Positions 1 through 64,000 of a stretch of DNA of 64,000 bases are shown piece by piece. A model generated the notes under the pieces. The model worked only from the letters and a program-made list of their open reading frames with translations. It was not told where the DNA came from and did not search any database. This DNA is from a virus. The stretch lies in the IMG/VR virus record IMGVR_UViG_3300042387_001967; one strand, written 5' to 3'. Positions within the stretch are counted from its first letter, which is position 1. Each line of letters opens with the position of its first letter. The position numbers were made by a program, and so were the translations under genes.

Positions 1-469
1 CACCCTCGACGAACTTGCGTTCCATGCTCTGCGAGAATCGGATCACGTTTTCCTTTGTGCGGGAGTAAGGCATTCGCTCGTTCCAGCCGAGCATCGCGAC
101 GGGTTCTCCGTCACGGTAGAGCCACCAGCCCTTTGCTTTGATCAAAATCATCGCGCCGGTCGTCTGATCCTTCGCGCAGAACGTGTCGTGGAACACGGCG
201 CGCAACTCCTTCGATTTGTCCATTGATCTACGCACCGTCACACGGTCATCGTCCGCCCACAGCATCGCGTCGAAGCCCTCGTAGGTCGTGGGGTATTTTC
301 CAGCAGGCAGTCCATACACCCGACAGATCGCCGTGTTGCCGTAGAGTTCGCCGGTCTCCAAATCCCACCACCAGTAGCCGCGCCCAATGGCGTAACCCCA
401 CGCGATTTTCAGTCGCATGAGCCATCGCCTCCACCAAGGCCAAGGTAGGAGTTTGGCGGGTGTGAGCAT
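1..469 (-). CDS. PAS (PAS_3-like) domain protein, 3' end runs off window
   Basis: Not in ORF track. Manual translation from ATG at 469 is open to the window edge: ...YWWWDLETGELYGNTAICRVYGLP...TTYEGFDAMLWADDDR...FHDTF...GAMILIKAKGWWLYRDGEPVAMLG, matching the PAS_3 pattern W-D-x-x-T-G...G...HPDD-like...G...G. Confidence 0.6.
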   Translation of the reverse strand, partial: MLTPAKLLPWPWWRRWLMRLKIAWGYAIGRGYWWWDLETGELYGNTAICRVYGLPAGKYPTTYEGFDAMLWADDDRVTVRRSMDKSKELRAVFHDTFCAKDQTTGAMILIKAKGWWLYRDGEPVAMLGWNERMPYSRTKENVIRFSQSMERKFVEG

Positions 470-474
470 GGGAA

Positions 475-795
475 CTACCGGCGCACAGGCGGAACGAACA
501 GGGCTTCCAGACCCGCTTTAATGTCCGCGCCGAGCAAGGACAGCACTCGGGCTTCAACGTCGGCCTGAGTGTAGTCGCCAGCCTTGTCGTAGTCCTCACC
601 TTCCCAAAGCGTGAGCTGGAACGGGCAAGGTGCGATGCGGGCGACGCAAGACCTGCGCTCGGAATTGTCAATGGTCGTCACGTCCAGCTTGGACAGCGTG
701 ATCGGCTTCTGAACTCGCTCCTGAGCGGGCTGGCCGTCGCGGGCGGGGCGATAGATTGTGGGTGGCTGAATGGTGACGGGTGTCTGTAGTTTCAT
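475..795 (-). CDS. hypothetical protein, tail-module associated
   Basis: 106-aa ORF with A/C-rich leader, directly downstream of tail fibre genes. Confidence 0.7.
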   Translation of the reverse strand: MKLQTPVTIQPPTIYRPARDGQPAQERVQKPITLSKLDVTTIDNSERRSCVARIAPCPFQLTLWEGEDYDKAGDYTQADVEARVLSLLGADIKAGLEALFVPPVRR

Positions 796-822
796 GGTTG
801 TTTTGGTTTGGGTTTACTGAAA

Positions 823-852
823 ATTATAGCAGGCCGGTGCCGAGGATGTCCA
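823..852 (-). promoter_or_regulatory. possible sigma70-like promoter TGGACA-N18-TATAAT
   Basis: Hexamers read on the minus strand over the end of the 824..3994 CDS, upstream of 795. Confidence 0.3.
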
Positions 853-3800
853 TCTCGGGGAATTGTAGGGTGAGCGTGCCGGTGATGTAGGTGGAGGTCG
901 CATAGTCCCGCCATGCGACGAATGCAGCGGCGTGCTGGCGGATGATGCCGTTGCCGGTGATGGTGTAGCCGTTGTAGCTGGAATCGTAGAATGTCACGTT
1001 TCCTGTGATGCCGCTGGCTCCGTTGTAGGAAGATTCACGGAATGAGACATTACCAGTGATGGTGCCATTACCGTGGTATTTGGAGCCGTTGAAGGTGCAG
1101 TTGCCGACGATGACGGAACCGGATGCTGTGCCGGGGCCACTACCATTAAAGATACAGTCTCCGGTGATAGTGCTGTTGTTGGTGCTGGTGTCGTTGAACA
1201 CCCACGCCAAGGTGCCAGTCCAGTAGGAGGCGTCCGTAGTCCATGATTCTGACCCCGCCAGCGTGAATGTAGCACCATTTGGAAAACTCACCGTGCCTGA
1301 GACCGTGCCTTGCTGTGGGTTGAATGGATACGAGTTGTAGCCATTAGGCTGCGCGGGAGGGAATACTGTGTTGTTGAACGTGACGGTACCGGTAACATTA
1401 CCAGCGTTGTAGCTAGCATCGTTGAACGTCACGTTTCCCGTGATGGAGCTGGTGCTGCCGCTGGTGTCGTTGAAAGTAGGGTCGCCGGTGATGGTGCCGT
1501 GGGAGAAACTGGAATCGTTGAAGGTTGCGTTTCCGGTGATGGTGCCGTTGTAGTTGTGGGTGCTATAGTCGTTGAACACCCACGCCAGCGTGCCTGTCCA
1601 GTAGGAGGCGTCCACTGTCCATTGTTCTGAGTTTGCCAGCGTGAAGGTGGCTCCATTCGGGAAATCCACGGTGCCTGAAACGTAGCCTTGTTGTGGGTTG
1701 AGGAAATAATTCTGTGCGGTGGAGAAAGAGGTGTTGGTGAACGATGCGTTGCCGGTGATGGTTCCGGTGTTGTAGCTAGAATCGTTAAACGTGCAGTTGC
1801 CTTGGATCTCGCAGCTGTAGTTGTTATAGCTACCGTCATTGAATGTGACGCTGCCGCCGGGATTGAAGTTGCTGCTGCTGTGGCTACTGTCATTGAAGGT
1901 GACGTTGCCGCTGATGCCACCGCCACCGTGGTAGCTACTGTCATTGAAGGTGATAGTACCACTGACACTTCCGTAGGGGGCGGTGTTGCTGTACTCGGTG
2001 AACACCCATGCCAAGGTGCCAGTCCATGTGGAGGTGTTCGTCCACCACGAATGGTTGTATGCCAGCGTAAAGGTAGCCCCATTCGGGAAGTCCACGGTGC
2101 CTGAGACGGAGCCTTGCTGTGGGTTGGAGAATCCAGTGGTTGCGTAGGAGAAAGCTGTGTTGGTGAACGAGGCGTTGCCGGTGATGATTCCGTTGTCATC
2201 GACGTAGCTAGTATCGTTGAAGGTTGCGTTGCCAGTGATGGTTCCGGCGTGGTAGCTGGTGTCGTTGAAAGTTGGATTGCTGGTGATGTTGCCGTTGCTG
2301 TAGCTGGAATCGTTAAAGGTGCAGTTGCCTGTGATGGTGCCGGAGGAGTAGCTGCTGTCGTTGAATGTGGCTACGCCACTGAGATTGCCTCCGGTGGCAT
2401 TGTAGCTGGTGTCGTTGAACTCCCACGCCAAGGTGCCAGTCCAGTAGGAGGCGTCCGTAGTCCATACCGAAGAGTAAGCCACCGTGAATGTAGCCCCATT
2501 TGGAAAATCTACCGTCCCGCTCACGTATCCGCCGTATATGCTGTGCAGAGGGTCACTCGTGAACGTCGTCATTGTGAACGAAACATTACCCGTTGTGTCA
2601 CCCGAGTAATAGGCATTATCGTTTAAGGTAACATTTCCGGTAATGTCGCCGCTACACGACGTGTTGTCATTAAAAGTTGGATCACCAAAGATTGTGCCTG
2701 AGCCTGAGCCGCCCCATACGTAAACACTGTAATCGTTGAAGGTTGGATTACCATATATGTAGCCCCCTGTTTTTTGGGTGCTGTTGTTGAAGGTGACCGT
2801 TCCGGTAATGGTGCTATTGTTTTCCATTACGGTAGAGTCGTTGAAGGTAACATCTCCGTTGATGGTTCCGCCATCCATACCGCCATAGCTACTACCAGAG
2901 AACGTGACGTTGCCGGTAATAACCGCACTGCTGCCAAAGGAGTAACCTCCATCAAGGAAGTCACAGTCGCCGTTGATAGTGCCTTCGTTGAAATAGACCG
3001 TCCCGCCTGAGGCTACCGTGCAGTTTCCGTTGATAACGCCAGGGTAGCCATTGTTGACCACTCCGCCTACGCAGTCACCATTGATGGTTCCGTAGTTGTA
3101 ATTGGAACTATACCACTCAAAGTCCCCGTTGACGATGCCGTTTACCACAGGAGAATTGTTGCCGTTACGACTGTTGCCGTTGAAGGCGACCTCACCGGTG
3201 ATGGTGCCGTCGTTGTAGCTGCTGTCGTTGAAGGTACAGTCTCCGGTGATGGAGGCGGAAGAAGAACCGTTGTAGCTGGAGCCATTGAAGGTGCAGTCTC
3301 CGGCGATGCTACCCCAGTTGTTGTAGCTGGAATCGTTGAACGTGCAGTCTCCGGCGACATAGAGGGTGGTGCTACTGGTATCGTTGAAGGTACAGTCTCC
3401 GGTGATGGAGCCGTAGCTGTAGCTGCTGTCGTTGAAGGTGCAGTTGCCGTCGATGTTGCCTTCAAAGTTGGCACTAGAGTCGTTGAAGGTGCAGTTTCCG
3501 GCGATGTAGCCTGAATTGTAACTGGTGTCGTTGAACTCGAAGCTAGCGGCTGATAGCCCCACAGACGGCCACATACCTACATCCAGCACGCTGTCCCCAT
3601 TCACCGTCACCAACCCGAGCACGTCCGCCGAAGGGAGGGCAACCACCGTGCCGTTGCCAGTCGCGATGACGACATCATCGGCGGTCACGGGAATCACATG
3701 CAATTCACAAGTGAGGTCGCTCGTCTCAGTGGAGATTGCGGCCTGACTCAACTCAAAGGTCGTGCCATCCGTGATGCTCGCCACGGTGGTTCCGGTATCA

Positions 3801-3994
3801 ATGCCGTCGCCAGTGATAGGCCGCCCCACCACAAGGCCCGCCGTGCTGTCGCAGGTCACTTCCGTGTCCGTGTCAATGACATTCACGCCGGTCAGGGTGC
3901 CGGAAAAGCCCTCAGTGCAGGCGGCGTCTGCCCACCAGTTCCCGAGGGTGTCCCAGTTTTGGTCAACTGAGGCTGCGAAGTAGCGTGTCGGCAT
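824..3994 (-). CDS. repeat-rich tail fibre/adhesin-like protein (beta-solenoid)
   Basis: 1056 aa; dozens of FND[ST]SxNxGxIxG[DN]xT repeats plus four longer GTV[DS]FPNGATFT...WTGTLAW units; S/T/N/G rich; lower GC than the rest of the window. Confidence 0.75.
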   Translation of the reverse strand: MPTRYFAASVDQNWDTLGNWWADAACTEGFSGTLTGVNVIDTDTEVTCDSTAGLVVGRPITGDGIDTGTTVASITDGTTFELSQAAISTETSDLTCELHVIPVTADDVVIATGNGTVVALPSADVLGLVTVNGDSVLDVGMWPSVGLSAASFEFNDTSYNSGYIAGNCTFNDSSANFEGNIDGNCTFNDSSYSYGSITGDCTFNDTSSTTLYVAGDCTFNDSSYNNWGSIAGDCTFNGSSYNGSSSASITGDCTFNDSSYNDGTITGEVAFNGNSRNGNNSPVVNGIVNGDFEWYSSNYNYGTINGDCVGGVVNNGYPGVINGNCTVASGGTVYFNEGTINGDCDFLDGGYSFGSSAVITGNVTFSGSSYGGMDGGTINGDVTFNDSTVMENNSTITGTVTFNNSTQKTGGYIYGNPTFNDYSVYVWGGSGSGTIFGDPTFNDNTSCSGDITGNVTLNDNAYYSGDTTGNVSFTMTTFTSDPLHSIYGGYVSGTVDFPNGATFTVAYSSVWTTDASYWTGTLAWEFNDTSYNATGGNLSGVATFNDSSYSSGTITGNCTFNDSSYSNGNITSNPTFNDTSYHAGTITGNATFNDTSYVDDNGIITGNASFTNTAFSYATTGFSNPQQGSVSGTVDFPNGATFTLAYNHSWWTNTSTWTGTLAWVFTEYSNTAPYGSVSGTITFNDSSYHGGGGISGNVTFNDSSHSSSNFNPGGSVTFNDGSYNNYSCEIQGNCTFNDSSYNTGTITGNASFTNTSFSTAQNYFLNPQQGYVSGTVDFPNGATFTLANSEQWTVDASYWTGTLAWVFNDYSTHNYNGTITGNATFNDSSFSHGTITGDPTFNDTSGSTSSITGNVTFNDASYNAGNVTGTVTFNNTVFPPAQPNGYNSYPFNPQQGTVSGTVSFPNGATFTLAGSESWTTDASYWTGTLAWVFNDTSTNNSTITGDCIFNGSGPGTASGSVIVGNCTFNGSKYHGNGTITGNVSFRESSYNGASGITGNVTFYDSSYNGYTITGNGIIRQHAAAFVAWRDYATSTYITGTLTLQFPEMDILGTGLL

Positions 3995-3997
3995 AAA

Positions 3998-5701
3998 TTA
4001 ATCCACGGACTCCGTGAATCCTCCAGTAAGGGAAACGAGGCACCATTCCCCGCCCATGTATTTGAGTTTGAAAATGTAGGACTTCCAAGCCGTGAGTGTC
4101 TTGGGGAAGGTTGCCGCACTGTCGCTGGCCCGCTGGATGTCCGCATGGAAGTCCAATGTGTGCGCTCCGTCTGCCCACCTTACGATCACCGTGATTTCAG
4201 AGACGCATTCCGCCGGGGTTCCGGTCGGCACCTGAAACGTGGTGTTCCCGCTCATGTTGCCGTATTGCGTCCCGCCGTTGGCGAGGCTCAGGGTGACATT
4301 TCCGGTGAGCGCACCAATCGAATACGCTCCGACCGGCTTCTGCCCACGAGACCACACCGCAGCACCGGTGGAAGCATCCAAGCAGTAATATGGAGTGCCG
4401 TCCGCCATTTCCCACGTCGTGTCCGTGGTGTAGCCGAGCGTTTCGTCGTCGGTGACGGTAGGGGCAACGGGTGCGTAGAGGACTTTGCGAACCGTCGAAC
4501 TGCCATCGGACAGAATGAACAAGTAGCCATTTGCAAACTTATACTCGTAGCCCACCGAGCAAATGATTGAGAACCCTGCGGTGCCAGCGATACCTTTGTT
4601 CGGCTCGCTCTGCTTGAATTTGGAGCCGTTGAACAGATTGACGATGGCGTTCTCGTCCATCGTCCCGCCCGCAAGGGGGAGCTTGGTGGCATCGGTGGCA
4701 GGCACTACCTCCCATAACGCCGCCGTCGCCGTGTCATCTGTGCAGCGATACAGCGTGCCGTCTGCCGTCTCCCACGTCGTGTCTGTGGTGAAGCCGAGCG
4801 TGGTGTCATCTGTGGCAGTTGGAGTTGCCGGGGCGTAGAGCACCTTGCGAACCGTCGAACTGCCATCGGACAGAATGAACAGGAAGCCATTTGCGAATTT
4901 GTATTCGTAGCCCGCCGAGCAGATGATCGAGAATCCTGCGTCTCCGGCAATGCCTTTGTTGGGCGTGCTCTGCTGCCACTTGGAGCCGTTGAACAGATTG
5001 ACGACTGCGTTTTCTTCCATCGTCCCGCCTGACAGCGCGAGCTTGGCTGCGAGGGCGAGGGCAATGTCCGTGCCAGCCGGATCAACGTCGGCAGCTTGTG
5101 CGTTGGCAGGGAGTGCGGCATCTGCGGTGGCTTGGGCTGCGGCTGCGGCGTCGCGCGCAGGCTGATCCACTCCGATGCTGCCGGTCGCCCAGTTCCCACC
5201 CGTCTGTCCAGGCACATCCACGAGCGCCCGAATTGTAGCACCAGCCAGGACCCCGTTCAGCGGGCCGCTTGTGGCAACTACTGAGATCAGCCAGACGTCG
5301 CCCTTCTTGATCGCCCCGGCCGTGCCGCTTCCGCCGGTCGTGGGGAAGGTGTTCACGCTGGCGTCGAAATTCCCACGGTCGTCCCATAGGCCGAGCGTAG
5401 CGTCCTCGATGGCTGCGTCGCGGTCTTCCACCTCCGCTGCGATCAGTGCGTCTGCGTATGCGCGCACCGCGACATCAGAGTAGGCGAGACTCGACCAGAT
5501 CGTGGTACCATCTCCCATTTTCGCGCGGCCCGTGTCAGTCTCCAGTCCGATCTGTCCCAGCTCCAGCACTGTACTGCCGACCCAGCTGGCGGCCGGCAGC
5601 CTCAGAGCCTGCGCGCAGAGAGCCAGGGCTGCCCTAGTCCATGCCGATTCCTGCGTAGTTGGTGGGCGTGCGCCGCCTGGCTCGAGATTGATGATTGGCA
5701 T
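3998..5701 (-). CDS. tail fibre protein with Mtd_N-like N-terminal domain and internal 120-aa duplication
   Basis: LELGQIGLETDTGRAKMGDGTTIWSSLAY resembles the major-tropism-determinant N-terminal motif; two LPLxGGTM..NGSK..GYEYKFANG..TWE copies 360 nt apart. Confidence 0.7.
   Translation of the reverse strand: MPIINLEPGGARPPTTQESAWTRAALALCAQALRLPAASWVGSTVLELGQIGLETDTGRAKMGDGTTIWSSLAYSDVAVRAYADALIAAEVEDRDAAIEDATLGLWDDRGNFDASVNTFPTTGGSGTAGAIKKGDVWLISVVATSGPLNGVLAGATIRALVDVPGQTGGNWATGSIGVDQPARDAAAAAQATADAALPANAQAADVDPAGTDIALALAAKLALSGGTMEENAVVNLFNGSKWQQSTPNKGIAGDAGFSIICSAGYEYKFANGFLFILSDGSSTVRKVLYAPATPTATDDTTLGFTTDTTWETADGTLYRCTDDTATAALWEVVPATDATKLPLAGGTMDENAIVNLFNGSKFKQSEPNKGIAGTAGFSIICSVGYEYKFANGYLFILSDGSSTVRKVLYAPVAPTVTDDETLGYTTDTTWEMADGTPYYCLDASTGAAVWSRGQKPVGAYSIGALTGNVTLSLANGGTQYGNMSGNTTFQVPTGTPAECVSEITVIVRWADGAHTLDFHADIQRASDSAATFPKTLTAWKSYIFKLKYMGGEWCLVSLTGGFTESVD
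4380..5030 (-). repeat. intragenic tandem duplication, ~360-nt offset
   Basis: cgtcccgcc at 4661 and 5021; copies differ at many synonymous sites. Confidence 0.85.
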
Positions 5702-5776
5702 ATCAAAATTTCAGTGGTCGGCGCATGATACGGTCCGGCGCGGCAAAGTCGAGACAGAAAACAGGCGCTGGCAGGT

Positions 5777-5808
5777 AAAAATCCGCCCCCTCTGTGAGAG
5801 GGGGCGGA
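5777..5808 (-). terminator. rho-independent terminator
   Basis: 12-bp perfect stem TCCGCCCCCTCT/AGAGGGGGCGGA with 3-nt loop, followed by TTTTT on the minus strand. Confidence 0.8.
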
Positions 5809-5884
5809 CTGACTTGGAAAGCCTCAACGACGCGACTTGGAATCCTCTGTAATGACAAATCGCCGCTCGTTCCGTGCGAGAAAT

Positions 5885-6190
5885 TTAGGCGCCACTGTCA
5901 GGTCCCCTCGGGACCTTGGAATGAGAGTCCGCCCCGGAACGCGGGGTCAGGTCTGGCAAGATGACTTCGGCCCGGGGCACGAAGCCAAGCAGCTTGCCGT
6001 CGATTTCGGTGGCGCACACCAGGGTGCCACCTTCCGCCGTCGCGCGGAGGATCTCATTGATGACGCCGGCTGTGGCACGCGACAAGTCGGTGCCAGATGC
6101 CAGCTCTTTGCCGAGCAGCGTGCCCTCGGCGATGTGACGATTCAAAACTTTGGCTGTCTCAGACAGCACGGCTCGGGATGCTTTGGTCAT
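5885..6190 (-). CDS. hypothetical protein
   Basis: MTKASRAV...; ATGA overlap with upstream gene. Confidence 0.6.
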   Translation of the reverse strand: MTKASRAVLSETAKVLNRHIAEGTLLGKELASGTDLSRATAGVINEILRATAEGGTLVCATEIDGKLLGFVPRAEVILPDLTPRSGADSHSKVPRGPDSGA

Positions 6191-6405
6191 GGTTTTTTGG
6201 GTGTTGTGTGCCTGATGTAGTTGCTGTCGTCCACCACTTTCGGCGTGCCGTGCTGGCCTCCGATGTTCAGCACGAGGTGCGTCGGCAGGCTCATGACGAC
6301 CCGGCCCTTGCCACGTTGTCCTTGCGGGGTGGAGTAGTGGACGGTGGAACCGGGGGCGATGCTTCGCCACCACGGTTTGGTGGAGAGGATGTTGAGTGCG
6401 CTCAT
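6187..6405 (-). CDS. hypothetical protein
   Basis: MSALNILS...; ATGA overlaps at both ends. Confidence 0.65.
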   Translation of the reverse strand: MSALNILSTKPWWRSIAPGSTVHYSTPQGQRGKGRVVMSLPTHLVLNIGGQHGTPKVVDDSNYIRHTTPKKP

Positions 6406-6875
6406 TCGCGACGGTCTGATTTGATCCACTCCTCGATGGTGGCGAAACTGTCTCCCATTTGTTCCCCGAGCCAGTCCATTCTGTCGACCAGCAAACGGAA
6501 AACCAACCAGGCCGGCGGATCATCGCGGTCGATCCTGTAGACCAGCAATTCCGATCGATAATCATTGTCCAGTTGATCGATCTCGTGATGCACGTCGGCC
6601 TCTTCGTCCGATTCATCTTCAGTGTCGTCCAGCTCTTCCAGCAGCTCGGCTCTGCGATCGCTGATGCTCTCGGGGAAGATTGTCACCTCGACATACTCAG
6701 CGTCGAAGTCCACTTCGTAGCGACCAGTGGATGGTGAAACTTCGATATCGTCTGCTTCGATCCCGTGCTTCTTGAGTATTTTTGTAGCGGCCCGCTCGGC
6801 GAGCCACTCGAAGGCGTTGTTCCATAGGACCAGTTGCGCCGGAGTCAGGATGTCGGTGAATTTTATATTTTGCAT
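6402..6875 (-). CDS. hypothetical acidic protein
   Basis: MQNIKFTD...; A/C-rich leader. Confidence 0.7.
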   Translation of the reverse strand: MQNIKFTDILTPAQLVLWNNAFEWLAERAATKILKKHGIEADDIEVSPSTGRYEVDFDAEYVEVTIFPESISDRRAELLEELDDTEDESDEEADVHHEIDQLDNDYRSELLVYRIDRDDPPAWLVFRLLVDRMDWLGEQMGDSFATIEEWIKSDRRE

Positions 6876-6996
6876 AATGTTTCGTGTGAATTTATTTGCC
6901 TCCCTCGATGCTTGCGTCTCACCACTCCCCGTCAGGATACTCCATTTTGAGCGCACGCAGATAAGCGCAGAATCAACGCCCAGAAAGGCGCCGACG

Positions 6997-9900
6997 CTAT
7001 GAAGGCGAAATCTCTACGTCGTCGTAAAGGTCCACTTCTCCCCGTTCGATAGCAGCCATCACGTCGTCGTCCGATGTGAACTTGTGCTTCTTTTGTGGGC
7101 GATTGGCGGGACTCAACATGTTCAGCCCGAGCAAGGTCTCATGCTTGGGATTTGCCATCGTCTTGCTGCGGTCCTTGATGGACCAGAGCATCTTCGAAGC
7201 CATCATCTTCTCGCGCACGTCCCTGACCGCCTCGTCGGTGGTCGGCACGTGCACGCTCATGGTGTTTGAGAGGATCACGCCGTCGGCCGACATGAAGGTT
7301 TCGTAGCCTGGGACGGTGAGGTCGTAGCCGGTTTCGCGGATGCCTGTCTTGTCGACTTCGACGACAGTGGCCCAGGTGATGTGCTCCTGGTCCAGGATGT
7401 CGCGAACCCAAGTCTTGAGCAGGTCCGAGTCCAACGCGCCACGATACACCGGGAGAGCCTCCAGGCGTTCCAGCAGTCTGCGTCGGCGGAGTCCACCCAG
7501 CGCGTCGCCGGCGTGCGCCGCGGTTTTGATGATGGATGCCAACTTGTAAGTCTCAGACCCCTTGTCGTTGTCAGCGGAGAACGGCGCAGCGGTCGCGTAA
7601 ACGCCGGCCCGTAGAATCTTCGCATTCGCGGATGTCAGCTCCACCACCTCGGAACGCAGCAAGGTCAGCGCAGCGTCGCGAGCCGCGACACGCTTGGCGA
7701 GCATCTCGCGCAGATGATCCAAGACTGCGCGCGCGCTCGGACGCGAGATGACACCTTCGTGTTTCCCCTTGGCCCACTGCACGACCATATTCTGCTGGTG
7801 CTTCTTCCAGTCCAGCTCCGGGCTGTCAGTTGTGCGGTCTTCGGCGGTGATCTTGGGATTGACGAGGTCGTGCTGGACGACGTCGAAGACGTTGCGGGGT
7901 ATGACCGCCTTGTTGAACACCGCCGCTGTGTTCTCGCGGACTACTTCCGCTTTGAGGAAGTTCTCACGTTTGTGCTCGGTGGCCAGCCCGGCGAAGAGGT
8001 CTAGCCGCTTGCAGTCCCACGTGGACATTGCGAGCACCCAGCATTCATTCCCGCCGCTGGTTTCCTTCGACCACGTAACCGAAGCACGCACGTCCAGCGT
8101 CATGCAGAGTGCTTGCAGTTCACGAATGAGTCTCAGCGAAGTGGATCCGATGTTAAACACGTTCCCCTTCCCTTCCTCGCCGCCATTCCCGACACTGATG
8201 GATCCGTCGGTGTCCACCATGCCAGTCAGGAACCCACGTCGAAACTCCTCCGGCGCGCGGAACAGGAATCCGGGGACGCGCTTGTTCGCTGCTCCGGATG
8301 TTTTTTCGTCGCGCTCGCCGCCCAGGTGTAACTGCAGAAACGCAGCCACGTGCTCACTTCCGGCGAAGTTGAAGCTGTGCCTGATCGTATCGCCGTATCG
8401 AGCGTCTCCCTCTTCCTTATTCTGCTCGTGGCGGTGATAGTAGAGCGTTCCCGCAGAATCCAGATGCTGTTCGATGAAGGATTTCAGACGCTTTGCGTTG
8501 TCCTCCTTGAGATCGGCGAGATGAAGATTCCGACGCCCCTTCCAGCCGCGCGTAGCGTAGAAATCGTAGTCTTTCTTATCCCACCATCCGTCGCCGCACA
8601 TCGCGCCCATGAACCAGCCCGCGTCGAAGTCCAGGACGATCTGGACGCTGCCCATCTTCACTTCCGCGATCGGTTCCAGTGTTGCTACCAGTTCCCGTAG
8701 GTTTCTCCCGCACGGAACCGCAACCTTTTTCTCCAGCGCATCTGTCGGCGTCCAGCGTCCCATCTCGCCCGTCGTCGGGTCCATGCCGTAGACGGCCCGC
8801 GGGTCGTCATCGGTGAAGGTCTGCCGACGGTTGGACAATGTGACAACCTCGATCGGAGGCGCAGTGTGCTCGCTCCACCCGGCGACGTCGGCCCATACCA
8901 ACGCCCCAGTATTCTCGTCGAATGCGATGACCTTGGTTCCCGGTAGGGCTTTGAAGAACCTGATATAGCTGTTGGTGCCCTGCTTCTCTCCGATGAGTTC
9001 CTCGCTGCGCGGGAAGTCCTCGAGGTCGATCACAGCCACTTCGTGCGTGGTCGGATCAATGTAGGGTAGTTGAAGTTTGTTATACATATCAGCAGCATTG
9101 CCGAGAATCTGAAAGCGGTCAACCAAATATGACGGCAAGGATGAAATTAGGTCGCGCTGAATCGCTGTAACTACCTGATTATGAACTTCGTCCCCGTCAA
9201 AATCGGCGTTCATTCCCTCCGTGATGAAGGTGTTCACCCGAATCGCGTCACCTGGAACAATCCGGGGACGCTGTCCGATCACGTTCGTCCGGTGCCATGC
9301 CGGGGACCTGGTGATCACGACGGGCCGGCGCGGCGTCTCATGCCCCTCCTTGTCGGTCTCCGTGCCCATCTCGTAGTCCAGCGCCTTGCGCGCCATCGGC
9401 GAGCGGTCAGTCAGATGCTTGAGCGCGGCGGCCGGCGCCATGCCGGAACGCACCAGCCGCCGCTGCACGTAGTTGCTGTAGAGCTTCCACGCCATCTCCT
9501 CGGGGATGCCGACGTCGTCCATGCCCAGGTCGGCGTCAGGCACGATGACGCCGCGGCCGACCGTGTCGACCGGCTTGGACAGCATCTTGGAGGCGTAAAA
9601 ACTCGTTTTTGGATTCGTACCGGTGACCATCTTGAAGAACCCCTTCACCTCGCGCGCGCGGGTCTTGGGGTTCGGGCTCTCGCCGTAGCCGTAGGCAGCC
9701 TTGGCCGCGCGCGTCATGTCCATGTAGGCCTCCGCCGCGCCGTCGCGCCCCATCGCCTTCTCCGTGTCGCTGTAGAGCCGGCGATACTCGAGCAGGTCCC
9801 GGTAGACCTCGTTCGAGTCGCCCGGGAGGAACGTGTCGCCGGTAACGCTGAACGGGCGGAACTTCGGCGGGATGACCGGCACGGATGTGAGCATCATGTG

Positions 9901-10131
9901 CTCCGGCCTCAGCTCGTTGACGCGCAGCCCGTGCAGGATGTTCAGCATCCGCACCGCGCGGCTGCGCTTGGTCTTGCTGCCGGCGCGGATGATGTCGCGC
10001 TGTTCCTTTTCGATGTCGTCGATGTTCATCCCCTGCAGCGCTGCGAGGATCGCTTCAGGGCCTGTGGTCGGAGGCGTGGTCATGCGCAGGAGCCTAGCCT
10101 GCTGTCGGCGTCGTGTCGCGCGAAATGTCAC
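6997..10131 (-). CDS. rpoC: multisubunit RNA polymerase beta'-like catalytic fragment (intein-containing)
   Basis: GPEAILAAL...MMLTSVPVIPPKFRP, MLSKPVDTVGRGVIVPD, RSPAWHR, NADFDGD, and after the intein TMSVHVP align with bacterial RpoC; start could instead be ATG 10083. Confidence 0.92.
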   Translation of the reverse strand: MTFRATRRRQQARLLRMTTPPTTGPEAILAALQGMNIDDIEKEQRDIIRAGSKTKRSRAVRMLNILHGLRVNELRPEHMMLTSVPVIPPKFRPFSVTGDTFLPGDSNEVYRDLLEYRRLYSDTEKAMGRDGAAEAYMDMTRAAKAAYGYGESPNPKTRAREVKGFFKMVTGTNPKTSFYASKMLSKPVDTVGRGVIVPDADLGMDDVGIPEEMAWKLYSNYVQRRLVRSGMAPAAALKHLTDRSPMARKALDYEMGTETDKEGHETPRRPVVITRSPAWHRTNVIGQRPRIVPGDAIRVNTFITEGMNADFDGDEVHNQVVTAIQRDLISSLPSYLVDRFQILGNAADMYNKLQLPYIDPTTHEVAVIDLEDFPRSEELIGEKQGTNSYIRFFKALPGTKVIAFDENTGALVWADVAGWSEHTAPPIEVVTLSNRRQTFTDDDPRAVYGMDPTTGEMGRWTPTDALEKKVAVPCGRNLRELVATLEPIAEVKMGSVQIVLDFDAGWFMGAMCGDGWWDKKDYDFYATRGWKGRRNLHLADLKEDNAKRLKSFIEQHLDSAGTLYYHRHEQNKEEGDARYGDTIRHSFNFAGSEHVAAFLQLHLGGERDEKTSGAANKRVPGFLFRAPEEFRRGFLTGMVDTDGSISVGNGGEEGKGNVFNIGSTSLRLIRELQALCMTLDVRASVTWSKETSGGNECWVLAMSTWDCKRLDLFAGLATEHKRENFLKAEVVRENTAAVFNKAVIPRNVFDVVQHDLVNPKITAEDRTTDSPELDWKKHQQNMVVQWAKGKHEGVISRPSARAVLDHLREMLAKRVAARDAALTLLRSEVVELTSANAKILRAGVYATAAPFSADNDKGSETYKLASIIKTAAHAGDALGGLRRRRLLERLEALPVYRGALDSDLLKTWVRDILDQEHITWATVVEVDKTGIRETGYDLTVPGYETFMSADGVILSNTMSVHVPTTDEAVRDVREKMMASKMLWSIKDRSKTMANPKHETLLGLNMLSPANRPQKKHKFTSDDDVMAAIERGEVDLYDDVEISPS
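7264..9189 (-). mobile_element. intein with LAGLIDADG homing endonuclease (642 aa), atypical N-terminus
   Basis: In-frame insert between NADFDGD and TMSVHVP; LAGLIDADG-like blocks GWFMGAMCGDG and GFLTGMVDTDG; C-terminal YDLTVPGYETFMSADGVILSN followed by +1 Thr. Confidence 0.9.
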
Positions 10132-10156
10132 TCACCCGTCGCGCGCCGGCCGTCAT
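10094..10156 (-). CDS. 20-aa mini-ORF bridging accessory operon and beta' gene
   Basis: ATGA overlap with stop of 10153..10602; ends 10 nt before ATG 10083. Confidence 0.3.
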   Translation of the reverse strand: MTAGARRVSDISRDTTPTAG

Positions 10157-10602
10157 CGGACGTTGTTCTTCGCCGTCGCTTTCACGTCCAGGTCGATCTC
10201 GGTCCGTCCGTCCTGCAGTTCGCGACGTGTCAGTACGATGCCGCAGCCCTCCATCCAGTGGAACAGCGGCACTGCATTCGCGCGCGTGGTGATGATTTTG
10301 CTGTCGCATCCCTTCAGGAATCCACGGGACAGGAAGATCGGGCCGTCGCATTTCAGCGCCTTCAGCACAGTGGTCGACAGTTCCACCGCGGTGGCCACCT
10401 GGTCGTAGGTCAGGTGCGGCTCAGGCAGACGACGCAGCGTGGACGGCCACCAAGGCCACCGCCACCACCATCGCAGTTCGCGCACGCCGCCGTCCACTAG
10501 GACGAACGGGCGGCCCTTGCCATACATGCGCCAGACTGGGTCGCCGGCTTTGGTCCTGGCGATCATGTGCCAGCTTTCCGTAGGGTCAGGGTTGTTTTTC
10601 AT
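10153..10602 (-). CDS. hypothetical protein
   Basis: 149-aa ORF, ATGA overlap. Confidence 0.65.
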   Translation of the reverse strand: MKNNPDPTESWHMIARTKAGDPVWRMYGKGRPFVLVDGGVRELRWWWRWPWWPSTLRRLPEPHLTYDQVATAVELSTTVLKALKCDGPIFLSRGFLKGCDSKIITTRANAVPLFHWMEGCGIVLTRRELQDGRTEIDLDVKATAKNNVR

Positions 10603-10835
10603 GCTTCGATTTTTTCGAGGAACGCGACGATGTCGTCGATGGTTTTGAAGAAACGCTCTTCGTCCTCGGATATGATGATGTCGTATTCATCCTCGAAGGC
10701 CATGAGGACGTCCACGTCGTCGTGCTCGTCAATTCCGATGTCGGTCAGCTTGTTGACTTTCGCGACGGCGGCTTCGGACTCGCCGGTGAACTCGCTCAGG
10801 ATTCTGATGGCGTCGGTGCGGTAGTTTTTTGTCAT
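10599..10835 (-). CDS. acyl carrier protein homologue lacking the Ppant serine (DSL->DEH)
   Basis: DIGIDEHDDVDVLMAFEDEYDIIISEDEERFFKTI aligns without gaps to E. coli AcpP [35 protein letters not shown]; alternative GTG start at 10898. Confidence 0.8.
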   Translation of the reverse strand: MTKNYRTDAIRILSEFTGESEAAVAKVNKLTDIGIDEHDDVDVLMAFEDEYDIIISEDEERFFKTIDDIVAFLEKIEA

Positions 10836-10894
10836 TGTGATGGTATTGTTGCGGCGGTCAACGCCGACAGTTTGAATTTCACCCACTCGCAGCG

Positions 10895-11134
10895 TCACCA
10901 GGTCTCCTCCCCTGTCGCGTCCGCTTCGAGGCGCGCAATCTTCGTGAGCTTGCGCAGCCTCTTGCGCTTCGCCGAGGCTTCCGGCCCCCTTTCGCAAAAC
11001 CCGACGTTCAGCCCGGTGGCGATCAATTTCTGACGCAAGACGGCGTCGTTCAGATCGTCCGTAGCATGAGGCACCCATCCCTTCGCCATTTTGCGGCCGT
11101 TCTTGTCGCGTGGAACGCTGCGTTTCGTCGTCAT
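10895..11134 (-). CDS. hypothetical basic protein
   Basis: MTTKRSVP...; ATGA overlap. Confidence 0.6.
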   Translation of the reverse strand: MTTKRSVPRDKNGRKMAKGWVPHATDDLNDAVLRQKLIATGLNVGFCERGPEASAKRKRLRKLTKIARLEADATGEETW

Positions 11135-11958
11135 ACCTCCTCCCCCGGCGCCAGCACCCGCACGACCTTGAACGAGTTCACGCAGAACCCATACTCGTCG
11201 GACAGCCAGTCCGACACCGCGCTGTCGTCCGCCATCGCATCCTCCATGCCCGTCTCCACGTCCCACAGACGCACGACGACCTGCTTGGGCGGGTCGACCA
11301 CATCAACTCCATCGGGGTTCGGGTCGTCGCCATCGTTCGTCAGATCCCAGTCCACTTCGAGCAGGACGCGCGGACTCTCATCCGGGTCCTGTACCTGGAT
11401 GACCCAGTCCGGGTTCTCCGCCGGCTTCCCGGTGATGATGTAGTAGAGCCGGTTGACGAAGTGCATACCGTTCACGATGCAGAACTCCCCGTCGTCGTCA
11501 TCCATCGCCGTCCAAACACGGTTCTCTTTGACCGCTTCGTTGAGGGCGCGCAGGTCGTCCGCATCAGTCCAGTCGCGCTGTCGGACGCCGTCGCCTTCCG
11601 GGGTCTGCTCCGGGCGGTAACGCGCGATGAACTGGTCATCGGTCAGATGCAGCAGCAGCCCGTGCATCGGCTCGGCCGGCCCCAGCCTCATGCGCAGCAG
11701 TGCCAGGACGTCGTTGCCGCATGCGTCGATGAGCTGGATGTCCACGCCGAACTCCTTGTAGATGTCACGACTCGCCGTCGTGATGTCGATTGCGTCCAGC
11801 CGGAGGCTGCTCTTGATGTCGGCTGACAAGTCGATCCGATCGATGTCGTCTTTCCTCCTGATGTTCGCCGCGACGGCGAGGATTTCGCGCAGTTTGTGCG
11901 CGCGTGGGTCGAGTGTAGTCATTGTGGTTTTGGTAGTCATTGTGGTTTTGGTGCTCAT
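11131..11958 (-). CDS. multi-module protein with N-terminal ACP-like domain (DSL->DAI)
   Basis: IDLSADIKSSLRLDAIDITTASRDIYKEFGVDI keeps the ACP spacing A-x5-L-x2-D-[S]-x-D-x10-E-F-x3-I; acidic C-terminal modules. Confidence 0.6.
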   Translation of the reverse strand: MSTKTTMTTKTTMTTLDPRAHKLREILAVAANIRRKDDIDRIDLSADIKSSLRLDAIDITTASRDIYKEFGVDIQLIDACGNDVLALLRMRLGPAEPMHGLLLHLTDDQFIARYRPEQTPEGDGVRQRDWTDADDLRALNEAVKENRVWTAMDDDDGEFCIVNGMHFVNRLYYIITGKPAENPDWVIQVQDPDESPRVLLEVDWDLTNDGDDPNPDGVDVVDPPKQVVVRLWDVETGMEDAMADDSAVSDWLSDEYGFCVNSFKVVRVLAPGEEV

Positions 11959-12236
11959 GCTCCGTAGGGTGTGATGGCCAGAACGCATTCACGCCCGCCG
12001 ATCAGGACGGTCTCCAGTTTGCTGCCGCACATATTTTCCAGGTTCTCCAACCAGTAGTTCCAGTCGTCGTTGACCGCTTCGTGGACAGCTCCGCGGACGG
12101 CTCCTCCTGCAACGACTTCGACAGCCTCCACGTGGAAGCTCTTCCCGGCGATGCTGATTACGCTCTTCCAGTAATGCGGCACGCACTCCCGCATTTCGAG
12201 CTCTTCGTTCCCGATGATGATTGTGGCCGTGTTCAT
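11955..12236 (-). CDS. hypothetical protein
   Basis: MNTATIII...; overlaps neighbours. Confidence 0.65.
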   Translation of the reverse strand: MNTATIIIGNEELEMRECVPHYWKSVISIAGKSFHVEAVEVVAGGAVRGAVHEAVNDDWNYWLENLENMCGSKLETVLIGGRECVLAITPYGA

Positions 12237-12562
12237 TCGCCGGCCTCCGACGGCTGCCCGGTGGACACCGAGGTGATGTTGCGCCACCAGCGGTCAGGCA
12301 GCGGCGAGCCCGGGGGTTGCAGCAACACTCCGGCGCTGTGCGTCGTGATTGACGCTTGGCGTTGGGCAGGCATCGGCATGCCGGCCCAACCCGCGCAGTA
12401 GTTCTGGCACGTCGGGCAGTGCAGAGCTTCAGCAGACGAGCCGTGGTCGTGAGACTCGTCGCCGTATGGTCCGCCGCCGTCTTCGTCGCTGGTTGCGGTC
12501 AGGCGCCAGCGTCCGGTGGGTTGTCCGTTCTTTGCGATCTGCAGGGGTTTGATGATAAACAT
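12233..12562 (-). CDS. hypothetical protein with H/C putative metal-binding residues
   Basis: MFIIKPLQ...HDHGSSAEALHCPTC; A/C-rich leader. Confidence 0.6.
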   Translation of the reverse strand: MFIIKPLQIAKNGQPTGRWRLTATSDEDGGGPYGDESHDHGSSAEALHCPTCQNYCAGWAGMPMPAQRQASITTHSAGVLLQPPGSPLPDRWWRNITSVSTGQPSEAGE

Positions 12563-12590
12563 GGTTTTGATTTCTGAGTGTGGTCCCGCC

Positions 12591-12720
12591 GTTGAAGTGT
12601 GGGAGTGAGTCGCCCCGCCCCTCCCATGAAATGGGCGACTGCGGCGCACGCCTTTCCACCAAGATTTTGTCTTGAGCGTTCGCCGGCGTGAATGCCGGGC
12701 AACTCACTCCACACTTCAAC
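12591..12720 (-). ncRNA. putative structured RNA / cis-regulatory element
   Basis: ~24-bp closing stem (12720-12697 with 12615-12591; a G.U pair works only on the minus strand) enclosing several hairpins; intergenic. Confidence 0.55.
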
Positions 12721-12922
12721 GTCGCACGAAGTCGCAGTCCTTCAACGCGAATTGTTTCATCTGACCGTCCTCGGTGTCCACGGCTTCGAGCAGCCACTGG
12801 TCCTCCGGGTGCCACTCTGTGCGGCCCCAAAAGATGCGCACCGGACGGATTTCCCGGCATCGCTCGACGCCGCGCCAGTTTCGGTAGCACACCGGCAGTG
12901 TGGCCGGCTCACCAGTCTCCAT
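12716..12922 (-). CDS. stand-alone WYL-like domain protein
   Basis: YRNWRGVERCREIRPVRIFWG...QWLLEA...KQFAL follows the WYL pattern Y..G..R.I.P......W[YL]L.A......F. Confidence 0.65.
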   Translation of the reverse strand: METGEPATLPVCYRNWRGVERCREIRPVRIFWGRTEWHPEDQWLLEAVDTEDGQMKQFALKDCDFVRR

Positions 12923-13073
12923 CGGGATACTCCTGCCGGGCACTTGCCCAGCGCGCGCGCTCCTCGAATGTGGTCTCTCGTTTGTGCTCGCTCAGTGCGC
13001 CGTTCGGGTTCGCCAGCCAGCTGCGCAGAGCTTCCCTCTCTGCACAATCCAACTTCACGATGTGCTCGTTCAT
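12909..13073 (-). CDS. hypothetical protein
   Basis: MNEHIVKL...; ATGA overlap. Confidence 0.5.
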   Translation of the reverse strand: MNEHIVKLDCAEREALRSWLANPNGALSEHKRETTFEERARWASARQEYPDGDW

Positions 13074-13660
13074 GCCTTCACCTCCGCCAGCTCGTTCATG
13101 ATCAGCAGCTGCCCGTGGTGCTCGTAGGGCGTCCACTGGCAGCCCTCCGGCAGCTTGCCGGCCAGCGTCGTCATCGCCCCATACCACGTCTCGCCGATGT
13201 CCGTGTGCGCCCGCAGCGCCCGGTAGAACGTCGGCAGGCCGGCGCGGTAGCCACGCCACACCCTGGTCGGATGCCAGAAGCCGGCGCTGCCGCGTCGCAG
13301 GATGGGCCCCAGCGCCGCCAGCAGCTCCTCGTGCGTCAGGTCGTTGCCCTCGTTGTCGTCGCCCCAGATGAACAGCCGCTCCGGGTAGAACGCGGATGAC
13401 TCGTTGTCGCCACTGATCAGTGGTCGCCCGTTGCGCATCCCTTCCGAGAGGAACGCGTAGTGATGCTCCTTGGCGTCGTCGTCGACCCGCCACCCGTAGG
13501 GCGTGGCGATGCCGGCCGCGATGCGATCGGGCCTGCCCTTGATGGGGAACACGTGGTCGCCCTGTGACGTAGTCACTCCCTTGGGCGGCATGTCCGTCGA
13601 CAGGTTGTACATGGACTGCATGAAGCCCCACATGGCTCCGCTGAGCTGAATTACTTTCAT
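13070..13660 (-). CDS. hypothetical protein
   Basis: 196-aa ORF, overlaps both neighbours. Confidence 0.7.
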   Translation of the reverse strand: MKVIQLSGAMWGFMQSMYNLSTDMPPKGVTTSQGDHVFPIKGRPDRIAAGIATPYGWRVDDDAKEHHYAFLSEGMRNGRPLISGDNESSAFYPERLFIWGDDNEGNDLTHEELLAALGPILRRGSAGFWHPTRVWRGYRAGLPTFYRALRAHTDIGETWYGAMTTLAGKLPEGCQWTPYEHHGQLLIMNELAEVKA

Positions 13661-14553
13661 TGCTGTGTTGGGTTGTCGAGTTCGCGTTCACGTTTGCGCA
13701 AGATCTTCCGCAACTTGAGAGACGCTTCGTTTTGGATCTGCCTGATGCGCTCCCGTGTGAGGCCAACCTTTGTCCCGACCTCATCGAGCGAGAATCCATC
13801 AGCGCGCATCCGTATTATGAGACGTGCGCGCGCGTCGAGTTCGGACAGGCTCTCCTCCAGCAATTCCAGCGCTACAGGCTCCCGATACTCCTCCGCTGCT
13901 ACGTCTCTGGCGGCACGCAGCGGGCGGGCGAATGTGAGCGGTCCTTCCGGGAGTTCGCCTGACACGATGCGGGTATGAGTTCTGATGCGTTCCTGAGCGC
14001 GGTCTGGAGTCAGTCGTCCATCGGGACAGCATTCGCGACAGATGAACATACCAACACGCTGGCTCTTTCCGCGGCTATGGCCCTTGCTGCGGGGTCCGTG
14101 GATGATGACTCCGTTCTTGACCGGCACTCCAGTCGCGCGCACCTCGCAGTAAGCGCACTTGAGACCCCTATTTGCTGGAGGCCTGCCTTCAGCGATGGGC
14201 TTTTCGCGGCGTTTTGCGGCTGCAGCCAGGCCGCTCTCGGACTGGTTGTATCGACGCGTGTACTCGGGGTTTCGTTTACCGTTGATCCTAGAAGGTATGC
14301 CGTATTTCAACGGTTGGCGCATTCTCGCATTTGGATGCTTCTTGCGGTAATACCAGCGCTGATATGCGGGATTCTGCTTACCGTCGACCAGGCAGGGAGG
14401 AGCACCTTCGGCGCGTGGCTTGCGAGGTTTGACTCCGAGGACATTACGAGCATACCAGACATGGTAGGCTGGATTCCCGCGCCCATCTGGAAGCTTGCTT
14501 TTCGGTTTCTCGTTGGCTGCGTTCGTGCTCATGTCTGACGTTGATGCGATCAT
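13657..14553 (-). CDS. sigma70 region-4 HTH protein with N-terminal NPxY repeats and Cys cluster
   Basis: C-terminal FSLDEVGTKVGLTRERIRQIQNEASLKLRK; three [DN]GxxNPxY repeats; CAYC...CREC. Confidence 0.75.
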   Translation of the reverse strand: MIASTSDMSTNAANEKPKSKLPDGRGNPAYHVWYARNVLGVKPRKPRAEGAPPCLVDGKQNPAYQRWYYRKKHPNARMRQPLKYGIPSRINGKRNPEYTRRYNQSESGLAAAAKRREKPIAEGRPPANRGLKCAYCEVRATGVPVKNGVIIHGPRSKGHSRGKSQRVGMFICRECCPDGRLTPDRAQERIRTHTRIVSGELPEGPLTFARPLRAARDVAAEEYREPVALELLEESLSELDARARLIIRMRADGFSLDEVGTKVGLTRERIRQIQNEASLKLRKILRKRERELDNPTQQ

Positions 14554-14585
14554 TTGAGTTCGCGTTTGTTGATTCTCCTCGCTGC

Positions 14586-15080
14586 TTACTCCGTGGCCGT
14601 GCCGTCAGCGATGCGCTGCAGCCGTCGGCTCATCAGGACGATCAGTTGGTCGAACCCGCGGCACACGTCCGTCGCCTTCCGCTTGTGAAACGGGTTGCGC
14701 GCCTCCGGATCCTCGCAGAAGTCCGCCCGGATGATGGTCTCCCTGTCGTAAGCAGGGCCAATGTCCATGTGCCAGCTCACCACGAACGTGTCCGGCTGGC
14801 AGGACTTCCCGTCGAAGTCGAGCGTCGCGGACAAGCCTGTCGGGCCGGTGATGCGGATCTCCGCGCGTCGGTTCAGCTCGCGCTCAATCGTGAACGGCAC
14901 CTTCAGCGCGTCGCACATCCTGATCATGAGCGCGAGCATCTTCGCGCGATCAGCTTTGCGGCGCTCCGACATCTCCCAGTAGGGGTTCAACACCTCGCAG
15001 TGCTTGCAGGCAGCGCCGCCTGGTTTTTCGGTCAAGAAGCCCTCGCAGGTCGGGCACGGGATGATGGGGTCAGTATTCAT
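14586..15080 (-). CDS. hypothetical protein, N-terminal Zn-ribbon-like
   Basis: CPTC...CKHC. Confidence 0.65.
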   Translation of the reverse strand: MNTDPIIPCPTCEGFLTEKPGGAACKHCEVLNPYWEMSERRKADRAKMLALMIRMCDALKVPFTIERELNRRAEIRITGPTGLSATLDFDGKSCQPDTFVVSWHMDIGPAYDRETIIRADFCEDPEARNPFHKRKATDVCRGFDQLIVLMSRRLQRIADGTATE

Positions 15081-15306
15081 GGTTGAGATGGGCGTCCTCG
15101 CGGTCGCCGTCGATGTAATCCCGGCACGTCGGGCATGTGACCTCGGTGCGCAGGTTGGTCCAGAGCAGGTTCCACGTGCGGTTGTTGCACAGCGGTCGCC
15201 CGCCTTTCCTAGGGTCGTGTTGATCGACGCCGATGCGCAGATGCACGACCTCCTGCTCTTTCCCGTTGGGGAACGGTCCGTCTGGGTTTCCGCGACTTGT
15301 AATCAT
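15070..15306 (-). CDS. hypothetical protein
   Basis: MITSRG...; ATGA overlap. Confidence 0.55.
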   Translation of the reverse strand: MITSRGNPDGPFPNGKEQEVVHLRIGVDQHDPRKGGRPLCNNRTWNLLWTNLRTEVTCPTCRDYIDGDREDAHLNHEY

Positions 15307-15551
15307 AGGATTGGTCTGAATGAGATTTCGCCATCTACGAACTCGAACGCTTCCGCGGTCCACGCGAACGACACGTAGCCCACCGGATAGAGGGCCGTCG
15401 CGCTTTGAATGACGATCCCCTCGATGAAGCGGTTTTCAGGGCGTCCGGCTGGGATGCCCATGATGACGATCGGATCCATGGTGCCATGCAGAAAGCTCGC
15501 CCACAGCGCTCCATCCCTATCGCGCCAATTCGCGTATTCCTGATCGGTCAT
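15303..15551 (-). CDS. hypothetical protein
   Basis: 82 aa, GGAGG upstream, ATGA overlap. Confidence 0.65.
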   Translation of the reverse strand: MTDQEYANWRDRDGALWASFLHGTMDPIVIMGIPAGRPENRFIEGIVIQSATALYPVGYVSFAWTAEAFEFVDGEISFRPIL

Positions 15552-15790
15552 ACCGCCTCCTCCTCTTTCTGGATGCGCAGCCGCCCGAGGATGTCCTCGG
15601 CGGTCCAGCCGTTCGTCAGCAGGTATTCCACCTGCGCCGGCTGGCCGTTGTTGTTGACGGCGGACGCCTGCTCCGAGGCGCAGTCATGTATCAGCGCGTC
15701 CAGCGATTCGCCGGGATGCTGGGCATTGACGACCTCCAGCAGGGCGCTGACCCGCTCGGCAGCGCGCTTCGCTACGTCAGGGTCCTTCAC
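15548..15790 (-). CDS. hypothetical protein
   Basis: GTG start overlapping upstream stop. Confidence 0.6.
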   Translation of the reverse strand: MKDPDVAKRAAERVSALLEVVNAQHPGESLDALIHDCASEQASAVNNNGQPAQVEYLLTNGWTAEDILGRLRIQKEEEAV

Positions 15791-16473
15791 GCTTGTGCCT
15801 CCCCGTCGGTGGTGGAAGACCGACTGCGCCGCCGGTCGGCGTATGGATGATCGCGCCACCAGTTGCGCTCTCGCAATACCGCGTCCAGCGCGGCACTCAT
15901 CTCCGCGAGTTCCCGCTTCGCCGCGTCGCGCTCGATGCGCATCGCGCTCTCCGCGATCCTGAATTTGTCGCACGCACTGCCAAGGACGACGAGTTCGGCG
16001 CGGGCTGCGTCCCGCTCGGCGGCTAAGCCACCCAGCTGCTTCCACAGCCAGCCGGGGACAGGGTCAACTGAAGGCGACGAGCTCGGCTTGCTGCTGACTC
16101 TGTCGAGGTCGGCTTTGAATGCGTCGCGCTCCTTCCTCAGTTCGTCGGCCGCGGCCATGAGCATACCCAGCGCGACATTATTTTTGCGCTGGTTTTCCTC
16201 GAGGTCGATACGCCTGGACGTTTCCAACGCGCGCTGCTGTGTGTCTTGCGCTTCCTTGCACGCCGCGACGAAGGCGTCCAGATACGCCTGGTCTCTCTGT
16301 ATGCTCTCCGCGGTCTCTTCCTGCACCTCCGGAGTATCGCCGGCGTCGGGCTTCAGGCTCGTATACCTTGCGAAGATTTCCGAAGCCCACTCGACGAACT
16401 CGCGCAGTGCCTGTGGCGTTACGAATCGGGTGCTCTCTTCTGGTGTGCCCGTGAGGGCTATATTTTCATTCAT
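15787..16473 (-). CDS. coiled-coil protein
   Basis: MNENIAL...; repeated ERDA heptad-like segments. Confidence 0.65.
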   Translation of the reverse strand: MNENIALTGTPEESTRFVTPQALREFVEWASEIFARYTSLKPDAGDTPEVQEETAESIQRDQAYLDAFVAACKEAQDTQQRALETSRRIDLEENQRKNNVALGMLMAAADELRKERDAFKADLDRVSSKPSSSPSVDPVPGWLWKQLGGLAAERDAARAELVVLGSACDKFRIAESAMRIERDAAKRELAEMSAALDAVLRERNWWRDHPYADRRRSRSSTTDGEAQA

Positions 16474-16483
16474 TGGAGTTTTT

Positions 16484-18439
16484 TTATTGTCGTTTTTCCC
16501 ACGCGTCCAGGTCGACAGCCGACCTGACCACATCCCCGAACCACTGGTCGTTCGCTGCGTCAATCCCATGCTCTTTCGCGAGGTAGGCACGGACACGCTC
16601 CAGCGTGACGGGCTGTTCAGAGACCAGCTCTTCGATCCGCCCCGCCTTGCCGTCCTTGTGTATGGACACCATCTTGTGATTCGCATCCTCATCGGCGGAC
16701 AGCTGGAAGCTGTGCAGCTCGATGCGGTTGTCGTTGTAGCGGCTGCCTTTGCGCCCGTCGTGGCGCAGAGTCCAGACTACGCCTTCGTTGCGTGCAACCC
16801 AATCGATATCGTCGATCACAGCGTTCACCCTGTAACGCAGCGCTCGCTTGATCTGCCCGCAGAACTCGAACAGCCAGACCGTCGCATCACGGAGGAATTC
16901 GCGCTCCTGGTCCTCTATACTGTCACCGTCGCCTTCGGTGTAGGCTTCGAACAATTCCGCTGTCAGCGTTCTTGCGACGTCGTCGATGCGATCAGGTTCG
17001 GTCTTGATGGTCGCGCGCAGATAGACGCTGTTCTCATCCATAGCAGAACTCCACGAAGAAAACTTCGTGTCGCCCAGCACAATCACGTCTGGGTTGATCG
17101 TGATCGTGCGCGCGTCACTCATGTGCAGGGCCACCTCGATGTTGTCCGCAAGCTGATGCTGCGCCTTGCCCAACTGGTCGCTCAAATCCTCCTGCGCAAT
17201 CTCCTTCCCGTCGATCTTCACGACCGCCCCCAGCAGCAACGGAATGCTGTCATACCACGCGTAGCCGCGCATCTCGTCTCTCGTGCGGTAGGCGTTGATG
17301 CACGCGTCTGGGTCTACGGTCGCGTTGTGTTCGCCGATGAGATACTTCAAGAAGGTCCACGCGCGCGTCGCCGGGTCGATTAGCACGCGCGTATGCTCCC
17401 GGCCAGTGTAATCCGCGTCGCCGTATGCCGTTAGGTTGAAGCCGGCTTCCTCGATGACCAGCCCGAACCGTTCCTTGGCGCGACGGTAGAGCGCGTATGG
17501 AAGGTCGTGCGTATTCTTGGGGTCGACCGTCTGCCGCACGATCAGCCACTGGTATATCGTGCGCTCGATCTCCTCCAGCAGCGCATCGCGTCCACTGTTG
17601 TGTTTCACCGCATTGCGGGCCGGCAGCACCAACTGAAGCACGCGCGTGTGGAGCACGTCAACCTGCACCTCGACGTGACAGTGGCGCAGCTTGGGGATGA
17701 TCTCGCCGAGATCTGCACTGCCCCAGGTGATGGAGACGCCGCGAAAATTCAGCGTAACCCGCACGTGATCGTCATACCGGTAGGCGAGGAGATGCCGCGC
17801 CCCTATGCGCACACCAAGCTCCGGAACTTCCCGGACAGGCATCTGAGTGTCGTGCAGGAAGTCCTTGGGCTCGATCACAGTCGCCGGCCGGTCGTCGATC
17901 TGCACGCTGACCTCCTGGATCCCGCAGAACTGTGCGGCTTCCATCAGCGCTGCGCTCAGGTTGACTACCTTCTGCGACTCCCACGCGAACTCCACAGAGA
18001 AGCCATCCAGAGGCGAGATTTTCAACTGCTCGACGCCCACCTCGCCGCGGAACGCCGCCGGTGTGAATTCAGCCGTCCAGTCGCAGGAGTTCACCCAGAC
18101 GCTCGGGATGTTCGACAGGCAGAAGAAACCCATACCGGCCGGGTCTTCCTCGTGCTCGACTTCGTCGCTCCATCCTCGGCCCGCCAGGCGCAGCAACGGC
18201 GCGGGACTCTCCAGGCCCTTGCCGTTGTCCGCGCATACGACGCAGGCGGCGCATCCGTCCTCCCCCTCCGTCAGATGCACGGTGACACGGGTGGCCCCGG
18301 CGCGGCGGGCGTTCTGCAGCAGTTCGACCCATACGGTGGTCGGGGACGCGTCGAATACGCGGTCGACTTTCTGCAAGAACCTCGGATCGACAGAGGCCCA
18401 GTGAATATTCGGATTTGTTGTTTCAGTCATTTCAGTCAT
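16484..18439 (-). CDS. GHKL-family ATPase domain protein
   Basis: Bergerat motifs ELLQNARRAGAT (N box), DNGKG (G1), DPAGMGFFCL (G2). Confidence 0.75.
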   Translation of the reverse strand: MTEMTETTNPNIHWASVDPRFLQKVDRVFDASPTTVWVELLQNARRAGATRVTVHLTEGEDGCAACVVCADNGKGLESPAPLLRLAGRGWSDEVEHEEDPAGMGFFCLSNIPSVWVNSCDWTAEFTPAAFRGEVGVEQLKISPLDGFSVEFAWESQKVVNLSAALMEAAQFCGIQEVSVQIDDRPATVIEPKDFLHDTQMPVREVPELGVRIGARHLLAYRYDDHVRVTLNFRGVSITWGSADLGEIIPKLRHCHVEVQVDVLHTRVLQLVLPARNAVKHNSGRDALLEEIERTIYQWLIVRQTVDPKNTHDLPYALYRRAKERFGLVIEEAGFNLTAYGDADYTGREHTRVLIDPATRAWTFLKYLIGEHNATVDPDACINAYRTRDEMRGYAWYDSIPLLLGAVVKIDGKEIAQEDLSDQLGKAQHQLADNIEVALHMSDARTITINPDVIVLGDTKFSSWSSAMDENSVYLRATIKTEPDRIDDVARTLTAELFEAYTEGDGDSIEDQEREFLRDATVWLFEFCGQIKRALRYRVNAVIDDIDWVARNEGVVWTLRHDGRKGSRYNDNRIELHSFQLSADEDANHKMVSIHKDGKAGRIEELVSEQPVTLERVRAYLAKEHGIDAANDQWFGDVVRSAVDLDAWEKRQ

Positions 18440-18768
18440 TTGGTGAATTGGTTGAGTAGATGTTCCGCTTTGCGCCGCCATCGAATGGCGGCTTTGATAC
18501 AGGCAAGCATCGACGGGAAGTTGTCCGGGTTGAAGCGCTTCGTGATCTGGTTCCTGCAGCATCCGCGTCGTCCACGACCGCCGATGTAGGCCATCACCGC
18601 GACGCCGGCGAGTCGCTTCCCGTGCGCGCTGTTGACCACCAGCGCAACGCCCGGGGGCAGTTCGATGTCCACGACGGTCCTGCCGTCCCAGACTTTCGCA
18701 CGGCGGACTTTCTTCGTCGGAGATTGCTTCGGCTTAGGTCGGTTGCAGTTCGAGCTGTGCCGGGGCAT
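18436..18768 (-). CDS. hypothetical basic protein
   Basis: 110-aa ORF, ATGA overlap. Confidence 0.5.
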   Translation of the reverse strand: MPRHSSNCNRPKPKQSPTKKVRRAKVWDGRTVVDIELPPGVALVVNSAHGKRLAGVAVMAYIGGRGRRGCCRNQITKRFNPDNFPSMLACIKAAIRWRRKAEHLLNQFTK

Positions 18769-19051
18769 ATGCGTCGATTTCTTCTTCCTCCTCCAGCGTC
18801 TCCAGCGGCGCGAATCGTTCCTGCTTGAACGCCAGTTCCTCCCCGCCCTTGTGAGTCGGGTCGACGTCGTTCTTCAGCTCTTCGAGCAGCAGCGCGACGG
18901 TCGCAGAATCCGAGCCCCGAATCGTCTCGCGCCGCAGACACACCTCCCGGATGGTGTAGATGTCGCCCTTCTTGGGCAGCTGCCTGTAGACGCGGACGAA
19001 CAGCGGAGCGAAGTCGTCGTTGATGCAAACTACCTTGTCGCCTTTGTTCAT
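18734..19051 (-). CDS. hypothetical protein
   Basis: MNKGDKVVCIND...; A/C-rich leader. Confidence 0.7.
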   Translation of the reverse strand: MNKGDKVVCINDDFAPLFVRVYRQLPKKGDIYTIREVCLRRETIRGSDSATVALLLEELKNDVDPTHKGGEELAFKQERFAPLETLEEEEEIDAYAPAQLELQPT

Positions 19052-19079
19052 AGTGTTTTGATTGTTACCAGGCAAAGTT

Positions 19080-19436
19080 TCATAGTGCCTCCCTGCATCT
19101 GTGCAAGAACTCCCGGAATACCTTCTTCAGCTCGTCAGGCGGAACAAACTCAATAGCTCCGTCACTTTTTATCCTGGGGAACATTGCGTAGTCCGTGATG
19201 ACGTGCATTTCGAAATACTCGCCGTCGCACCGATCCATCTGCTCGAAGAATAAGTAGGAGACGCGATCCAGGACTACCAGAAACGCGTAGCAATCCCAAG
19301 GGGATCCAGTTCCTACAGCAGCATTCCACCCCACAATCACCACGGCGCCCGCATCCTTCATGTAGCGCAGTTGTGCCGGCACGGATGCCCGCCTCGGGAA
19401 ATTCTTCAAGAATATCAATTTTTCGCGTGTTCTCAT
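19080..19436 (-). CDS. hypothetical protein (lower GC)
   Basis: 118-aa ORF. Confidence 0.6.
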   Translation of the reverse strand: MRTREKLIFLKNFPRRASVPAQLRYMKDAGAVVIVGWNAAVGTGSPWDCYAFLVVLDRVSYLFFEQMDRCDGEYFEMHVITDYAMFPRIKSDGAIEFVPPDELKKVFREFLHRCREAL

Positions 19437-19470
19437 ATTGGTCGGGTTGTTTTCATCGCCTCACAGATCG

Positions 19471-19791
19471 TCACCAGGCAAAGTCCTCCGAGCGCACTTC
19501 CGTCAGCCTCCCCGGCATCAGCAGACTGCCTGGAGTCTGACCGGCCCGCCAGGCGCGCGGCACGGCGTAGCACATGCTGTCCGAGGATCCCGAGGAGCCG
19601 AGCCAGCGTGACGTCCAGTCGTCCGGCAGCAGGACCTCGTAATCGAACAGACTCGCGAACAGTCCCGTTTTGCGCCGCGCCAGGGCGGCCTCGTCAGCGA
19701 CGCAGGAGACGCGGAATAGGGTCACCGGCTCGGTGCGTCCGCTCAGGAAGTTGCGCACCGCGGTCTGTGCTATTTTTTGGCCGCGCTTCAT
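19471..19791 (-). CDS. hypothetical protein
   Basis: MKRGQKIA...; ATGA overlap. Confidence 0.55.
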   Translation of the reverse strand: MKRGQKIAQTAVRNFLSGRTEPVTLFRVSCVADEAALARRKTGLFASLFDYEVLLPDDWTSRWLGSSGSSDSMCYAVPRAWRAGQTPGSLLMPGRLTEVRSEDFAW

Positions 19792-19985
19792 TGTGCGCCT
19801 TCTCTCTTCCCAGCATTCGCAATCGGAGTCAGGGCGTCGATGATGTCCTGCGCCTCGTGCGCGTAGAGCGGCAGCCGCAGCGTCAGATCGTTCCCGTATC
19901 CGCCGAGGCTCGCACTGTCGTCGCGCTCGAGATGCACGACCAGCGTGCCGTGGTCCTCCTCTGCGTCGTCGATGCTTACCTGCAT
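19788..19985 (-). CDS. hypothetical protein
   Basis: 65 aa, AGGAG upstream. Confidence 0.6.
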   Translation of the reverse strand: MQVSIDDAEEDHGTLVVHLERDDSASLGGYGNDLTLRLPLYAHEAQDIIDALTPIANAGKREGAQ

Positions 19986-20057
19986 GGCTTGACTCCTTTC
20001 TTCGCCGCAAGGGGGCTTGCTACATCTTCGTAGGTTGTTTTCATGGGTGTATGCGGT

Positions 20058-20483
20058 TCACGCATCGGTCCGGCAGTTGAAGTCCAGGCTGATGGCGAGC
20101 GAAAGGCCGTCGCGTCTGCATACGGTGTCCGCTTTGTGTAGCGCGATCCGGTAGCCCACCTCTCCGCCGCAACAAGTCACGACGGTCAGCTCCCTGCCTT
20201 TAGCGGTCAGAGCGGTGTAGATGTAGAGGCCCTCCGGAGGCACGACACTTGCGAACTCCGGAGGCGGCAGCGAGCGCATGCGCTCCATCACCTGCTTCTC
20301 CATGTCACACACCTGGCTTACCAGCTTGTCGAATTTCTCCTGCAGGCGGTTCTGCTTCGTGTAGTCCACCTCAGATTCGTCGGCCCGTTGCTCGCGGTTG
20401 GTGTCCATCTCGTCCTCGTAGGCTTCCTCGGCCGCATCTCTGCGGACCTTCAGCGCGATCAGTTTTGTGTATGTGTAGCTCAT
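20058..20483 (-). CDS. hypothetical protein
   Basis: MSYTYTKL...; A-rich leader. Confidence 0.65.
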   Translation of the reverse strand: MSYTYTKLIALKVRRDAAEEAYEDEMDTNREQRADESEVDYTKQNRLQEKFDKLVSQVCDMEKQVMERMRSLPPPEFASVVPPEGLYIYTALTAKGRELTVVTCCGGEVGYRIALHKADTVCRRDGLSLAISLDFNCRTDA

Positions 20484-20705
20484 TGGTTTTTTATGTGGTG
20501 AATTCGTGCCTCTCAACTGTGAACTGTCCGACGTGTTTGCCGCGTTGGTATGCCTCAACCTTCCAGCCATCCATGCGGTTGCGCGCCCATACCATCCGCT
20601 CCACCTCCAGCCTCGCTACCTCTTGACGCCAGCCTTGTTGTGCGACAGGTCGATCTCGCCAGTCAGCACCGCCTCGCGGACAGTTCCGATGTTCGGCCGG
20701 CTATG

Positions 20706-21056
20706 TCACCGCGTCGACCGCCCGTTGTTGATTGCAATCTGCCGCACCCGTTCCCTGGTGATGCCGAGCTTCGCCCCGATGGACACCAGCGTGTCGCCCC
20801 GGTCGAACAATCGCAGCAGCTCCGAGTGGTTCATCACCTTCCTGATTTTGTAGTTCGGCGCCCCTTTCTTGAAGCCCCTCGGACGTATCGCAACGCCCAA
20901 CAGCCGCAGATAACGCAGCAGTGTCACACAGTTGATGCCCGCCTCCTTGCTGAGCGCCACCGAGGTCTCGCCCGCCTCGTAGCGCGGAGCGAAGCCGCGA
21001 ACAACAGCGAGGCGGCGCTGCACATGCTCTTCGCGGACGGATCGTTTCGCGCTCAT
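20706..21056 (-). CDS. tandem HTH DNA-binding protein
   Basis: GETSVALSKEAGINCVTLLRYL and GDTLVSIGAKLGITRERVRQI. Confidence 0.75.
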   Translation of the reverse strand: MSAKRSVREEHVQRRLAVVRGFAPRYEAGETSVALSKEAGINCVTLLRYLRLLGVAIRPRGFKKGAPNYKIRKVMNHSELLRLFDRGDTLVSIGAKLGITRERVRQIAINNGRSTR

Positions 21057-21367
21057 CCGTAATCCTTTCCGTCGATCACCGGGATGACGAAGTGGTCGGT
21101 GCCGTGCACCGCGCGCACGTAGGCCCTCGCCTCCCCCTCAGACTCGGCCAGCAGGACCGTGTCGTGGACGGACTGCTCGCATCCGCTGATTGTGCCGCGA
21201 CGGCGTGCGGGGTGCATGTGCCGGAACCGCTTCAGGTCCTTCGGGATGTTCCACTCGACGTGGCAGTTGAGGCAGCGCATGGCTGTTCCAGGGATCCGTT
21301 CGTGGCGGTAGACGCGACAACGCGGACATTCGATCGCCAACTTTGGGTCGGCGCAAATGTTATTCAT
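21053..21367 (-). CDS. hypothetical Zn-ribbon protein
   Basis: CPRC...CLNC. Confidence 0.6.
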   Translation of the reverse strand: MNNICADPKLAIECPRCRVYRHERIPGTAMRCLNCHVEWNIPKDLKRFRHMHPARRRGTISGCEQSVHDTVLLAESEGEARAYVRAVHGTDHFVIPVIDGKDYG

Positions 21368-21828
21368 TTTGGTTGGTTTTCTGTTTTGCAGTTGATTTCG
21401 ATCGAGCGCGGGTCGTCCGGTCGCCCGGCTGTCGTGCATGCCGCGCGCGCGCCACAGATGACGCACTCCACCTTCCAAGCGCCGATCTCCTTCGCCGGCC
21501 ACGGTAGCGGCGCCGTGCAGGCAGCGCCCACCTGGGCGTTGAGCGCCTTGATGTGAATACCGTCGGGGTAGTCCGGGTTGGGAGCGCACTTGGCTTTCTG
21601 TCCGGTGCCGAGAAAGCGCACCAGGAATTGGTCCGGGTGTCGGCGCGACGCGCCCATGTTCAGCAGCAGCGGCTCGCCCGTCGCCTCGCAGTAGGCCCAG
21701 TGGGTGAACTGCTGGTCGCCCAGGCCGAAGCTGCGATACTCGACGACCTCGTGCGTTCCGCCGCAGCGGGGGCACACATCCACCTTGATGCGCACGGTCG
21801 CCGGCCATTGTTTGTCAGTTTCCGTCAT
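21364..21828 (-). CDS. hypothetical Cys-rich protein
   Basis: CPRCGGTH...C; CVIC...C. Confidence 0.65.
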   Translation of the reverse strand: MTETDKQWPATVRIKVDVCPRCGGTHEVVEYRSFGLGDQQFTHWAYCEATGEPLLLNMGASRRHPDQFLVRFLGTGQKAKCAPNPDYPDGIHIKALNAQVGAACTAPLPWPAKEIGAWKVECVICGARAACTTAGRPDDPRSIEINCKTENQPK

Positions 21829-22364
21829 GCGTTGATGAGTGTGAATCCACCGGCGAGCCGGCAGCGGGTCAATCCGCGATGCTTCAGCATGTCCGTCGTG
21901 ACGCGGAACCTGGAGTCGTCCTCGTCCTGAAAGTAGGGCGTCAGGCAGTTCGTCATGTGATTCACCGACAGCACGAGCCGACCGCGAAAGATCGGCTGGA
22001 AGTATCGCACAGTGCGATCAGCAGTCTCCTCGCTGCCTACGAGCGCCCGCAAATCCCGGCAGAACTGCCGAGCAGCTTCGGGCATGGAGACGTCGATGCG
22101 CCAGCAATCCGCATACTCCGGGACGTCGTATTCGTCTGCCAGGTCCTCCCAGCCGGAGGCACAGGAGAACTCGCGCAACTCGGGGTTGAAGAATCGCAAC
22201 GCAGGGTTGTCGACGAGCGAATCGCGGAAATGCTCCCATCGCGATTCATCCAGCAGCCTGAAGGCCGTCACGATCGGCGGCTCGGGCACAGAGGCGGGCG
22301 TGAGCAGCAGCTCGGCGGAGAGCATCCACTGCTCCTCTCGCATGGTTTTTTCGGTGTCGGTCAT
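21825..22364 (-). CDS. hypothetical protein
   Basis: 179 aa, ATGA overlaps. Confidence 0.65.
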   Translation of the reverse strand: MTDTEKTMREEQWMLSAELLLTPASVPEPPIVTAFRLLDESRWEHFRDSLVDNPALRFFNPELREFSCASGWEDLADEYDVPEYADCWRIDVSMPEAARQFCRDLRALVGSEETADRTVRYFQPIFRGRLVLSVNHMTNCLTPYFQDEDDSRFRVTTDMLKHRGLTRCRLAGGFTLINA

Positions 22365-22573
22365 TTCTGAGTCTTATAGGTGTTGGCTTCCTTCTTCGGA
22401 CATCCCTCGTGCAGCATGGTCAGACAGCGCCGTGTGGATCTCCCCCTCTGCCCCAGGCACTCGACCACGTAGCTGCAGCGGCTGCAGGTGAGTCGCGTGC
22501 TGGGCTTCATGGCTCCATTGTCGTTCGGCAGGTCCACGCGTTCAATGCTGCAGTTGACCTGGGTGTCACTCAT
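22361..22573 (-). CDS. hypothetical Cys-rich protein
   Basis: MSDTQVNC...CSRC...C...C. Confidence 0.6.
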   Translation of the reverse strand: MSDTQVNCSIERVDLPNDNGAMKPSTRLTCSRCSYVVECLGQRGRSTRRCLTMLHEGCPKKEANTYKTQK

Positions 22574-22763
22574 CAGCGCCCCTCCTGTAGTGTGTCTCGA
22601 TGAGTCGGCTGGTGTCAGCGACCCTCTTGGCAAGCTGGCAGTCCGCATGCGTCGTGAACAGCGACGTGTAGAACGCCGCGGTGTTTCCGCAGACGTCCTT
22701 CCGCGCGCGCTCCTGGGCCGACGGCGTCAGCACGATGGGCTCGTGGCAGGTGGTGCAGTTCAT
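22566..22763 (-). CDS. hypothetical protein
   Basis: CTTC...HADC. Confidence 0.6.
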   Translation of the reverse strand: MNCTTCHEPIVLTPSAQERARKDVCGNTAAFYTSLFTTHADCQLAKRVADTSRLIETHYRRGADE

Positions 22764-23350
22764 TGTTCTCCCTCGACGGGCAGTTCTTCAGACTCGGCGA
22801 ACGCGGTGACGATGAGCCGAATGGCTTGCTCGGTTTCGGCGGGATGGCTGCGGCGGCGGTCGGCATCGAGCAGAAGATTGCACAGCGCGCCATACCGCAG
22901 GGTCTGCTTGCTGCCGGGCCGGGCAGCCGCTTCGTCTGCGCAGGCCGGGCACCCCTCGGCGCAGCCGTCGGGTCCGCTTTCGTGCTCCAGCTCTGACACG
23001 TAGTCTTCGTCTCCGCTGAGGTAAGCACGCAGGAGACGCGGGGGCGACTGCGGGTCGAGATAACGCGGTATCGTTTCGGCGACGTCCTCCGTGTCTTTCA
23101 CAGCGCCGATCAGCCTCACGCCGCCGCCGTTGAATTCCAACGCCCGTGTGTCCTGCCTGGCCTGGTCACTCAGTGAGGGATCCACGCGCAGTTCTCCTCC
23201 GTGTGTGAGCACCGCCTGCCGCAGCACCCGGGCGTAGAATTGCAGCGTCTCCGCCTGGTTCAGCGCGTCAGCGAGCGCGGTATCCAGGTCTTTTTTCAGT
23301 TGTGCGATTCGTTCAATGGTCATTTTGATTTGGGTCTGAGTTTCGGCCAC
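22760..23350 (-). CDS. hypothetical protein
   Basis: 196-aa ORF. Confidence 0.65.
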   Translation of the reverse strand: MAETQTQIKMTIERIAQLKKDLDTALADALNQAETLQFYARVLRQAVLTHGGELRVDPSLSDQARQDTRALEFNGGGVRLIGAVKDTEDVAETIPRYLDPQSPPRLLRAYLSGDEDYVSELEHESGPDGCAEGCPACADEAAARPGSKQTLRYGALCNLLLDADRRRSHPAETEQAIRLIVTAFAESEELPVEGEQ

Positions 23351-23580
23351 TCCTGCGTCAGCATAAGCTGCACGCCGGTGATGTCGCGCTCGGTAGGGAG
23401 CGGGAGCGCCTCGGGTTCATCGGTAGGGAGCGGGAGCGCCTCCGGTTCTGGAGCGGACGCAGGAGGAGCTACGATCTCCGGCGCGTCCGGTGCATCCGCC
23501 GGGAAGGTGGCGATCTGCCAGCTGAGCAATACCCAACAGGCGATGATGCCGGAGCATGCGTAAGATGTCTTGCGGTTCAT
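23320..23580 (-). CDS. small exported/membrane protein with Pro-rich repeat
   Basis: Hydrophobic N-terminus; PEALPLPT twice (30-nt duplication). Confidence 0.5.
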   Translation of the reverse strand: MNRKTSYACSGIIACWVLLSWQIATFPADAPDAPEIVAPPASAPEPEALPLPTDEPEALPLPTERDITGVQLMLTQEWPKLRPKSK

Positions 23581-23975
23581 CGAGCCTCCGGTGCTCGCGG
23601 TTCTTTGGGCACCGAGCCGAAGGCGAACCCGCGGGCGATCAACCTCAACAGCTCGCCTGGTGTGGTAGCATTCCCCACTTTGTCCAGAGTGCCGACCTGC
23701 GCAGCTTCCTCCAGCAGCATCGGGATAACGGTATCCAAGCGCCATTCCATCACCGGCGCCTCGTATCGCTCACCTTCCCAGTATCCGAAGTCCAGGATGT
23801 CACCACTCTGCGGCTCGCAGCCCCAGAACATGCAGAACTCCTCGATGTCGAATCGGTCAATGGTCTTCAGCTCGTCGGTGCCGTAGTAGTCGGACCTGAC
23901 GTTGTCGACGATCCCATCTTCAGGGCCTACGCGCAGCTCGCCGTTCGACGAGTAGATGATGATTTCTCTCATCAT
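23577..23975 (-). CDS. hypothetical protein
   Basis: MMREIIIY... Confidence 0.65.
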   Translation of the reverse strand: MMREIIIYSSNGELRVGPEDGIVDNVRSDYYGTDELKTIDRFDIEEFCMFWGCEPQSGDILDFGYWEGERYEAPVMEWRLDTVIPMLLEEAAQVGTLDKVGNATTPGELLRLIARGFAFGSVPKEPRAPEAR

Positions 23976-24421
23976 CCGCGCATGTTGAGGTCGTCGCACA
24001 GTGCTTCGACCGTGGAGAACCCCTGACTGAAGTCCACCGAGTAGTTGAACCCGTGATACGGGTAACGCTGCGACTGGTAGGCGAGATACCAGTCGCCATC
24101 TTCTCCATCCTTCACCGCCAGTGTCCAGTCGCCGGCGCTGCTGCAAGTCTCGACGGATTGGACCTCCGCAAACCCCAGCTCCTCGAAGAACTGGTAGTAG
24201 CTCCCCGCGCCGGCGCCGGGCACCGCGACACCCCGCCCGTCGCGCAGGAGGTCGTAGGCGCCCTCCTTGGTCTCGATCTTCTCTCCGCCGGGGCGCACGG
24301 TCCCGTTGTCATTCCACGGCGCCGTGTAGAGCGCCCCGAGGCCATGCGGCTGCTCCGCGATTCCGGTTGCTTGTTCTGCGATCATCCGCGCGAGGACTTC
24401 GCTGTGAGTTTTTGACATCAT
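23972..24421 (-). CDS. hypothetical protein
   Basis: 149-aa ORF, overlaps neighbours. Confidence 0.7.
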   Translation of the reverse strand: MMSKTHSEVLARMIAEQATGIAEQPHGLGALYTAPWNDNGTVRPGGEKIETKEGAYDLLRDGRGVAVPGAGAGSYYQFFEELGFAEVQSVETCSSAGDWTLAVKDGEDGDWYLAYQSQRYPYHGFNYSVDFSQGFSTVEALCDDLNMRG

Positions 24422-24945
24422 ATGGGTTTGGGTTGGTTCAATGCGTGTAGGAGTTCAGCTTCGGCATCCTCCGAGAGTGCGTTACGCCCGTCGGGCGTAA
24501 CGATTGCGATAAACCGCCCGTCCTTCCTCAGCGTGGCTCTGTATCGAGAGTAGGTCCAAGCATCGGATTCTGGGTCGTGCGTCAGTGCTTCGAGCGCCTG
24601 CTGGACAGTCGCCGCATTCGCGATCACGACTTCGGTGGTTTCAGTGGCGTGCATCGTGACGCCCTCCTCCTCCACCGCTCGCGCCCTCGCAAGGATGGCG
24701 CAGTATGCCTTGTAGGTTTTCCGCGCGCCCCGCACGCCTTCGTCGGCATCGGACTCGCAGTTCAGCATGCCTTCCTCGAACCCGTTGATCATGTCGCAGA
24801 CGAGCTGTTTCAGATCGGTCGCGCGCTCCTCCATAAGCCGGGCGTGTTCGCGCATCTCAGCGTAATGATCCCCGTGACTCCATGCTCGCTGGTTGGCGAG
24901 CCGAGTGTCGAGCCGGTCGGTCAGTGGCGAACGAGAGTTGCTCAT
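24418..24945 (-). CDS. hypothetical protein
   Basis: MSNSRSPL...; GGAGG upstream. Confidence 0.6.
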   Translation of the reverse strand: MSNSRSPLTDRLDTRLANQRAWSHGDHYAEMREHARLMEERATDLKQLVCDMINGFEEGMLNCESDADEGVRGARKTYKAYCAILARARAVEEEGVTMHATETTEVVIANAATVQQALEALTHDPESDAWTYSRYRATLRKDGRFIAIVTPDGRNALSEDAEAELLHALNQPKPI

Positions 24946-25460
24946 GGCGCCTCCTCCGCAGGAGGGAAGCGGAGGCCGCATGGATGACACCGCCGCGCGT
25001 CGTCGTCGTCTTCGCTTTCGCCTCCGCAGGAGGGGCAATTCCACTCGTCGCGATACGCCTCCTCCTCCAGCTTCGCTATCCGCGAAGCATTGCCAGCGAC
25101 GGCAGACTCCAGCGCCTTGATCTCGGCGATGTAGCACTCTTTCTGCTCCTCCAGCTTCTCAATGCGCTCCCGCTGTTCCCCGAGTGTCTGAAGGATATTG
25201 TCCGCGATCGACAGGCTGCTGTTGCCGTACCCCAGATCGTCCAGCCACAGCAGGATCTTCGAGAGCGTCGCTCGATAGCCAGCCTCGTATCCCTCCAGCT
25301 TCTCAATGCGCCGGTAGAGCGCGCCGATGATCTCGTAAAGGGATTCCTCGTAGAGCGTGGAGCCGGTGTAAATGTCGTTCACGATCTTCTCCAGCGTCGA
25401 TGGACGCAGTGAGTGTGAGTCGAGCCCGCAGTCCGCCGCGATCTCTTTGATGGTTTTCAC
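24942..25460 (-). CDS. coiled-coil protein with C-terminal Zn ribbon
   Basis: RIEKLE repeats; CPSC...CHPC. Confidence 0.65.
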   Translation of the reverse strand: MKTIKEIAADCGLDSHSLRPSTLEKIVNDIYTGSTLYEESLYEIIGALYRRIEKLEGYEAGYRATLSKILLWLDDLGYGNSSLSIADNILQTLGEQRERIEKLEEQKECYIAEIKALESAVAGNASRIAKLEEEAYRDEWNCPSCGGESEDDDDARRCHPCGLRFPPAEEAP

Positions 25461-25741
25461 TGAGCTTCCTCCGTGTGGTCGACTTCCTCATCTGTCTCCG
25501 CCACGAGCTTCAGCTCGCGCTCCAGCCACAGAGCACCCTCCGAGTCCACGAAGATGCGTTGACCGCAAGCGACCCGCGTCTCTTGCGCATCCCAATCCAC
25601 GTCGGTCGTGCCTTCGTAGTCGATGTCATACCGTCCGTCGACTTGCGGCGCTTCGATGCCGGCATTGACGATTTGCGCCACGCCCGAGATCCGCTCCTCG
25701 GTGCCGACGATGTCCTTCCCTGTTGGTGATTGTAGTTTCAT
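25457..25741 (-). CDS. hypothetical protein
   Basis: 94 aa, ATGA overlap. Confidence 0.7.
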   Translation of the reverse strand: MKLQSPTGKDIVGTEERISGVAQIVNAGIEAPQVDGRYDIDYEGTTDVDWDAQETRVACGQRIFVDSEGALWLERELKLVAETDEEVDHTEEAQ

Positions 25742-26058
25742 GGTTGTTCTTTTTTACGATAGTCCACGTAGGCCACCGGGTAGAGGAACCGGCTGGGGAC
25801 ATCCCCGAGCCGGAACCCTGCCTCCTCCACTTTGGAGAGAGGCCAGCTGTTGCTCGGCCCCATCGCCAGCACGCTGAGATGGCCGCAGTGTGAGCTGTCC
25901 ATCTGCAGACACTCGAACAGGACGAGGGCCTCCTTGTCCGGATACCTGGCTGACATCTCCATGATTGAGGCATGGGTTTCCGGGTCCATTCTTTCCAGGA
26001 GATCGAAGATGGTGATCTCCTTCACTTCACCGGAAACTGGGTTGATGAGTTTGTTCAT
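25738..26058 (-). CDS. hypothetical protein
   Basis: 106 aa, ATGA overlap. Confidence 0.7.
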   Translation of the reverse strand: MNKLINPVSGEVKEITIFDLLERMDPETHASIMEMSARYPDKEALVLFECLQMDSSHCGHLSVLAMGPSNSWPLSKVEEAGFRLGDVPSRFLYPVAYVDYRKKEQP

Positions 26059-26288
26059 TTTTTATTCTGTTGTTCTGCGTATTGCTCCAGTGCACTCGAT
26101 GTCGGACCAAACGACTCTCCGAGCAGGAAGCTGATGTGTCCGATGATGCACTTCAGGGACGGCTCGCAGCGAAGTGCTGCCGGTCCGTTCGCATACTCCT
26201 TCACAGCCGCGCCGAGCGCGATGAGAAGTCCAGCGACGTTCTGTGCGCCCGCATTGCAGTGGTCAGCCAGATCGGTGAGTTTGCTCAT
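26055..26288 (-). CDS. hypothetical protein
   Basis: MSKLTDLA... Confidence 0.6.
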   Translation of the reverse strand: MSKLTDLADHCNAGAQNVAGLLIALGAAVKEYANGPAALRCEPSLKCIIGHISFLLGESFGPTSSALEQYAEQQNKK

Positions 26289-26554
26289 TTGCGCACCCCC
26301 ACGGGCTGACCAGCCAAACTGATCCGGTGATACTCGTCGCAGCTCCAGACGACCCCGTGCCACTGGAAGCCGCTGGCGCGACCGTTCATCCCGTGCCACC
26401 TGGACTTCTTCTCCGGCGCGCACTGCTTGGTCTTTTGCGCCGCCATCTCGTCGGCGATGCGCCGCGCCTTGGCGCGATCCGCAATCACCTGCTCACCGCT
26501 GTCGCTCAGCAGGAAGCCAAGGCCGAGCTTGATCGGCAGTCTGAGCGCGCTCAC
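26285..26554 (-). CDS. hypothetical protein
   Basis: 89 aa, overlaps neighbours. Confidence 0.55.
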   Translation of the reverse strand: MSALRLPIKLGLGFLLSDSGEQVIADRAKARRIADEMAAQKTKQCAPEKKSRWHGMNGRASGFQWHGVVWSCDEYHRISLAGQPVGVRK

Positions 26555-26919
26555 GCTGCTCCCCCGCTCGGCACCTGCTGCGAACGCACCGCCACCACTG
26601 CATAATCCCCACCGCTGGCGTTCTGCTTGTCGAGATAATCCAGTGCCTGGTGAACATTACGACGCCAGGCCACGCCAGTCTTTCCGCCGTCGTTCGACAC
26701 TGCGAATCTGATCCCGGGTATGGACTCCGCGTCGTCCTGTGGACTTCGCTCCGCGTTCCTGGTGCGCAGGCAGCTGGCGTTCAGCTTGGCGTAAATCGCC
26801 TGCCAGTCGGTCTCCTCGGCACCGGGAATGGGTCCCTGGTTCTCGAGGTGCTGCAGCAGACGCATCAGCGAGAAGTATTCCGCCGCCGCGATGGGTTCGT
26901 GGTTCTGTTGGTTGAGCAT
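26551..26919 (-). CDS. hypothetical protein
   Basis: MLNQQNHE... Confidence 0.55.
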   Translation of the reverse strand: MLNQQNHEPIAAAEYFSLMRLLQHLENQGPIPGAEETDWQAIYAKLNASCLRTRNAERSPQDDAESIPGIRFAVSNDGGKTGVAWRRNVHQALDYLDKQNASGGDYAVVAVRSQQVPSGGAA

Positions 26920-27299
26920 GATTTGGGTTTTCGGTTTTTCTTCTCCTCGCACTCGGGGCATATCAGATCGAAGTCGGCCTCTGTGATGTCGCGCAGTTCA
27001 CCGGGCGGAAATGTCCGGCTGCAGACCGAGCAGATGTCCACACCGGTGCCGTGCTTCTCGGCTGCGACGACCAGCTGACGCCGCGGTACCGTGATCATCC
27101 ACGGGCGCTCCGGTATCTTCACGACCGCCAGGTCCAACTTCCTCGCCTCGATCATCCGCTCGAACCCGGGGATGAAGGGCTGACCCACCTCGCACAGCAG
27201 CGAGCAGTCGAACCCCATGTCCGTCGTGGCCTGGTAGCGGAAGAAATGGGCGGTGTACCCGGCAATTCTCTTTGTCACGATTCTCAGGTGGTGGTTCAT
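26865..27299 (-). CDS. hypothetical protein with C-terminal CxxC pairs
   Basis: CSVC...CPEC. Confidence 0.65.
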   Translation of the reverse strand: MNHHLRIVTKRIAGYTAHFFRYQATTDMGFDCSLLCEVGQPFIPGFERMIEARKLDLAVVKIPERPWMITVPRRQLVVAAEKHGTGVDICSVCSRTFPPGELRDITEADFDLICPECEEKKNRKPKSCSTNRTTNPSRRRNTSR

Positions 27300-27496
27300 G
27301 GCGTCATGGCCTTCACGACGTCAGGATCGTCGCTGGTCAGTTGAAACGATCCGCACACGTATTCGGAGTCCGTGGGTAGCTCGTGCGAATCAGGATCGAA
27401 GTTCTTGATCGCTGCTTCGATGTCGGCAGCCTTCACTGTCACCCATCCGCACATCTCCCAGGTGACCGGAATTTGAAACGTCTGCTCGTCGCTCAT
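27296..27496 (-). CDS. hypothetical protein
   Basis: MSDEQTFQIPV... Confidence 0.65.
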   Translation of the reverse strand: MSDEQTFQIPVTWEMCGWVTVKAADIEAAIKNFDPDSHELPTDSEYVCGSFQLTSDDPDVVKAMTP

Positions 27497-27837
27497 GCCG
27501 ACACCTCCGTCGTCGGTATCCCGAGCGCCTTTTGGATTTCGCGCAACTGGGTCGCGCGTTCGAATTGCTCGCCGAGGCGACGACCCACACCGACCGACAC
27601 CTCCGTCGTCGGTATCCCGAGCGCCTTTTGGATTTCGCGCAACTGGGTCGCGCGTCCGAATTGCTCGCCGAGGCGACGACCCGCGCCGAACCCGTAGGCC
27701 GCGGCGCGAACTTCCACCTCGTCCTTCGCAGCCCATGGCAGCTGGCAGACGTGCTCGCCGTCGTCGTTGCAGATGTTCGTGTAATTGCCTTCGATTTCGT
27801 AGCTCCACGTCTCGATTCCGATGTGAACTGTTGTCAT
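27493..27837 (-). CDS. hypothetical protein with C-terminal 32-aa duplication
   Basis: GRRLGEQFxRATQLREIQKALGIPTTEVS twice. Confidence 0.65.
   Translation of the reverse strand: MTTVHIGIETWSYEIEGNYTNICNDDGEHVCQLPWAAKDEVEVRAAAYGFGAGRRLGEQFGRATQLREIQKALGIPTTEVSVGVGRRLGEQFERATQLREIQKALGIPTTEVSA
27498..27682. repeat. near-perfect 96-bp tandem duplication
   Basis: ccgacacctcc... starts at 27498 and 27594. Confidence 0.9.
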
Positions 27838-27886
27838 GGTTGTTTTGGTATTTTAGATGTGCGTCTGTAGGTCAGTTGGCGACGGC

Positions 27887-28117
27887 TCATTTCACCCTCC
27901 TGAAATCGCCGGCGTTTACGCTCCCTTCCACGACTGGGTTCGCCCTCCATGCGCCTTCCGCAGTGCCGTAGCCGAGTCGATGGCACAGGCCCCACATGTC
28001 GGAAGACGACTCCCATTCCTCGAAGGATTTGTAGTTGTTCCGGAGCCGGGTCCTCCAGCCCATGAGTCCTGACTTGCAGCGTACCCGGTAAACGCGATTG
28101 GTGGTGTGCGTCTTCAT
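27887..28117 (-). CDS. hypothetical protein
   Basis: MKTHTTNR... Confidence 0.6.
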   Translation of the reverse strand: MKTHTTNRVYRVRCKSGLMGWRTRLRNNYKSFEEWESSSDMWGLCHRLGYGTAEGAWRANPVVEGSVNAGDFRRVK

Positions 28118-28413
28118 ATCGAGAATTCCGCGGTGAAGCGGTGCTTGATCGAATTCCGACGCAGCCACTCCATTACCAGCGTCAGCTTGGTAATACCGAA
28201 TTTATGGACGTCCAAGATGTGATACGGTCCGCGGCACCACGACTTCCACCGCCCGAGCACGTGCTCCTGTGGATCACCCAGGATGCCGGCCAGTTCGTCG
28301 AACCGATACTTCGGCAGTCGCTGCCGGATTTCGAGATCGGCCCCGTGTCCGTCATCGAAACGATGGAGCAGGAACAGGAGGCATCCGTTGATAGCTGATT
28401 GGGATTTGTTCAT
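28114..28413 (-). CDS. hypothetical protein
   Basis: 99 aa, ATGA overlaps. Confidence 0.55.
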   Translation of the reverse strand: MNKSQSAINGCLLFLLHRFDDGHGADLEIRQRLPKYRFDELAGILGDPQEHVLGRWKSWCRGPYHILDVHKFGITKLTLVMEWLRRNSIKHRFTAEFSI

Positions 28414-28595
28414 TGTTTTTCCTTGGTTGGTATCGCCTTCACTATCACCTTCACTATCGCCTTCCGCAGCCTCTCTGCCTTGCGCCGTGCGCTGGTCGCC
28501 CGCGCTGGGTAACCAGCATCTTCGACATCGTCAGCCAGTTCATTCAGAGTGTCGACCAAGTCTTCCAGAAACGCTGCCGGCAGTGTCAATTTCAC
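28410..28595 (-). CDS. hypothetical protein
   Basis: GTG start overlapping upstream TGA. Confidence 0.5.
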   Translation of the reverse strand: MKLTLPAAFLEDLVDTLNELADDVEDAGYPARATSARRKAERLRKAIVKVIVKAIPTKEKQ

Positions 28596-28678
28596 TTGGT
28601 CCTCCTGCGGTTGCGCCAGCCGATTAGCAGCAGCGTGCAGGCTGCCAGCGCGAGGATAACGCACGTTGTCTTGTTCAT
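28592..28678 (-). CDS. 28-aa single-pass membrane peptide
   Basis: MNKTTCVILALAACTLLLIGWRNRRRTK; ATGA overlap upstream and GTGA overlap downstream; below ORF-track cutoff. Confidence 0.55.
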   Translation of the reverse strand: MNKTTCVILALAACTLLLIGWRNRRRTK

Positions 28679-29088
28679 GATTTTGGGCATGGTGGATTAG
28701 GAATTTGCCGCGCTTCGGCTTTGCAATATGCCGCGTAGGTCTTGAAGCCCCCCTTGTCATACCACTTCCTGATCCGGGCTGGATCGTGGAAGTGGCCCTG
28801 TCCGGGCTCGCGGCGGCTGAAACCGACGATAGACTCGAACGTGTCTCCCGGCGTGCAGAACTTCTGCAGCACCAGCTTCGCTTCCTTGTTTTCCATGGCC
28901 GCATGGATGGACTCGACGGTGACTCCGATATCGAGGTCGACCCGGCCGTAGCCGTCGTAAGATCCGGTGACGCGGTCGCCGTTCTTGAACAGCATCGCGA
29001 CCTCGTATGTCTCGGGCATGTATCCCCAGCTGTTGCTGTTCAGGATGGGGAGGTTGGTCTTAGCACATGTATATGATGTGAATCCCAT
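28675..29088 (-). CDS. hypothetical protein
   Basis: 137 aa, CCAA-rich leader. Confidence 0.7.
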   Translation of the reverse strand: MGFTSYTCAKTNLPILNSNSWGYMPETYEVAMLFKNGDRVTGSYDGYGRVDLDIGVTVESIHAAMENKEAKLVLQKFCTPGDTFESIVGFSRREPGQGHFHDPARIRKWYDKGGFKTYAAYCKAEARQIPNPPCPKS

Positions 29089-29118
29089 TGGTTTGGTTGG
29101 TGTTGGTGTTGGTGTTGG

Positions 29119-29331
29119 TTACAGTCCGTCGATAATCGCAGGCTCCACGTTCAGGTGCTGCAGCTGGGTCAGTGTGGCGTTATAGAGTGCCGTGACGGTG
29201 ACCTGCGCGTCGTGGACCCGCCGGCGGTTCGTCTCGCTGTTCGCGTGACTTTGCGCCTTCGCGGCCGCCGCATAAACGATCAACGCTTCCTGAAAGCGCA
29301 CCAAGGCAGTGGCATACGGCAGTGCGTTCAT
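29119..29331 (-). CDS. hypothetical protein
   Basis: MNALPYAT... Confidence 0.55.
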   Translation of the reverse strand: MNALPYATALVRFQEALIVYAAAAKAQSHANSETNRRRVHDAQVTVTALYNATLTQLQHLNVEPAIIDGL

Positions 29332-29912
29332 TCGTCCCCCTTCAGGTAGAATCCGCCGGAGGCCCACACGACGACCGAGTCGGGCGGGCGACCGTCGGTG
29401 ATGATCCTGGCGTAGTAATCGCCCTCCAGTTTTGGCATGAGCTTTCCATCCAGTCGGAGTTCACCGTTGAACTCCTCCTTCGCCCATTTTCGGATCAGCG
29501 CTTCCAGGTCCACCTTCTCCCGCTTTCGGATTGGACGCACCCACTCCTGTCCGCTGCGGCACTCTCGCACAACCATGTAGCAGTCCAGTGGTTTGCCGGC
29601 GGCATTCGCCCGGTTGAACACGCCCAGCGCAGTGTCGGCCTCCTTGTCGAGCCGTGTGCCAGCGAACGACACCCACACCCACGCCGACACATATGCGCCG
29701 TTATCGTCGCCTTCGCTGACAATCGCATTGTCATCCACCTCCGTCTCACCTTCGGTCGACGCGCCACCAGCCAGCGCCACAATTTCGGCAACACGGTCCG
29801 GGTCGGGCTGGGCAGCGCTGGCTGCCTCCACGCAGTCTGCGATGGTCAGGTCGCCGCGGCGGATGGCCTCTGTGATTGCCTGTGGAGTCAGTTTTTTGCC
29901 TCCGTTGCTCAT
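29328..29912 (-). CDS. hypothetical multi-module protein
   Basis: 194 aa. Confidence 0.65.
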   Translation of the reverse strand: MSNGGKKLTPQAITEAIRRGDLTIADCVEAASAAQPDPDRVAEIVALAGGASTEGETEVDDNAIVSEGDDNGAYVSAWVWVSFAGTRLDKEADTALGVFNRANAAGKPLDCYMVVRECRSGQEWVRPIRKREKVDLEALIRKWAKEEFNGELRLDGKLMPKLEGDYYARIITDGRPPDSVVVWASGGFYLKGDE

Positions 29913-30106
29913 CAGTCGCCCTCCATTTCATTGTGTGAAAAGCTCTCGACCTCCGGCACTCCGTCCTTGTCGATGTTGAGTCGCATGATGACGTCCTCAT
30001 CGTCGAACATTTCGCGCGCAGCGTCGAGCCGCTCGGCGGCGTTCTTGTATGGGCCGTGCACTTCGGGTTCGACACCCTCCACTACGTTGATGATGTATAG
30101 GTTCAT
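29912..30106 (-). CDS. hypothetical protein
   Basis: MNLYIINVVEGVEP... Confidence 0.65.
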   Translation of the reverse strand: MNLYIINVVEGVEPEVHGPYKNAAERLDAAREMFDDEDVIMRLNIDKDGVPEVESFSHNEMEGD

Positions 30107-30110
30107 TGTG

Positions 30111-30200
30111 TTATTGCAGGTTGATATCGCTTTCGACTTCGTTTCCCCAGCTCGCCCATCCGTCGTGCTTCTGTCTTGCGAATAGCTCGACGCGCGGCCG
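30111..30200 (-). pseudogene. C-terminal relic of an MT-A70-family methyltransferase
   Basis: RPRVELFARQKHDGWASWGNEV resembles the MT-A70 C-terminal ELFAR...GW..WGNE motif; no upstream body or start codon. Confidence 0.55.
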
Positions 30201-30222
30201 TACTTTTTTGGTTGGTCGCGCA

Positions 30223-30612
30223 TCAGTCGTCGCTCGGCGTGAATGTTGTCTCTTCTCCGCACTTGGTGCACTCGGCGTCGTAACCAACGGTGGCTCCGTA
30301 GGAACGCGTGGTCTTCCAGTCGTGGACGCATTCCTCCTCGGCATCCCGCTGCTCGCACTGCGAGTTCGCCCACTCCCAGTATCCGCTCTGCACGTTGCCT
30401 TCGGCCACCTCGTGTTGCCAGTCCCTCCGCGGGAAGTCAGGGTGCTCGCTCCAGAGGTCCACTGCCATCATCGCAACCACCTCGGCTGTGACCACGTCCG
30501 GGAATATCCGGTCCAGCGCTGCCTGCAGCTCCGGTGGTGTGTCCTTCGCTCCTTCCGGAATGACCCCGCTGAAGAGCCCGGTGTCGTCGGTGTTATTTGT
30601 CTTTTTTTTCAT
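30223..30612 (-). CDS. hypothetical protein
   Basis: MKKKTNN...; DWQHEVAEG..GYWEW module; C-terminal C..H...C..C. Confidence 0.65.
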   Translation of the reverse strand: MKKKTNNTDDTGLFSGVIPEGAKDTPPELQAALDRIFPDVVTAEVVAMMAVDLWSEHPDFPRRDWQHEVAEGNVQSGYWEWANSQCEQRDAEEECVHDWKTTRSYGATVGYDAECTKCGEETTFTPSDD

Positions 30613-30889
30613 CGGTGTATTTCTTGAAGTGCAGATCGAGCTCCGCGCTGATAGCCCAAAACTCGGCTGCATAGTGTTCGGAGGCTTCCACATCCCCACG
30701 CTGCAGCGCAGCGCGGGCATTCGCGGAAGCTCGGTTGAGCGCGTCGAGCATCCCACGCGTCCACGCCAGTTGAGCAGCCCCTGCCCTGCGTGCGCGCCGC
30801 TGACCTAACACAACGCTCACGGACGCCAGCCAGATGCCGACGACCACACCACCCATGAACCACGGCAGTAAATCCGTCGCGATGTTCAT
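30593..30889 (-). CDS. hypothetical membrane protein
   Basis: N-terminal hydrophobic helix. Confidence 0.6.
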   Translation of the reverse strand: MNIATDLLPWFMGGVVVGIWLASVSVVLGQRRARRAGAAQLAWTRGMLDALNRASANARAALQRGDVEASEHYAAEFWAISAELDLHFKKYTDEKKDK

Positions 30890-31110
30890 TCTGGTTCGAT
30901 TTGTTGCGCACCCGGAATCGGGGTCAGTTGATCCCGGGCGAATGTGAGTTGCTCATCCTTGGTGCTGATGTTGGATCCCTGCCAGAGATCGCAGAAGCTG
31001 AGATACTCCAGCCCGATGTGCGTCACGCCGTCGTTGCGCCGCGTCGGCGTCCACCGATAGAACATTTGCGGTGTCTGCCCGGTCGGGTCACCCGGCCACG
31101 GCAGATACAT
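30886..31110 (-). CDS. hypothetical protein
   Basis: MYLPWPG...; possible GTG start at 31149. Confidence 0.55.
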   Translation of the reverse strand: MYLPWPGDPTGQTPQMFYRWTPTRRNDGVTHIGLEYLSFCDLWQGSNISTKDEQLTFARDQLTPIPGAQQIEPE

Positions 31111-31145
31111 TTGCGCGCCGCGCGTCGCCGCCGCTTGCTGCGCGG

Positions 31146-33347
31146 TCACAGCATCGCCCGCGCTTCGGCCTCCGTGAGAATCCGCACGCCGGCCTTCTTT
31201 GCCTTGTCCAACTTGCTTCCGCAGTCCTCCCCGGCGATCAGGAAGTCCGTCTTCTTGGACACCGAGCTGCTGAGGACGGCGCCAACCTTCTCCAGCTCCG
31301 CCTCCATCACGTGACGAGGCACGCTGATTGTGCCGGTGAGCACGACCGTCTTGCCTTTGAGCAGGCTGTCGCCAGCCGCCGGCTCTGCCTTGACGGGTTC
31401 CGGCGCGTAGTTGTCCGACTTCACGGTGCCCGGGATGCAATCCCACAGGACGTAATGCCCGATTTCGCTCTGCACGAAGTTATCCAGATTCTTCAGCGAC
31501 ACCGGGCCGAGGTGATGGCTGATGTTATACTTTGCCTTCAGCTCGTCGAACTCCTTTTGCCGCTTGGCTTCGTGATAGTCCACCATGCGACGAAACAATC
31601 CCTGCGTATGCGAGCAATGCGTGATCAGCTCCTGGGTATTTTCGCACAACCGGCTGATTTCCTTCGACGTGTTCTTCCCGATGGTGTGGATCCCCAGCGC
31701 GACAATCCAGTTCCGCAACGGCAGTTTCTCCGCCGCATCCATGGCCCTGCGCAGTGTGTTCGCCCGTGATGCGCCGAAGGTCATCTTGCTGCCAGACTCC
31801 GTAGTCCACGACAGGTTGGCAAACCACGACGTAGGAGCCGCGAACAGGTCAAATGGGTGCTCGAACTCATCCAGCTCCAGCGGCGCGCGGAACGCGATCT
31901 CAGCGCACAGCTCAGTGCCCATCTGTGACAGGTTCAGGCAGTCGCGGCTGGCCATGTGCTCGATGCGGGCCGCCATCTGCGCCGGGCAGCCGGCGGTGTT
32001 GGTGCACATCCAAACTGATGCCGCCTTCTCTTCGTCCTCAGTCTTCCGCTTCTCGAAGCTCATACCGCCGCAGCTCGGGCACTTGTCGCCGATGTGATTC
32101 GTCAAGAAGAAGATGCTCTGGATCTTTCGCTCGCCGTGCGTAATCGACCGCAAAACTTCGGGTATAATCGCCCCAGCCTTGCGAACGACCACCCGGTCGC
32201 CCACCTGCAGCCCCAGGCGGTTGATCTGGTCCTCGTTGTGCAGAGTGGCGCGGGAAACGATGGTCCCATCCACCTCGACCGGTTCCAGCTCAGCGACTGG
32301 CGTCAGGACGCCGCTGCGGCCCACCTGGACGGTGATGGCCTTCAGCGTGGTCTCAACCTCCTCCTGCTTGAACTTGAAGGCGATGGCCCACCGCGGCGCC
32401 CGGGAGGTGCTGCCGAGGTGCTTGCGCAGGTCGTAGTCGTTGACCTTGAGCACGACTCCGTCGGTCGGATAGGGCTGATCGGCGATCTCCTTCAGCCGGA
32501 GCCGCGAGATCACCTCGCCCGTCGCTCGGTGGCTGCCGTCCGCGAGGAGGTAGACCGCCGGTGCGAACTTGAGCCCCAGCGATTGCAACCACTCCGCGTC
32601 GTCGCCGTAACAGTCGGACAACGTGCCAGAGGCGATGCCGTGTGCGATGAACGACAGCCCCTGTCCAATCACCTCCTCGAAGTTCTTGCGCCGCAGGATG
32701 CCGGCCGCTGCGTTGCGCGGGTTGGAGTAGACCTCCTCGCCCGCTGCCTTCTGCCGGGCGTTCAGCGCCTCGAAGTCGGCGAAGGTCATGAAGACCTCGC
32801 CGTTGATCTCGATCGGGTCGCAGTTCAGCTCCAGCGGCACCAGCTCGGCCATCATCACGTTGAGCGTGACATCATCCCCGGTCTCGCCGTCGCCGCGGGT
32901 GACCGCCTTGAGCAGTGCCACCCCCTTCGTCAGCCGCGGGTTCAGCCCGTAGGTCAGCCGCAGGCTCAGCCCGTCGATCTTCGGCTCGGCGACGAGCGCG
33001 CAGCCTTTGCAGGCCTCGTCGTCGTTCAGCTTCGCCAGCCACTTGGTCAGCTCATCGATGTTGCCGTCGTCCCCGGCGAACACGTTGTCCAGTGACTGCA
33101 TCGGGCAGCTGTGCTTCGCCTTGGCGAAGCCGGACTGCGGATGCGGGGCCGCCCCCACCTTGTTCAGGATGGTGTCGCGCCACACCGGGTCGTCCGTCTC
33201 GTGGGCATCGTCGGCGCGTGCGTCCTGGTGTTCCCGCCAGAGCGCGTCGTATTCTGCGTCCCGCATGGAGGGCTGGCCGTTGTGATAGTTCTCGTTGGCA
33301 AGCCGCAACACTTTCTCTCGGGCTGCGTTAGTCATGGGTGTGTTCAT
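31146..33347 (-). CDS. ligA: NAD-dependent DNA ligase
   Basis: EPKIDG adenylation motif, AVTRGDGETGDDVT, NPRNAAAG, TDGVVLK, PRWAIAFKF, ATLHNE, C4 Zn finger, C-terminal BRCT (SVSKKTDFLIAGEDCGSKLDKA). Confidence 0.97.
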   Translation of the reverse strand: MNTPMTNAAREKVLRLANENYHNGQPSMRDAEYDALWREHQDARADDAHETDDPVWRDTILNKVGAAPHPQSGFAKAKHSCPMQSLDNVFAGDDGNIDELTKWLAKLNDDEACKGCALVAEPKIDGLSLRLTYGLNPRLTKGVALLKAVTRGDGETGDDVTLNVMMAELVPLELNCDPIEINGEVFMTFADFEALNARQKAAGEEVYSNPRNAAAGILRRKNFEEVIGQGLSFIAHGIASGTLSDCYGDDAEWLQSLGLKFAPAVYLLADGSHRATGEVISRLRLKEIADQPYPTDGVVLKVNDYDLRKHLGSTSRAPRWAIAFKFKQEEVETTLKAITVQVGRSGVLTPVAELEPVEVDGTIVSRATLHNEDQINRLGLQVGDRVVVRKAGAIIPEVLRSITHGERKIQSIFFLTNHIGDKCPSCGGMSFEKRKTEDEEKAASVWMCTNTAGCPAQMAARIEHMASRDCLNLSQMGTELCAEIAFRAPLELDEFEHPFDLFAAPTSWFANLSWTTESGSKMTFGASRANTLRRAMDAAEKLPLRNWIVALGIHTIGKNTSKEISRLCENTQELITHCSHTQGLFRRMVDYHEAKRQKEFDELKAKYNISHHLGPVSLKNLDNFVQSEIGHYVLWDCIPGTVKSDNYAPEPVKAEPAAGDSLLKGKTVVLTGTISVPRHVMEAELEKVGAVLSSSVSKKTDFLIAGEDCGSKLDKAKKAGVRILTEAEARAML

Positions 33348-33559
33348 TGTGCAGTGATGTGTAGTTTGTCGAGGGCCTCGTCAGCCCATGTGCGTCCGAA
33401 GATTCGGACTGCTATCTCAGGGCTCATTTCTGGCCAGAGTGAATACCCCGTTTCGTTCATGTCCGCGTCGAAGTAGTAGACGATCGTGCCGCTCGACCTC
33501 CTTCCTGAGAAGGCGGAGATGCTGCGCAGGTAATCGTCGGTGCAGGGATGGCTAGTCAT
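33344..33559 (-). CDS. hypothetical protein
   Basis: MTSHPCTD... Confidence 0.55.
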   Translation of the reverse strand: MTSHPCTDDYLRSISAFSGRRSSGTIVYYFDADMNETGYSLWPEMSPEIAVRIFGRTWADEALDKLHITAQ

Positions 33560-34001
33560 CCTTGGTCTCCCTCTCGGCAATCGCGATCCGGTCCATCGCC
33601 TTGTAGTGAGCGCCGCGTATCTCTGCGAGCCGTTCGCGCTTGGCGATGTAGAGCGCGCTCCACGCATAGCGTTCCTTGAGCTGCGCCGGGGTGCGTTGGT
33701 CTGCTGCCTCTGGCTGGTCGCTGGCGAGCATTTGCTTCTCCATGTGGACCATCTCCGCTGAGATACGATCCCACTCCGGCTTCACCTTCAGCCAGGCGTT
33801 TTCCTCCACCAGCTCGTCGTAGCGGTTCCAGCAGAGGACCAGCCGCTCGGCGTTTCTCAGTCCGTCCACGGCTGCGTGGTCCTCCGCCGTTTCCGCCACG
33901 AGCGCCGCGCCGTCGACCGCGCGTATGGAGAACCCCTGATTGAGGCGTGTGCGCTCCGTGACCACGTGCAGCTTCCCTTGTGTGTGCGCGGCGGTGGTCA
34001 T
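33552..34001 (-). CDS. hypothetical protein
   Basis: MTTAAHTQGKL... Confidence 0.6.
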   Translation of the reverse strand: MTTAAHTQGKLHVVTERTRLNQGFSIRAVDGAALVAETAEDHAAVDGLRNAERLVLCWNRYDELVEENAWLKVKPEWDRISAEMVHMEKQMLASDQPEAADQRTPAQLKERYAWSALYIAKRERLAEIRGAHYKAMDRIAIAERETKDD

Positions 34002-34522
34002 GATGACACCTCCACGTCTGCCGACGTCATGTAGGACGTCAGCCCGGCCCCAGGGATCACGTGACCGTCGATGAACACCTTGACCGCCTCCATGGGAATT
34101 TCGAAGGATATGGTCGCCAGCTCTTCCGGCATGAACTGCTTCGGCAGCGTGACGCAAAACGTCACGTCTACTGACACCTTTTGCGGCGCCGACCCGTCGC
34201 CGATCAGGATGAGCCACCCAGGGTTGCACGCGACGAGCCAGCTCGCGAAGGTGAACTCGATGCCCGGGTGGTGCGCGGCGTGCCGGTGGGTGAGCTCGAC
34301 GATCTGGTTGGTCTCGCCTTCGCCCCGTATGCGGCACGTCCAGTCGCCTGCTTCGTCGAGGACGAAAACAGAGACCGCATCGGTCTCTGAGAGCGTGTGC
34401 GGCGGTCCGTCGGGGTCGTAGCCTGGCAGGAGGCGTGCGACTTCAAAGGCCGTGGAAAACCTGCTGAAGTATGTCGTGGAACCGCCGCGACTCGACGCGA
34501 CTGTTGTTTGGATTCTGATCAT
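33998..34522 (-). CDS. hypothetical protein
   Basis: MIRIQTT... Confidence 0.55.
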   Translation of the reverse strand: MIRIQTTVASSRGGSTTYFSRFSTAFEVARLLPGYDPDGPPHTLSETDAVSVFVLDEAGDWTCRIRGEGETNQIVELTHRHAAHHPGIEFTFASWLVACNPGWLILIGDGSAPQKVSVDVTFCVTLPKQFMPEELATISFEIPMEAVKVFIDGHVIPGAGLTSYMTSADVEVSS

Positions 34523-35013
34523 TTGAAGAGTTGCAGTTGTTTGACGTTGATGCCCCAGATTTCGACGTAGTCCCTGATTACCAGCTTCTGGCAGTCCGCC
34601 GGCAGAAGCCGGAACGGAATGCGCCGGCTGTCGCCGTCTCCCCATTTGGCCTTGTCGCCGATCTTTGGCGGCCAGCCGCCAGGCGCGTCGAAGTTCAACT
34701 CCGCTTCCCCGTGCATGCCGACTCCCTGGGGATGGAACGGGTGACAGCTCATCCCCACGTAGTGCGCGCGACCGCCGCGTCCTTTGAAGCGCCCAGTGAA
34801 CACCACGGTGTAGCGGTCGGCGGTGCCTTTGCCGGCAGGCAGCAGACGGTGTCCGCAATCCTTCACCGGGCAACGCTTGCCGCCTCCGCTGCTGAACTCG
34901 AAGCATTTCGCGCAGAACGACTCGTAGACACTACCTCCGTTATCGTAAACGCGGACGTGCTTGGGAACGCCGTCCGGCATCAGCCGCTGGCGTCTCGTTT
35001 CTTGGTTCATCAT
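34519..35013 (-). CDS. hypothetical protein
   Basis: 164 aa; VRVYDNGG...DRYTVVFTG. Confidence 0.7.
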   Translation of the reverse strand: MMNQETRRQRLMPDGVPKHVRVYDNGGSVYESFCAKCFEFSSGGGKRCPVKDCGHRLLPAGKGTADRYTVVFTGRFKGRGGRAHYVGMSCHPFHPQGVGMHGEAELNFDAPGGWPPKIGDKAKWGDGDSRRIPFRLLPADCQKLVIRDYVEIWGINVKQLQLFK

Positions 35014-35031
35014 TTTTTATCTGCAACGACT

Positions 35032-35060
35032 CGCGCCGGGGAGAGTGTCTCCCCGGCGCG
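35032..35060. terminator. 13-bp intergenic hairpin (terminator or RNA stabiliser)
   Basis: CGCGCCGGGGAGA-GTG-TCTCCCCGGCGCG; no clear U-tract. Confidence 0.45.
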
Positions 35061-35073
35061 ATGTTGCTGCTTG

Positions 35074-36903
35074 TTAGTTTACGCCGTGCGGTGACGCCGA
35101 CGCTTCCTCGTCCTTGTAGACGTGCTGCTCGTGAGCATACGCCTCCGCCTCCTTGATGATGTTCTCCTGCACCGGCTTCGGCAGCTTGCCGCCGCGACGC
35201 AGCATGATGTTGATGAACGTCTGGTATGCCCTCCGGCACGCATCAGGCAGCGCCTCGGTGAAGTCCGCGTAGCGTTGCAGGCACTCCACGCTGTCGTCCT
35301 TTTCCGCCGTGCTGTCGCTCGTGAAGGCATACATGTCCGCCACGATGAGACCCGCCTTGAACCAGTCGCGCTCCATGCTGAGATTCAGCGTGGCGACAAA
35401 GTTACGGTCGAACGTGATGTGACTGACGCCGTCCGTCCACGCTTTTGTCAGGTCCGTCTGTCCGATGCCAGCGGAACGGTTTTCCCTGTCTTGGAATCCG
35501 TTCACGGAGTAGTCCAGATGGCTCATGACGTTCTCGATGCAGCGAACGAAGTCATCCTCCCGCTGCGTGTATTCGTCCGGACTGAGGCGGTGGTAATCGC
35601 GGTCGTCCACATCCTCGAGCAGAAGCTTGTAGTCCGCCCAGACCAGCATGCCGCGAAAGCGGTCATACGGTTGTTCGTTGCTCCTCGACGGCAGCACTTC
35701 GCAGATCACCTTGATAGCTGCTGCTCCCTGTTCGGCAGGGTCGTCGATATCGTCCGCATGCAGCCACTCCAGGACCACTTCGTCCAGGACGACAGCCCGT
35801 TTCAGCTGCATCACCTTCTCGGCCTCGTGATCGCCCTTCGGCCCGAAACACAGAGACACGCGACCATCAGCGTCGCGCAGGATCTTCGGCGTGTCGGACC
35901 GGGTGTGGATGAGGTTGTAGAGCTGATGCGGAGACCAGAGCTTCCCGGTGACATCCGGTAGGCAGGCGGTGTCGTAGAACACACCGTGGGCGACATAGCC
36001 GCCGCCGGCGTATTCCTCCACGAAGTTCCGCGCCTCCTGGCGGTTCAGCTTCTTCTTGTTCGAGGCGCTCCTGATGCCCTCTTCCTTCAACAGCTGCGCG
36101 ATCTTTTTCCAGCGCGCGCAGCGGCGTAGCACCTGGTTGCGGGCGAAGTTGACGCTGACTTCCTGCCGAATGACGATCACCCCCTCGAGTCCGAATTCCG
36201 ACAACGGCAGGGACTCGACAAAAACGCCCTGCTGGTAAACGTCCAGCCCGGTGCCGTTGCGGTAGCGGTGTTCGACCACTTTCTTCTTGATGTAGGCGAG
36301 GTCGTTGACCACGTCCCACTTCAGCGTGGCCGGGTCCGTCGCGACACTCTTGCCGTTGACGACCAGGTTGCGGTCGGTGTAGCGGCAGAACTTCGTGATC
36401 TGGTCCACGGTGTGCTGGATGTCGCGCAGCGACAGCGCATCGTAGAGATCGATCTCGACGATGCATCCGGGCTGGTCGGGGTGTCCCTCCTCGTAGTCAT
36501 AATCGAGCCCCCACTTTTCGACGTCGGTGATCATCCTGAAGTTGGCCGAGCGCCAGGTGTTCTTTCCGAACGCGAACATCTGCCCGCGTCCGATGCGGAA
36601 CTTGCCGAATACGGTGTCCTTGGCGAAGCCTTCGTCGTCCATGGGGTGCGGGTTGCCGAACTCCTCGAATACGTCCTTGACGATCTGCCCGGCGAAGCCC
36701 CTGCCGTCGTCCGTGATGCGGACCAGCTTGGCCGTGATGGTGACCGCGATGTTCTTCGCGGCCTGGTCAATGGAGTTCATGACCCCTTCCAGAATGGCTT
36801 TGGCTATGGTGCCGGCCTGCGATTTGATGACCTGGAGGACTAGGTTGCTGTGCGCACGCATGGTGCGGCGCTCTGTTTTGATAGGTGCTGGTGCTGTTGT
36901 CAT
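35074..36903 (-). CDS. GHKL (HSP90/MORC-like) ATPase domain protein
   Basis: ILEGVMNSIDQ (N box), DDGRGF (G1), GKFRIGRG (G2). Confidence 0.75.
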   Translation of the reverse strand: MTTAPAPIKTERRTMRAHSNLVLQVIKSQAGTIAKAILEGVMNSIDQAAKNIAVTITAKLVRITDDGRGFAGQIVKDVFEEFGNPHPMDDEGFAKDTVFGKFRIGRGQMFAFGKNTWRSANFRMITDVEKWGLDYDYEEGHPDQPGCIVEIDLYDALSLRDIQHTVDQITKFCRYTDRNLVVNGKSVATDPATLKWDVVNDLAYIKKKVVEHRYRNGTGLDVYQQGVFVESLPLSEFGLEGVIVIRQEVSVNFARNQVLRRCARWKKIAQLLKEEGIRSASNKKKLNRQEARNFVEEYAGGGYVAHGVFYDTACLPDVTGKLWSPHQLYNLIHTRSDTPKILRDADGRVSLCFGPKGDHEAEKVMQLKRAVVLDEVVLEWLHADDIDDPAEQGAAAIKVICEVLPSRSNEQPYDRFRGMLVWADYKLLLEDVDDRDYHRLSPDEYTQREDDFVRCIENVMSHLDYSVNGFQDRENRSAGIGQTDLTKAWTDGVSHITFDRNFVATLNLSMERDWFKAGLIVADMYAFTSDSTAEKDDSVECLQRYADFTEALPDACRRAYQTFINIMLRRGGKLPKPVQENIIKEAEAYAHEQHVYKDEEASASPHGVN

Positions 36904-36954
36904 GTTGTTGTTGTTGTCGTGGTTGCTATTTTCCTCGTTGTAGGCTGTCGGCTG

Positions 36955-37206
36955 TCAGCCTTCGTCTTCTTGTGCGGCTGTCCGGTCCGCGCAGATCGGG
37001 CATTCGCCGTCCCATCCGTCCCCGTTGTCCGCGTAGGGCTCGAAGCAGGTGCGGCAGTAGTCGTCGGGATTGTCCTGGTAGCGCTGCTCCACCCATTCCG
37101 GGTAGTCCAGCTTGGTCTCGCCGGCCTGCGTCTCGTGCAGCCAGTCGGCCACCGGATGTCCCGGGATCTCGTCCGGCGCGCTCGGCAGTATCCGGGGCGT
37201 GCTCAT
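36955..37206 (-). CDS. hypothetical protein
   Basis: DWLHETQAG..DYPEW module; CRTC...CPIC. Confidence 0.65.
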   Translation of the reverse strand: MSTPRILPSAPDEIPGHPVADWLHETQAGETKLDYPEWVEQRYQDNPDDYCRTCFEPYADNGDGWDGECPICADRTAAQEDEG

Positions 37207-37616
37207 GGGACGACCAGCGGGCCGTATTTGTCGCTCTGCAGCATCTCCTCCACCGTCTCGCGCAGGGCCGGCAACTGTCCGGCTTTTTCCACGGCGTCCA
37301 GGTGCGCTCCCTTGCCGTGGCTGGCCGCGACCGCGTGGAACTCCGTGCGCTTGTGATGCTCGTGGTAGACCATGACCCACATCTTGTGGAAGTCCATCCC
37401 GGTCTGGTCACACAGGACGCCGACGAGACGTTTCACGGACTTGCGCATCTCTTTCATCTCGTCGTCCACCATGGACTTCGTCTCCGGGTTGCTGCCGTCC
37501 ATGGCCTTCGCCAGTTCGGCCGTCGCTGTTTCCAGCTGTGTCATGGCCACCGTCACCGCCTCGCGGGCGGCGGTGAAGTTCATGAGCAGTTGTTTGGGGG
37601 CTGTTGTTTTCTTCAT
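37203..37616 (-). CDS. hypothetical protein
   Basis: 137 aa. Confidence 0.65.
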   Translation of the reverse strand: MKKTTAPKQLLMNFTAAREAVTVAMTQLETATAELAKAMDGSNPETKSMVDDEMKEMRKSVKRLVGVLCDQTGMDFHKMWVMVYHEHHKRTEFHAVAASHGKGAHLDAVEKAGQLPALRETVEEMLQSDKYGPLVVP

Positions 37617-38488
37617 TGGACGATCTCCATCGGTTTGATTTCCTCAGGGACGGGCTGTCCGACGCTTGCGCAGATCTCTTTCCCGCTGAAGTTGTTGATG
37701 AGCAGGATGGTCAGGTCCCTTTTGTCGGCCCACACCGGCGACTTCATTTTGTCCGTCTCCCTGTCCAGCACCTGCCATAGACCGAAGTGCTGCCTGTGCC
37801 TGCCCGTCATCATGAACCCGTCCGGCGTTTTGACGTTGATCGTCCAGCCCGTGGCGTCCAACGGATCCTTCAGCCGCGCGAGCAGCGTCTCCAGTTGCTT
37901 CAGGACGATGCCGTCCGTCAGCTTCTTGAACGTCGCCGGTCGCTTGATTTTGTGCTCGCCCCATTCGACGAGCAATACCCATCCCTCTGTGGCGTCGCCG
38001 GACAACTTCCACCCGAAGTTGATACTGCGTTTTCCGTGGGGTCCCTCGACGAGTGTCCACACCGTTATGCGCCCGTCGAACCCAAACGGCATGTCGACGT
38101 CGACCGACCGAGTCTTCGGATGCTTGCTGATGCACTCCGGGAACTTCGCCTTCAGTCCGCAGTTGATCTCCTGCGCTGCCACCTCTGGCTTGTCCTTCCT
38201 GGCTGCGGTCTTCACCCGGACATTCAGGTGCACCCATTCGTCGATGTGTTCGGTGCCGACGAACACGTAGGGCGACAGCGCGCGGATCGCTTTGGCGTGC
38301 GCGCGCATGCTGTCGATGATTTCCTGTGCGGGTTCATCGTCGCCGGCGCTGCGGCGGTCAGACGCCGTCAGCAGGATGGTTCCGTCGCTTTCGACTTCTT
38401 CACTGTCGATGCCGAGCCGCTTCAGGTAGGCACGCACCTGCTCGGCGACTTTCTGCTGCGTTTTGGTCGGTTTGATTTCAGTTTTCAT
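37613..38488 (-). CDS. hypothetical multi-module protein
   Basis: 291 aa. Confidence 0.7.
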   Translation of the reverse strand: MKTEIKPTKTQQKVAEQVRAYLKRLGIDSEEVESDGTILLTASDRRSAGDDEPAQEIIDSMRAHAKAIRALSPYVFVGTEHIDEWVHLNVRVKTAARKDKPEVAAQEINCGLKAKFPECISKHPKTRSVDVDMPFGFDGRITVWTLVEGPHGKRSINFGWKLSGDATEGWVLLVEWGEHKIKRPATFKKLTDGIVLKQLETLLARLKDPLDATGWTINVKTPDGFMMTGRHRQHFGLWQVLDRETDKMKSPVWADKRDLTILLINNFSGKEICASVGQPVPEEIKPMEIVQ

Positions 38489-38489
38489 G

Positions 38490-40589
38490 CTATGCTGCTT
38501 CGTAGATAGGCTTTACTTTGTCCCACACGTTGGAGTCCTGCGAATACCACGCCAAGCCGATGGCTCGAGACACGCCGCGGCTGACGCTGTTTCCGATGGC
38601 CCTAATGATCTCGCTCTTGTTGCAGTTTGCCCATGTCATTGAATCGGGAAAACCCATCGCGCGCTGCAGCTCGAGTGGCGTCAGCATGCGATAGAACAGG
38701 TCGATCTTGATCAGCTTCCCGTCCAGTTCGATCACCGGGTAGACCAGGGCGTGCCCGGCCTTGGTGCGCACGGTCGGCAGCGGCTCGTCGATCGACTTCC
38801 CCTCCGAGCCGTTGCTGTAGTAGACGTAGATCCACGGCTTGGCGTCGACCTTGCCCCGGCGCTTCAGCTCCGTCACCAGATGGTTGAGGAACGTGGTGGC
38901 GCGCGAGGTGTCCACGCCCTTCTCGCTGCACGCGTGAAGGAACCGGTCGGACACCACCTCGAGCTCGACCTCGATGCAGGTCTGGTTCGCCTTGGTCACG
39001 ATTGTGCGGACCGGGGCGTCGACCGGGTAGGTCCCGTCGTTGCCCCTGGCGCCGCCTGTCTGGTCGATGGCGAACATGAACGCCTCGGCAATGGCCTGGT
39101 TGCAGCCGCCAGCCGTGGAGGTCCGCAGCGGGGAGTCCACGTCCTTGCATACGCCGGTGCCGCGCTGGTTGTCCAGCGTGGCGATCTCAGGTTGCATCAC
39201 GTAGTGCCCCTGGGATGCTGTGAGCGCCGTCAGGGGGCTGTCGATGCTCTGGGCGGTGCTCTGGCCCTTCAGCTGAACGATCGCCGGCTCCACGAGGCCC
39301 TCGCCGGTCATCGTGGTGGTCACAGTGCTGACCGGCGAGTCGACGCCCTTCACCCAGTCCTTTTTGCTGCCGGCATGGTGCGGGATGATGTAGGCCTCTG
39401 ACCTCACGACGCCGCCGGCCCCGTGGCTCGTGACCGTGGGCACCGGGTCGTCCACGCTGTGCGTCCTGGGCTCTTGGCCTGGGGCTTCGCCGAAGTTCGG
39501 CGTGATGAATTCCCCTTCGGCCTTCACCAGTCCGCGCTCACCCTTCGCGGTAAACGTCAGCAGCGGCTGGTCCACGTCGTGCACACGACGATCACAGTCC
39601 GACGCCTTCGGGCTGCCATGAGCCGAGCTGATCAGGAACTCGCGCAGGCCGTATTTCACCAACCCGATGGCCAGGCGGCGGAACGTATTGTCAGCGAGGT
39701 TTTTGTCCCGCGTAAACACGCTCAGGCCTTTAATCGCCCACTGAATGATGCCCCGCGCGGTGCGCCAGTCCATCGGACGCCCGTGCCCGGTGCCGCGCTC
39801 CCCGGCGTAGGGGTCCGGCCAGACGATCTTCTTGCCTGAATCCTTGCGGACGAAGTAGACGAACAGCCTCTGGCGGATGGTGGGGTCACCGTAGTCAGCG
39901 GACTTGAGGACGCGGTAGTCGGACTCGTATCCCAGCGCCTGCATCTCGGCGATCCATGCCTGGAAGTATTCGCCGCGGCGCTCCTTGTCCGGCGCCTCGT
40001 AGGGTTGGTAGCCGGCAGCCTTCATGCGCTTGCCCCAGTCTGTCTCGGTCTCTTTCGCCCGTCGGCGCTCTTTTCTCGGCAGTTTCACTGGTCTGCCCTT
40101 CCGAGCCCACATGAGTTCGTCCACGATTGGCGGACCCGCTTTTTCCGGCCAACGCTTCTGGGTCACAGGGCCCCACGAAACGAATTCCCTAACATTTTCC
40201 ACGATTACGGCTTCAGGTCGCAGATGCTTCACCCAGTCGGTGACCGAGTGCGCGTGGCTGCGGTCCTGCTCGTTGACGCAGCTGGCCCCGCGCGCGACGC
40301 TGAAGAACGTGCATTGCGGCGACGCCCAGAGCAGGCTGCAGTAGGTGCCGACCGGGAACACAGCGGTAGGGTCCAACGTGAACAGATCCTCCGCCAGATG
40401 CCTGTGCTCCGGGTGGTTCTCTTGGTGGATGAGGATCGCCTTATCCCAGTGGTTAACGAACGTGCCGCTCACCTTGCGTCCCATCAGATCTGTGGCGTCC
40501 AGCAGTCCACCTCCGGACCCGCCAGCCCCGCAAAAGAGATCCACCATATTATCCTCTCGCTCATCGAGATACACTAGATTGTCGATCAT
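38490..40589 (-). CDS. C5 cytosine DNA methyltransferase with repeated target-recognition-like segments
   Basis: DLFCGAGG (I), WASPQC (IV, P-x-C variant), ENVREF (VI), RQRLF (VIII), RMLTPLELQRAMGF (IX), IGNSV (X). Confidence 0.92.
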   Translation of the reverse strand: MIDNLVYLDEREDNMVDLFCGAGGSGGGLLDATDLMGRKVSGTFVNHWDKAILIHQENHPEHRHLAEDLFTLDPTAVFPVGTYCSLLWASPQCTFFSVARGASCVNEQDRSHAHSVTDWVKHLRPEAVIVENVREFVSWGPVTQKRWPEKAGPPIVDELMWARKGRPVKLPRKERRRAKETETDWGKRMKAAGYQPYEAPDKERRGEYFQAWIAEMQALGYESDYRVLKSADYGDPTIRQRLFVYFVRKDSGKKIVWPDPYAGERGTGHGRPMDWRTARGIIQWAIKGLSVFTRDKNLADNTFRRLAIGLVKYGLREFLISSAHGSPKASDCDRRVHDVDQPLLTFTAKGERGLVKAEGEFITPNFGEAPGQEPRTHSVDDPVPTVTSHGAGGVVRSEAYIIPHHAGSKKDWVKGVDSPVSTVTTTMTGEGLVEPAIVQLKGQSTAQSIDSPLTALTASQGHYVMQPEIATLDNQRGTGVCKDVDSPLRTSTAGGCNQAIAEAFMFAIDQTGGARGNDGTYPVDAPVRTIVTKANQTCIEVELEVVSDRFLHACSEKGVDTSRATTFLNHLVTELKRRGKVDAKPWIYVYYSNGSEGKSIDEPLPTVRTKAGHALVYPVIELDGKLIKIDLFYRMLTPLELQRAMGFPDSMTWANCNKSEIIRAIGNSVSRGVSRAIGLAWYSQDSNVWDKVKPIYEAA

Positions 40590-40846
40590 TTCGACCTCCT
40601 GCGCGCTACTCGCAAGGCTGGCAGGAGTCTGCCGTTCGCAGCACTCCAGCGCTTGCATGTATAATCCATTGCGCGGTCATGCTGCACGGACTCGGCGTCA
40701 GTAGTGCCCGCACAAGGGCAACCTCGGTCGTCCTTGTAGCTGAACGCGGTCGCCGGTTTACCGTCATACGGCTTCCAGCTGCGACCAGTCCACATGTGAA
40801 TATCCGTCGCATCCTTCGGCGGTCTGCAGAGCTTTCCTTTCTTCAC
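40586..40846 (-). CDS. hypothetical protein
   Basis: GTG start overlapping upstream TGA. Confidence 0.45.
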   Translation of the reverse strand: MKKGKLCRPPKDATDIHMWTGRSWKPYDGKPATAFSYKDDRGCPCAGTTDAESVQHDRAMDYTCKRWSAANGRLLPALRVARRRSK

Positions 40847-41115
40847 GGCTTCACCCCCATCCGCCGCAGGTGCATCTCCGCGTCCATCTTGGCACGCTCC
40901 CAGTCTGCCCACGCGTCTGGGTAGCCGGTCTTGTCGAAGCACTCGTTCGCGTAGTTGACCTCCTCGATGAGGGCTTTCGACACGGTGATGAGAGCGTCGT
41001 GCGAGTCGTCCATGCGTCCGCCGCGGGCCGACCGCAGGGCAGCATCGAACTTGTTCTTCTTGGTGGTCAGCCGGGTCTTGAGGCGGCGATACTGCGACTG
41101 GTCGAAGTCGCTCAT
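40843..41115 (-). CDS. hypothetical protein
   Basis: 90 aa. Confidence 0.65.
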   Translation of the reverse strand: MSDFDQSQYRRLKTRLTTKKNKFDAALRSARGGRMDDSHDALITVSKALIEEVNYANECFDKTGYPDAWADWERAKMDAEMHLRRMGVKP

Positions 41116-41375
41116 ACGGTTGCCCCCAGGCTGCGCATTTGCTGCTCCGCCGTCGCCCGGCCCGTCTCCCAGCGTTCCAACTTCTCGGACGTCGGGTAGC
41201 CGGTCTCGGCGAAGGCCTCCACTGCCCGCCAGAACGTGCGAATGAACTCTCGGGCGGTCCGTATGACGGCACGCACGGTCGCCGCGCTCCGGCTGACTGT
41301 AGTCTGATGCACAGCTTGGAGGAGCTGCGCGTGCGATGCATTGAGACGGGATTCGATCTGCTTGTGCTTTTTCAT
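41112..41375 (-). CDS. hypothetical protein
   Basis: 87 aa; (AACC)6 leader. Confidence 0.65.
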   Translation of the reverse strand: MKKHKQIESRLNASHAQLLQAVHQTTVSRSAATVRAVIRTAREFIRTFWRAVEAFAETGYPTSEKLERWETGRATAEQQMRSLGATV

Positions 41376-41433
41376 GGTTGGTTGGTTGGTTGGTTGGTTA
41401 GTTGGCTTGGTTCCTCTTTGGTATTCATACCGG

Positions 41434-41664
41434 TCACGCGACCTCTTTCACGTAGACATTGGCGTGCTCGGCCGGGCATTGCACCACGAAGGTCGACGGC
41501 ACCGCCTGTCTGAACTTCTCGGGCCACACGGACGGCATCCTTACCCACTCGTCCCGCTTCTTCGGCGAGTTAAAGTGGACTACCTCCGTCCGCATTCCGC
41601 CGCTGGTGTAGTAGCAGTCGCTCCCGAAAGGCGACTCGTAGCACCTGATGGCGTAGTATTTCAT
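41434..41664 (-). CDS. hypothetical protein
   Basis: MKYYAIRC... Confidence 0.6.
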   Translation of the reverse strand: MKYYAIRCYESPFGSDCYYTSGGMRTEVVHFNSPKKRDEWVRMPSVWPEKFRQAVPSTFVVQCPAEHANVYVKEVA

Positions 41665-41668
41665 ACGC

Positions 41669-42256
41669 CTAGTTTGCTGGGTCCTCTTTGTCCGGATACA
41701 GTCCGCGCTTCTCGTCTCGTCGCTGTGTTTCGGCATCCGCCGCGCGCCGGTCTGCCACATCGCGCTCGGCCTCAGCGCGGTCCGTATAGACGATCCCTCG
41801 GCAGTCGCCCTGCGTGGTCATGTAGGCCAGTTCGTTCTGCGCCGCGTCCACGCTTGTGAACGTCTCGATCACGCCGGTGCCGGCCCACACAACGTAGGCG
41901 CTCGGCTCCTCCGGATCTTCGGACAGCACGGTGTCGTAGTATTCGGTGGCATCCCACGCCAGGCCCTCCATGGACAGGAGCTTCACACCGTGCCTGCGCA
42001 AGATGGTCACAAACTCCTCGTCGTTCTGCGGCTGTGTGAGGAGCAGGTCGCCGATGTTGAGATCCTCTCTGGACGCCTCCCAGACCTCCCGCCCGGCTTG
42101 GGTGTCGTCGACCCACTCGGTAATCCCGCGCTTGAACATCTCCATCGCGTCCGTGCTGGAGGCAGTCTCATCGTCGGTCTCCAGGATAAGCACAGCGGCG
42201 TTCGTCATGCCTGACGTCCCCTCGTGCCTGGTGAACAGAATCGTGTGCTTCTTCAT
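41669..42256 (-). CDS. hypothetical protein
   Basis: 195 aa. Confidence 0.7.
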   Translation of the reverse strand: MKKHTILFTRHEGTSGMTNAAVLILETDDETASSTDAMEMFKRGITEWVDDTQAGREVWEASREDLNIGDLLLTQPQNDEEFVTILRRHGVKLLSMEGLAWDATEYYDTVLSEDPEEPSAYVVWAGTGVIETFTSVDAAQNELAYMTTQGDCRGIVYTDRAEAERDVADRRAADAETQRRDEKRGLYPDKEDPAN

Positions 42257-42576
42257 GATTTGTTCGGTTTCGGCAGCTTCTGCAGCAGCACATCAGACGC
42301 CGCCGCGAGCCTTGCCATCTGGCCCATAGTCCTCGCATTGGCGAAGCCCCGGAGAAGTCGCAGCATCTTCGGGATCGCCAGGATCAGCTTGATGTTCGCG
42401 CGGTCCTCGTTCGTCATGACGCGCTCGTCCATGTTTCCATCCGCCCGCCCGGCCGCCACATGGGCGGCGCACACGTCCAGCTTGACGTTACCGATGTCCA
42501 CGCCGGTCAGATTGCCGTCGTCGTCGCACACCTCGCCAGCCTTCCATGGGAACGGAGTGTGTCCGGAGCGGCTCAT
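42253..42576 (-). CDS. hypothetical protein
   Basis: HTPFPW...ANIKLILAIPKML. Confidence 0.65.
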   Translation of the reverse strand: MSRSGHTPFPWKAGEVCDDDGNLTGVDIGNVKLDVCAAHVAAGRADGNMDERVMTNEDRANIKLILAIPKMLRLLRGFANARTMGQMARLAAASDVLLQKLPKPNKS

Positions 42577-43685
42577 TTCGAGTCCTCCTCGGCCGGGTGC
42601 AGATCCACGGTGATGCGGCCCTGGTCGTCGCACACGTATGCCGTGCGTCCGTCGTCGTGCCGATACCAGTGTTCGGCGCCCACGCCGGTCGAGGGGCCGT
42701 CAGTCGGCGTCCACTCATCCGAGTTGGTGCCCGTTTCCGTGCACAACTTCCGCATGTGCGCGGGCAGACTCTCGTAGTCGCCCTGCGCGTCGTCATCCTC
42801 CTCCTCGTCGCCGATGAACACGACTCGCAGCTCGGCAACGCGGCGGCCCCAAGCTTTGTCTTCCACATACCTTGCGGTCACTGGGTAGACTCCGTCCCCG
42901 AATCCAGTGCGGGCGACCACGCCCGCTCCGGCGTGCCCCTTCGTGTGGTTCAACTGCCCTCCCTGGAGCTTGGGATCGTCGGTCGCAGCGCAGCTGCCAG
43001 AGTAGGAGAACTCACCCGGGTTTTTGTGGACTGCTGGTATCGCGTAAACGACGCATTCCCCACCCATCTGGTTCATCGTCTTGCCATACTTTTCGATCAC
43101 GATATCGTAGGCGGCGAACCCGATCGCGTCCTTCTGCGGAGCGTCCCCGTGCAGCGTGCAGTAGAGGATGGTGCCGTCCTTGTGCCGGTAAGCCGGCGCT
43201 ACCGTTCTCGTTTCCGCATCTGCTTTCTTCCACTGGTTCTCGATGTAGCACGGGTCACAGAGCATGAGCTGCCCGGAGTCCACGTCTACCTCTCCTAACT
43301 CCAGCCACTCCCCGTCCTTCAGTGGCGGTGGTGTGTCGATGATCATCTCGTTGTCGCACTCCTCGCTGCTGACGAACTCGATGAAGCTCAGCGGCGTCCA
43401 GCCTTCGCTCTCGATTCGTTCCAGGTTGTCGTTGACATACTTGGTGTATGCCTGGGTGGCCGTCATGCGCACCGGCACGACACGCACGGACAGATTGTCC
43501 GTGACCCACTCCAGCGTCTGGCTTACGCCATTCGCGTCCAGGTAATGTCCCTGACCGTAGTGACGATGCAGGAACCTTGCGGCCGCGCAGACCAGTTCGT
43601 CCAGCGTGGGATACGGATACGGGAATAGCGGACGGTTGTCAGGCCCGATGAGTAGGTAGCCCTCCGGCTTCGATTGTTTATGCAT
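42573..43685 (-). CDS. multi-module protein with DUF4241-like segment
   Basis: LGEVDVDSGQLMLCDPCY...GVVARTGFGDGVYPV. Confidence 0.6.
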   Translation of the reverse strand: MHKQSKPEGYLLIGPDNRPLFPYPYPTLDELVCAAARFLHRHYGQGHYLDANGVSQTLEWVTDNLSVRVVPVRMTATQAYTKYVNDNLERIESEGWTPLSFIEFVSSEECDNEMIIDTPPPLKDGEWLELGEVDVDSGQLMLCDPCYIENQWKKADAETRTVAPAYRHKDGTILYCTLHGDAPQKDAIGFAAYDIVIEKYGKTMNQMGGECVVYAIPAVHKNPGEFSYSGSCAATDDPKLQGGQLNHTKGHAGAGVVARTGFGDGVYPVTARYVEDKAWGRRVAELRVVFIGDEEEDDDAQGDYESLPAHMRKLCTETGTNSDEWTPTDGPSTGVGAEHWYRHDDGRTAYVCDDQGRITVDLHPAEEDSK

Positions 43686-43688
43686 GTT

Positions 43689-44216
43689 TTATTGGTTGAG
43701 TGCATACCGCGGGTGGAAGATGCCTTCCAACTTGCCGGTGTTCCTATTGAGGAAGCTGCGGATCCCGATCATGTCGTGAGTGAACTCATCGGCGCTGGCT
43801 GCCAGCAGCTCCGCCAGCATAAGCGGGCAGCCGTGATTGTGGCAGAGGACGATGTCCGTCACCCACTGCTGCTCATCCTCGGTGCACGGCAGAATACTGC
43901 GCGTATGTATACCCAGACTCAGCGTATGTATACCCAGACTCATTGCGCGTTGAGCGACGCGTAGGATGAGATAACCCTCGTAGGCGCTGGTTCTGAGGTT
44001 TAGTTCAGTCTTCTCCCGTATGGGCTCGACGCTTTGGATCAGCGCCTCGTATGTCACGTCCTCCGGAAACTGATTGTAGTCAGTGTTCCTGGCCTTCTCC
44101 CTGGCCGCGTCCCTTGCCCTTGCTGCCTCTCCGGAGACTTCTCCGTCCATCACGACGTCGAATGTGGCCTCGCGGATGGAAAGTCGGCGAACGCCGATGT
44201 GGTATTTGTGTTTCAT
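43689..44216 (-). CDS. hypothetical protein
   Basis: MKHKYH...; contains a 21-nt tandem duplication (SLGIHT x2). Confidence 0.65.
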   Translation of the reverse strand: MKHKYHIGVRRLSIREATFDVVMDGEVSGEAARARDAAREKARNTDYNQFPEDVTYEALIQSVEPIREKTELNLRTSAYEGYLILRVAQRAMSLGIHTLSLGIHTRSILPCTEDEQQWVTDIVLCHNHGCPLMLAELLAASADEFTHDMIGIRSFLNRNTGKLEGIFHPRYALNQ

Positions 44217-44458
44217 GATTCTGTGGTTTCTGCTTTGTGTTGCCACCATCCGCGATACTCCACCCCATCGGGCGGGTCGGTGTCGTCCATCCGGATGTGA
44301 TCGTTCAGCTCGCCCTCGCGGTAACCCTGCTTTACCATTTCCGCGATTCTGTTCTGCGCCGTCTCCTCCAGCGCGTCGCAATGCTTGGTATCGATCGACT
44401 GTCCGCCCGGGCGCCACCAGCGAAAGGTGTAGGTGTGCTTTCCAGTGAACTCTTTCAC
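44213..44458 (-). CDS. hypothetical protein
   Basis: 81 aa. Confidence 0.65.
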   Translation of the reverse strand: MKEFTGKHTYTFRWWRPGGQSIDTKHCDALEETAQNRIAEMVKQGYREGELNDHIRMDDTDPPDGVEYRGWWQHKAETTES

Positions 44459-45306
44459 GCCATCAGCGACATCTTCCCGAGCGCCTCCTCCATGTTGAAG
44501 TCGCGCCCGTCGAAGTGCAGGTCGCGCTCGGCCGGCAGCTTAAACCGGGGACCACGGATGGTCTCCAGTTCCTTGAGGCTCACCGTGCCATACTCGACGC
44601 ATCCGAGGCCGAGGTCGCAGACAGCCCACAACGTGTCTCCGTCGTCCTCGATGCTGCACAGCAGCCACGTCGCCGAGCCCTCCGGCAGGAAGATCTTGTA
44701 GATCGGCTGCGGCTCCTTGCCGACGGCCGCACGCAGCTTCGCCTTCATCGCATCGGTCAGCAGCGACTTGCGCTCCGGTTCTTTCGGCGCCGCGCGCTCC
44801 ATCTCCACGGGCTGCCCCAGTGCCGTCAGCAGCTTCTTCTTGAAGTCGTGGTCGGCAATCGCCCGTGTGTCCCTGACGCTGTCCTTCTTCTCGACGAGCA
44901 GCGTCAGGGTGTGACTCCACCCCAGCGTATGCAGCACCAAGTGCTTCTTGAGGTAGTCGATCAGCGCATCGGTGCCCTCCGCGTTGTAGTCGATGAAGCG
45001 TCCGCCCTTGCCGTCCATGACGAACGACAGGCATCCGCCTTCGGCGCGCGCGTGGGACTCGAAGATGGGGCGCGACTCCTCGTGGCCGCGCAGCACGATG
45101 GCGCCGGCCCTCAGGACTCCCTCCAGTCCGTAGATCTTGCGACCGCGCGGCTCGGAGTAGCACAGCTTCTCGCCTTGCGACGTCTCAAGCCAGCCTTTGG
45201 ACACGATGGGTTTGCGGACGTCGCAACCCATCATGCCGCCACCGACGACCAGCAGGGTGAATTTGGACTTTGGCTTGGATAGGATTTCGATTGCAGGATT
45301 TCTCAT
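44455..45306 (-). CDS. protein with C-terminal DUF2958-like domain
   Basis: KIFLPEGSATWLL...CDLGLGCVEYGTVSLKELE...ERDLHF. Confidence 0.7.
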   Translation of the reverse strand: MRNPAIEILSKPKSKFTLLVVGGGMMGCDVRKPIVSKGWLETSQGEKLCYSEPRGRKIYGLEGVLRAGAIVLRGHEESRPIFESHARAEGGCLSFVMDGKGGRFIDYNAEGTDALIDYLKKHLVLHTLGWSHTLTLLVEKKDSVRDTRAIADHDFKKKLLTALGQPVEMERAAPKEPERKSLLTDAMKAKLRAAVGKEPQPIYKIFLPEGSATWLLCSIEDDGDTLWAVCDLGLGCVEYGTVSLKELETIRGPRFKLPAERDLHFDGRDFNMEEALGKMSLMA

Positions 45307-45581
45307 GGGATTTTGATGAATAGTGTTTTTAGATGCTCCTCGGTGCGTCGGAACGGGTCCGACAGGTCTCCTTCGTCTGACTGCACCAAGCACCGTTTGC
45401 CTTTGTAGGTGCAGAACACCGGATTGAAGTTGCCGATCTGCTCAGCGCGCAGCACGCGCTTGATCGTCTCCACCTTCTCGTGGTGTCCGTAGTTGCCGGT
45501 GATGGCGCCCATGGATTCGCTGCCGTAATCCGTCTGGCCGGGCAGGTAGCGTCGGACCTCGATGGTGTGTTTCTTCTTCAT
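45303..45581 (-). CDS. hypothetical protein
   Basis: MKKKHTIE... Confidence 0.6.
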   Translation of the reverse strand: MKKKHTIEVRRYLPGQTDYGSESMGAITGNYGHHEKVETIKRVLRAEQIGNFNPVFCTYKGKRCLVQSDEGDLSDPFRRTEEHLKTLFIKIP

Positions 45582-46189
45582 GCCAGATTGCTGACCCACA
45601 CCAGCACCTCCTCGTTCCAGCCGTATTTTTCAGCCACTAGGATCTCCAGATACCTCCAGATTTCTTCCGGGATACCGGGGCGGTCGGGAATCGACGGGTA
45701 GTCCGAACCTTCGCCTTGGCAGAAGGTGAAGAACACGTCCGAAAACTCGTTCGGCTCCTCGCCCTGGTGCCACGTCGCCGTGCCCTTGTGCGTGAGCCAT
45801 CGGACGAACTCCGGATTCTCGAACCAGGCCGGCGCGTTGATGCGCAGCAGTTCCATGGAGCCGCTGTAGGAGTCGACCTTGAGCGCCTCGTCGTCGCACG
45901 ACTTGTAGCGAGCCAGTCTGCGCGCGAGCGCCAGTAGAGCCGGCGCGTCGCTTTCGAGGCCCGCAGAATCCGGTATCGTGTCGAACATCTGCAGACCAAA
46001 CGCCGGCAGTAGATCGAGTATATCCGTGAATGCCTGCGTCACACACAGGTAGCGCGCGAGCTGGCGCGGATCATCCATGGGCGACGCCAACGGCGACCTC
46101 TGTATGGCGTCCTCGATGATCGTCGACACCTCGGGCGACACCTGCGCCCATATCTCGTCGAACTCCTGCGGAGTGAGTAGTGCGCTCAT
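45578..46189 (-). CDS. hypothetical protein
   Basis: 203 aa. Confidence 0.7.
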   Translation of the reverse strand: MSALLTPQEFDEIWAQVSPEVSTIIEDAIQRSPLASPMDDPRQLARYLCVTQAFTDILDLLPAFGLQMFDTIPDSAGLESDAPALLALARRLARYKSCDDEALKVDSYSGSMELLRINAPAWFENPEFVRWLTHKGTATWHQGEEPNEFSDVFFTFCQGEGSDYPSIPDRPGIPEEIWRYLEILVAEKYGWNEEVLVWVSNLA

Positions 46190-46950
46190 ACGAGTTCAAG
46201 CCATCCCGGCTCGGGTATCTGACCGCCCCACGTCCCGCCGATGACGTGCGAGAAGAGCGCGTCATTGCATATCCAATTGCCGTCCGCGTCCAGCCACTTG
46301 ACCGCCGGTACGCCGTCGCCGTGGGTCATCGAACTGCCCGCGCATGTCAGGATACGTCCGACATCGAGGTGCTCGTGGTGTCCCTGGCTTGCGTATGGCG
46401 CTATCGGCTTCATGCCGCTGATGTAAGCGCCTTTCTTGATCACGCGGAACTTCGCACCTTTGATGAACAGATCGCGGTAAGCTTGCAACTCCATTGGTTC
46501 AGCTTTTCGGTTGGTCTCGTCCTTCATCGCGCCGCACGCGAGGCGGTTGATCAGTTCGCGGCTTACCGAGCTTCCAGGCCAGTCGGTGTCGTAGCGCTTC
46601 TGTACCGCCTGCAGGAAATCCTCCGGCCCGCTGAACTCAGGCGCGAAGTCGATGGCGTCCACGTAGCGCAGGTCGACCCGCGCTCCAGTGGTCCGCGGGT
46701 CGCGATCCGGAGGCGGAACGAACCCGGGCGGATCTCCGATGTTGAACTGGCTGTCAAACAGATGGTCGGTCTCCACCTCCACCCATTTGCCGGCGGCGAA
46801 GTCCATGACGGCGAACCAGCCCTGCATCGTCGGCTGCTGCCGGCTCTGCGCGGCGAAGGACTTGTAGTCCGCGCCAGTCTTCAGCCCTCGCCCTTTCGCC
46901 ATGCTTGCCGCGTAGCTGTCGTCAATGTCCTCGGTGATCTTAATTCGCAT
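46186..46950 (-). CDS. hypothetical protein
   Basis: MRIKITED... Confidence 0.65.
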   Translation of the reverse strand: MRIKITEDIDDSYAASMAKGRGLKTGADYKSFAAQSRQQPTMQGWFAVMDFAAGKWVEVETDHLFDSQFNIGDPPGFVPPPDRDPRTTGARVDLRYVDAIDFAPEFSGPEDFLQAVQKRYDTDWPGSSVSRELINRLACGAMKDETNRKAEPMELQAYRDLFIKGAKFRVIKKGAYISGMKPIAPYASQGHHEHLDVGRILTCAGSSMTHGDGVPAVKWLDADGNWICNDALFSHVIGGTWGGQIPEPGWLELV

Positions 46951-47239
46951 TTGCAGCCTCGTGGATGTTGCGACGCGCAGCCTCGGACAGTTTGGGCCAG
47001 GCGGCCGCAAGGTCCGAGTCGTATTCCCCGGACGTGACGACGGGCTCCTCGATGGTGCCGTCGCTGCCGTCACCGCCTAGCGGCTTGGCGTTTCTGGCCT
47101 TGTATGCCTCCTCCAGGGTAGCCCACAGTTCGCTGTAGGTGGCGTCCGTGAGTCCGGAGACGCACTCGGCGACTTCGTCGACGGAGTGATATCGGAGTTT
47201 CCCGGGCGGTTGTGTGATGTCGATGTTTCTCATGCTCAT
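46940..47239 (-). CDS. hypothetical protein
   Basis: 99 aa. Confidence 0.65.
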   Translation of the reverse strand: MSMRNIDITQPPGKLRYHSVDEVAECVSGLTDATYSELWATLEEAYKARNAKPLGGDGSDGTIEEPVVTSGEYDSDLAAAWPKLSEAARRNIHEAANAN

Positions 47240-47280
47240 GCTTGTGATTGTGATTGTGATTGTGATGTTGTTGCGCTCAT
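47236..47280 (-). CDS. 14-aa coupling mini-ORF MSATTSQSQSQSQA
   Basis: ATGA overlaps at both ends; built from (CACAAT)4. Confidence 0.4.
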   Translation of the reverse strand: MSATTSQSQSQSQA

Positions 47281-47702
47281 CCGCCGACCCCCTGAGCCCT
47301 CAGCCACTGCGAGGTGCTGAATGTCCGAGCCTCCGTCGCCGTGATGTATGCCGCGCCGCCGCCGTAGGCATCCGTCCTGGGCTTGGAGCAGTCGTTCGAC
47401 CACTCGAACGAGACCGGCTCGGTCATGTCGAACTTCTGCATGAGATGCCGGATGAGCTTGATGATCTCGTCGATGCACCCGCACTCGCTGTGAATACAGA
47501 TCGACCTGTCGCCCTCTTTCTTGATGTCGAAGTTCCAGTTTTCGTCCTCGGCGTCCTTCTCCCAGCCTTTGGGTATGTCCGTTTCCGGCTTGTCGCCGTT
47601 CGCGCAATCAGCCATCGCCTGCGCTAGTTCGACGGCATACTGGACAGCTTCCGCAGACGGAAGCGCCAGTTCCATGCTCACATTTGTGTAATAATCAGCC
47701 AT
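47277..47702 (-). CDS. hypothetical protein
   Basis: 141 aa. Confidence 0.7.
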   Translation of the reverse strand: MADYYTNVSMELALPSAEAVQYAVELAQAMADCANGDKPETDIPKGWEKDAEDENWNFDIKKEGDRSICIHSECGCIDEIIKLIRHLMQKFDMTEPVSFEWSNDCSKPRTDAYGGGAAYITATEARTFSTSQWLRAQGVGG

Positions 47703-47716
47703 AATAATCAGCCATT

Positions 47717-48463
47717 TTATGTTTCGCGCAGAAGCACGATTTGTAGTTGTGGTTGTACCTGGTGCGACAATCCGGTGGACGAGTAGTAAACGCTGGCCAT
47801 CAGCGGTCGCATATCGATGTCGAAATACTCCTTCGCGTAGTTCTGCACCCAGTGAGGAATGCCGCGCACCTTCAGATTGCTGGTATACTTGTCCTCGCCC
47901 CTGGCGTCGTAAAACGCCAACGGAAGGTCGTAGGACAGATCCGTCAATTCGTCCATGGTCTCCGGCCGTCCGCGACGCAATGAGACGGTCAGCAGCAGCA
48001 TGCCGCCGACTGCCAGAAGTTCGTTGCGAAACATGGCGGCGATGTCTTCCTTCTTCTCCTTGGACCAGGTTCCCATCCAGTCCAGGTAGATAACGTCATA
48101 AGGCCGGCGCCTGGTCGTCAGGTCCGCGAAGCTGCGGAAGTCAACCGGACCAGCGGTCATCTTGAAGTGTTGCGGCAGAGCCTCGCCGAACTTGGCGGTC
48201 TTCTTGTGAATCCTCGGATCCCGCTCGAGCCCGAGGAATTCCATCTTAACGTCCGGGAAGTCACTTGCCAGCGCCTGCTCCCACACCCATGTCTGCGCAG
48301 GGAAGGACAGTATCCGCAGTCGCTTCTTCATTCGGCGATACTGTCGCATCAAATCAAACGCCATGGACCGATACAGCATGGCGTCTGCCAATCGCTTGGA
48401 GGTGTTCAGTCCCCATGCTATACGGCTGGGGTCGACGGTTTCTTTCTGTAGCTTCGGCTTCAT
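47717..48463 (-). CDS. class I SAM-dependent methyltransferase-like protein
   Basis: LRILSFPA, FLGLERD, YDVIYLDWMG spacing suggests a Rossmann MTase fold. Confidence 0.5.
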   Translation of the reverse strand: MKPKLQKETVDPSRIAWGLNTSKRLADAMLYRSMAFDLMRQYRRMKKRLRILSFPAQTWVWEQALASDFPDVKMEFLGLERDPRIHKKTAKFGEALPQHFKMTAGPVDFRSFADLTTRRRPYDVIYLDWMGTWSKEKKEDIAAMFRNELLAVGGMLLLTVSLRRGRPETMDELTDLSYDLPLAFYDARGEDKYTSNLKVRGIPHWVQNYAKEYFDIDMRPLMASVYYSSTGLSHQVQPQLQIVLLRET

Positions 48464-49440
48464 GCGTTGGTTGGTGTGAGTAGATACACCTCGTAGTCGC
48501 CATCGCGGATGCAGTCGTGCTCCTTCAGCGTGTCCCGGAAGCCGTCCTTAATCTCCTCGATGTCACTCGGCGATGTTTCGTCAGTCACCGGATACAGGTT
48601 CTCCAAAGCACACTGCACCGCATACCGCAGAGCTTCCTCCTCGGTCGCGTGCAGGCTGACCGATGGTCTCTGGCAGATGACCTCGCAGACGATGTGCTGC
48701 CCTGCGCCCTCGAACCAGCCCTCCAGCAGCCTGCGCCAGGCGGTCCGATCGGCGCGAATGAACGGCTTCAGCTGGCAGCCCAGTTTCTCGGTGAAGTATT
48801 CCAGCATGAACTTAGGCACAGACACTGCGCAGTCGGCGTGATGCTGATCCACTTCCCGCGGGTCAACGCCGGCTTTGTATGCCTCGCCCAGCATCTTGAC
48901 ATACTCCGTCATCACGCCGCACCACTCGATCATGGAATGGATGCCGCACTGGGCGCCCAGCGCGTAATAGGAAGATGCCAGATCCCTCGCGCGCTGAAGC
49001 GCCTCCTCCGCTGAGGTAGGCGACACCCCGGAGTTGCTCCAGGTCGGCGCGCGAAACACGAACGGTTCCATCAGTCCGGTCGCCGCGCGTGGCGTGGCTG
49101 GCTCGGCGTGGTCCAAGTAGTTCCGCAGGCGCTCCTGCAGCCTGGCTAGATATTCCTCGCACAGATCCAGCACGTCGGACAGACGTCCGCGCATGCCCAG
49201 ATCCCGCAGCGCCACGCTGGCGATCTCCATCAGCTCGTTCAGCTCCGTGTCCGTGAACGGCGGAATCTCCGGCAGCTTCTCCTGCCCGCAGTTCAGCCGC
49301 TCACACAGGTCTCCGATTTCGTCCTCCGTGGGCAGCGGCAGTCTGCCGCTGTCGGTGGCGATGTCGTCGATATCACGATGGTTGCCGACAGTCGACTGGT
49401 AGCAGCGCAAGGCTGCCAGGATGGTGTGGATGTGGTTCAT
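48460..49440 (-). CDS. hypothetical multi-module protein
   Basis: MNHIHTILAALR... Confidence 0.65.
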   Translation of the reverse strand: MNHIHTILAALRCYQSTVGNHRDIDDIATDSGRLPLPTEDEIGDLCERLNCGQEKLPEIPPFTDTELNELMEIASVALRDLGMRGRLSDVLDLCEEYLARLQERLRNYLDHAEPATPRAATGLMEPFVFRAPTWSNSGVSPTSAEEALQRARDLASSYYALGAQCGIHSMIEWCGVMTEYVKMLGEAYKAGVDPREVDQHHADCAVSVPKFMLEYFTEKLGCQLKPFIRADRTAWRRLLEGWFEGAGQHIVCEVICQRPSVSLHATEEEALRYAVQCALENLYPVTDETSPSDIEEIKDGFRDTLKEHDCIRDGDYEVYLLTPTNA

Positions 49441-49871
49441 TCTTTGAATGTGATGGTGGTGCGGTTGCCGATTGTGCACATGTTGAACTCGCCCTTGGCT
49501 GCCCGTCTGCCAATGGTGTCGATCTGCTCCTGTGACCAGACGGTGTCCTCGGTGCCAATGAGTTCACACACTTTCTGCACCTGCCGCAGATCCATGGCCA
49601 CGTAGGCCGGGTGGTGCGGTAGGTCGACCGACGATATTCTGACGATGGCCAAGGCAGGCGACCCCAGATTTTTCTCAAGTTTGCGCTGCACTTCCTCCCT
49701 GACCTCACGCTTTCGCCTGGCTGCGTCATACACGACCTGACGTGCCTCTTCTTCCCGCTTTGCTTCTTCTCCGTGTTCGCCGCGGAGCGCCTCCTCCGAG
49801 CGCTCTATAGCGCGGTCAATTTCGTCATCTTCGATTTCCTGGTCGGTGGGACCATTGTTGCTATCACTCAT
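49437..49871 (-). CDS. hypothetical protein
   Basis: 144 aa; CAA-repeat leader. Confidence 0.65.
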   Translation of the reverse strand: MSDSNNGPTDQEIEDDEIDRAIERSEEALRGEHGEEAKREEEARQVVYDAARRKREVREEVQRKLEKNLGSPALAIVRISSVDLPHHPAYVAMDLRQVQKVCELIGTEDTVWSQEQIDTIGRRAAKGEFNMCTIGNRTTITFKE

Positions 49872-49960
49872 TTTTGGTTGTTGGGGTTGTTGGGGTTGTT
49901 GTTGCGGTTATTCGGTGGTCCTCAGATTGGTGCATTAGATGGTGAGCCATCTACTCGATC

Positions 49961-50167
49961 TCATAGCTTCTCCGGGTCCGGCACGTAGCCGCATCCTTCC
50001 ATGGCGCCGTCGATGCCCTTGGCGCGCAGTGCCTTCTTGATGACGCCCTCCTTCGCTGAGCACTCCAGGCAGATGGCGTCATTGTTGAACCACGACATGA
50101 TGCGTGCGATCAGTTCGTTTGGACACCGAGCGCACTTGTTCGCGGCGAAGAACGGGTCTGGTGTCAT
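49961..50167 (-). CDS. small Zn-finger-like protein
   Basis: CARC...CLEC. Confidence 0.6.
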   Translation of the reverse strand: MTPDPFFAANKCARCPNELIARIMSWFNNDAICLECSAKEGVIKKALRAKGIDGAMEGCGYVPDPEKL

Positions 50168-50217
50168 GCTGCTGGGCAGTCGCGGCGCGCGGTTAGATCT
50201 GAATTGTTGACCTGCTG

Positions 50218-51060
50218 TTAAGCGCATTGGGTTGATGTGTGTTTGCTAAATTCCTCCAGGATCTGCAGCGCCGGGAGATGCCGGTATTTCTCGAAGCCTT
50301 TCGCCTCCAGCTGCTCTACGCCGGGTCGATGGTCCATGGAAGACTGCAAGTCAGCAGCATCGCCGCCGGCGGCAATCACGGCAGAACGCAGCCCGGCGCC
50401 GAAGCCTGCGATCATCAGATCCCACTCGGCTATCTCGCCCACCAGCGCCTGCAGGTCACGATCATCCCAGTAGCCAGACTCGTCGCTGACGCGTGCCAGA
50501 ATTCCAAGTTCCTTGGCCTTGTCCAGAATGGCGATGACGCACAGATGGCACTCGAGGAAGTGCTTCAGCCCGCCGCAGCGGGGGTCGTTGGCATACTGCG
50601 TCTTGCAGAATGAATTCCACCGCCAGGTCGCACCTTCCGCCTTCAGCTTCTTTCCGTTGAAAATCCTCGATCTGGGAAACCGCACCAGACCGAAGTTGGC
50701 AGCCTCGCAGCCTTCGCCCGGCCACGTGCTGAACCCATGGAACTCCTGCGCGTGGATGTCGACCGATCGCCTGTAGCCCGACGCCTTCTCGCGCGGCGTG
50801 GTCACATCCACCGAGTCGCGCAAGCCCTGAATTGCCCACCAGCGAAAGGACTCTGCGTCCATGTCGTCCGGCAGTTTTGGATACGTCTCTGCCTTGTTGT
50901 AGTCCACGTCGGCGCCTCCGCTGAACACGCCGGAGACGGTTTCGAACGGAAGGTCCATCGCGAATGATCCCAACGCGGCGATCGCGTCGAGCGCTTTCTT
51001 GCTCCCTGCTTTTGTTGCCGGCGCTTCGAGCGCCAGGTCGTAGTGTACGGTGAGTCCCAT
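50218..51060 (-). CDS. hypothetical protein
   Basis: MGLTVHYDL...FCKTQYAN... Confidence 0.7.
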   Translation of the reverse strand: MGLTVHYDLALEAPATKAGSKKALDAIAALGSFAMDLPFETVSGVFSGGADVDYNKAETYPKLPDDMDAESFRWWAIQGLRDSVDVTTPREKASGYRRSVDIHAQEFHGFSTWPGEGCEAANFGLVRFPRSRIFNGKKLKAEGATWRWNSFCKTQYANDPRCGGLKHFLECHLCVIAILDKAKELGILARVSDESGYWDDRDLQALVGEIAEWDLMIAGFGAGLRSAVIAAGGDAADLQSSMDHRPGVEQLEAKGFEKYRHLPALQILEEFSKHTSTQCA

Positions 51061-51218
51061 ATTGTAATTTTTTTCGGTGTGAGAACAGCGGTTTCCCGTC
51101 TGCTCCCGTCGGTGTGAGTTCCACTTCGATGTCGTCCTTGGGAACCTTCCCATGATTGCGCCACCAGATTGCATGCCTCAGCTGCTTCACACTCTTGCCG
51201 CGGGCATACATCCAGAAC

Positions 51219-51320
51219 TCACAGGCCAATAATCACAGGAGCCCGCGCGTCCAGCAGGCGTTGCATTTCGGCAGGAATCAGGATGTTCGCTGACACCGTG
51301 ACTGTCTTTGCTGCGCTCAT
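51219..51320 (-). CDS. short ORF, possibly frameshifted gene
   Basis: MSAAKTVTV...; ATGA overlap with def. Confidence 0.35.
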   Translation of the reverse strand: MSAAKTVTVSANILIPAEMQRLLDARAPVIIGL

Positions 51321-51844
51321 GACTTCGCCGCCTTGCACGTCGCCATGGCCTCGTCGCGCAGCACTGGCGTGCCGGATTGTAGAAGAGTGATGCCGCGGAG
51401 GTGGTCGTGTTCGTGCTGGAACACGCGTGCCGGCAGACCGGTCAACTTCTTGTCCGCGATCTTGTGCCCCTGCTCGTTGGTCCAGGACGCCAGGATGACG
51501 TGTTCGCGTTCGACGCGGAACTGCCGTCCGGGTAGGGACAAGCAGCCTTCGACGTCGGTGACCTTGACCGACTTGGGCCCGGGGCGCCAGGTCGGGTTGA
51601 CGCACAGGTGCGCGACGCTCGAATTGACGTTCCCGGAGGACGTGACTCTGGCGCTCGCGGCCAGGAAGAAGAAATTCTCCCGCAGGCCGACCTGGTTCGC
51701 GGCGAGGCCGCATGCGGACTTCTCACGGGCGAGCCGCATCAGGTCCGGGCGGTAAGCGCGTATTGCCGCTGGGTCCGATTGTATCCCGGTCAGGTCTTCT
51801 CCGAGAATGTTGTCGCGCGTGTTGATCAGTTTTATGGTTATCAT
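51317..51844 (-). CDS. def: peptide deformylase
   Basis: GLAANQVG, EGCLS, QHEHDHLRG motifs. Confidence 0.93.
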   Translation of the reverse strand: MITIKLINTRDNILGEDLTGIQSDPAAIRAYRPDLMRLAREKSACGLAANQVGLRENFFFLAASARVTSSGNVNSSVAHLCVNPTWRPGPKSVKVTDVEGCLSLPGRQFRVEREHVILASWTNEQGHKIADKKLTGLPARVFQHEHDHLRGITLLQSGTPVLRDEAMATCKAAKS

Positions 51845-51854
51845 GGGTACAGCA

Positions 51855-51888
51855 AGAAGGCGTCCACGTGTACACGTGGACGCCTTCT
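51855..51888. repeat. perfect 34-bp palindrome
   Basis: AGAAGGCGTCCACGTGT|ACACGTGGACGCCTTCT, intergenic. Confidence 0.9.
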
Positions 51889-51912
51889 GAAAGAGGTTAA
51901 GTTGTGGTCCGA

Positions 51913-52134
51913 CTAGACGGCCTGAGCGATGCTCGCTTCGGCTTCCTCGATCATCAGACCGGTGCCCAGCATGCGAGCGAGGGTCGCGACCTTCGTCAGC
52001 TGCTCGTCTTCGCGCGGCCAGCCGGCGGCGAGGAGCTCTTGCTGCTGCGGCGAGGCCGAGGCAGATTTTTCCAGGGTGGAGAATCCGGAACGAACAACAG
52101 CCCCGGTGATTTGGAGAAGCGCGAGATTAGTCAT
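51913..52134 (-). CDS. small putative virion protein (K-x-A motif family)
   Basis: LEKSASAS, LTKVATL. Confidence 0.55.
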   Translation of the reverse strand: MTNLALLQITGAVVRSGFSTLEKSASASPQQQELLAAGWPREDEQLTKVATLARMLGTGLMIEEAEASIAQAV

Positions 52135-52170
52135 GGCGGAATCCTACGCCAGCCGGTCTCGCAGCTCAAG

Positions 52171-54084
52171 CTATTTCTGCATGACATCCGCCAGCGGCAC
52201 ACGCCCAGCGAGGACGTCCTCGAGCTGCTGCTTCGTCAGTCCCATCATCGTGCGCGCGGCGTCTTCCATCGCTGGATTGAGGATGGGCCGCGGCAGACGA
52301 ATGCGGCCCCACCGCTCTCCATTCAGCAGCCGATTGTCGAAAAGGCCACCGGGGATCGGTGTCAGGTTGCGAAGATTTACCATCTCGCCGTTTTCGACGT
52401 CGATCGGATCGCGCTCGTCCAGGTCGCCGTCCGTGAATGGCGCGAGGCGATACTTGCCCTTGCCGGAGTTGCGCGTGTTGATGCCGGCGCCCGCCAGCAG
52501 CGCGCGGAACTTGTGCCAGACAAACGGCTCGCCGATCTTTGGTAGCGTCTTGTCCGTGCGCAGTGCCATCCAGAAGTCGTGATTCTTCTGCCCGCGGATT
52601 GTGGCATTCTCCCGCATCAGCGAGTAGGCCCCGCTGGACAGTGTTGCAAAATTCTCGAGACCCGAGAAGCGTTTGGCCTGTGCGAATTCGCCACCGCCGC
52701 GCGTCGGCTGCTGATTCTGGTCGTAGCTGCCCGTGCCGCGGGCGCTGATCTTGCCTTCCGACGTGTGGTGGAGCTTGTGGACGAAACCGTAGCCCACCGT
52801 CACCGGCGCATCCAGCGTCCGGCCTTCTTCCGGATCGTAGACCATCTCCTGTGACTGCACGCCATTCTCGCGTTCCAACTGGTCGATGTAGTCGTTCCAG
52901 TTTTGTCCCTTCGGCAGGTAGCTGGGCAGCTTCAGCGCGTGCCCCAGCTTCTTGGCGACCTTGCCGAGCCGCAGCTCGTGCTGTGACGCCGGGTTCGCCC
53001 GGGAGACCAGGGACAGCGGATTGAGCAGCGCATCCAGCGGCTGTCCGTCCTCCGTCCGCGGCATCTGGTCGTCGGGAATGATCTTCGAGACGGTCGCCTT
53101 GGCGCCCTGCCGCAGCACGATCTTGTCTCCGACTTCCGTCGGCTTCAGGAATTTCAGCACCACCTTGTAGCCGTTCTTGGTCGCGCGCGCGGCGATGACC
53201 TGGGCCGGCTGCTGTCCGTGCCACACCTGAGCGGCGTCGCGGCGCTGCTGCCTCAGCGCCTTGCTGAGGCGCCCGATGTTTGCGCCGTCTGACGACAGCG
53301 TGCGAGGCATCGTCGCGAGCATGACGGGGTCGCCAGACTCCAGCACGGTGCCAGGTCGCACCAGCCCGTGTTCGTCAAAATTTTCCAGCTTCTCCTTGGT
53401 GAAGCGGTTCGGGAAGAGGGCGCGGTAGTGGCTGAGACCTGTCTTCAGATTGTCCGAGCGGTCCTGGTGCATCACCTTGTATTGGACGGCGGACAGGCGC
53501 TTGGCGAACGACTCGCTGACAGGCATGGCGTCGTCCATTCCGAAGCCCTTGAATGGCACCAGAGCGATGCGGGCGTTCAGCCCCATGTTTTGCACGCCGT
53601 TGTCGTCCGTGTAGGACGATGCTGCCATCATCTGCCCGGGTTTGAAGGTGTCACCTTTCTTGAGCAGTGCGCGGGAGGTTATGCCCGATTTCTGGTTGAA
53701 AAATTGTTCGTTGTACAGGTCGACGTCCGCCGTCTCGCCGTCATCGTAGGAGACGCGGATGTAGTCCGGCGTGACGCTGATGACGCGACCGGCACGCTTG
53801 GCGCGGACGGCGCCCATGTTCTCGCCGACGATTTCGTCAAAGCTGCGCCCTTCGGGGTCGGACGTGTCCAAGTTCTGGATCAGCGGAGCTTCGCCCTTGT
53901 CGATCGCCAGCGCCTGGTTCGCGAACCGCGCGCCGTAGAACAGCCGCGGCGCTTGCACTGCTCCCGCCAGCGGAATCATGTTGGTGTGTGACCCAAACTG
54001 CTGCGAGGGCGAGGACAGCTCGTAATCGACATCCGGATCGTCATCCGGCACCTCTTCGAGGCGGTTGTTGCGTACGACGTGCAT
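52171..54084 (-). CDS. rpoB: RNA polymerase beta C-terminal half fused to beta' N-terminal segment
   Basis: TNMIPL..RLFYGARFANQA, GMDDA, VGDKIVLRQGAKATVS, LLNPLSLVSRAN, HKLHHTSEGKISARGTGSY..QQP match RpoB; tail GGLFD..ERWGRIRLPRPILNP..GLTKQQLEDVL matches the RpoC N-terminus. Confidence 0.9.
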   Translation of the reverse strand: MHVVRNNRLEEVPDDDPDVDYELSSPSQQFGSHTNMIPLAGAVQAPRLFYGARFANQALAIDKGEAPLIQNLDTSDPEGRSFDEIVGENMGAVRAKRAGRVISVTPDYIRVSYDDGETADVDLYNEQFFNQKSGITSRALLKKGDTFKPGQMMAASSYTDDNGVQNMGLNARIALVPFKGFGMDDAMPVSESFAKRLSAVQYKVMHQDRSDNLKTGLSHYRALFPNRFTKEKLENFDEHGLVRPGTVLESGDPVMLATMPRTLSSDGANIGRLSKALRQQRRDAAQVWHGQQPAQVIAARATKNGYKVVLKFLKPTEVGDKIVLRQGAKATVSKIIPDDQMPRTEDGQPLDALLNPLSLVSRANPASQHELRLGKVAKKLGHALKLPSYLPKGQNWNDYIDQLERENGVQSQEMVYDPEEGRTLDAPVTVGYGFVHKLHHTSEGKISARGTGSYDQNQQPTRGGGEFAQAKRFSGLENFATLSSGAYSLMRENATIRGQKNHDFWMALRTDKTLPKIGEPFVWHKFRALLAGAGINTRNSGKGKYRLAPFTDGDLDERDPIDVENGEMVNLRNLTPIPGGLFDNRLLNGERWGRIRLPRPILNPAMEDAARTMMGLTKQQLEDVLAGRVPLADVMQK

Positions 54085-54087
54085 GCG

Positions 54088-56184
54088 CTAGGACTGAGCC
54101 GCGGCGAGGCGCGGATCGGTTGTGATCTGGTTGCCGTAGATCTGACTGATGATCCCCATCCGATCGGGTGAGTTTACCATGTCGGACTCGCGCATGTAGC
54201 GCGGCGGCTGAGGCGTAGTGAGACGCTTCTTCAGCATCCAATCGAACATCGTGTCTCCAAGCGCTCCGTAGGATGCGCGATAGAGTCCAAGCCGCGGAAA
54301 CAGCGCGTTGGCGCCGGCGTGATTGTTGAGCATCTGCCCTGATTCGGGCGCGAGATGCCGGAAAGGCTTCGGCACGGTCCGTCCGGTCTCCGGGTCGATC
54401 GAGCCGGGCACACCGGCGGTGCCAGTGGTGTAACTATCGTTGCCGTTGACCTGCAGACGCCCAGGTGCAGGAGGTCCGATCATCGGCGGCGGCGGACTTG
54501 CGACTTCGGGCGGCTCGGGCGGTATGCCGGTGGTGTAGGATCGTCCGTTCACCACCGTGTTGCCCTGCGCGGCCGCCTTGATTTGACCGACACGCTTCTG
54601 CAGCCGATCGATGCGGTTGCCGATCAGCCGTCCGGCGATCGTGTTCTCGCTGTCGCTCGCGGACGCCGCGCCGTCCGCCTGGGCCTTGCCCATCGCGGCC
54701 GTCATCTTCGCCTGCTCCTTCTGCACTGCGGACGTGGCCTTTGCCTGCTCCTTCTGCAGTGCAGCCGTGGCCTTTGCCGTCTCGAGCTGCAACTTCAGCA
54801 CTTCTTTTTCCTGCTGCTGCTTGCCCAGCTCTTGCTGAAAGCGCTGCTCCTGCTCCATCTGCGCCTGCGTGGCTGCCTGCTCCGTCTGGCCCTGCTGCTG
54901 TGCAGCGGCCTGCTCGGCCTGCATGGCTTTTTGTTCGGCCTGCATCACCGCAGGGTTTGCGGCCGGCGGTGGCGTGATGGAGTTGGCAGTCGCCTGCTGC
55001 TGATTCTGCATCCGCAGCGCTGGGTTCTGTCCGAGCTGCGGCGGCACTGGGACGGCGCCGGCCGGCGCTGGTCCTAGCGCATACTTGGTGAGTTCGGCGA
55101 CGAGACCCACCAGCGACGCAGCGGACTTCTCCACAGGCTGCGGCTGCTTCTCGTTGCGATGCTTCGTGCGCGCGCGAGTTTCCGTGCGCAGGCGGCGGCG
55201 TGTATCGCGCCCCAACCGCTGCAGCAGCGTGTTTGAGAGCTGCAGGTTTCCGACAGGCATCTGAATTTGCGTTTCGATGTCGCCGGGGTTCGCTGTCGGC
55301 AGCGTGACGCTCGCCGTCCCGGCTGAGTCCAGAGCCAGCCGCTTCTGCTCCATGTCGCTGTTCTGCTTCGCCTTGTAGAGCAGTATACCGAGGGCACCCA
55401 GGCCGAGCCCGCCGGCTCCCAACCAGACTTCCTTCGGGATGGATTTGATCGGGTTCTCGGCTGGCGGTTTCGCGCGGTCGTGTGCAAAGGATTTCGCCGC
55501 CTCGGTCGCCGCGTTGTCGACGTTGTAGAGAGTGCCGACTCCTTTCATCGCGAGATCTTTGGTCGGCGCGAGCGCGATAGCACCGAGCCCGGTGAGGACG
55601 TTCTTGCTCGCGATCTGATGTCCGCCGACGGCCCCGAGCAGGGCGTTCAGCCCGCCCATCAGCGTGCGCTCCTTGTCCCACTTCCACGGTTGGAAGGTGC
55701 TGCCGATCGGACGCTTCGTGTCGGCCGCCTGGTCGAAGAACGCGGTCGTGCCGAGTGCTCCGAGAACGCTGGCCAGCGCTTGGGTTTTGGTGTTCGCACA
55801 CTTCTCGATGACCTCGATGTTCAGACTGCGCGCCAGGGCCTTGGACGGCGAGTTGTGCCGCATGATCATGGCCTTCACGTCATCGCAATGATCGCGGACT
55901 TCCCGGATGACTTGCGCGACGGCCGACTTCGCGAAGCCACGCTCACGGTAGGCCGGCAGAATGCCGACCGCGTAGTATCCGACTTTTTTTTCGCCCTCGT
56001 CGAACTTCTGCCAGCCGACAAAACCCACCGGGTCCGCGGTGGCAGATTCTTTCACGAGATACAGCCCGCCGTTGAACTGATTGGTCTTCAGTCCGTGCGG
56101 CCAGTAGGACGGATCCTCGTGCAGGATCCGACTCATGATGCCTTCGACGATGGGCAGCTCGGAGGCCGCGGCAACTTTGATCAT
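54088..56184 (-). CDS. putative virion protein with N-terminal GNAT acetyltransferase domain
   Basis: YAVGILPAYRERGFAKSAV...NSPSKALA (GNAT motifs A/B); then hydrophobic Gly/Ala helices and a Q/A-rich coiled coil; EKCA and EKSAA motifs. Confidence 0.65.
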   Translation of the reverse strand: MIKVAAASELPIVEGIMSRILHEDPSYWPHGLKTNQFNGGLYLVKESATADPVGFVGWQKFDEGEKKVGYYAVGILPAYRERGFAKSAVAQVIREVRDHCDDVKAMIMRHNSPSKALARSLNIEVIEKCANTKTQALASVLGALGTTAFFDQAADTKRPIGSTFQPWKWDKERTLMGGLNALLGAVGGHQIASKNVLTGLGAIALAPTKDLAMKGVGTLYNVDNAATEAAKSFAHDRAKPPAENPIKSIPKEVWLGAGGLGLGALGILLYKAKQNSDMEQKRLALDSAGTASVTLPTANPGDIETQIQMPVGNLQLSNTLLQRLGRDTRRRLRTETRARTKHRNEKQPQPVEKSAASLVGLVAELTKYALGPAPAGAVPVPPQLGQNPALRMQNQQQATANSITPPPAANPAVMQAEQKAMQAEQAAAQQQGQTEQAATQAQMEQEQRFQQELGKQQQEKEVLKLQLETAKATAALQKEQAKATSAVQKEQAKMTAAMGKAQADGAASASDSENTIAGRLIGNRIDRLQKRVGQIKAAAQGNTVVNGRSYTTGIPPEPPEVASPPPPMIGPPAPGRLQVNGNDSYTTGTAGVPGSIDPETGRTVPKPFRHLAPESGQMLNNHAGANALFPRLGLYRASYGALGDTMFDWMLKKRLTTPQPPRYMRESDMVNSPDRMGIISQIYGNQITTDPRLAAAQS

Positions 56185-56212
56185 GCGGAATGCTACCGCA
56201 CTTTCCGTCGCA

Positions 56213-56260
56213 GGTAAAGAGGAAGCAGCCGCCGCCACCGGTGAGGGTGGCGGCGGCTGC
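56213..56260 (-). terminator. probable rho-independent terminator
   Basis: 15-bp stem GCAGCCGCCGCCACC/GGTGGCGGCGGCTGC followed by TTCCTCTTT. Confidence 0.65.
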
Positions 56261-56290
56261 GACGATTTCCTTGTAGTGGTTGCGCGCGGC

Positions 56291-57190
56291 TTACGCCGCG
56301 CCGTCCTCTTTTGCGGCGTCGAACGCCGCTGCGACGCTGCCCTCGAACGCAGCGTGAACTTCCAGCCCGCCTCCGCCGTGTTGCGCACTATAGCGAGCGG
56401 TCCGCGCGCTGTCGCGTTTGACTTTCGCCGCCTTACGCATCTCGCCCTCCCCAGTAAGCTCGCGAACAAGCACGGGGGGCGCTCCGATTATTTTCGGAAT
56501 CGTTGCCTTGTCGAACCCACCAAAGCACTGGCACGCGGCGAGGAATGGGTCCCACGCTGTGACGTGGTTCTCGGCGAACTCCCGCGCCGACGGGGCCAGT
56601 CTGGCCATGAGGTCTGACGCGCTGGAGCCAGGCACTACCATGCCTTTCACCTCTTTCCATGTCCGAGGGTCCAGATACTGCTCGGCATTCTTGCTGTTCG
56701 GCAGGTGTCCGTCCATCCGCTTTAGAGGATCCAGGTAGCCCTTCATGATCCCCCAGCCTGCCGCCGTGGGCAGCAGGCGTCCCATGTAGGCCGACAACCA
56801 CGGGATCTCGACCATTTTGATCGTATAGTCGCGCCGCGCCTCGTCACCATCCAGGACTGTCACCGTCGCATCCGGATGTTTGCCGGCTTTCATGCCGGCC
56901 GCGACCATCTCTAGCGTAAGCGACACCACGTGATGTCGCGTGTCCGACTCCTTCCTGCGGAACATAGCAGCCAAGACCGCCAGGATTTTACTGTCGTCGT
57001 CAAGGACGGTGAGTGCGCACATTTCCATGCTGGAGAGGAAGCAGCCACTCCATCGGTGACCGTAGTCGGTGCTGAGACGTTCCGGAGACGTCTGTTGTAG
57101 CCGCGGGTCCTCCAGTGGACTCAATGGCAACTGGGCAATTGAGGTTTTATATTGCTGCTTAGTCTCTTGATCGTAGTTGTCGTTATCCAT
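56291..57190 (-). CDS. hypothetical protein
   Basis: 299 aa; (ACCA)4 leader. Confidence 0.7.
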   Translation of the reverse strand: MDNDNYDQETKQQYKTSIAQLPLSPLEDPRLQQTSPERLSTDYGHRWSGCFLSSMEMCALTVLDDDSKILAVLAAMFRRKESDTRHHVVSLTLEMVAAGMKAGKHPDATVTVLDGDEARRDYTIKMVEIPWLSAYMGRLLPTAAGWGIMKGYLDPLKRMDGHLPNSKNAEQYLDPRTWKEVKGMVVPGSSASDLMARLAPSAREFAENHVTAWDPFLAACQCFGGFDKATIPKIIGAPPVLVRELTGEGEMRKAAKVKRDSARTARYSAQHGGGGLEVHAAFEGSVAAAFDAAKEDGAA

Positions 57191-57252
57191 TTTACTTGGT
57201 TGGTTGGTTGGTGTTCGTTACGCGAACGGCATGAATTGCCGCTAGCAATGTA

Positions 57253-57678
57253 TTATGACGCAATCCGCGTCATTTTTGCATGGAGCGCCGCGTGCTCCTG
57301 AACACTCACCTGCACCGTCATTGGCGGTTTTCCGCGCAGCTTCGAGCTATACAACCCCAGAATCCGCCGTGCCCTACCCTCCAGGCGACCGTTGATGTCC
57401 CGCGGACGCAGCGTCCAGCCGATCACCGGCAGTCCTTTGAGATTCCATTTGAGCACCCGGATGAAGTAAATGCGGGCCGGCTGTCCGGGTAGTCGCAGCT
57501 GATCCAGCGCTCCTATCAGTTTTCCGTAACGGTCGATGCGGTAGATCACCGACGGGTAGCATGGGATCTCGGCCAGGCTGTAAATCAAGCTGATGGCCCG
57601 CTTCGTGTCGCGTATCCCGTACACGACCACTGAGTCCAGCGGTTTGCTTACGGCGTCCGGTGTCGGAGCATCAGCCAC
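57253..57678 (-). CDS. hypothetical basic protein
   Basis: GTG start inside the end of the upstream CDS. Confidence 0.55.
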   Translation of the reverse strand: MADAPTPDAVSKPLDSVVVYGIRDTKRAISLIYSLAEIPCYPSVIYRIDRYGKLIGALDQLRLPGQPARIYFIRVLKWNLKGLPVIGWTLRPRDINGRLEGRARRILGLYSSKLRGKPPMTVQVSVQEHAALHAKMTRIAS

Positions 57679-58384
57679 GCGGGTAGAGCACCTGCACCGC
57701 CAGCCGGCGCGTGAGGTTGACAGACACCCCGTCGCGTCCTGGCGGAATGTCGGCGGAGCAGTCGGCTGCGTCGAACGGCACATCGAACACCTGCACGTCG
57801 TAGCGTCGGTTCCCTTTCCCGGCGACGATACAGACCTGCTTGCCGCTTTCGATGGCGTTGATGACACCCTCGATCTCCGCCTTCGCCTCTTCGATACCCA
57901 TGAGCGAGCCAATGTTCTTAAACAGCGATGCGCGCGCTGCGGCGGACAACCGCACCGCCGGGGTTGTCGGAACTTCTGATCGTAGATGCTCAACGGTGGC
58001 GCTCGTCACCGCGGCGAATGCGTCAGTCACCGCGGATGGGATAACGACAACGGACAGGTCGCTCGCGGCTGTTGGCTGAGTCGGAATGGCGATGTCGATA
58101 TGCGCATCCAAGCCGTCCACGATCCGCCTGGAAATCTCGGCTCGCGTGCCTTCCGTATCGAGTCCCATGGATATAACGACAACGGACGGGTCGCTCGCGG
58201 CTGTTGGCTGAGTCGGAATGGCGATGTCGATATGCGCATCCAAGCCGTCCACGATCCGCCTGGAAATCTCGGCTCGCGTGCCTTCCGTATCGAGTCCCAT
58301 GGATTCCGCGATGGCAATCACATCCGTTTTGCGGGGCAGTTCGGCAAGTGATTCGATGGTGTGAGGCGTAGCGGATTCGTTCAT
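57671..58384 (-). CDS. protein with duplicated helix-extension-helix (Rho-N/LEM-like) module
   Basis: RKTDVIAIAESMGLDTEGTRAEISRRI; 44-aa unit twice. Confidence 0.55.
   Translation of the reverse strand: MNESATPHTIESLAELPRKTDVIAIAESMGLDTEGTRAEISRRIVDGLDAHIDIAIPTQPTAASDPSVVVISMGLDTEGTRAEISRRIVDGLDAHIDIAIPTQPTAASDLSVVVIPSAVTDAFAAVTSATVEHLRSEVPTTPAVRLSAAARASLFKNIGSLMGIEEAKAEIEGVINAIESGKQVCIVAGKGNRRYDVQVFDVPFDAADCSADIPPGRDGVSVNLTRRLAVQVLYPRG
58041..58304. repeat. near-perfect 132-bp tandem duplication
   Basis: ataacgacaacggac at 58041 and 58173. Confidence 0.9.
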
Positions 58385-58397
58385 GGTGTCGGGTTGG

Positions 58398-58991
58398 TTA
58401 TCGGATTTTGACGTTGAGACCAGCTTGGAAGTCGGTCACTTTCTGGAGCATGACATCCTGGTCCAGGCAGGTAAAGGCGAAAGGATACTCAGGGTCGCCG
58501 GCACACTTGTTCTTCCGCTTGCGCACGTCCCTCCAGTGCGCGTCGAACGTCGAGTCGGAGATCGGCTCCGCTACCACGCCGTCGTCCACCTTCGGATAAA
58601 CCTCCCGCAGATCCTCGAACATGAACTCAGGACGCGGCGGACGCTCCCATCGTTGCCACAGGCGCAGGGCCAGCTCCGCGGCTTTCTGCACTTCCATGGG
58701 CGCGTAGATGAAATACTCGCGATGCGTCGGCTCGATCTGGAACTTGCTGTGATAGACCAGCAGCGTCACGATGTATGGCACCTGCGCACGCACAAGCGAC
58801 TCGCGAATCGGATCTCCGGACTGTCCGCTATCGTCGTAATTGCCGACGCGAGCCATCCCCTGGATGTAGTAGGTCCGCATCTGCTTGGCGGACAGCACCG
58901 CGCCGTGCTTCGGATTATCCACGGGCCGCCCGAGATGATCCCGCAACTGCACATTTTTGAAAATCTGCGCGTGTCTGGCTGTGTTTTCCAT
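58398..58991 (-). CDS. hypothetical protein
   Basis: MENTARH...; start uncertain. Confidence 0.6.
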   Translation of the reverse strand: MENTARHAQIFKNVQLRDHLGRPVDNPKHGAVLSAKQMRTYYIQGMARVGNYDDSGQSGDPIRESLVRAQVPYIVTLLVYHSKFQIEPTHREYFIYAPMEVQKAAELALRLWQRWERPPRPEFMFEDLREVYPKVDDGVVAEPISDSTFDAHWRDVRKRKNKCAGDPEYPFAFTCLDQDVMLQKVTDFQAGLNVKIR

Positions 58992-59062
58992 GCCCCAGTA
59001 ATGCGTCGCCGCCCGGATTCCGTCAACCCGTTTCTCTCTAAGCAAATTACGTTTCGCGCCGG

Positions 59063-59227
59063 GTATCATGGGTCGGTGCAGTGTATTTGACAATCCGTGA
59101 TACCCTGGTCTCGTGCGCGGCGCCCCCGAACGCGTTGAGCTACCGCGTCTTACAGATTTCGACTCGAGTATCATTTTGCCTCTTTTGAACTTCCCGATCG
59201 AGTATCATTTAGCCGTTTGCATGATAC
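59063..59227. promoter_or_regulatory. AT-richer control region with five GTATCA[TC] boxes
   Basis: Boxes at 59063, 59168, 59202 (forward) and 59097, 59221 (reverse). Confidence 0.4.
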
Positions 59228-59241
59228 CTTTCTTCTGGGTC

Positions 59242-59814
59242 CTATAATGCTGGCGGCAAAACCACCTCGCGCGTGATGCGCAGAGTCTCGAACTTTCCAG
59301 GCTCCAATTTCAGCGTGTGGATGTAGTATCGGGTCGGCAGATTCAGCCACCGCGTCAGTTCCTGTTTCGCCCGTGGAACACTGCCCTTGGCTGGCTTCGG
59401 CATGCCTGGCTCTTGCAGGGATTTCAACCGCATCAGGTAGAGTGCGGTGTCTGACGTCGGCAGCGTGGCGACGTTCGGCGAGATCATGTGATACTCCGCG
59501 CCCCTGGAGCCGCCGCTGCCTTCTTCGCGCGCCTGCGTGGACTTCTCGCGAGACTCGATCAGCTGCGCTCGTGCTGCGATCAGATCGACCAGCTGCAGGT
59601 CGCCACGATCGGACGCCGCCAGGTTATCGTCCACTTTCGCTTCCCGCAGCCGCTTCAGATCTTCGGCTTGCATCGCGGCGTATGCTTCCAAGGACAGAAG
59701 CTCTACCCGGATGTCTTTTGCGACGCCTTCGGAATCGCGGTAGTTGAGGATCTCGATCGTGGTGCCTGGCGCTGCGCTCAGTAGCGCGGCTTTGATTTGT
59801 GTGATGTCGTTCAT
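59242..59814 (-). CDS. hypothetical protein
   Basis: MNDITQIK... Confidence 0.7.
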   Translation of the reverse strand: MNDITQIKAALLSAAPGTTIEILNYRDSEGVAKDIRVELLSLEAYAAMQAEDLKRLREAKVDDNLAASDRGDLQLVDLIAARAQLIESREKSTQAREEGSGGSRGAEYHMISPNVATLPTSDTALYLMRLKSLQEPGMPKPAKGSVPRAKQELTRWLNLPTRYYIHTLKLEPGKFETLRITREVVLPPAL

Positions 59815-59841
59815 GATGATGTGATGGTTGTTGGTGTACGC

Positions 59842-59877
59842 AAAAAGCCCGGTCACCGCACTGGGCGATGACCGGGC
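59842..59877 (-). terminator. rho-independent terminator
   Basis: GCCCGGTCA...TGACCGGGC stem followed by TTTTT. Confidence 0.75.
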
Positions 59878-59909
59878 AGATGAACCGCAAAGAAATTCTA
59901 CATTTTGTC

Positions 59910-61385
59910 CTACGCGCTGGCCACGGCGTCCGACGCAACCGCCGGCTCGAGAATCGGAGACTGCTCCTGCTTCATCGCCATGAACTGATCGACAGGGTCC
60001 GGGTTGTTCGGCTGCAACCGTTCGCCCTGCTCCTGCATCATGTCGCCGCCCTCGGCATCCTCACTCATGCCGCCGGCAGAGTCAGACGTGAGTTCCTCCT
60101 GCATGGCGTCGCTGACTGCCGGATCTCCGGACGGCATCCGACCTTCAAGCGCGGGGTCCGCCGCCAGCATATCGTCGCTGATTGCCGGGTCTTCGGCCAT
60201 CATCTGTTCGAGCTCTGCGGAGAGCTGTGTGTCCGCCGCGGTCTTTTCCAGAATCTGCGGACGGAAATAAGTCAGCTGCAGCAGGGTGGCAATTCCGGCG
60301 AATTTTTCGATCTGCTCTTCGCCGTGCGACAGGACCTCGTCATACAGACTCGGCACGAGATCGGCGAACTCCGCAGCGGCCAGCGCTGCGACAACGGGCC
60401 GGAGCCTGGCGGACTTGCAGATCGCAACCGCCGCAAGCGCGCGCTCTGGTAGCGGCAGCGGCTCATCCGATGCTCCGCGGGCGAACTCCACCAACGCTTC
60501 CATTCCGCCGTCGCGCTGGGTTTGCACCATCCCGGCGATACCATCCCGGGCTGCCTTGTGCAGCAAGTCCGAGGTGACACACACCGATGCCGATTTTTCG
60601 TGGGCCATCTGATCCACAGCCAGCATCAGGAATTCCTGGGCCGCAGCTTCACAGTCCGCCTCCGCCCACAACGTCGCGGCCGACTTCAGCTGCTCTTCGT
60701 CGCCAACCTCCGGCTCACTCAGGTGGCCGTCGGCAGCCACCTGGCGCACGCGCTTCGGGTATCTGGACTTCGGTGTCTGGACTGTCGGAAAGGCTTTGCG
60801 CAGTGTCGCGAAAGTGACCCCGCCGGCCGCGAGCGCAGCCAGCAGCGGCAGCGCCACAGGCGTCGCCGAGATCAGGTCATACAGATTCATCTTGGCATCC
60901 ACTGCCGGAGCCGCCGCGGCACGTTTCGACACCTCGAGGTCCGCGGCGAGAAGCGCCTCGCCCTGCGCTTCGTCCAGCAGCTTCTGCTTGTGCTTTTTCT
61001 GCAGGTAATTGTAGACGGCCTGGGTCAGCGCGTAAGCGCCGCCGGCGCCCAGAATGCCGCCCGTGACAGCCAACCCGGGCGCGATCCACCGATTCACGTC
61101 TGACGCAGACTTCTGCTGCGGGTGCGGGGATGAGATGTAGAGCGTGTCGTCGTTCAGGCGCGATTTGTCCGCGAGCTCGTTCTCCTCGCGCAGCGACTTC
61201 AGATAGTTCAGCAGCGCCACGACCGCGCTGGCGCCGGCCCCCAGGGCCATGCCGCCGACGGCCATGTTGCGCACGAGACTTGTTCCGCGCGCGTCTTGCG
61301 CGGCGGCTACATCCGGCGAGTTGACCGTGCCGGTGAGTTTACCGGCGGCTCCTCTTGCTACAGTTTCGATCAGGTTGGTTGGCAT
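59910..61385 (-). CDS. putative virion/internal protein
   Basis: Gly/Ala hydrophobic helices, acidic C-terminus, seven K-x-A motifs. Confidence 0.6.
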   Translation of the reverse strand: MPTNLIETVARGAAGKLTGTVNSPDVAAAQDARGTSLVRNMAVGGMALGAGASAVVALLNYLKSLREENELADKSRLNDDTLYISSPHPQQKSASDVNRWIAPGLAVTGGILGAGGAYALTQAVYNYLQKKHKQKLLDEAQGEALLAADLEVSKRAAAAPAVDAKMNLYDLISATPVALPLLAALAAGGVTFATLRKAFPTVQTPKSRYPKRVRQVAADGHLSEPEVGDEEQLKSAATLWAEADCEAAAQEFLMLAVDQMAHEKSASVCVTSDLLHKAARDGIAGMVQTQRDGGMEALVEFARGASDEPLPLPERALAAVAICKSARLRPVVAALAAAEFADLVPSLYDEVLSHGEEQIEKFAGIATLLQLTYFRPQILEKTAADTQLSAELEQMMAEDPAISDDMLAADPALEGRMPSGDPAVSDAMQEELTSDSAGGMSEDAEGGDMMQEQGERLQPNNPDPVDQFMAMKQEQSPILEPAVASDAVASA

Positions 61386-61389
61386 GGTG

Positions 61390-61869
61390 TCAGAACTGCA
61401 TGTATTGGACTTCTTGGTAAGTGATGAACACGACCCAGGAGCCTTCGTAGGGTTGCTTTTCCAGCACGGAGATCGCCAGCGTCGGCGTCTCCGGGTCTGC
61501 GGATGCTTTCAGCAGGCGGTTGTACTCGGCCAGGTCCGCCGGTTTCGATAGTGTGAGTATTTTGGTCTCGGGGTTGACGAGTCGCACGGATGACGGCTGC
61601 TCCGCCATCTGCCCGCGGATGGACGGTTTGCTTCCCCACCTGGTATCGGTCGGTCGCGTCGGCGTTTCGTCGTCATCCTTGGTTGCGTCCTTGTCGTCCG
61701 GACCCGCGGGCGGACGGTCTTCAAACCGATCCGCATCGACTTTCGCGAACTTCTCCTGGTCCTCCGCCGAAAGCGCGGAGGCGGATTTTTCAAACATCTC
61801 TTCAGCGCTATCCATCAGCGCGGCTTCCTGCTCTGCGGGCGTTGAGCGTTTTGTTTTCGCGTCAGACAT
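61390..61869 (-). CDS. putative virion protein
   Basis: FEKSASA; compact C-terminal domain. Confidence 0.55.
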   Translation of the reverse strand: MSDAKTKRSTPAEQEAALMDSAEEMFEKSASALSAEDQEKFAKVDADRFEDRPPAGPDDKDATKDDDETPTRPTDTRWGSKPSIRGQMAEQPSSVRLVNPETKILTLSKPADLAEYNRLLKASADPETPTLAISVLEKQPYEGSWVVFITYQEVQYMQF

Positions 61870-62446
61870 TGTAGCGTGAGCGTGTTGTTTTTGCGGCGGG
61901 TTGAACTTCGTTCGCCATGTCCTCCTCGATGTCGTTCTTCAGCTTTCGATACGCCTTGACCTTCTCCATAATGATCGCGTTCTCCGCCGATGACTGCTCG
62001 GCGTTGCGTGACAGCAGAAACGCGAGCGAACCCAGTGCAGTTCCGGTGAGCGCACCGCCGGCTGTGAGGGTCTTGAGGATGTTCCCGCCGATGTTGTCAT
62101 GCAACGCCACGGCGGCCGGCAGCAAGGCAGCCCCGGCCTCCTTGCGCAGCTCCTCCTGGTTTGCGAGCGCGCGACGGACACTGTCCGTGAAGCGCCGATA
62201 AGAGGCGTGCCACGTCGCAGTTTTTTCGAGGTTGCGGAAGAGAATGCACACCGGCGAATGCGCGTCGCCGAATCCTTCAAAAAGATCTGCGGCCAGCTTG
62301 CACAGCTGACGCTCAAAAGGGATGCCCTCTTCGCTGGTCATGACGCGCTGTCTGCCCTGCCGACGCAGCATCTCGTTGCGTCCGATTCCGAACGCGGAAG
62401 CGGCCAGTCCTTGTCCAAACGCGAATCCTACAGCGGTTGCATTCAT
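61862..62446 (-). CDS. putative virion protein
   Basis: CKLAA, EKTAT, RKEAG; hydrophobic helix. Confidence 0.55.
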   Translation of the reverse strand: MNATAVGFAFGQGLAASAFGIGRNEMLRRQGRQRVMTSEEGIPFERQLCKLAADLFEGFGDAHSPVCILFRNLEKTATWHASYRRFTDSVRRALANQEELRKEAGAALLPAAVALHDNIGGNILKTLTAGGALTGTALGSLAFLLSRNAEQSSAENAIIMEKVKAYRKLKNDIEEDMANEVQPAAKTTRSRYNV

Positions 62447-62451
62447 AAATG

Positions 62452-63315
62452 TTACAGATAGTCGGTGATTGAAACTTGTCCCAGAATGTTGCGGCTCGGA
62501 CCGGCGTCGTAGCCATACCCCATCGCGCCGCCCAGCATACCACCCGCAATCATTGGTAGCAAGCCTTTGGAGCCCAGAAAACGCACGGCCAGCGCGCCAA
62601 TGCCGGCACCAGTCGCAGTGCGGAGTAGGCGATAGAGGTCCTCCTGATCGGAAGATCTGGCACTCGCAAGAGCGCGCAGGATCAGCGCGCGCTGTCCGGA
62701 GTTGATCGACGGATCGCTGTTCAACAGTTGAATGACGAGAGGCAACCAGTCCGTCGCTGCCTGCTTTGAGAGCCACGCCTCGCGGCGGTTGTGCTTGCTC
62801 TGCGCCCATGCAGTGCCGGCCGCGCCAACGCCGCCGGCAAGCAGCGCAGCCATGAGCGCGCGCTTGATCGGACTCCCACCCTCCCGCTTGCTGGGTCCCC
62901 ACAGATAGCCACCCACTCCGCCGGCCAGCGCCGACAGCAGCCCGGCCGTTCCGACGGCCTTGCCCTGCGACGAACTCCCCCAGTCAAGCGCCTTGCCGAT
63001 GCCGCTGGCAATCGAATCGTTCCACTGCCGCGCGGGGGTTTTCGGAATGCGCTGCAGCGGCGCATACCCGTTGTTGGCCGCTTCTTGCAGATGCATCATC
63101 CGGTAGGCCGGATCGAAACTCAGCTTGTACTCGTCGGGAGTCATATACACCCGGGAGTCGTCTGGCGAGAGCCCAATGGAAGCCTTCGGATGTTGGAACG
63201 AAATTTTACCGTCAGGTTCGTTCCGAAAATCCCACACCTCGCCCTGCAGGTGGTGCGGAATGGACTTCGGAACCGCGCCGTGCGGTATGAGCGGATGCAC
63301 GATCTCCTCGCTCAT
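62452..63315 (-). CDS. putative virion protein with Gly-rich hydrophobic helices
   Basis: SKQAAT; multiple GxxxG helices. Confidence 0.55.
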   Translation of the reverse strand: MSEEIVHPLIPHGAVPKSIPHHLQGEVWDFRNEPDGKISFQHPKASIGLSPDDSRVYMTPDEYKLSFDPAYRMMHLQEAANNGYAPLQRIPKTPARQWNDSIASGIGKALDWGSSSQGKAVGTAGLLSALAGGVGGYLWGPSKREGGSPIKRALMAALLAGGVGAAGTAWAQSKHNRREAWLSKQAATDWLPLVIQLLNSDPSINSGQRALILRALASARSSDQEDLYRLLRTATGAGIGALAVRFLGSKGLLPMIAGGMLGGAMGYGYDAGPSRNILGQVSITDYL

Positions 63316-63551
63316 CGCCGTCCTCCACTTCCGTTCCCGACGTGCGGGGAGTTCTGTCCTGGATACTTTGCCACCCAGTTCTCCGAGTCAAACCGGTCCG
63401 CTGCGTCTGTCGCACTTCCACGCGGAGTCGCCGCGTGATCGTGGTCGAAACTCAGTTCGCCTTCCGTCAACTTCTTGGACGCGGCTGCGGCAACTTCCTG
63501 CACCGCCGCCTCGCGGAGTTTTCGTGGGTATTGGGATTTCTGGTGAGACAT
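63312..63551 (-). CDS. hypothetical protein
   Basis: 79 aa, ATGA overlap. Confidence 0.6.
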   Translation of the reverse strand: MSHQKSQYPRKLREAAVQEVAAAASKKLTEGELSFDHDHAATPRGSATDAADRFDSENWVAKYPGQNSPHVGNGSGGRR

Positions 63552-63560
63552 CGCATCGAG

Positions 63561-63589
63561 ACTATACGATTATTGCTGCTGTCCGGCAA
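63561..63589 (-). promoter_or_regulatory. sigma70-like promoter TTGCCG-N17-TATAGT
   Basis: Canonical spacing; -10 ends 10 nt upstream of ATG 63551. Confidence 0.45.
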
Positions 63590-64000
63590 GCATTTGCCCG
63601 ACTTGGGCGCGACCTTGCGAACCAGCCTGCGCGCGCATCTTTTCCATGGCGTCTTTCGCCGCGGCGTAAAGCGTCGGATTGATTGCCTCGGCCCGCTGCA
63701 TCTCCTTGCGGTGCGAATTCGGCTGCTGCGTGTGCATCTGGATCCACTGCTGGGCGATCTCCTGGGCGCGCTGCTGCACCATGGTCGGGTCAGCATTTGT
63801 ATCGACGGCGTAATCCAACGGAGAAGCGGGGGCGCCGCCTGCGCCGGCCGCCGCACCAGCCCCGCCCTGAGCGGTCTGCTGCATGGACTGCTCGGCCGCT
63901 GCCATTGCGAGATCGGCCATGGAACCCTGCGTGCGTTCCTTCTCGTAATTCTTCGCAAGCTCTTCGGCTCCGCGCTGAATCTCCTGATCCTCCTCGATGG
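63570..64000 (-). CDS. C-terminus of a larger Q/A-rich structural protein (portal-like tail, tentative); 5' end off window
   Basis: Frame open from the window edge (IEEDQEIQRG...) to TAA at 63570. Confidence 0.55.
   Translation of the reverse strand, partial: IEEDQEIQRGAEELAKNYEKERTQGSMADLAMAAAEQSMQQTAQGGAGAAAGAGGAPASPLDYAVDTNADPTMVQQRAQEIAQQWIQMHTQQPNSHRKEMQRAEAINPTLYAAAKDAMEKMRAQAGSQGRAQVGQMLAGQQQ

Follow-up and report, generated by a model that had tools for sequence, protein, structure and literature searches.

Two consecutive segments of a bacterial-type phage RNA polymerase encoded 42.1 kb apart

In a 64,000-nucleotide stretch of viral DNA (IMG/VR record IMGVR_UViG_3300042387_001967, hereafter the window), two distant genes encode parts of a multisubunit RNA polymerase (RNAP). 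The locus raises the question of whether the two are parts of one chain and, if so, how they came apart and whether they still serve a single enzyme. The first-pass annotation had taken them for consecutive segments of beta', broken in a variable loop of an ancestral fused beta-beta' gene. Our overall explanation, which we consider probable, is that a fused gene was cut and its pieces dispersed, and that the products form a single non-covalent enzyme of at least five polypeptides.

Two pieces of one chain

The peptide strings that had been quoted for both pieces were found where they had been placed, all on the minus strand. The features are as follows.

52171..54084, minus strand: betaC+beta'N1 gene (P0002), 637 aa
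52465..54084, minus strand: RNAP beta C-terminal half with the catalytic DPBB/Rpb2_6 region, P0002 residues 1-540
52171..52464, minus strand: beta' N-terminal segment N1, P0002 residues ~541-637 (~95 aa of beta')
6997..10131, minus strand: beta'N2 gene with insert (P0001) as first called, 1044 aa
9190..10083, minus strand: N-extein of beta'N2, from the ATG at 10083 (MTTPPTTGPEAIL) to NADFDGD
7264..9189, minus strand: 642-aa intein-like insert with a LAGLIDADG domain, directly after NADFDGD
6997..7263, minus strand: C-extein of beta'N2, from TMSVHVP to the end, 88 aa plus stop

P0002 matched the Pfam family RNA_pol_Rpb2_6 (PF00562) with 153.8 bits (cut-off 23.4), and P0001 matched RNA_pol_Rpb1_2 with 68.9 bits (cut-off 25.3). 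The first-called beginning of P0001, a GTG at 10131, is probably wrong; the likely start is the ATG at 10083 (MTTPPTTGPE...), because the ortholog in the complete 200-kb genome G002 and relatives of 385-386 aa begin there. The beta-C part of P0002 is 99% identical in G001 and G003 and 83% identical in G002, with the same stop codon, and the stop after N1 is also kept in G012. N1 is joined in frame to beta-C, ends at the stop codon at 52171-52173 and corresponds to E. coli beta' ~19-64 plus 100-140, so that the zinc ribbon (E. coli beta' about 65-99) is missing. A profile of contiguous relatives and the N1 piece matched bacterial beta' at 19-64 and 100-471, again skipping the zinc ribbon. In split-type homologs of 34-83% identity, GGLFD, W592 and NP..E of N1 are invariant. 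The N-extein of beta'N2 corresponds to E. coli beta' 180-464 and T. thermophilus beta' 456-744 (phmmer against the PDB), with residue 23 of P0001 aligned to E. coli beta' 180 and Thermus beta' 456. P0001 terminates about 85 residues past the active site, and the next part of beta' is a gene of its own in relatives. Stand-alone homologs of beta'N2, 360-415 aa long, make up more than 140 protein clusters.

The 1525-aa protein gp206 of Salmonella phage Arash allowed the two pieces to be placed on one chain. P0002 aligns to gp206 496-1119 (its residues 1-540 to 496-~1040), residues 23-316 of P0001 align to 1148-1440, and the C-extein aligns to 1426-1525, the C-terminus of gp206. P0002 and then P0001 are consecutive along gp206, gapless, and the junction alignment showed no overlap and no loss of any conserved block; 9 residues at the end of P0002 and 6 at the beginning of P0001 lie beyond homology. 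These alignments bear out the consecutive beta' segments and the break in a variable loop. The cut falls within the beta' clamp, in a loop on its surface at E. coli beta' ~140-180; the non-conserved domain of Thermus and Deinococcus (285 residues in Thermus) is inserted at this point. The loop tolerates change: L037 carries a 220-aa insert in it, and P0146 and P0150 carry inserts of 380-465 aa that contain an HExxH motif.

Contiguous relatives and the direction of change

In Arash, Vibrio phage D69 and 70 of the 80 IMG/VR relatives, N1 and N2 form one reading frame with a loop of 10-35 aa, and at four loci (L011-L014) the gp206-like and gp216-like genes adjoin. The proposed break of an ancestral fused gene thus finds its counterpart in the contiguous gene that more distant relatives carry. 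Clustering at 50% identity gave 150 representatives: 84 full fusions, 31 contiguous forms that begin with beta-C and 35 that end at the split. The spacers among relatives, the window included, measure 0, 1.6, 12.1, 19.8, 21.9, 29.4, 42.1, 56.3, 58.5 and 60.3 kb, and one further case has a spacer of ~65 kb and is inverted. With gaps from 0 to 60 kb, the fragmentation can be traced step by step. Five pieces in N-to-C order on one strand were found in four of five complete genomes (G002, G004, G005 and G007). Rearrangement also occurs, since G006 and G009 carry the beta' piece inverted and at a different place in the order.

On the tree, the split and contiguous states require at least four changes, and an AU test rejected a single origin (p 0.0001). 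P0002 retains the beta/beta' fusion junction, and the polarity is therefore fused first and split later. We infer that fission, not re-fusion, was behind most changes of state, and some contiguous forms in the clade could be re-fusions. The opposite polarity, in which the beta-C-initial clade descends from an ancestor that had the split and the P0144 group, P0172 and the P0181 group re-fused, is in our judgement unlikely. The backbone is a polytomy on which either history takes at least four changes, 1.6-kb spacers are known that are short enough for a deletion to re-fuse the frames, and the contiguous linkers hold both tail-like (ELPxxL) and head-like (IPTTGP) motifs. However, the first lineage to diverge in the clade (P0192/P0193) is contiguous, as are all outgroups, pieces tens of kb apart cannot re-fuse, and for fission a stop and a start in a tolerant loop suffice.

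The window comes from a large-genome phage of ~60% GC, in a broad environmental lineage with one bacterial-type multisubunit RNAP. The lineage probably corresponds to the 'mReC' group (Weinheimer and Aylward 2020), and Arash is a distant relative that has been cultured. Under the preferred history of fission, the ancestral state would have been two genes, as Arash and most relatives still have, one with beta fused to the N-terminal part of beta' through NADFDGD and the other for the C-terminal part of beta'. In the subclade of the window the fused gene would have been cut several times, with one cut in the clamp loop that left beta-C and ~95 beta' residues on one chain and the next ~385 beta' residues on another. 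Since then the break would have been a site where genes are gained and replaced, leaving 1.6 to 60 kb between pieces that mostly hold their N-to-C order on one strand while the spacer varies. The pieces would not be rejoined and may assemble non-covalently, like the split subunits of archaeal, cyanobacterial and phiKZ-type enzymes.

A probable single enzyme in several polypeptides

Fragments of this kind could instead be the decaying remains of an unused RNAP, with the host RNAP redirected by a sigma-like protein; we regard this as very unlikely. The block between the pieces does encode a sigma70-region-4 protein, the beta' zinc ribbon is missing, and a non-canonical insert sits in the active site of the beta' piece. 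The insert matches Pfam LAGLIDADG_3, with a sub-threshold match to Intein_splicing; it starts with E-V, not Cys/Ser, has neither a canonical Cys/Ser1 nor a block-B histidine, and finishes with ILSN before Thr. If it is unable to splice, the beta' copy of the window might be inactive. The insert is absent from G002 and from L111, whose beta'N2 cluster is 97% identical, and homologous inserts fill the same site in relatives. Against decay, all pieces are open and conserved, with their catalytic and structural motifs invariant, in relatives that range from 45% to 99% identity, and NADFDGD is intact. The split form comprises 35 or more clusters at 50% identity and over 140 at 90%, too old and broad for pseudogenes, and loss of the zinc ribbon is shared with the contiguous Arash-type proteins that are packed in virions.

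Two independent polymerases, with each piece in a different set and its own partner elsewhere, have a precedent in the virion and non-virion enzymes of phiKZ-like phages; phiKZ- and AR9-type phages encode two split RNAP sets (PMC7598289, PMC7824862). This is highly improbable here, given that each of five split-type genomes with a CheckV completeness of 100% holds exactly one Rpb2_6 locus and one Rpb1_2 locus, that gp206 and gp216 gave a single tblastn match per segment in G002, and that the two pieces meet exactly at their junction, with no residue left over between them in the alignment. The beta N-half and the beta' C-half had been noted as absent from the window, and our searches agree. 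The enzyme had been thought to need at least four polypeptides; it is in multiple pieces, and the relatives raise the minimum to five. Judged from sequence, these relatives point to a single enzyme of at least five polypeptides, namely beta-N, beta-mid, betaC+beta'N1, beta'N2 and beta'C, and in the phage of the window the single copy and the location of beta'C would match those of its relatives.

Complex prediction of N1 (P0002 residues 520-637) with N2 gave a score of 0.74, and the best of three controls gave 0.00. It passed a mark that 58 of 80 solved complexes reach, against 2 of 110 mismatched pairs; the runs shared at least 80% of contacts, and partner pLDDT was at least 76. In the predicted complex the strand ERWGRIRLPRP pairs with VPVIPPKFRP. 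The model shows that the two folds are compatible and says nothing on actual binding, and the pass may reflect likeness, because intact beta' structures have already been solved. Non-covalent assembly of the pieces is what we infer. By analogy the split enzyme may be packaged in the virion, since mass spectrometry of Arash virions placed gp206 and gp216 among their most abundant proteins (PMC10585845).

Arash and the mReC group share with the window phage a bacterial-type beta and beta' (Pfam, PDB), a beta C-end fused to beta', the absence of the beta' zinc ribbon, a separate gene for the beta' C-part and an encoded sigma-like factor. In every segment, Arash and the window phage share about 30% identity. 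Beta and beta'N form one protein of 1450-1525 aa next to or near beta'C in Arash and most relatives, whereas in the window phage they are in four pieces across tens of kb. The beta-beta' fusion, inteins and fragmentation are unmentioned in the mReC (PMC7481178) and Arash (PMC10585845) papers. The mReC screen took hits of at least 800 aa (PMC7481178) and would thus miss split forms.

Split phage RNAPs are already known, and what is new here is the split site and the visible intermediates. Points in common with phiKZ- and AR9-type phages are that the catalytic subunits are four or five polypeptides from dispersed genes (PMC7598289, PMC7824862), that beta' is split shortly past the DPBB and active site, as in cyanobacterial rpoC1/rpoC2, and that there is no alpha or omega; one form is packaged in the virion, as may also hold for the window lineage. 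In contrast to the window lineage, they carry two paralogous sets, lack a sigma factor, have diverged far from cellular RNAP and have no known contiguous relatives. The window lineage has one set, a sigma-like gene and a retained beta/beta' fusion junction, with an extra split at beta' ~140/180 and with contiguous and intermediate forms.

Among cellular RNAPs, archaeal A'/A'' and B'/B'' and the cyanobacterial and plastid gamma/beta' are split in non-conserved surface loops and assemble non-covalently to active enzymes, and the Severinov laboratory reportedly reassembled E. coli beta and beta' from fragments. However, their split sites lie elsewhere and their genes remain adjacent in one operon; we know of no natural cellular split at E. 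coli beta' ~140/180. Helicobacter and Wolbachia have rpoB-rpoC fusions with beta and beta' in one polypeptide that stay whole, whereas the window phage keeps the fusion junction only inside one fragment. In T4-like phages, mobile endonuclease insertion has left genes in pieces, as in Aeh1 nrdA (split by mobE) and T4 gp39/gp60, and there too the parts of a cut enzyme gene are separately translated and still assemble. In contrast, the spacer in the window lineage has expanded to 42-60 kb. In G014 the 1.6-kb spacer contains small membrane-type ORFs and no endonuclease gene; the spacer of G013 is of the same size.

The block between the pieces

The gap first put at ~42 kb measures 42.1 kb (10084-52170) and is covered by two assemblies made independently: G001 runs collinear with window 11253-64000, and the ENA contig L111, collinear with 4374-20561, crosses the beta' piece, reaches 10 kb into the block and overlaps G001. 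A misjoin of the block between truly adjacent or contiguous halves, as the end of the closest IMG/VR contig (G001) at 11253, just before the beta' piece, might hint, is barely credible in view of this tiling, the conserved stop codon after N1 and the same split in seven separate assemblies (G002, G004, G005, G007, G008, G010 and G012) with spacers of 12-60 kb, 60.3 kb in G002. Rejoining of the halves by split-intein trans-splicing, RNA trans-splicing or 42-kb excision like the skin element in sigK is just as hard to credit, even in a genome rich in inteins: the 9 and 6 extra residues could not make up intein halves, G006 and G009 carry the pieces on opposite strands, the window gave no match to any Rfam family, introns included, a scan of the ~36 larger ORFs brought up no recombinase, and the two borders of the block share no direct repeat of at least 8 nt (1.3 expected by chance from shuffles).

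The block had been described as about 80 small same-strand accessory genes. Nearly all are indeed on one strand, but the number was too high, with 51-62 ORFs of a median ~164 aa in a crude GC3-filtered call, and the label fits in part, as the block is not purely accessory.

10084..52170, genes nearly all on the minus strand: spacer block, 42.1 kb
13657..14553, minus strand: sigma-factor-like protein (Sigma70 region 4; PF04545, 40.6 bits, cut-off 24.1)
31146..33347, minus strand: NAD-dependent DNA ligase, 733 aa (PF01653, 199 bits, plus OB fold and BRCT)
38490..40658, minus strand: C5 cytosine DNA methylase, 722 aa (PF00145, 85.8 bits)
51317..51844, minus strand: peptide deformylase (PF01327, 95 bits)

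The sigma-like protein also matches PHROG 351/1740 (RNA polymerase sigma factor), and its gene lies 3.5 kb upstream of the beta' piece and is conserved in L111. Peptide deformylase is encoded by the second gene downstream of the betaC-beta'N1 gene, a position kept in G002 and G012. The ligase and the methylase (70% identical) are syntenic in G002, and two GHKL ATPase proteins are also encoded in the block. The 60-kb spacer of G002 has 28 genes in common with the window spacer, in collinear order, and almost none are shared with the spacers of more distant relatives; the gene content of the spacer turns over quickly among relatives. The collinearity suggests that the spacer grew in place. On the earlier suggestion that the two halves may be regulated differently, promoter and terminator scans did no better than shuffles, and co-transcription is not required, because the two pieces are on opposite strands in G006 and G009. 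A further likeness to the T4-like genes in pieces is that the lineage is rich in homing elements, with LAGLIDADG inteins in both beta and beta', and a GIY-YIG gene adjoins the beta' piece in L111.

The two polymerase genes and the site of the break

The window has a GC content of about 61%, and its long ORFs with high GC3 lie almost all on the minus strand, including the two genes followed up here.

52171-54084 (-): P0002, 637 aa; the C-terminal part of beta and the beta' segment before the cut (N1); Pfam RNA_pol_Rpb2_6 at 153.8 bits (cut-off 23.4), residues 130-463
6997-10131 (-): P0001, 1044 aa; the beta' segment after the cut (N2), with an insert; Pfam RNA_pol_Rpb1_2 at 68.9 bits (cut-off 25.3)

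P0002 contained the C-terminal module of RpoB, with Rpb2_6 over its gathering score, and P0001 contained the N-terminal module of RpoC, with the motif NADFDGD at residues 308-314 inside Rpb1 domain 2. Beta' chains in the PDB matched P0001 with E-values of 1e-30 to 1e-23. After NADFDGD, P0001 continued with a 642-aa insert (7264-9189) and then with TMSVHVP... up to its C-terminus, which lay 88 residues past the insert; it also matched a LAGLIDADG domain and an intein-splicing model in Pfam, the latter below threshold. RNA_pol_Rpb1_1 remained below its gathering score in P0001 (21.6 vs 39.7 bits) because domain 1 is shared out over the two proteins. The N-terminal zinc ribbon of beta' (four cysteines, E. 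coli residues 70-88) was missing, as the profile alignment skipped beta' residues ~65-99 and no cysteine was present in residues 541-637 of P0002, and it was also missing from the contiguous relatives of the Arash type. Within P0002, the C-terminus of beta passed in frame into beta' near residues 540-545, and P0002 is the surviving fragment of a beta-beta' fusion.

The best phage match of both proteins was gp206 of Salmonella phage Arash (1525 aa), which carries the annotation 'beta subunit'. When aligned with tblastn, residues 496-1119 of gp206 covered all of P0002, residues 1148-1440 matched residues 23-316 of P0001, and residues 1426-1525 matched the C-terminal extein of P0001. The same continuity of both segments was seen in Vibrio phage D69, and the segments were directly consecutive in five IMG/VR loci, four of which (L011-L014) were checked to be in a single frame. 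A protein alignment of the junction placed the C-terminus of P0002, ...LEDVLAGRVPLADVMQK, before the N-terminus of the beta' piece, MTTPPTTGPEAIL; contiguous relatives bridged the two by a variable loop of 10-35 residues, and no conserved block was missing or doubled in this alignment. The peptide strings quoted in the first-pass annotation were found in both proteins, and its proposal that these are consecutive parts of one chain was borne out by the gp206 alignments and the junction alignment. The beta' piece probably starts at a conserved ATG at 10083, where the ortholog in the complete relative G002 and relatives of 385-386 aa also begin, and the GTG extension upstream of it is broken by a stop codon in G002.

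By alignment, residue 23 of P0001 corresponds to E. coli beta' residue 180 and to Thermus thermophilus beta' residue 456. A profile combining contiguous relatives with the two window pieces (N1+N2) matched bacterial beta' in two stretches, residues ~19-64 and ~100-471 (E 1e-74), and a gap of 25-31 residues opened precisely at the junction. The profile of contiguous relatives was needed for this, as the 109-aa N1 tail alone gave only noise in a phmmer search against the PDB. This places the cut between E. coli beta' residues ~140 and 180 and, in Thermus numbering, immediately before residue 456. The ~285-residue non-conserved domain in the beta' of Thermus and Deinococcus is inserted at this point, which indicates that the cut site is a surface loop of the clamp where the structure is permissive.

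Spacing of the pieces in relatives

The 42-kb gap between the genes was upheld by other assemblies. A 127-kb IMG/VR contig with ~94% nucleotide identity (G001) was collinear with the window from 11253 to 64000, with many small indels, and a 38-kb ENA contig (L111) was collinear with positions 4374-20561, spanning the beta' piece and 10 kb of the block; jointly they tiled the whole interval between the pieces. A search of G001 with the whole of P0001 gave no match because G001 ends at window position 11253. The layout recurred in G002 (200 kb, CheckV 100%), where the P0002 ortholog was 83% identical and the same two genes lay on one strand, 60.3 kb apart, with 28 genes of the window block between them in conserved order.

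A word-indexed search found stand-alone beta'N2 proteins of 360-415 aa in more than 140 clusters, 43-97% identical to the window piece, and an exhaustive HMMER search with P0002 found 1085 representatives at E<1e-30. The best 150 of these were classed by BLAST against four segments: 84 were full beta plus beta'N fusions of the Arash type, 31 started at beta-C and continued through N2, 34 started at beta-C and ended, as P0002 does, at most 40 residues after N1, and one (P0208) had beta-N fused yet stopped after N1. Many of the 150 carried one to three inserts of intein size. Among the best 80 IMG/VR loci for a beta'N2 profile, beta-C/N1 homology was present within the 3-kb upstream flank in 70 and beta-C was absent within 3 kb in the remaining 10. 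Two of the 70 (G013 and G014) were actually split by a 1.6-kb spacer, which in G014 held small membrane-type ORFs, and one (L037, 427-4101, plus strand) encoded a contiguous 1224-aa betaC-beta'N protein with an insert of ~220 aa in the cut loop. The longer spacers were obtained from long records on which both pieces could be placed.

Spacer between the betaC-beta'N1 and beta'N2 genes in the window and in relative contigs
G005: 12.1 kb
G004: 19.8 kb
G012 (71% identical): 21.9 kb
G007: 29.4 kb
Window: 42.1 kb
G008: 56.3 kb
G010, G011: 58.5 kb
G002: 60.3 kb
G006, G009: ~65 kb, pieces on opposite strands

Spacer genes were kept only among close relatives: besides the 28 in G002, three genes of the window block were shared with G012, four with G007 in a different order, and none with G004 or G005.

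A maximum-likelihood tree was built with IQ-TREE from the intein-stripped betaC+N1 region of 56 clade members and 5 outgroups. The state changed between split and contiguous at least four times on this tree, with all four changes forced by well-supported branches, and constraining all split forms to one group lowered the log-likelihood by 169 units (AU p 0.0001). The earliest branch was contiguous, as was every outgroup. The backbone was unresolved; repeated fission is the more economical reading of the tree, but some of the contiguous forms may be re-fusions from short-spacer states. The loop was lengthened to 35-45 residues in contiguous clade members, and two contiguous proteins, P0146 (~640-1010) and P0150 (~1010-1470), had 380-465 residues with an HExxH motif (HEMRH / HEFRH) inserted in the cut loop. 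These inserts may be metallopeptidase-like passengers within the polymerase clamp, and they add to the evidence that almost anything is tolerated at this site.

Number, order and assembly of the polypeptides

In each of five relatives that are 100% complete (G002, G004, G005, G006 and G007), Rpb2_6 was found at a single locus and so was Rpb1_2, and searches with beta-N and beta'-C found the further segments to be single-copy in complete relatives. The segments therefore belong to one enzyme of at least five polypeptides: beta-N, beta-mid, betaC+beta'N1, beta'N2 and beta'C. The first-pass annotation was right to describe a multi-part enzyme with parts missing from the window, where beta-N, beta-mid and beta'C were all not found; its count of at least four polypeptides is raised to at least five by the segment searches in relatives. 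Homology with G001 placed beta-N and beta-mid 4-7 kb past the window end. At 71093-72694 on the minus strand of G001, beta-mid homology was broken by ~1 kb compared to G002 (72248 to 71245), which may be another insert or intein. Beta'C was a separate gene in the five complete relatives and in Arash.

The five pieces lay on one strand and in N-to-C order over roughly 75-113 kb or more in G002, G004, G005 and G007, with the order in G002 and G007 read allowing for an arbitrary linear start, and the window and G001 agreed with this order for the pieces present in each. The collinear order was broken by an inversion in G006, where beta'N2 was inverted and positioned after beta'C. Both G006 and G009 (IMG/VR 3300023022_000001 and 3300028481_000003) had beta'N2 on the strand opposite to the other RNAP pieces.

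Rejoining of the halves is excluded by direct observations. An excisable element of the skin or nifD type was rejected, as neither border repeats nor, among the ~36 larger ORFs scanned, a recombinase were found: no direct repeat of at least 8 nt was common to both borders within 220 nt, and direct or inverted repeats at both borders did not go beyond chance. Trans-splicing by a split intein was dismissed because only 9 and 6 non-homologous residues are present at the ends, too short for intein halves. The opposite strands of the pieces in some relatives also count against rejoining, and scans of the window found no Rfam RNA family and no tRNA. The pieces would instead be translated separately and then assemble non-covalently. 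Among split-type homologs, GGLFD, W592 and NP..E were invariant in N1. A complex predicted from N1 (residues 520-637) and N2 scored 0.74, compared to 0.00 for the best control, a mark that 58 of 80 solved complexes attained but only 2 of 110 mismatched pairs. Between runs, contacts agreed to at least 80%, and the partner pLDDT was at least 76. The N1 strand ERWGRIRLPRP was predicted to pair with the N2 strand VPVIPPKFRP. Since the structure of intact beta' is already solved, this pass may reflect likeness, and the model indicates that N1 and N2 can take the native packing, which is no proof of binding. In Arash, mass spectrometry placed the RNAP proteins gp206 and gp216 with the most abundant proteins of the virion (PMC10585845), and by analogy virion packaging is probable for the present enzyme.

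The insert at 7264-9189 (minus strand) starts with E-V right after NADFDGD and ends with ILSN before T. In relatives, homologous inserts that occupy this site start with QC.., C.., AN.. or TY.. and end with SN before T or with (Q/Y)D before S. If the Cys in the relative P0182 is intein residue 1, the window insert has Val at this position, and it is also without the block-B His. The intein-like insert is absent from both L111 and G002 and is therefore recent. It would either splice in an unconventional way or disable this beta' copy. In locus L012 (~10830-10873), an intein at this position directly follows a catalytic motif that reads SGDYDGN, not NADFDGD. In the beta-C part of the lineage, inserts of intein size were extremely common (relatives P0140-P0200); lengths clustered at ~630, ~1000 and ~1400 aa, reaching 2900 aa in full fusions, and in L010 beta-C was interrupted three times by ~1 kb each. 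A GIY-YIG-like gene with a faint Pfam match was present on the opposite strand of L111 (11106-11966, equivalent to window ~6392-6952), where it overlaps the beta' piece at its 3' end, and the window sequence at this position was unrelated. This difference suggests a turnover of mobile endonucleases beside the RNAP piece.

Known systems, significance and neighboring genes

Dispersed split RNAP genes are established in phages of the phiKZ and AR9 types (PMC7598289, PMC7824862). Those phages have two paralogous sets, virion and non-virion, whereas one set was present here in five complete relatives. They do not encode a sigma factor, in contrast to the Sigma70_r4 protein at 13657-14553 in the window and the two sigma factors encoded by Arash (PMC10585845). 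Here, too, beta' is split as in phiKZ- and AR9-type phages, a short way past the active-site DPBB (the cyanobacterial site). A deep-branching RNAP-encoding caudoviral lineage, mReC, is known from metagenomes (Weinheimer and Aylward 2020, PMC7481178). Its Caudovirales contigs have beta and beta' homologs that the cellular COG0085/COG0086 models detect and that branch apart from those of cells. In Pfam, PDB and profile comparisons, the window pieces were clearly homologous to cellular beta and beta'. The mReC screen took hits of at least 800 aa, so split forms would be left out. Beta-beta' fusion, inteins and fragmentation are unmentioned in the mReC and Arash papers (PMC7481178, PMC10585845), and a literature search of limited scope found neither the fusion nor this fragmentation described, which is no proof of novelty. 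Features that appear to be new are the site of the split, the retention of the fusion junction, the graded spacers, the collinear spread and the recurrence.

On how large phages came to have split polymerase genes, intron mobility followed by rearrangement was offered as speculation only (Sokolova et al. 2020, PMC7598289), and the phiKZ-type pieces were argued never to have been joined (Iyer et al. 2021, PMC7824862). The present lineage shows all stages, from a fused gene through an enlarged loop and a loop with foreign domains to splits with spacers of 1.6 kb and 12-60 kb and an inverted piece. Their polarity is fixed because the beta/beta' fusion junction is retained, and the process is thus directly testable by phylogenetics and reconstitution. 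We regard it as a tentative, rather doubtful idea that the beta' break is not just a tolerated accident but a way of enlarging the genome that recurs in this lineage and is specific to it, in which the same clamp loop was opened several times independently, 0-60 kb of fast-turnover genes accrued there, and the whole ~200-kb genome ended up between the collinear pieces of an 'exploded' polymerase gene. If true, the assembly of new polymerase would have to wait for the piece placed last, at the block's far end, a possible built-in timer. The clamp of beta' also offers a new permissive site for protein engineering, and length-filtered homology screens have overlooked a large fragmented branch of RNAP-encoding phages. 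The interest for RNAP evolution and phage genome architecture is moderate to high.

Regulation of the beta' piece was considered together with the genes in and near the block.

13657-14553 (-): sigma-like protein, 298 aa; Sigma70 region 4, Pfam 40.6 bits; PHROG sigma factor
16484-18562 (-): 692 aa, weak N-terminal GHKL ATPase signature
35074-36903 (-): 609 aa, weak N-terminal GHKL ATPase signature
54088-56469 (-): 793 aa, GNAT acetyltransferase domain at ~130-224

A GC-rich gap of 69 nt separates the beta' piece from the preceding ORF. No consensus promoter or terminator was found in it by scans that lack power here, the counts from consensus scans of 6-16 kb being equal to those in shuffles, and transcription may reach the beta' piece by read-through from the block. 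When k-mers were searched for a phage promoter motif, repeated 9- and 10-mers came up and nothing promoter-like; the repeats are presumably coding, likely from the tail-fibre-like gene at 824-3994. The sigma-like gene lies within the block, 3.5 kb upstream of the beta' piece, and is conserved in L111. The two GHKL-signature proteins are kept in G002 with 40% and 69% identity, respectively. The GNAT protein was rejected as a further RNAP segment; its gene ends 3 nt before the betaC-beta'N1 gene, with which it is probably co-transcribed.

Follow-up and report, generated by a model that had tools for sequence, protein, structure and literature searches.

The window analyzed here (64,000 nucleotides of viral DNA, IMG/VR virus record IMGVR_UViG_3300042387_001967) encodes an RNA polymerase beta-prime subunit with a 642-aa insert directly behind its catalytic loop. 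We put at about 0.5 the probability that this insert is a functional homing-endonuclease intein which splices without a residue-1 nucleophile and comes closest to class 2. The definitions of classes 1, 2, and 3 all fail for it. Splicing itself is likely, judging from the comparisons below, and its chemistry has probably not been characterized yet, because the residue-1 nucleophile and three catalytic histidines are missing.

ORF calling and translation gave a continuous intein-bearing frame of 1,044 aa. It opens with GTG at 10131; the true start is likely the ATG at 10083, as the alignment with the intein-free allele P0252 begins at residue 17. The host gene and its insertion site are laid out as follows.

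6997..10131, minus strand: RNA polymerase beta-prime N-terminal subunit gene, split-type phage form (Pfam, Foldseek, and P0252 alignment)
9190..9210, minus strand: catalytic Mg-binding loop NADFDGD, residues 308-314, its last Asp being extein residue -1
7264..9189, minus strand: intein of 642 aa with Hint splicing domain, LAGLIDADG endonuclease, and helical middle domain (Pfam, AF2, Foldseek, and P0252)
7261..7263, minus strand: Thr+1, the first C-extein residue and presumed ligation nucleophile, followed by MSVHVP
6997..7260, minus strand: remainder of the C-extein, from MSVHVP to the stop codon (translation and P0252 alignment)

The N-extein matches Pfam RNA_pol_Rpb1_2 (E 8e-19), and Foldseek matched the host protein to bacterial beta-prime chains. 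The 386 aa of P0252 can be aligned gap-free, at 96.6% identity, with residues 17-314 followed by residues 957-1044 of the window protein. Because P0252 equals the two window exteins joined without a gap, the boundaries of the insert are exact, and its junction, NADFDGD-TMSVHVP, is the one that, according to the sequence-only reading, excision before Thr+1 must restore. As in other inteins, the insert is in frame, occupies a conserved site, and its precise removal restores the host sequence found in P0252. Further intein-free alleles continue after NADFDGD with Thr, Ala, or Gln.

Within the insert, which opens with EVHNQVV and closes with ILSN, we assigned the features below.

9157..9189, minus strand: N-terminal arm, insert residues 1-11 (EVHNQVVTAIQ), a block A strand without the nucleophile (predicted strand 319-325)
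9034..9156, minus strand: family-specific loop (insert residues 12-52, about 40 aa) that follows strand 1 (alignment)
8866..8874, minus strand: Ser106-Glu-His108, with Ser in 128/132 and His in 132/132 members of the family
8797..8814, minus strand: block B equivalent, Thr126-Asp-Asp-Asp129-Pro-Arg131 (alignment with sister inteins)
7930..8664, minus strand: LAGLIDADG homing endonuclease domain (Pfam LAGLIDADG_3)
7390..7929, minus strand: helical middle domain, insert residues 421-600 (helices 771-913 in the AF2 model)
7291..7329, minus strand: block F, GYDLTVPGYETFM (residue-by-residue alignment with the Ssp DnaB mini-intein 1mi8)
7264..7281, minus strand: block G, GVILSN, with Ser641 instead of the penultimate His and with terminal Asn642

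The first codon of the insert (9187..9189) is GAA, encoding Glu1, and the N-terminal arm aligns with S-V-I-G-S-T of canonical sister inteins. The loop behind it is absent from these sisters, has a GC content of 0.43 against about 0.6 elsewhere, and contains the break points of naturally split relatives. Block B reads TFTDDDPR (insert residues 124-131), with Thr at B:7 and Asp instead of His at B:10. In block F, where DLTVPGPHNF of 1mi8 aligns with DLTVPGYETF of the window, Asp623 occupies F:4, and Glu630 takes the place of the His, followed by Thr631. The sequence-only reading had placed the 642-aa insert at 7264..9189 directly after NADFDGD with Glu (GAA) first, had noted the His-less block B and the ILSN end without a penultimate His, and had set the retained block F Asp apart from the Cys of class 3; translation and alignment bear out all of these points. 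The exchange of the block F His for Glu, the variability of residue 1, and the canonical and split inteins at the same site did not figure in that reading.

AF2 predicts the fold of the intein with confidence (mean pLDDT 79), and Foldseek matched the model to 7qss, the TliVMA intein with its associated endonuclease (E 2e-13). The Pfam Intein_splicing match at the C-terminal end of the insert is below threshold, and a profile of the Hint N-half compared with solved structures found no significant intein match (best E about 0.5). The insert has an intein fold by its Hint architecture, its blocks F and G (1mi8, 7qss), Asn642, and Thr+1. The endonuclease domain scores 28.7 bits with LAGLIDADG_3 (cut-off 22.5) and has both motifs of a two-motif homing endonuclease (motif 1, 8587..8619; motif 2, 8203..8235), with neither acidic residue lost. 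The window also carries the GDG and DTDG columns, whose conservation in the family is at least 0.9. The helical middle domain, probably a DNA-binding or linker region, has been deleted in shorter members, being missing from P0026 and also from the canonical sisters.

Inserts of this type occur in 528 protein clusters at E<=1e-3, and all clusters examined carry them at the xxDxDGD-T site of beta-prime. Conservation was counted over the 132 complete inserts of the family, every one of which lies after xxDxDGD and before T-x-x-x-H-x-P. Block B is near-invariant (Thr126 in 124/132, Asp127 in 132/132, Asp129 in 131/132, Arg131 in 132/132), and in the block F motif DLTVPG-x-ETF the D, E, T, and F are each found in 132/132. 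Among 158 proteins picked by the block F motif alone, 157 carry SN-T at the C-terminal junction of the insert. The window holds the whole near-invariant set, T126, D127, D129, R131, D623, E630, T631, F632, S641, N642, and T+1. Residue +1 is Thr in 132/132 intein-bearing alleles, compared with T73, A24, Q7, and E1 in intein-free ones, and Asp at -1 is present in 132/132 family members.

Residue 1, by comparison with this set, is unconserved (Q42, D26, E17, L11, A11, S5, C3, and others; n=132), which answers the earlier question whether Glu or Gln is conserved there. A role of its own for Glu1 or Gln1 was rejected, as the position is taken by Leu, Ala, Phe, Tyr, or Gly in about a third of the family. 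Cys at insert position 2 was also considered as the nucleophile; it occurs in only 16/132, is Val in the window, and its use would make the catalytic loop one residue longer than in the intein-free alleles. Could codon 1 or the frame be a sequencing or assembly artefact hiding a real Cys or Ser start? We give this virtually no credence. Only 8/132 members begin with Ser or Cys and the other 124 do not, the ORF is continuous, and independent assemblies start with EVHNQVV or D-x-x-NQVV. One of them, P0002, is 78% identical and begins identically with EVHNQVV, and Glu1 is therefore not an assembly error.

The whole insert shows pN of 0.14 to 0.16 against pS of 0.61 to 0.74. The lowest pN values are those of the Hint halves (0.03 to 0.10), compared with 0.17 to 0.43 in the exteins, while the endonuclease domain has pN 0.17 against pS of at least 0.64. 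Purifying selection on the insert is strong and bears especially on the splice-junction blocks. Compared with P0007, the exteins are only 45% and 34% identical and the intein parts 66 to 93%; compared with P0005, the N-extein is 97% identical, with 17 to 46% in the N-half of the intein and 89 to 100% in the C-half. These identity patterns indicate that the insert moves and recombines independently of the host gene. In five phage genomes (171 to 210 kb, 94 to 100% complete), the insert-bearing gene is the only PF00623 locus.

These data bear on the possibility that the insert is never removed, as a 70-kDa domain tolerated beside the catalytic aspartates or as part of a dead gene copy. All the residues by which studied inteins start splicing are indeed missing, as that explanation would have it. 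However, strong purifying selection acts above all on the splice-junction blocks, SN-T is near-invariant, the insert recombines and travels between divergent hosts, and the gene is the sole beta-prime catalytic gene of near-complete genomes, with the insertion site buried at the active center. To our knowledge, the NADFDGD site is buried in this way in all solved multisubunit polymerases. We consider permanent retention highly improbable, and the earlier suggestion of an enzyme that tolerates the insert is unlikely in view of selection, mobility, and the single catalytic gene. Nor do the homologues show the random decay of a dead intein: the signature is fixed in a large family under purifying selection and so is not one-off decay, which indicates that the insert is not a decayed intein. 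The same fixed signature favors unusual splicing chemistry, one of the three options that the sequence-only reading had listed.

Canonical Ser1/Cys1 inteins sit at the same NADFDGD-T site in P0062-66, P0069, P0060, P0038/67, P0078, and P0082. They share the insertion point and Thr+1 with the family, and the homology spans the full length, with the LAGLIDADG domain, the His108 column, and the block F pattern D-[LVI]-x-V-P all in common. In contrast, their residue 1 is Ser or Cys, their block B retains His (as TDDH or SDDH), they end in HN, HQ, or QD, and they lack both the loop of about 40 aa and the Y-E-T motif. His108 is kept in them, with Thr, Ser, or His at the variable position 106. In the tree, one branch with SH-aLRT 99 parts these sisters from the family, consistent with a single origin of the family and with its descent from working inteins. 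Some relatives are naturally split inside the intein, with their halves on separate genes and N-fragments of 12 to 54 aa. The pair L036/L037 combines an N-fragment of 13 aa with a C-fragment that has no endonuclease, and the pair L007/L013 is devoid of a residue-1 nucleophile.

The split relatives lend some weight to self-removal without ligation, in which Asn642 cyclization plus N-terminal hydrolysis would leave a nicked beta-prime that still assembles, much as in BIL domains. The polymerases of these phages already consist of multiple pieces, relatives encode the protein in two genes with the break inside the intein, and a residue-1 nucleophile is lacking. Yet a +1 nucleophile would be needless for such removal, whereas Thr+1 is invariant next to the insert and gives way to Ala, Gln, or Glu in intein-free alleles; moreover, the loop is continuous in intein-free alleles. 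No multisubunit polymerase is known to us in which the Mg-binding loop is divided. Removal of this kind is thus quite improbable in our judgment. BIL domains lack a +1 nucleophile and therefore cleave instead of splicing (PMC4031507), a description that the invariant Thr+1 of intein-bearing alleles does not fit.

Inteins fall into three mechanistic classes, with His B:10 as their most conserved residue (PMC4031507). Class 1 calls for Cys, Ser, or Thr at residue 1 and for His B:10, where the window has Glu1 and Asp129. Class 2, thought to derive once from class 1, is marked by the lack of a residue-1 nucleophile, Ser G:6, Thr B:7, and Asp F:4, and it uses Cys+1 and requires His B:10 (PMC4031507). 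The insert has the first set of these features (Glu1, Ser641, Thr126, Asp623) and shares the terminal Asn with Methanocaldococcus jannaschii KlbA and its orthologues. It differs from KlbA in having a variable residue 1 (Glu here) instead of Ala1, Thr+1 instead of Cys+1, Asp129 instead of His B:10, and beta-prime as host protein, and in the added loop of about 40 aa that follows strand 1. The class 3 signature, Trp B:12, Cys F:4, and Thr G:5 (WCT; PMC7664689), is replaced at all three positions by Arg131, Asp623, and Leu640, although class 3 inteins of the mycobacteriophage Bethlehem DnaB type are alike in lacking a residue-1 nucleophile and in being phage associated, and they too are thought to have a single origin (PMC2807308, PMC7664689).

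Some known inteins resemble the insert in single features. Cysteine-less oxyester class 1 inteins combine Ser1 with Ser or Thr at +1 and an NX-motif His that follows Arg or Lys, and the atypically split PolB16 OarG intein can do without its block B His (PMC10189870). The family resembles these inteins in its predicted Thr/Ser chemistry at +1 and in having no catalytic cysteine; the N-fragments of its split relatives can be as short as 12 to 25 aa, similar to the 15 aa of PolB16. The oxyester inteins differ in their Ser1 start and in a block B His that is still in the sequence. By analogy, His108 may be the equivalent of the NX-motif His; it is invariant, but the residue before it is Lys or Arg in only 45/132. 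The Tko CDC21-1 intein is functional without His B:10, with a compensating residue elsewhere (cited in PMC4031507); it keeps its residue-1 nucleophile, and it is a single case against the hundreds of clusters found here.

The class 1 acyl shift cannot be the opening step, since the insert begins with Glu and the family does not conserve this position. If splicing occurs, a direct attack by Thr+1 has, in our judgment, about an even chance of being the opening step. An active polymerase would require precise exit of the insert, with NADFDGD joined to TMSVHVP. In a direct attack on the peptide bond between Asp(-1) and Glu1, the Thr+1 hydroxyl would form a branched ester, Asn642 would then cyclize and release the intein, and an O-to-N shift would restore the peptide bond. 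Asp127, Asp129, and Glu630, together with Thr126, Asp623, His108, Arg131, and Ser641, may replace the three missing histidines. Against this route, the Thr hydroxyl would be a much weaker nucleophile than the Cys+1 of class 2, and His B:10 is missing. Common descent or the homing target, as opposed to chemistry, could also account for part of the fixation of Thr+1.

It is unlikely that another group starts splicing, either the Asp(-1) carboxylate or an internal hydroxyl of Ser106, Thr126, Thr625, or Thr631. In the first case, a cyclic anhydride would expel the amino end of the intein and then be opened by Thr+1. Asp(-1) is invariant, the family is found solely at this one insertion site, and in the unusually acidic active site (TDDD, Glu630) Asp(-1) or the leaving amine could stay protonated. 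Cys1-independent N-terminal cleavage with Asp at -1 has reportedly been observed by Amitai et al. (PNAS 2009). However, canonical Ser1 sister inteins work beside the same Asp, opening of the anhydride could give isoaspartate in the catalytic loop, and the invariance of Asp(-1) is uninformative on intein chemistry because the polymerase fixes this residue anyway. A fourth, extein-assisted class, in which the host catalytic Asp(-1) starts splicing through an anhydride captured by Thr+1, appears unlikely; if true, it would dispense with cysteine, with the histidine triad, and with any initiating nucleophile of the intein's own, and it would explain why the family is confined to one site. In the second case, an internal Ser or Thr would act like the block F cysteine of class 3, which provides a precedent for an internal nucleophile replacing residue 1 (PMC4031507). 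Several hydroxyl residues are invariant, but F:4, the nucleophile position in class 3, is Asp here. The 106-108 site is not new to the family, because His108 is present in the canonical sisters and position 106 varies there.

The insert is an intact member of a large, apparently undescribed clade. A profile scan of IMG/VR returned 52 loci, and a single-sequence scan of IMG/VR returned none. Among 50,697 records of cultured phages, we found no copy of the insert (the protein search matched the N-extein only) and no DNA nearly identical to the window. The nearest virus record, a 68%-complete fragment, has no match to the intein-bearing gene. Our literature search found no paper joining an intein with NADFDGD, its rpoC/phage/intein matches being unrelated, and no description of a fourth intein class; the jumbo-phage papers that it found treat inteins in general terms only.

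A mobile, selected clade of hundreds of clusters that has neither the usual nucleophile nor the histidines of blocks B, F, and G challenges the rules by which inteins are defined, and the loop in which it sits is the most critical one of the sole polymerase catalytic gene in large phages. If splicing is true, the clade would represent a new way of activating an amide for hydroxyl attack, or a fourth splicing class, and its cysteine-free inteins and natural split forms with N-fragments of 12 to 25 aa would be available for protein engineering. Phage transcription would then be tied to a post-translational maturation step.

Translation places the insert within the RNA polymerase β′ gene of the window as follows.

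Features of the interrupted gene, by translation
6997..10131, minus strand: intein-bearing ORF, 1044 aa
protein residues 308-314, minus strand: NADFDGD catalytic loop
7264..9189, minus strand: insert, 642 aa, C end ILSN
9187..9189, minus strand: insert codon 1, GAA (Glu)
7261..7263, minus strand: Thr+1, followed by MSVHVP

Without the insert, the host protein is about 400 aa long, a split-type β′ N-terminal subunit. Pfam matches place RNA_pol_Rpb1_2 on the N-extein, LAGLIDADG_3 on the insert and, below threshold, Intein_splicing on the insert C end. Intein-free alleles were obtained by searching for shorter proteins, and one of them, P0252 (386 aa), aligns with window residues 17-314 plus 957-1044 without a gap at 96.6% identity, with the junction sequence NADFDGD-TMSVHVP. 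The gapless alignment defines the element as exactly Glu315 to Asn956 and shows that the product of precise removal is a sequence occurring in nature; it also suggests that the true start is the ATG at 10083. The features that the sequence-only reading had described were all borne out: Glu directly after NADFDGD, a block B (TFTDDDPR) without TxxH, an ILSN end without the penultimate His, and a block F, GYDLTVPGYETFM, that keeps its Asp.

By phmmer against the PDB, the C-terminal Hint half aligns residue by residue with the Ssp DnaB mini-intein, DLTVPG-Y-E-T-F facing DLTVPG-P-H-N-F, which identifies Asp623 as F:4. The two block B positions were assigned from the sister inteins at the same site, which have T-D-D-H or S-D-D-H there.

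Canonical block residues and their counterparts in the family
B:7: canonical Thr, family Thr126
B:10: canonical His, family Asp129
F:4: canonical Asp, family Asp623
block F His: family Glu630
G:6 (penultimate): canonical His, family Ser641

According to this mapping, the family not only lacks the residue-1 nucleophile but also has Asp, Glu and Ser in the places of the three catalytic histidines. In the AF2 model (mean pLDDT 79), the Hint and LAGLIDADG domains are folded and the middle domain is helical; Foldseek matches are β′ chains and the endonuclease-associated TliVMA intein 7qss.

The family is large: among 1.84 billion representatives, HMMER matched 528 clusters with E<=1e-3 and 196 with E<=1e-30, and a word-indexed search recovered additional full-length relatives. 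All 132 delimited complete inserts are preceded by xxDxDGD and followed by the polymerase T-x-x-x-H-x-P. Whether Glu or Gln is conserved at residue 1 had been raised as a check; in these inserts the position is variable (Q42, D26, E17, L11, A11, S5, F4, Y4, G4, C3, and other residues in a few). At residue 2, the counts are Q75, C16 and V15. Invariant or nearly so are Ser106, His108, Thr126, Asp127, Asp128, Asp129, Pro130, Arg131, Ala-Val-Tyr-Gly, Arg145 and Pro148 on the N side, and Asp623-Leu-Thr-Val-Pro-Gly, Glu630, Thr631, Phe632, Gly637, Leu640, Ser641, Asn642 and Thr+1 on the C side, all of them present in the window, and motif-based selection of members could account for part of this invariance. 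The SN-T end occurs in 157 of 158 proteins selected solely by the block F motif, and E(D)-T-F and LSN-T are retained in loci recovered via other patterns.

Canonical inteins occupy the identical site, always preceding Thr+1: P0062-66 and P0069 (Ser1, block B His, HN end), P0060 (Ser1, HN end), P0038/67 (Cys1, TDDH), P0078 (Ser1, SDDH, G-A-F-T-F) and P0082. P0038/P0067 and P0078 start canonically at NADFDGD-T, yet end in His-Gln and in Gln-Asp, respectively, rather than His-Asn, and P0078 has the look of a form midway from the canonical inteins to the nucleophile-less family. Homology between the sister inteins and the window intein is full length, endonuclease included, and a loop of about 40 aa after strand 1 is found in every family member and in none of the sisters. 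In a quick maximum-likelihood tree, whose root is unestablished and which has several long canonical branches, a single branch (SH-aLRT 99) divides the 55 inserts of the family from the 11 canonical inteins. This division is consistent with a single origin of the family from a Ser1/Thr+1 class 1 intein. A close homologue, P0061, is intein-free at NADFDGD and carries a different, canonical-looking intein (residues ~215-538; block B TPNH, GN-S end) elsewhere in the same subunit, at a point corresponding to window protein residues ~176-177 (PKT-SFY).

Naturally split relatives also exist, with the element on two genes in two of five near-complete (94-100%) phage genomes and at other loci (viral loci L007, L013/L033, L014, L024/L025, L034-L037 and L051-L054; proteins P0081, P0299, P0308, P0313 and P0364). 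The first gene ends 12-54 aa past xxDxDGD, within the family-specific loop, with Phe, Leu, Tyr, Gln, Ala or Cys as residue 1, and the second starts upstream of the D-L-x-D-x-P motif. Some C-fragments are mini forms that lack the endonuclease and retain TDDDPR, GYETF and LSN-T. At L036/L037, a spacer of about 1 kb holds a 165-aa ORF, and the C-fragment, of ~243 aa, is without endonuclease.

Random decay of the homologues had been raised as a sign of a dead intein, but codon comparisons with three relatives gave the insert a pN of 0.14-0.16 against a pS of 0.61-0.74, and by this measure it is not decaying. pN is lowest in the Hint halves (0.03-0.10) and higher in the exteins (0.17-0.43). By its pattern of identities, the insert is also mobile. 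Compared with P0007, the intein parts are 66-93% identical and the exteins 45% and 34%. The P0005 intein is 17-46% identical to that of the window over its first 420 residues and 89-100% over its last 220, and is a mosaic whose N-terminal 420 residues belong to another subtype, a pattern that recombination among subtypes of the intein would be expected to leave. The presence/absence polymorphism at 96.6% host identity likewise indicates mobility or recombination. Within the insert, window 9060..9180 (codons 4-43, the N arm and family-specific loop) has a GC of ~0.43, compared with ~0.6 over the remainder of the gene, and a pS of 0.55-0.65, slightly below other regions. At window 8160..8200 (residues ~331-343, past LAGLIDADG motif 2), the subclade of the window has Gly, Lys, Gly, Asn and a small insertion in place of the consensus Lys, Pro, Gln, Leu; its endonuclease may be shifting specificity or losing activity, with the splicing blocks intact.

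The catalytic loop itself also varies. NADFNGD, with Asn-Gly for the middle catalytic Asp (extein -3), is the loop of 21 of the 132 intein-bearing alleles and is also seen in canonical sister-intein alleles, but in 0 of ~105 intein-free ones; carriers are P0005, P0008-14, P0020, P0024, P0062-65 and P0069, and the window codon (9196..9198) is Asp. The N-extein of P0005 is 97% identical to that of the window, yet has Asn, so this residue travels with the intein subtype and not with the host. The Asn may be deamidated to Asp, be tolerated or hold the precursor in an inactive state.

The setting is a large phage. IMG/VR viral contigs with relatives reach 210 kb, some bearing terminal repeats, and a database search found the family insert absent from cultured phage records.

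Other genes of the window
52171..54084, minus strand: RNA polymerase β-subunit piece, 45 kb from the β′ piece
13657..14553, minus strand: sigma-like gene, sigma-70 region 4 protein
31146..33347, minus strand: NAD-dependent DNA ligase
38490..40658, minus strand: DNA methyltransferase
824..3994, minus strand: 1056-aa protein with a bactofilin domain

Among intein residues, His B:10 is described as the best conserved, missing in only two known inteins (PMC4031507). Class 2 is described as limited to orthologues of KlbA that have Ala1 and Cys+1, and it requires His B:10 (PMC4031507), and class 3 requires Trp-Cys-Thr (PMC4031507, PMC7664689); the family fails the definitions of classes 1, 2 and 3. 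The literature searched yielded no paper on it, which is not proof of novelty. Judged from its sequence, the first step of class 1 splicing is impossible for the window intein. The family shares with class 2 the lack of a nucleophile at residue 1, together with Ser at G:6, Thr at B:7 and Asp at F:4 (PMC4031507), and this pattern favours direct attack by Thr+1 over the alternatives, in which splicing would be initiated by an anhydride of the Asp(-1) side chain or by an internal hydroxyl nucleophile. In direct attack, Thr+1 would act on the Asp(-1)-Glu1 bond, cyclisation of Asn642 and an O-to-N shift would follow, and the acidic cluster would stand in for the missing histidines; His108 may be the counterpart of the NX-motif histidine of cysteine-less inteins (PMC10189870). 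Thr+1 is fixed in intein-bearing alleles, whereas intein-free alleles vary there (T73/A24/Q7/E1), which argues for ligation over cleavage alone. Five family-bearing phage genomes (94-100% complete, 171-210 kb) each have a single locus matching PF00623, and the interrupted gene is therefore the sole β′ catalytic gene in those five.

Follow-up and report, generated by a model that had tools for sequence, protein, structure and literature searches.

We found that an uncultured freshwater phage of ~185 kb, represented here by a 64,000-nucleotide stretch of DNA (the window), encodes what is by its sequence a genuine and firm homolog of the acyl carrier protein (ACP), with a match far beyond chance, in which the serine of the phosphopantetheine attachment site is missing. 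A second ACP-like domain, encoded by a linked gene of the same phage, lacks this serine as well. We believe that the first protein, P0001, is best read as a carrier-dead ACP that has been retained as a cofactor-independent protein-binding adaptor or subunit, a reading to which we assign a probability of roughly 0.5. The gene and its former attachment site are located as follows.

10599-10835, minus strand: serine-less ACP homolog P0001, 78 aa, pI 4.1 (profile, hhalign, BLASTP, HMM)
10719-10742, minus strand: DIGIDEHD, standing where ACPs have DLGADSLD (BLASTP, alignments)

BLASTP aligns P0001 with E. coli K-12 AcpP (NC_000913) without gaps over residues 32-78 of both proteins (E 2e-6), placing DIGIDEHDD exactly on DLGADSLDT, and a profile built from P0001 and its four closest relatives puts the same residues on DLGADSLD when it is compared with ACP chains from the PDB (E 1e-6). 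The homology to the ACP superfamily (PF00550/TIGR00517) covers the full length of the protein, as seen when the P0001 clade is aligned with 54 canonical ACPs using hhalign (99.65% probability, E 4.5e-25). An HMM built solely from canonical ACPs gives P0001 68.8 bits, and no other ORF in the six-frame translation of the window scores with it. PHROG 5934 ("acyl carrier protein") matches P0001 at E 5e-7, and the NCBIfam ACP models do so at E 1.7e-8, with a best score of 34.4 bits that lies below their curated cut-offs of 66-106; the Pfam PP-binding family PF00550 is not among the matches at E<=1, and a match to Pfam DUF6137 (E 0.011) falls under its cut-off. ESM Atlas features group P0001 with ACP clusters (score 0.91). 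No match was returned by tblastn of P0001 against 50,697 phage records or by megablast of the P0001 region, and PADLOC gave no credible one. The AF2 model, computed from a shallow clade alignment of 5 sequences, contains four helices at a pLDDT of 52.6, and Foldseek returned noise matches only for this low-confidence model; by homology, P0001 would adopt the four-helix ACP fold.

P0001 resembles ACPs in charge as well. It contains 22 Asp and Glu residues vs 8 Lys and Arg, giving the pI of 4.1, and the 30 residues starting at DIG include 14 acidic residues and 1 basic residue, vs 13 and 0 in E. coli AcpP. In other words, P0001 has the acidic recognition helix II that is characteristic of ACPs. 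A preliminary description of this DNA had proposed a gapless match to AcpP helices II-III, with DIGIDEHD in place of DLGADSLD, in a highly acidic protein with an ACP-like docking face on helices II/III, and these comparisons bear out each of these points.

At the attachment site itself, the serine of the ACP D-S-L motif is replaced by Glu37 (codon GAG, 10725-10727), and Ser, Thr and Cys are all absent at or adjoining the start of helix II. Since no such residue is present there, neither AcpS nor Sfp would be expected to modify P0001, which should be unable to carry acyl groups, in agreement with the earlier prediction that it is non-modifiable. The absence of serine extends to every one of the ~11 distinct sequences of the P0001 clade, in which the site is Glu, Ala or a deletion of three residues. 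Specifically, D-E-H is found in the window, in P0002 and at loci L004/L005, D-E-R at loci L006/L007, and D-A-H or D-A-R in the P0003 cluster, while P0004 and P0005 have lost the Asp36-Glu37-His38 segment; except where this segment is deleted, position 37 is thus Glu or Ala and position 38 His or Arg. The Ser-to-Glu replacement previously described for this protein therefore stands insofar as Ser is absent clade-wide, and falls insofar as Glu is not fixed. Indeed, the attachment loop is among the most variable spots of the clade, whereas helices II-IV are almost invariant: alignment A1 comprises five proteins, and 59 of the 78 positions are invariant among them, those of the hydrophobic core and of the acidic helices included. 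The three-residue deletion (window 10725-10733) was observed on both sublineage backgrounds (P0004, P0005), and the GAC repeats that flank it in the DNA suggest recurrent slippage or recombination. We rejected the idea of a designed phospho-mimic in which Glu37 imitates the phosphodiester, since in relatives this residue is Ala or deleted.

Searching 1.84 billion representatives exhaustively with HMMER, we obtained 390 relatives of P0001 at E<=0.001. Nearly all single-domain matches among the aligned relatives contain D-S-[LIM]-D, and the nearest sequence outside the P0001 clade, P0007 (E 5e-13), retains the serine (GLDSLD), as does each of the 81 ACP matches from the 80 best-matching loci of IMG/VR. 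Because P0007 and these 81 sampled ACPs keep Ser, its loss in the P0001 clade is, judged from the alignments, derived and unusual, with Glu itself not the selected feature. A consistent loss of Ser among phage ACPs, as the preliminary description had suggested looking for, is thus found throughout the P0001 clade but not in the wider IMG/VR sample. Asp or Glu occupies the site in 7 of ~125 remote ACP representatives (P0023, P0040, P0041, P0068, P0077, P0085 and P0142), all on contigs of 1-6 kb only. As a separate observation, two metagenome proteins (P0011, P0020) contain three tandem ACP domains, the first two with DSLD and the third with DLEMDEVD or DLGMDDLI, so that here, too, an acidic residue stands in for Ser.

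The second serine-less ACP domain is part of a larger protein, p285, encoded upstream of P0001 on the same strand.

11131-11988, minus strand: p285, 285 aa; its N-terminal domain is ACP-like and is followed by a conserved core and an alpha/beta domain at the C-terminus
11689-11910, minus strand: ACP-like domain of p285, motif LRLDAID (family alignment and profile)
11389-11682, minus strand: conserved ~100-aa core of p285, LTDDQFIARY...YRQRDW...WTA.DDD.G.F.I.SG.H.VNRLYYIIT

On its own, p285 gives a weak PP-binding match in Pfam (E 0.015); at the level of its family, 12 of the 36 sequences of alignment A3 match PF00550, and the family profile matches PDB ACPs at E 4e-10. Ala66 (codon 11791-11793) stands at the serine position, and all of the window clade of p285 (LRLDAID, LWLDAID or LQMDATD) has Ala there. 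Distant relatives have DLGMDSLD, LGLDSLD or similar, with D-S-[LM]-D in ~10 distant members (P0158-P0163, P0165, P0206, P0207, P0209), and P0164 has Ile at the serine position. The core occurs fused to an ACP, fused to another N-terminal domain, or as stand-alone proteins of ~105-125 aa on other large phage-sized contigs. Its AF2 model is confident (pLDDT above 90 for most of it) and has no fold match in the PDB, making the core a conserved, ACP-linked phage protein family with a confident model and no known fold. The C-terminal part of p285 found no match by tblastn in the 50,697 phage records, and scans of IMG/VR with the p285 family (A2, A7) found only the sister record G001. This record covers 127 kb, or about 68% of the genome, and starts at window 11253, so that it does not include the P0001 gene; within these 127 kb, we found neither a PF01648 transferase nor another ACP. 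A complex prediction for P0001 with the C-terminal part of p285, run without controls, scored 0.00, which speaks neither for nor against binding.

P0001 and p285 lie in a compact run of genes, whose members are listed below together with the intervening spacer.

10153-10602, minus strand: p149, whose ATG overlaps the P0001 stop (ATGA)
10836-10894, minus strand: 59-nt spacer, without a Shine-Dalgarno sequence before ATG 10835
10895-11134, minus strand: p79, a small basic 79-aa ORF inserted between the p285 and P0001 genes
6997-10131, minus strand: N-terminal piece of RNA polymerase beta' with an intein, directly downstream
13657-14553, minus strand: protein with sigma-70 region 4, upstream

The order p110-p285-ACP-p149-beta' is common to five metagenome loci at about 95% identity. 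Searches of Pfam, PHROG, NCBIfam and PADLOC found no family match for p149, which is conserved and syntenic in L004-L006 and L008 (the L007 contig stops after its first 20 codons). No family match was found for p79 either. L004-L007 do not have this gene; in these loci, the stop codon of p285 and the start codon of the ACP gene overlap (ATGA, in GTATGA). The P0001 ATG lacks a Shine-Dalgarno sequence in the window because p79 was inserted at this junction. An in-frame GTG (10896-10898) that overlaps the p79 stop, behind GGAGGAG, could serve as an alternative start and would add 21 residues to P0001; this extension is not conserved. The junction between the p285 and ACP genes appears as a hot spot for small inserted genes (window 10836-11134, L008:235-708): the insert in L008, with an ORF of ~148 aa, differs from the 79-aa ORF of the window, L004-L007 have none, and, at the DNA level, the spacer of the window is similar to the 3' end of the insert in L008. 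A second lineage at 84-85% identity (the P0003 cluster) is represented by dozens of contigs in which the ACP ORF is always full-length. The longest contigs of the P0003 ACP cluster and of the P0157 p285 cluster have the same sizes (187,375 and 38,403 bp); therefore, both serine-less genes travel together in the second lineage too.

More generally, the window has 61% G+C and nearly all of its genes lie on the minus strand. Other genes in it encode the pieces of a split RNA polymerase, one of them intein-bearing, as well as an NAD-dependent DNA ligase and a C5 DNA methylase. The beta piece shares ~30% identity with its counterpart in Salmonella phage Arash, which has the nearest RNA polymerase. 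Several differences between loci were noted in this region. The beta' intein (window 7266-9189) is polymorphic, being absent in L004/L005, where 9190 is joined to 7265, and present in L006/L008. A segment of variable length separates the WYL-like gene from the 196-aa gene (12898-13091), with ~195 bp in the window and ~1455 bp in L006/L007 (long version at L006:4790-6243). Finally, window 6373-7137, downstream of the beta' gene, aligns throughout with L004 and shows no DNA-level alignment with L006 or L008, and looks like replaced or highly diverged sequence.

How could two linked carriers have come to lack their serines? Both have relatives that bear Ser and both are without it, so that loss of a shared carrier chemistry is the simplest cause. 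To us, the joint loss looks like the loss of a phage-encoded carrier pathway and not like the purpose-built mimicry that had been suggested for P0001. Nevertheless, the ORF of P0001 is intact in all ~11 distinct alleles, which span two sublineages at 84-95% identity and dozens of contigs, and the only indel in the clade is in frame; the serine has been lost while the protein has stayed conserved and intact, as in the mitochondrial ACP (mACP) of apicomplexans. For the p285 gene, pN/pS is ~0.3. For the ACP gene, pN/pS among 95%-identical alleles is 0.5-1.0, derived from 1-2 synonymous and 3-4 non-synonymous changes, counts that are too few to demonstrate purifying selection at the DNA level. Since both genes are intact and are conserved outside the old attachment loop, P0001 has most likely been retained for a cofactor-independent role.

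We therefore propose the following scenario. P0001 would be a four-helix ACP protein that kept the acidic docking surface of helices II/III, and that, for want of a residue to be loaded by a phosphopantetheinyl transferase, would not carry acyl groups. It would form one half of a two-ACP phage module, with the ACP domain of p285, fused to the core without a PDB fold match, as the other half. The phage lineage would have lost Ser from both carriers, and with it their shared carrier chemistry, and P0001 would have been kept as a protein-binding adaptor or subunit, as the apicomplexan mitochondrial ACP is, probably being co-produced with p285 and p149 via overlapping stop and start codons. Both the binding of a partner and the choice of that partner are what we infer here. 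Several observations speak against this reading: the attachment loop tolerates substitutions and an indel, as the loop of a decaying gene would; the inserted gene in the window removed the Shine-Dalgarno sequence of P0001; the pN/pS of the ACP gene does not demonstrate purifying selection; the AF2 model of P0001 is of low confidence; and the p285 core matches no known fold.

Among the alternatives, a host-directed decoy is possible, although we consider it doubtful. Here, P0001 would mimic apo-ACP and dock through its acidic helix II on host enzymes that recognize ACP (for instance PlsB, AcpS and Fab enzymes, and also LpxA/LpxD in the case of a Gram-negative host), slowing host lipid synthesis or blocking an ACP-dependent host factor. 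The gapless alignment and the AcpP-like acidity of helices II-III are consistent with this, as is the fact that ACP look-alikes in which an acidic residue has taken the place of the serine recur in unrelated phages, namely DLGGDDLD in Salmonella phage Vi01 and the 7 of ~125 remote representatives mentioned above. According to a review, glycerol-3-phosphate acyltransferase is strongly inhibited by apo-ACP, more so than by holo-ACP (PMC3896788), which keeps the lipid-synthesis part of the original proposal plausible for PlsB or AcpS. The same review states that SpoT does not bind apo-ACP (PMC3896788), which argues against the titration of SpoT that had also been proposed. Further against a decoy, the linked ACP domain of p285 is likewise without serine but is not acidic, so that it is no mimic; the joint loss of Ser fits pathway loss better; Glu is not fixed at the site; and P0001 is encoded in an operon together with phage proteins, next to RNA polymerase genes and not among recognizable host-takeover genes. 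If the target were nonetheless a host ACP-client enzyme, P0001 would represent a new kind of phage host-takeover protein and a natural probe for ACP-dependent pathways.

A broader and rather unlikely version of this idea is that the two carrier-dead modules and the p285 core together make up a viral device that exploits the ACP docking surface, either jamming host ACP-client enzymes or hijacking an ACP-binding host factor. When jamming, a permanent apo-ACP would block PlsB or AcpS and shut down host membrane synthesis. Viral ACP mimicry would then be a recurrent host-takeover strategy, independently evolved here and in Vi01-like phages.

It is also conceivable, though improbable in our view, that an ACP-dependent pathway was lost and that both ACP modules are drifting towards functionless pseudogenes. 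The absence of Ser from both modules, the variable attachment loop with its indel, the pN/pS near 0.5-1 from tiny counts, the ribosome-binding site removed by the insertion in the window, and the lack of a transferase match in G001 all agree with decay. Against it stand the reading frames that remain intact across both sublineages, the invariance of the hydrophobic core and the acidic helices, the fact that the sole indel is in frame, and the pN/pS of the p285 gene.

Considering that P0001 is very acidic and that its gene has the same orientation as those of the sigma-region-4 protein (13657-14553) and the beta' piece (6997-10131), between which it lies, P0001 could alternatively assist in transcription or anti-restriction as an accessory factor built on a reused ACP scaffold, either as a DNA or RNA mimic or as a partner of the split phage RNA polymerase or sigma-like protein. 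We regard this as quite improbable, given that position is its sole basis and that the Pfam, PHROG and PADLOC searches did not relate P0001 to any known DNA mimic or protein that binds RNA polymerase. Moreover, the paper on Arash mentions no ACP (PMC10585845), and tblastn of P0001 and P0007 finds no match in that phage.

That P0001 could still be a carrier, with another prosthetic group or with loading at some residue other than the canonical one, is in our view highly improbable: this has no direct support, Ser, Thr and Cys are all missing at and next to the helix II start, L006 and L007 have Tyr in place of Ser56, the clade-conserved Ser14 lies in helix I, which to our knowledge is not used by known transferases (AcpS/Sfp recognition), and G001 contains no transferase gene that we could find.

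Retention of P0001 as a carrier-dead binding module would matter in two respects. In databases, genes of this kind bear the name "acyl carrier protein" and are classed with the auxiliary genes of lipid metabolism, while P0001 should be incapable of carrying anything. In addition, independent losses of Ser in phages, here in two linked modules whose relatives bear Ser, would mean that cofactor-independent binding is a use to which the ACP scaffold has been put repeatedly.

Among known systems, P0001 is close to the bacterial type II ACP, in particular its apo form, as represented by E. coli AcpP (PF00550/TIGR00517), with which it shares its length of 78 aa, the gapless helices II-IV, the D-x-G-x-D...D frame, the acidic recognition helix and a pI of about 4. 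It differs from AcpP in having Glu37 instead of the phosphopantetheine serine and in scoring under the curated cut-offs, and from bacterial ACPs in general in being phage-encoded, with no Fab genes nearby. Canonical phage ACPs (PHROG 5934) belong to the same broad family, and the nearest Ser-bearing relative, P0007, matches the ACPs of Burkholderia phage BCSR5, Ralstonia phages RP13/phiRSL1 and Cronobacter phage GAP32; however, the sampled IMG/VR relatives all have the serine, and the P0001 clade has none.

Closer in this respect are the ACP look-alikes of Vi01-like Ackermannviridae, which are small phage ACP homologs with an acidic residue at the serine position; gp186 of phage Sajous1 has been described as a "putative acyl carrier protein" (PMC10892097). 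In Vi01, the canonical-ACP model finds a single ORF (E 1.6e-9), in which DLGGDDLD has Asp at the serine position.

NC_015296.1 80703-80795 (L121:1501-1593), minus strand: ACP-like ORF of Vi01 with DLGGDDLD

Unlike in these look-alikes, the acidic residue is not fixed in the P0001 clade, and P0001 is paired with a second serine-less ACP domain. P0001 is not orthologous to them, as tblastn against the phage collection gave no match, and because P0001 has a Ser-bearing sister in P0007, its loss of Ser would be independent of theirs.

Serine-less ACPs have been held to be almost confined to apicomplexan mitochondria (PMC8547962). The mACP of Plasmodium falciparum, with Phe in place of Ser, is an essential serine-less ACP that acts as a binding subunit (PMC8547962). 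Its organism and lineage are unrelated to the P0001 phage, and its Phe113 lies in the interface with the LYR protein Isd11 (PMC8547962), whereas the replacement in P0001 is variable. What the two have in common is that the serine was lost and the protein retained, apicomplexan mACP having also lost the local fatty-acid pathway and its transferase (PMC8547962).
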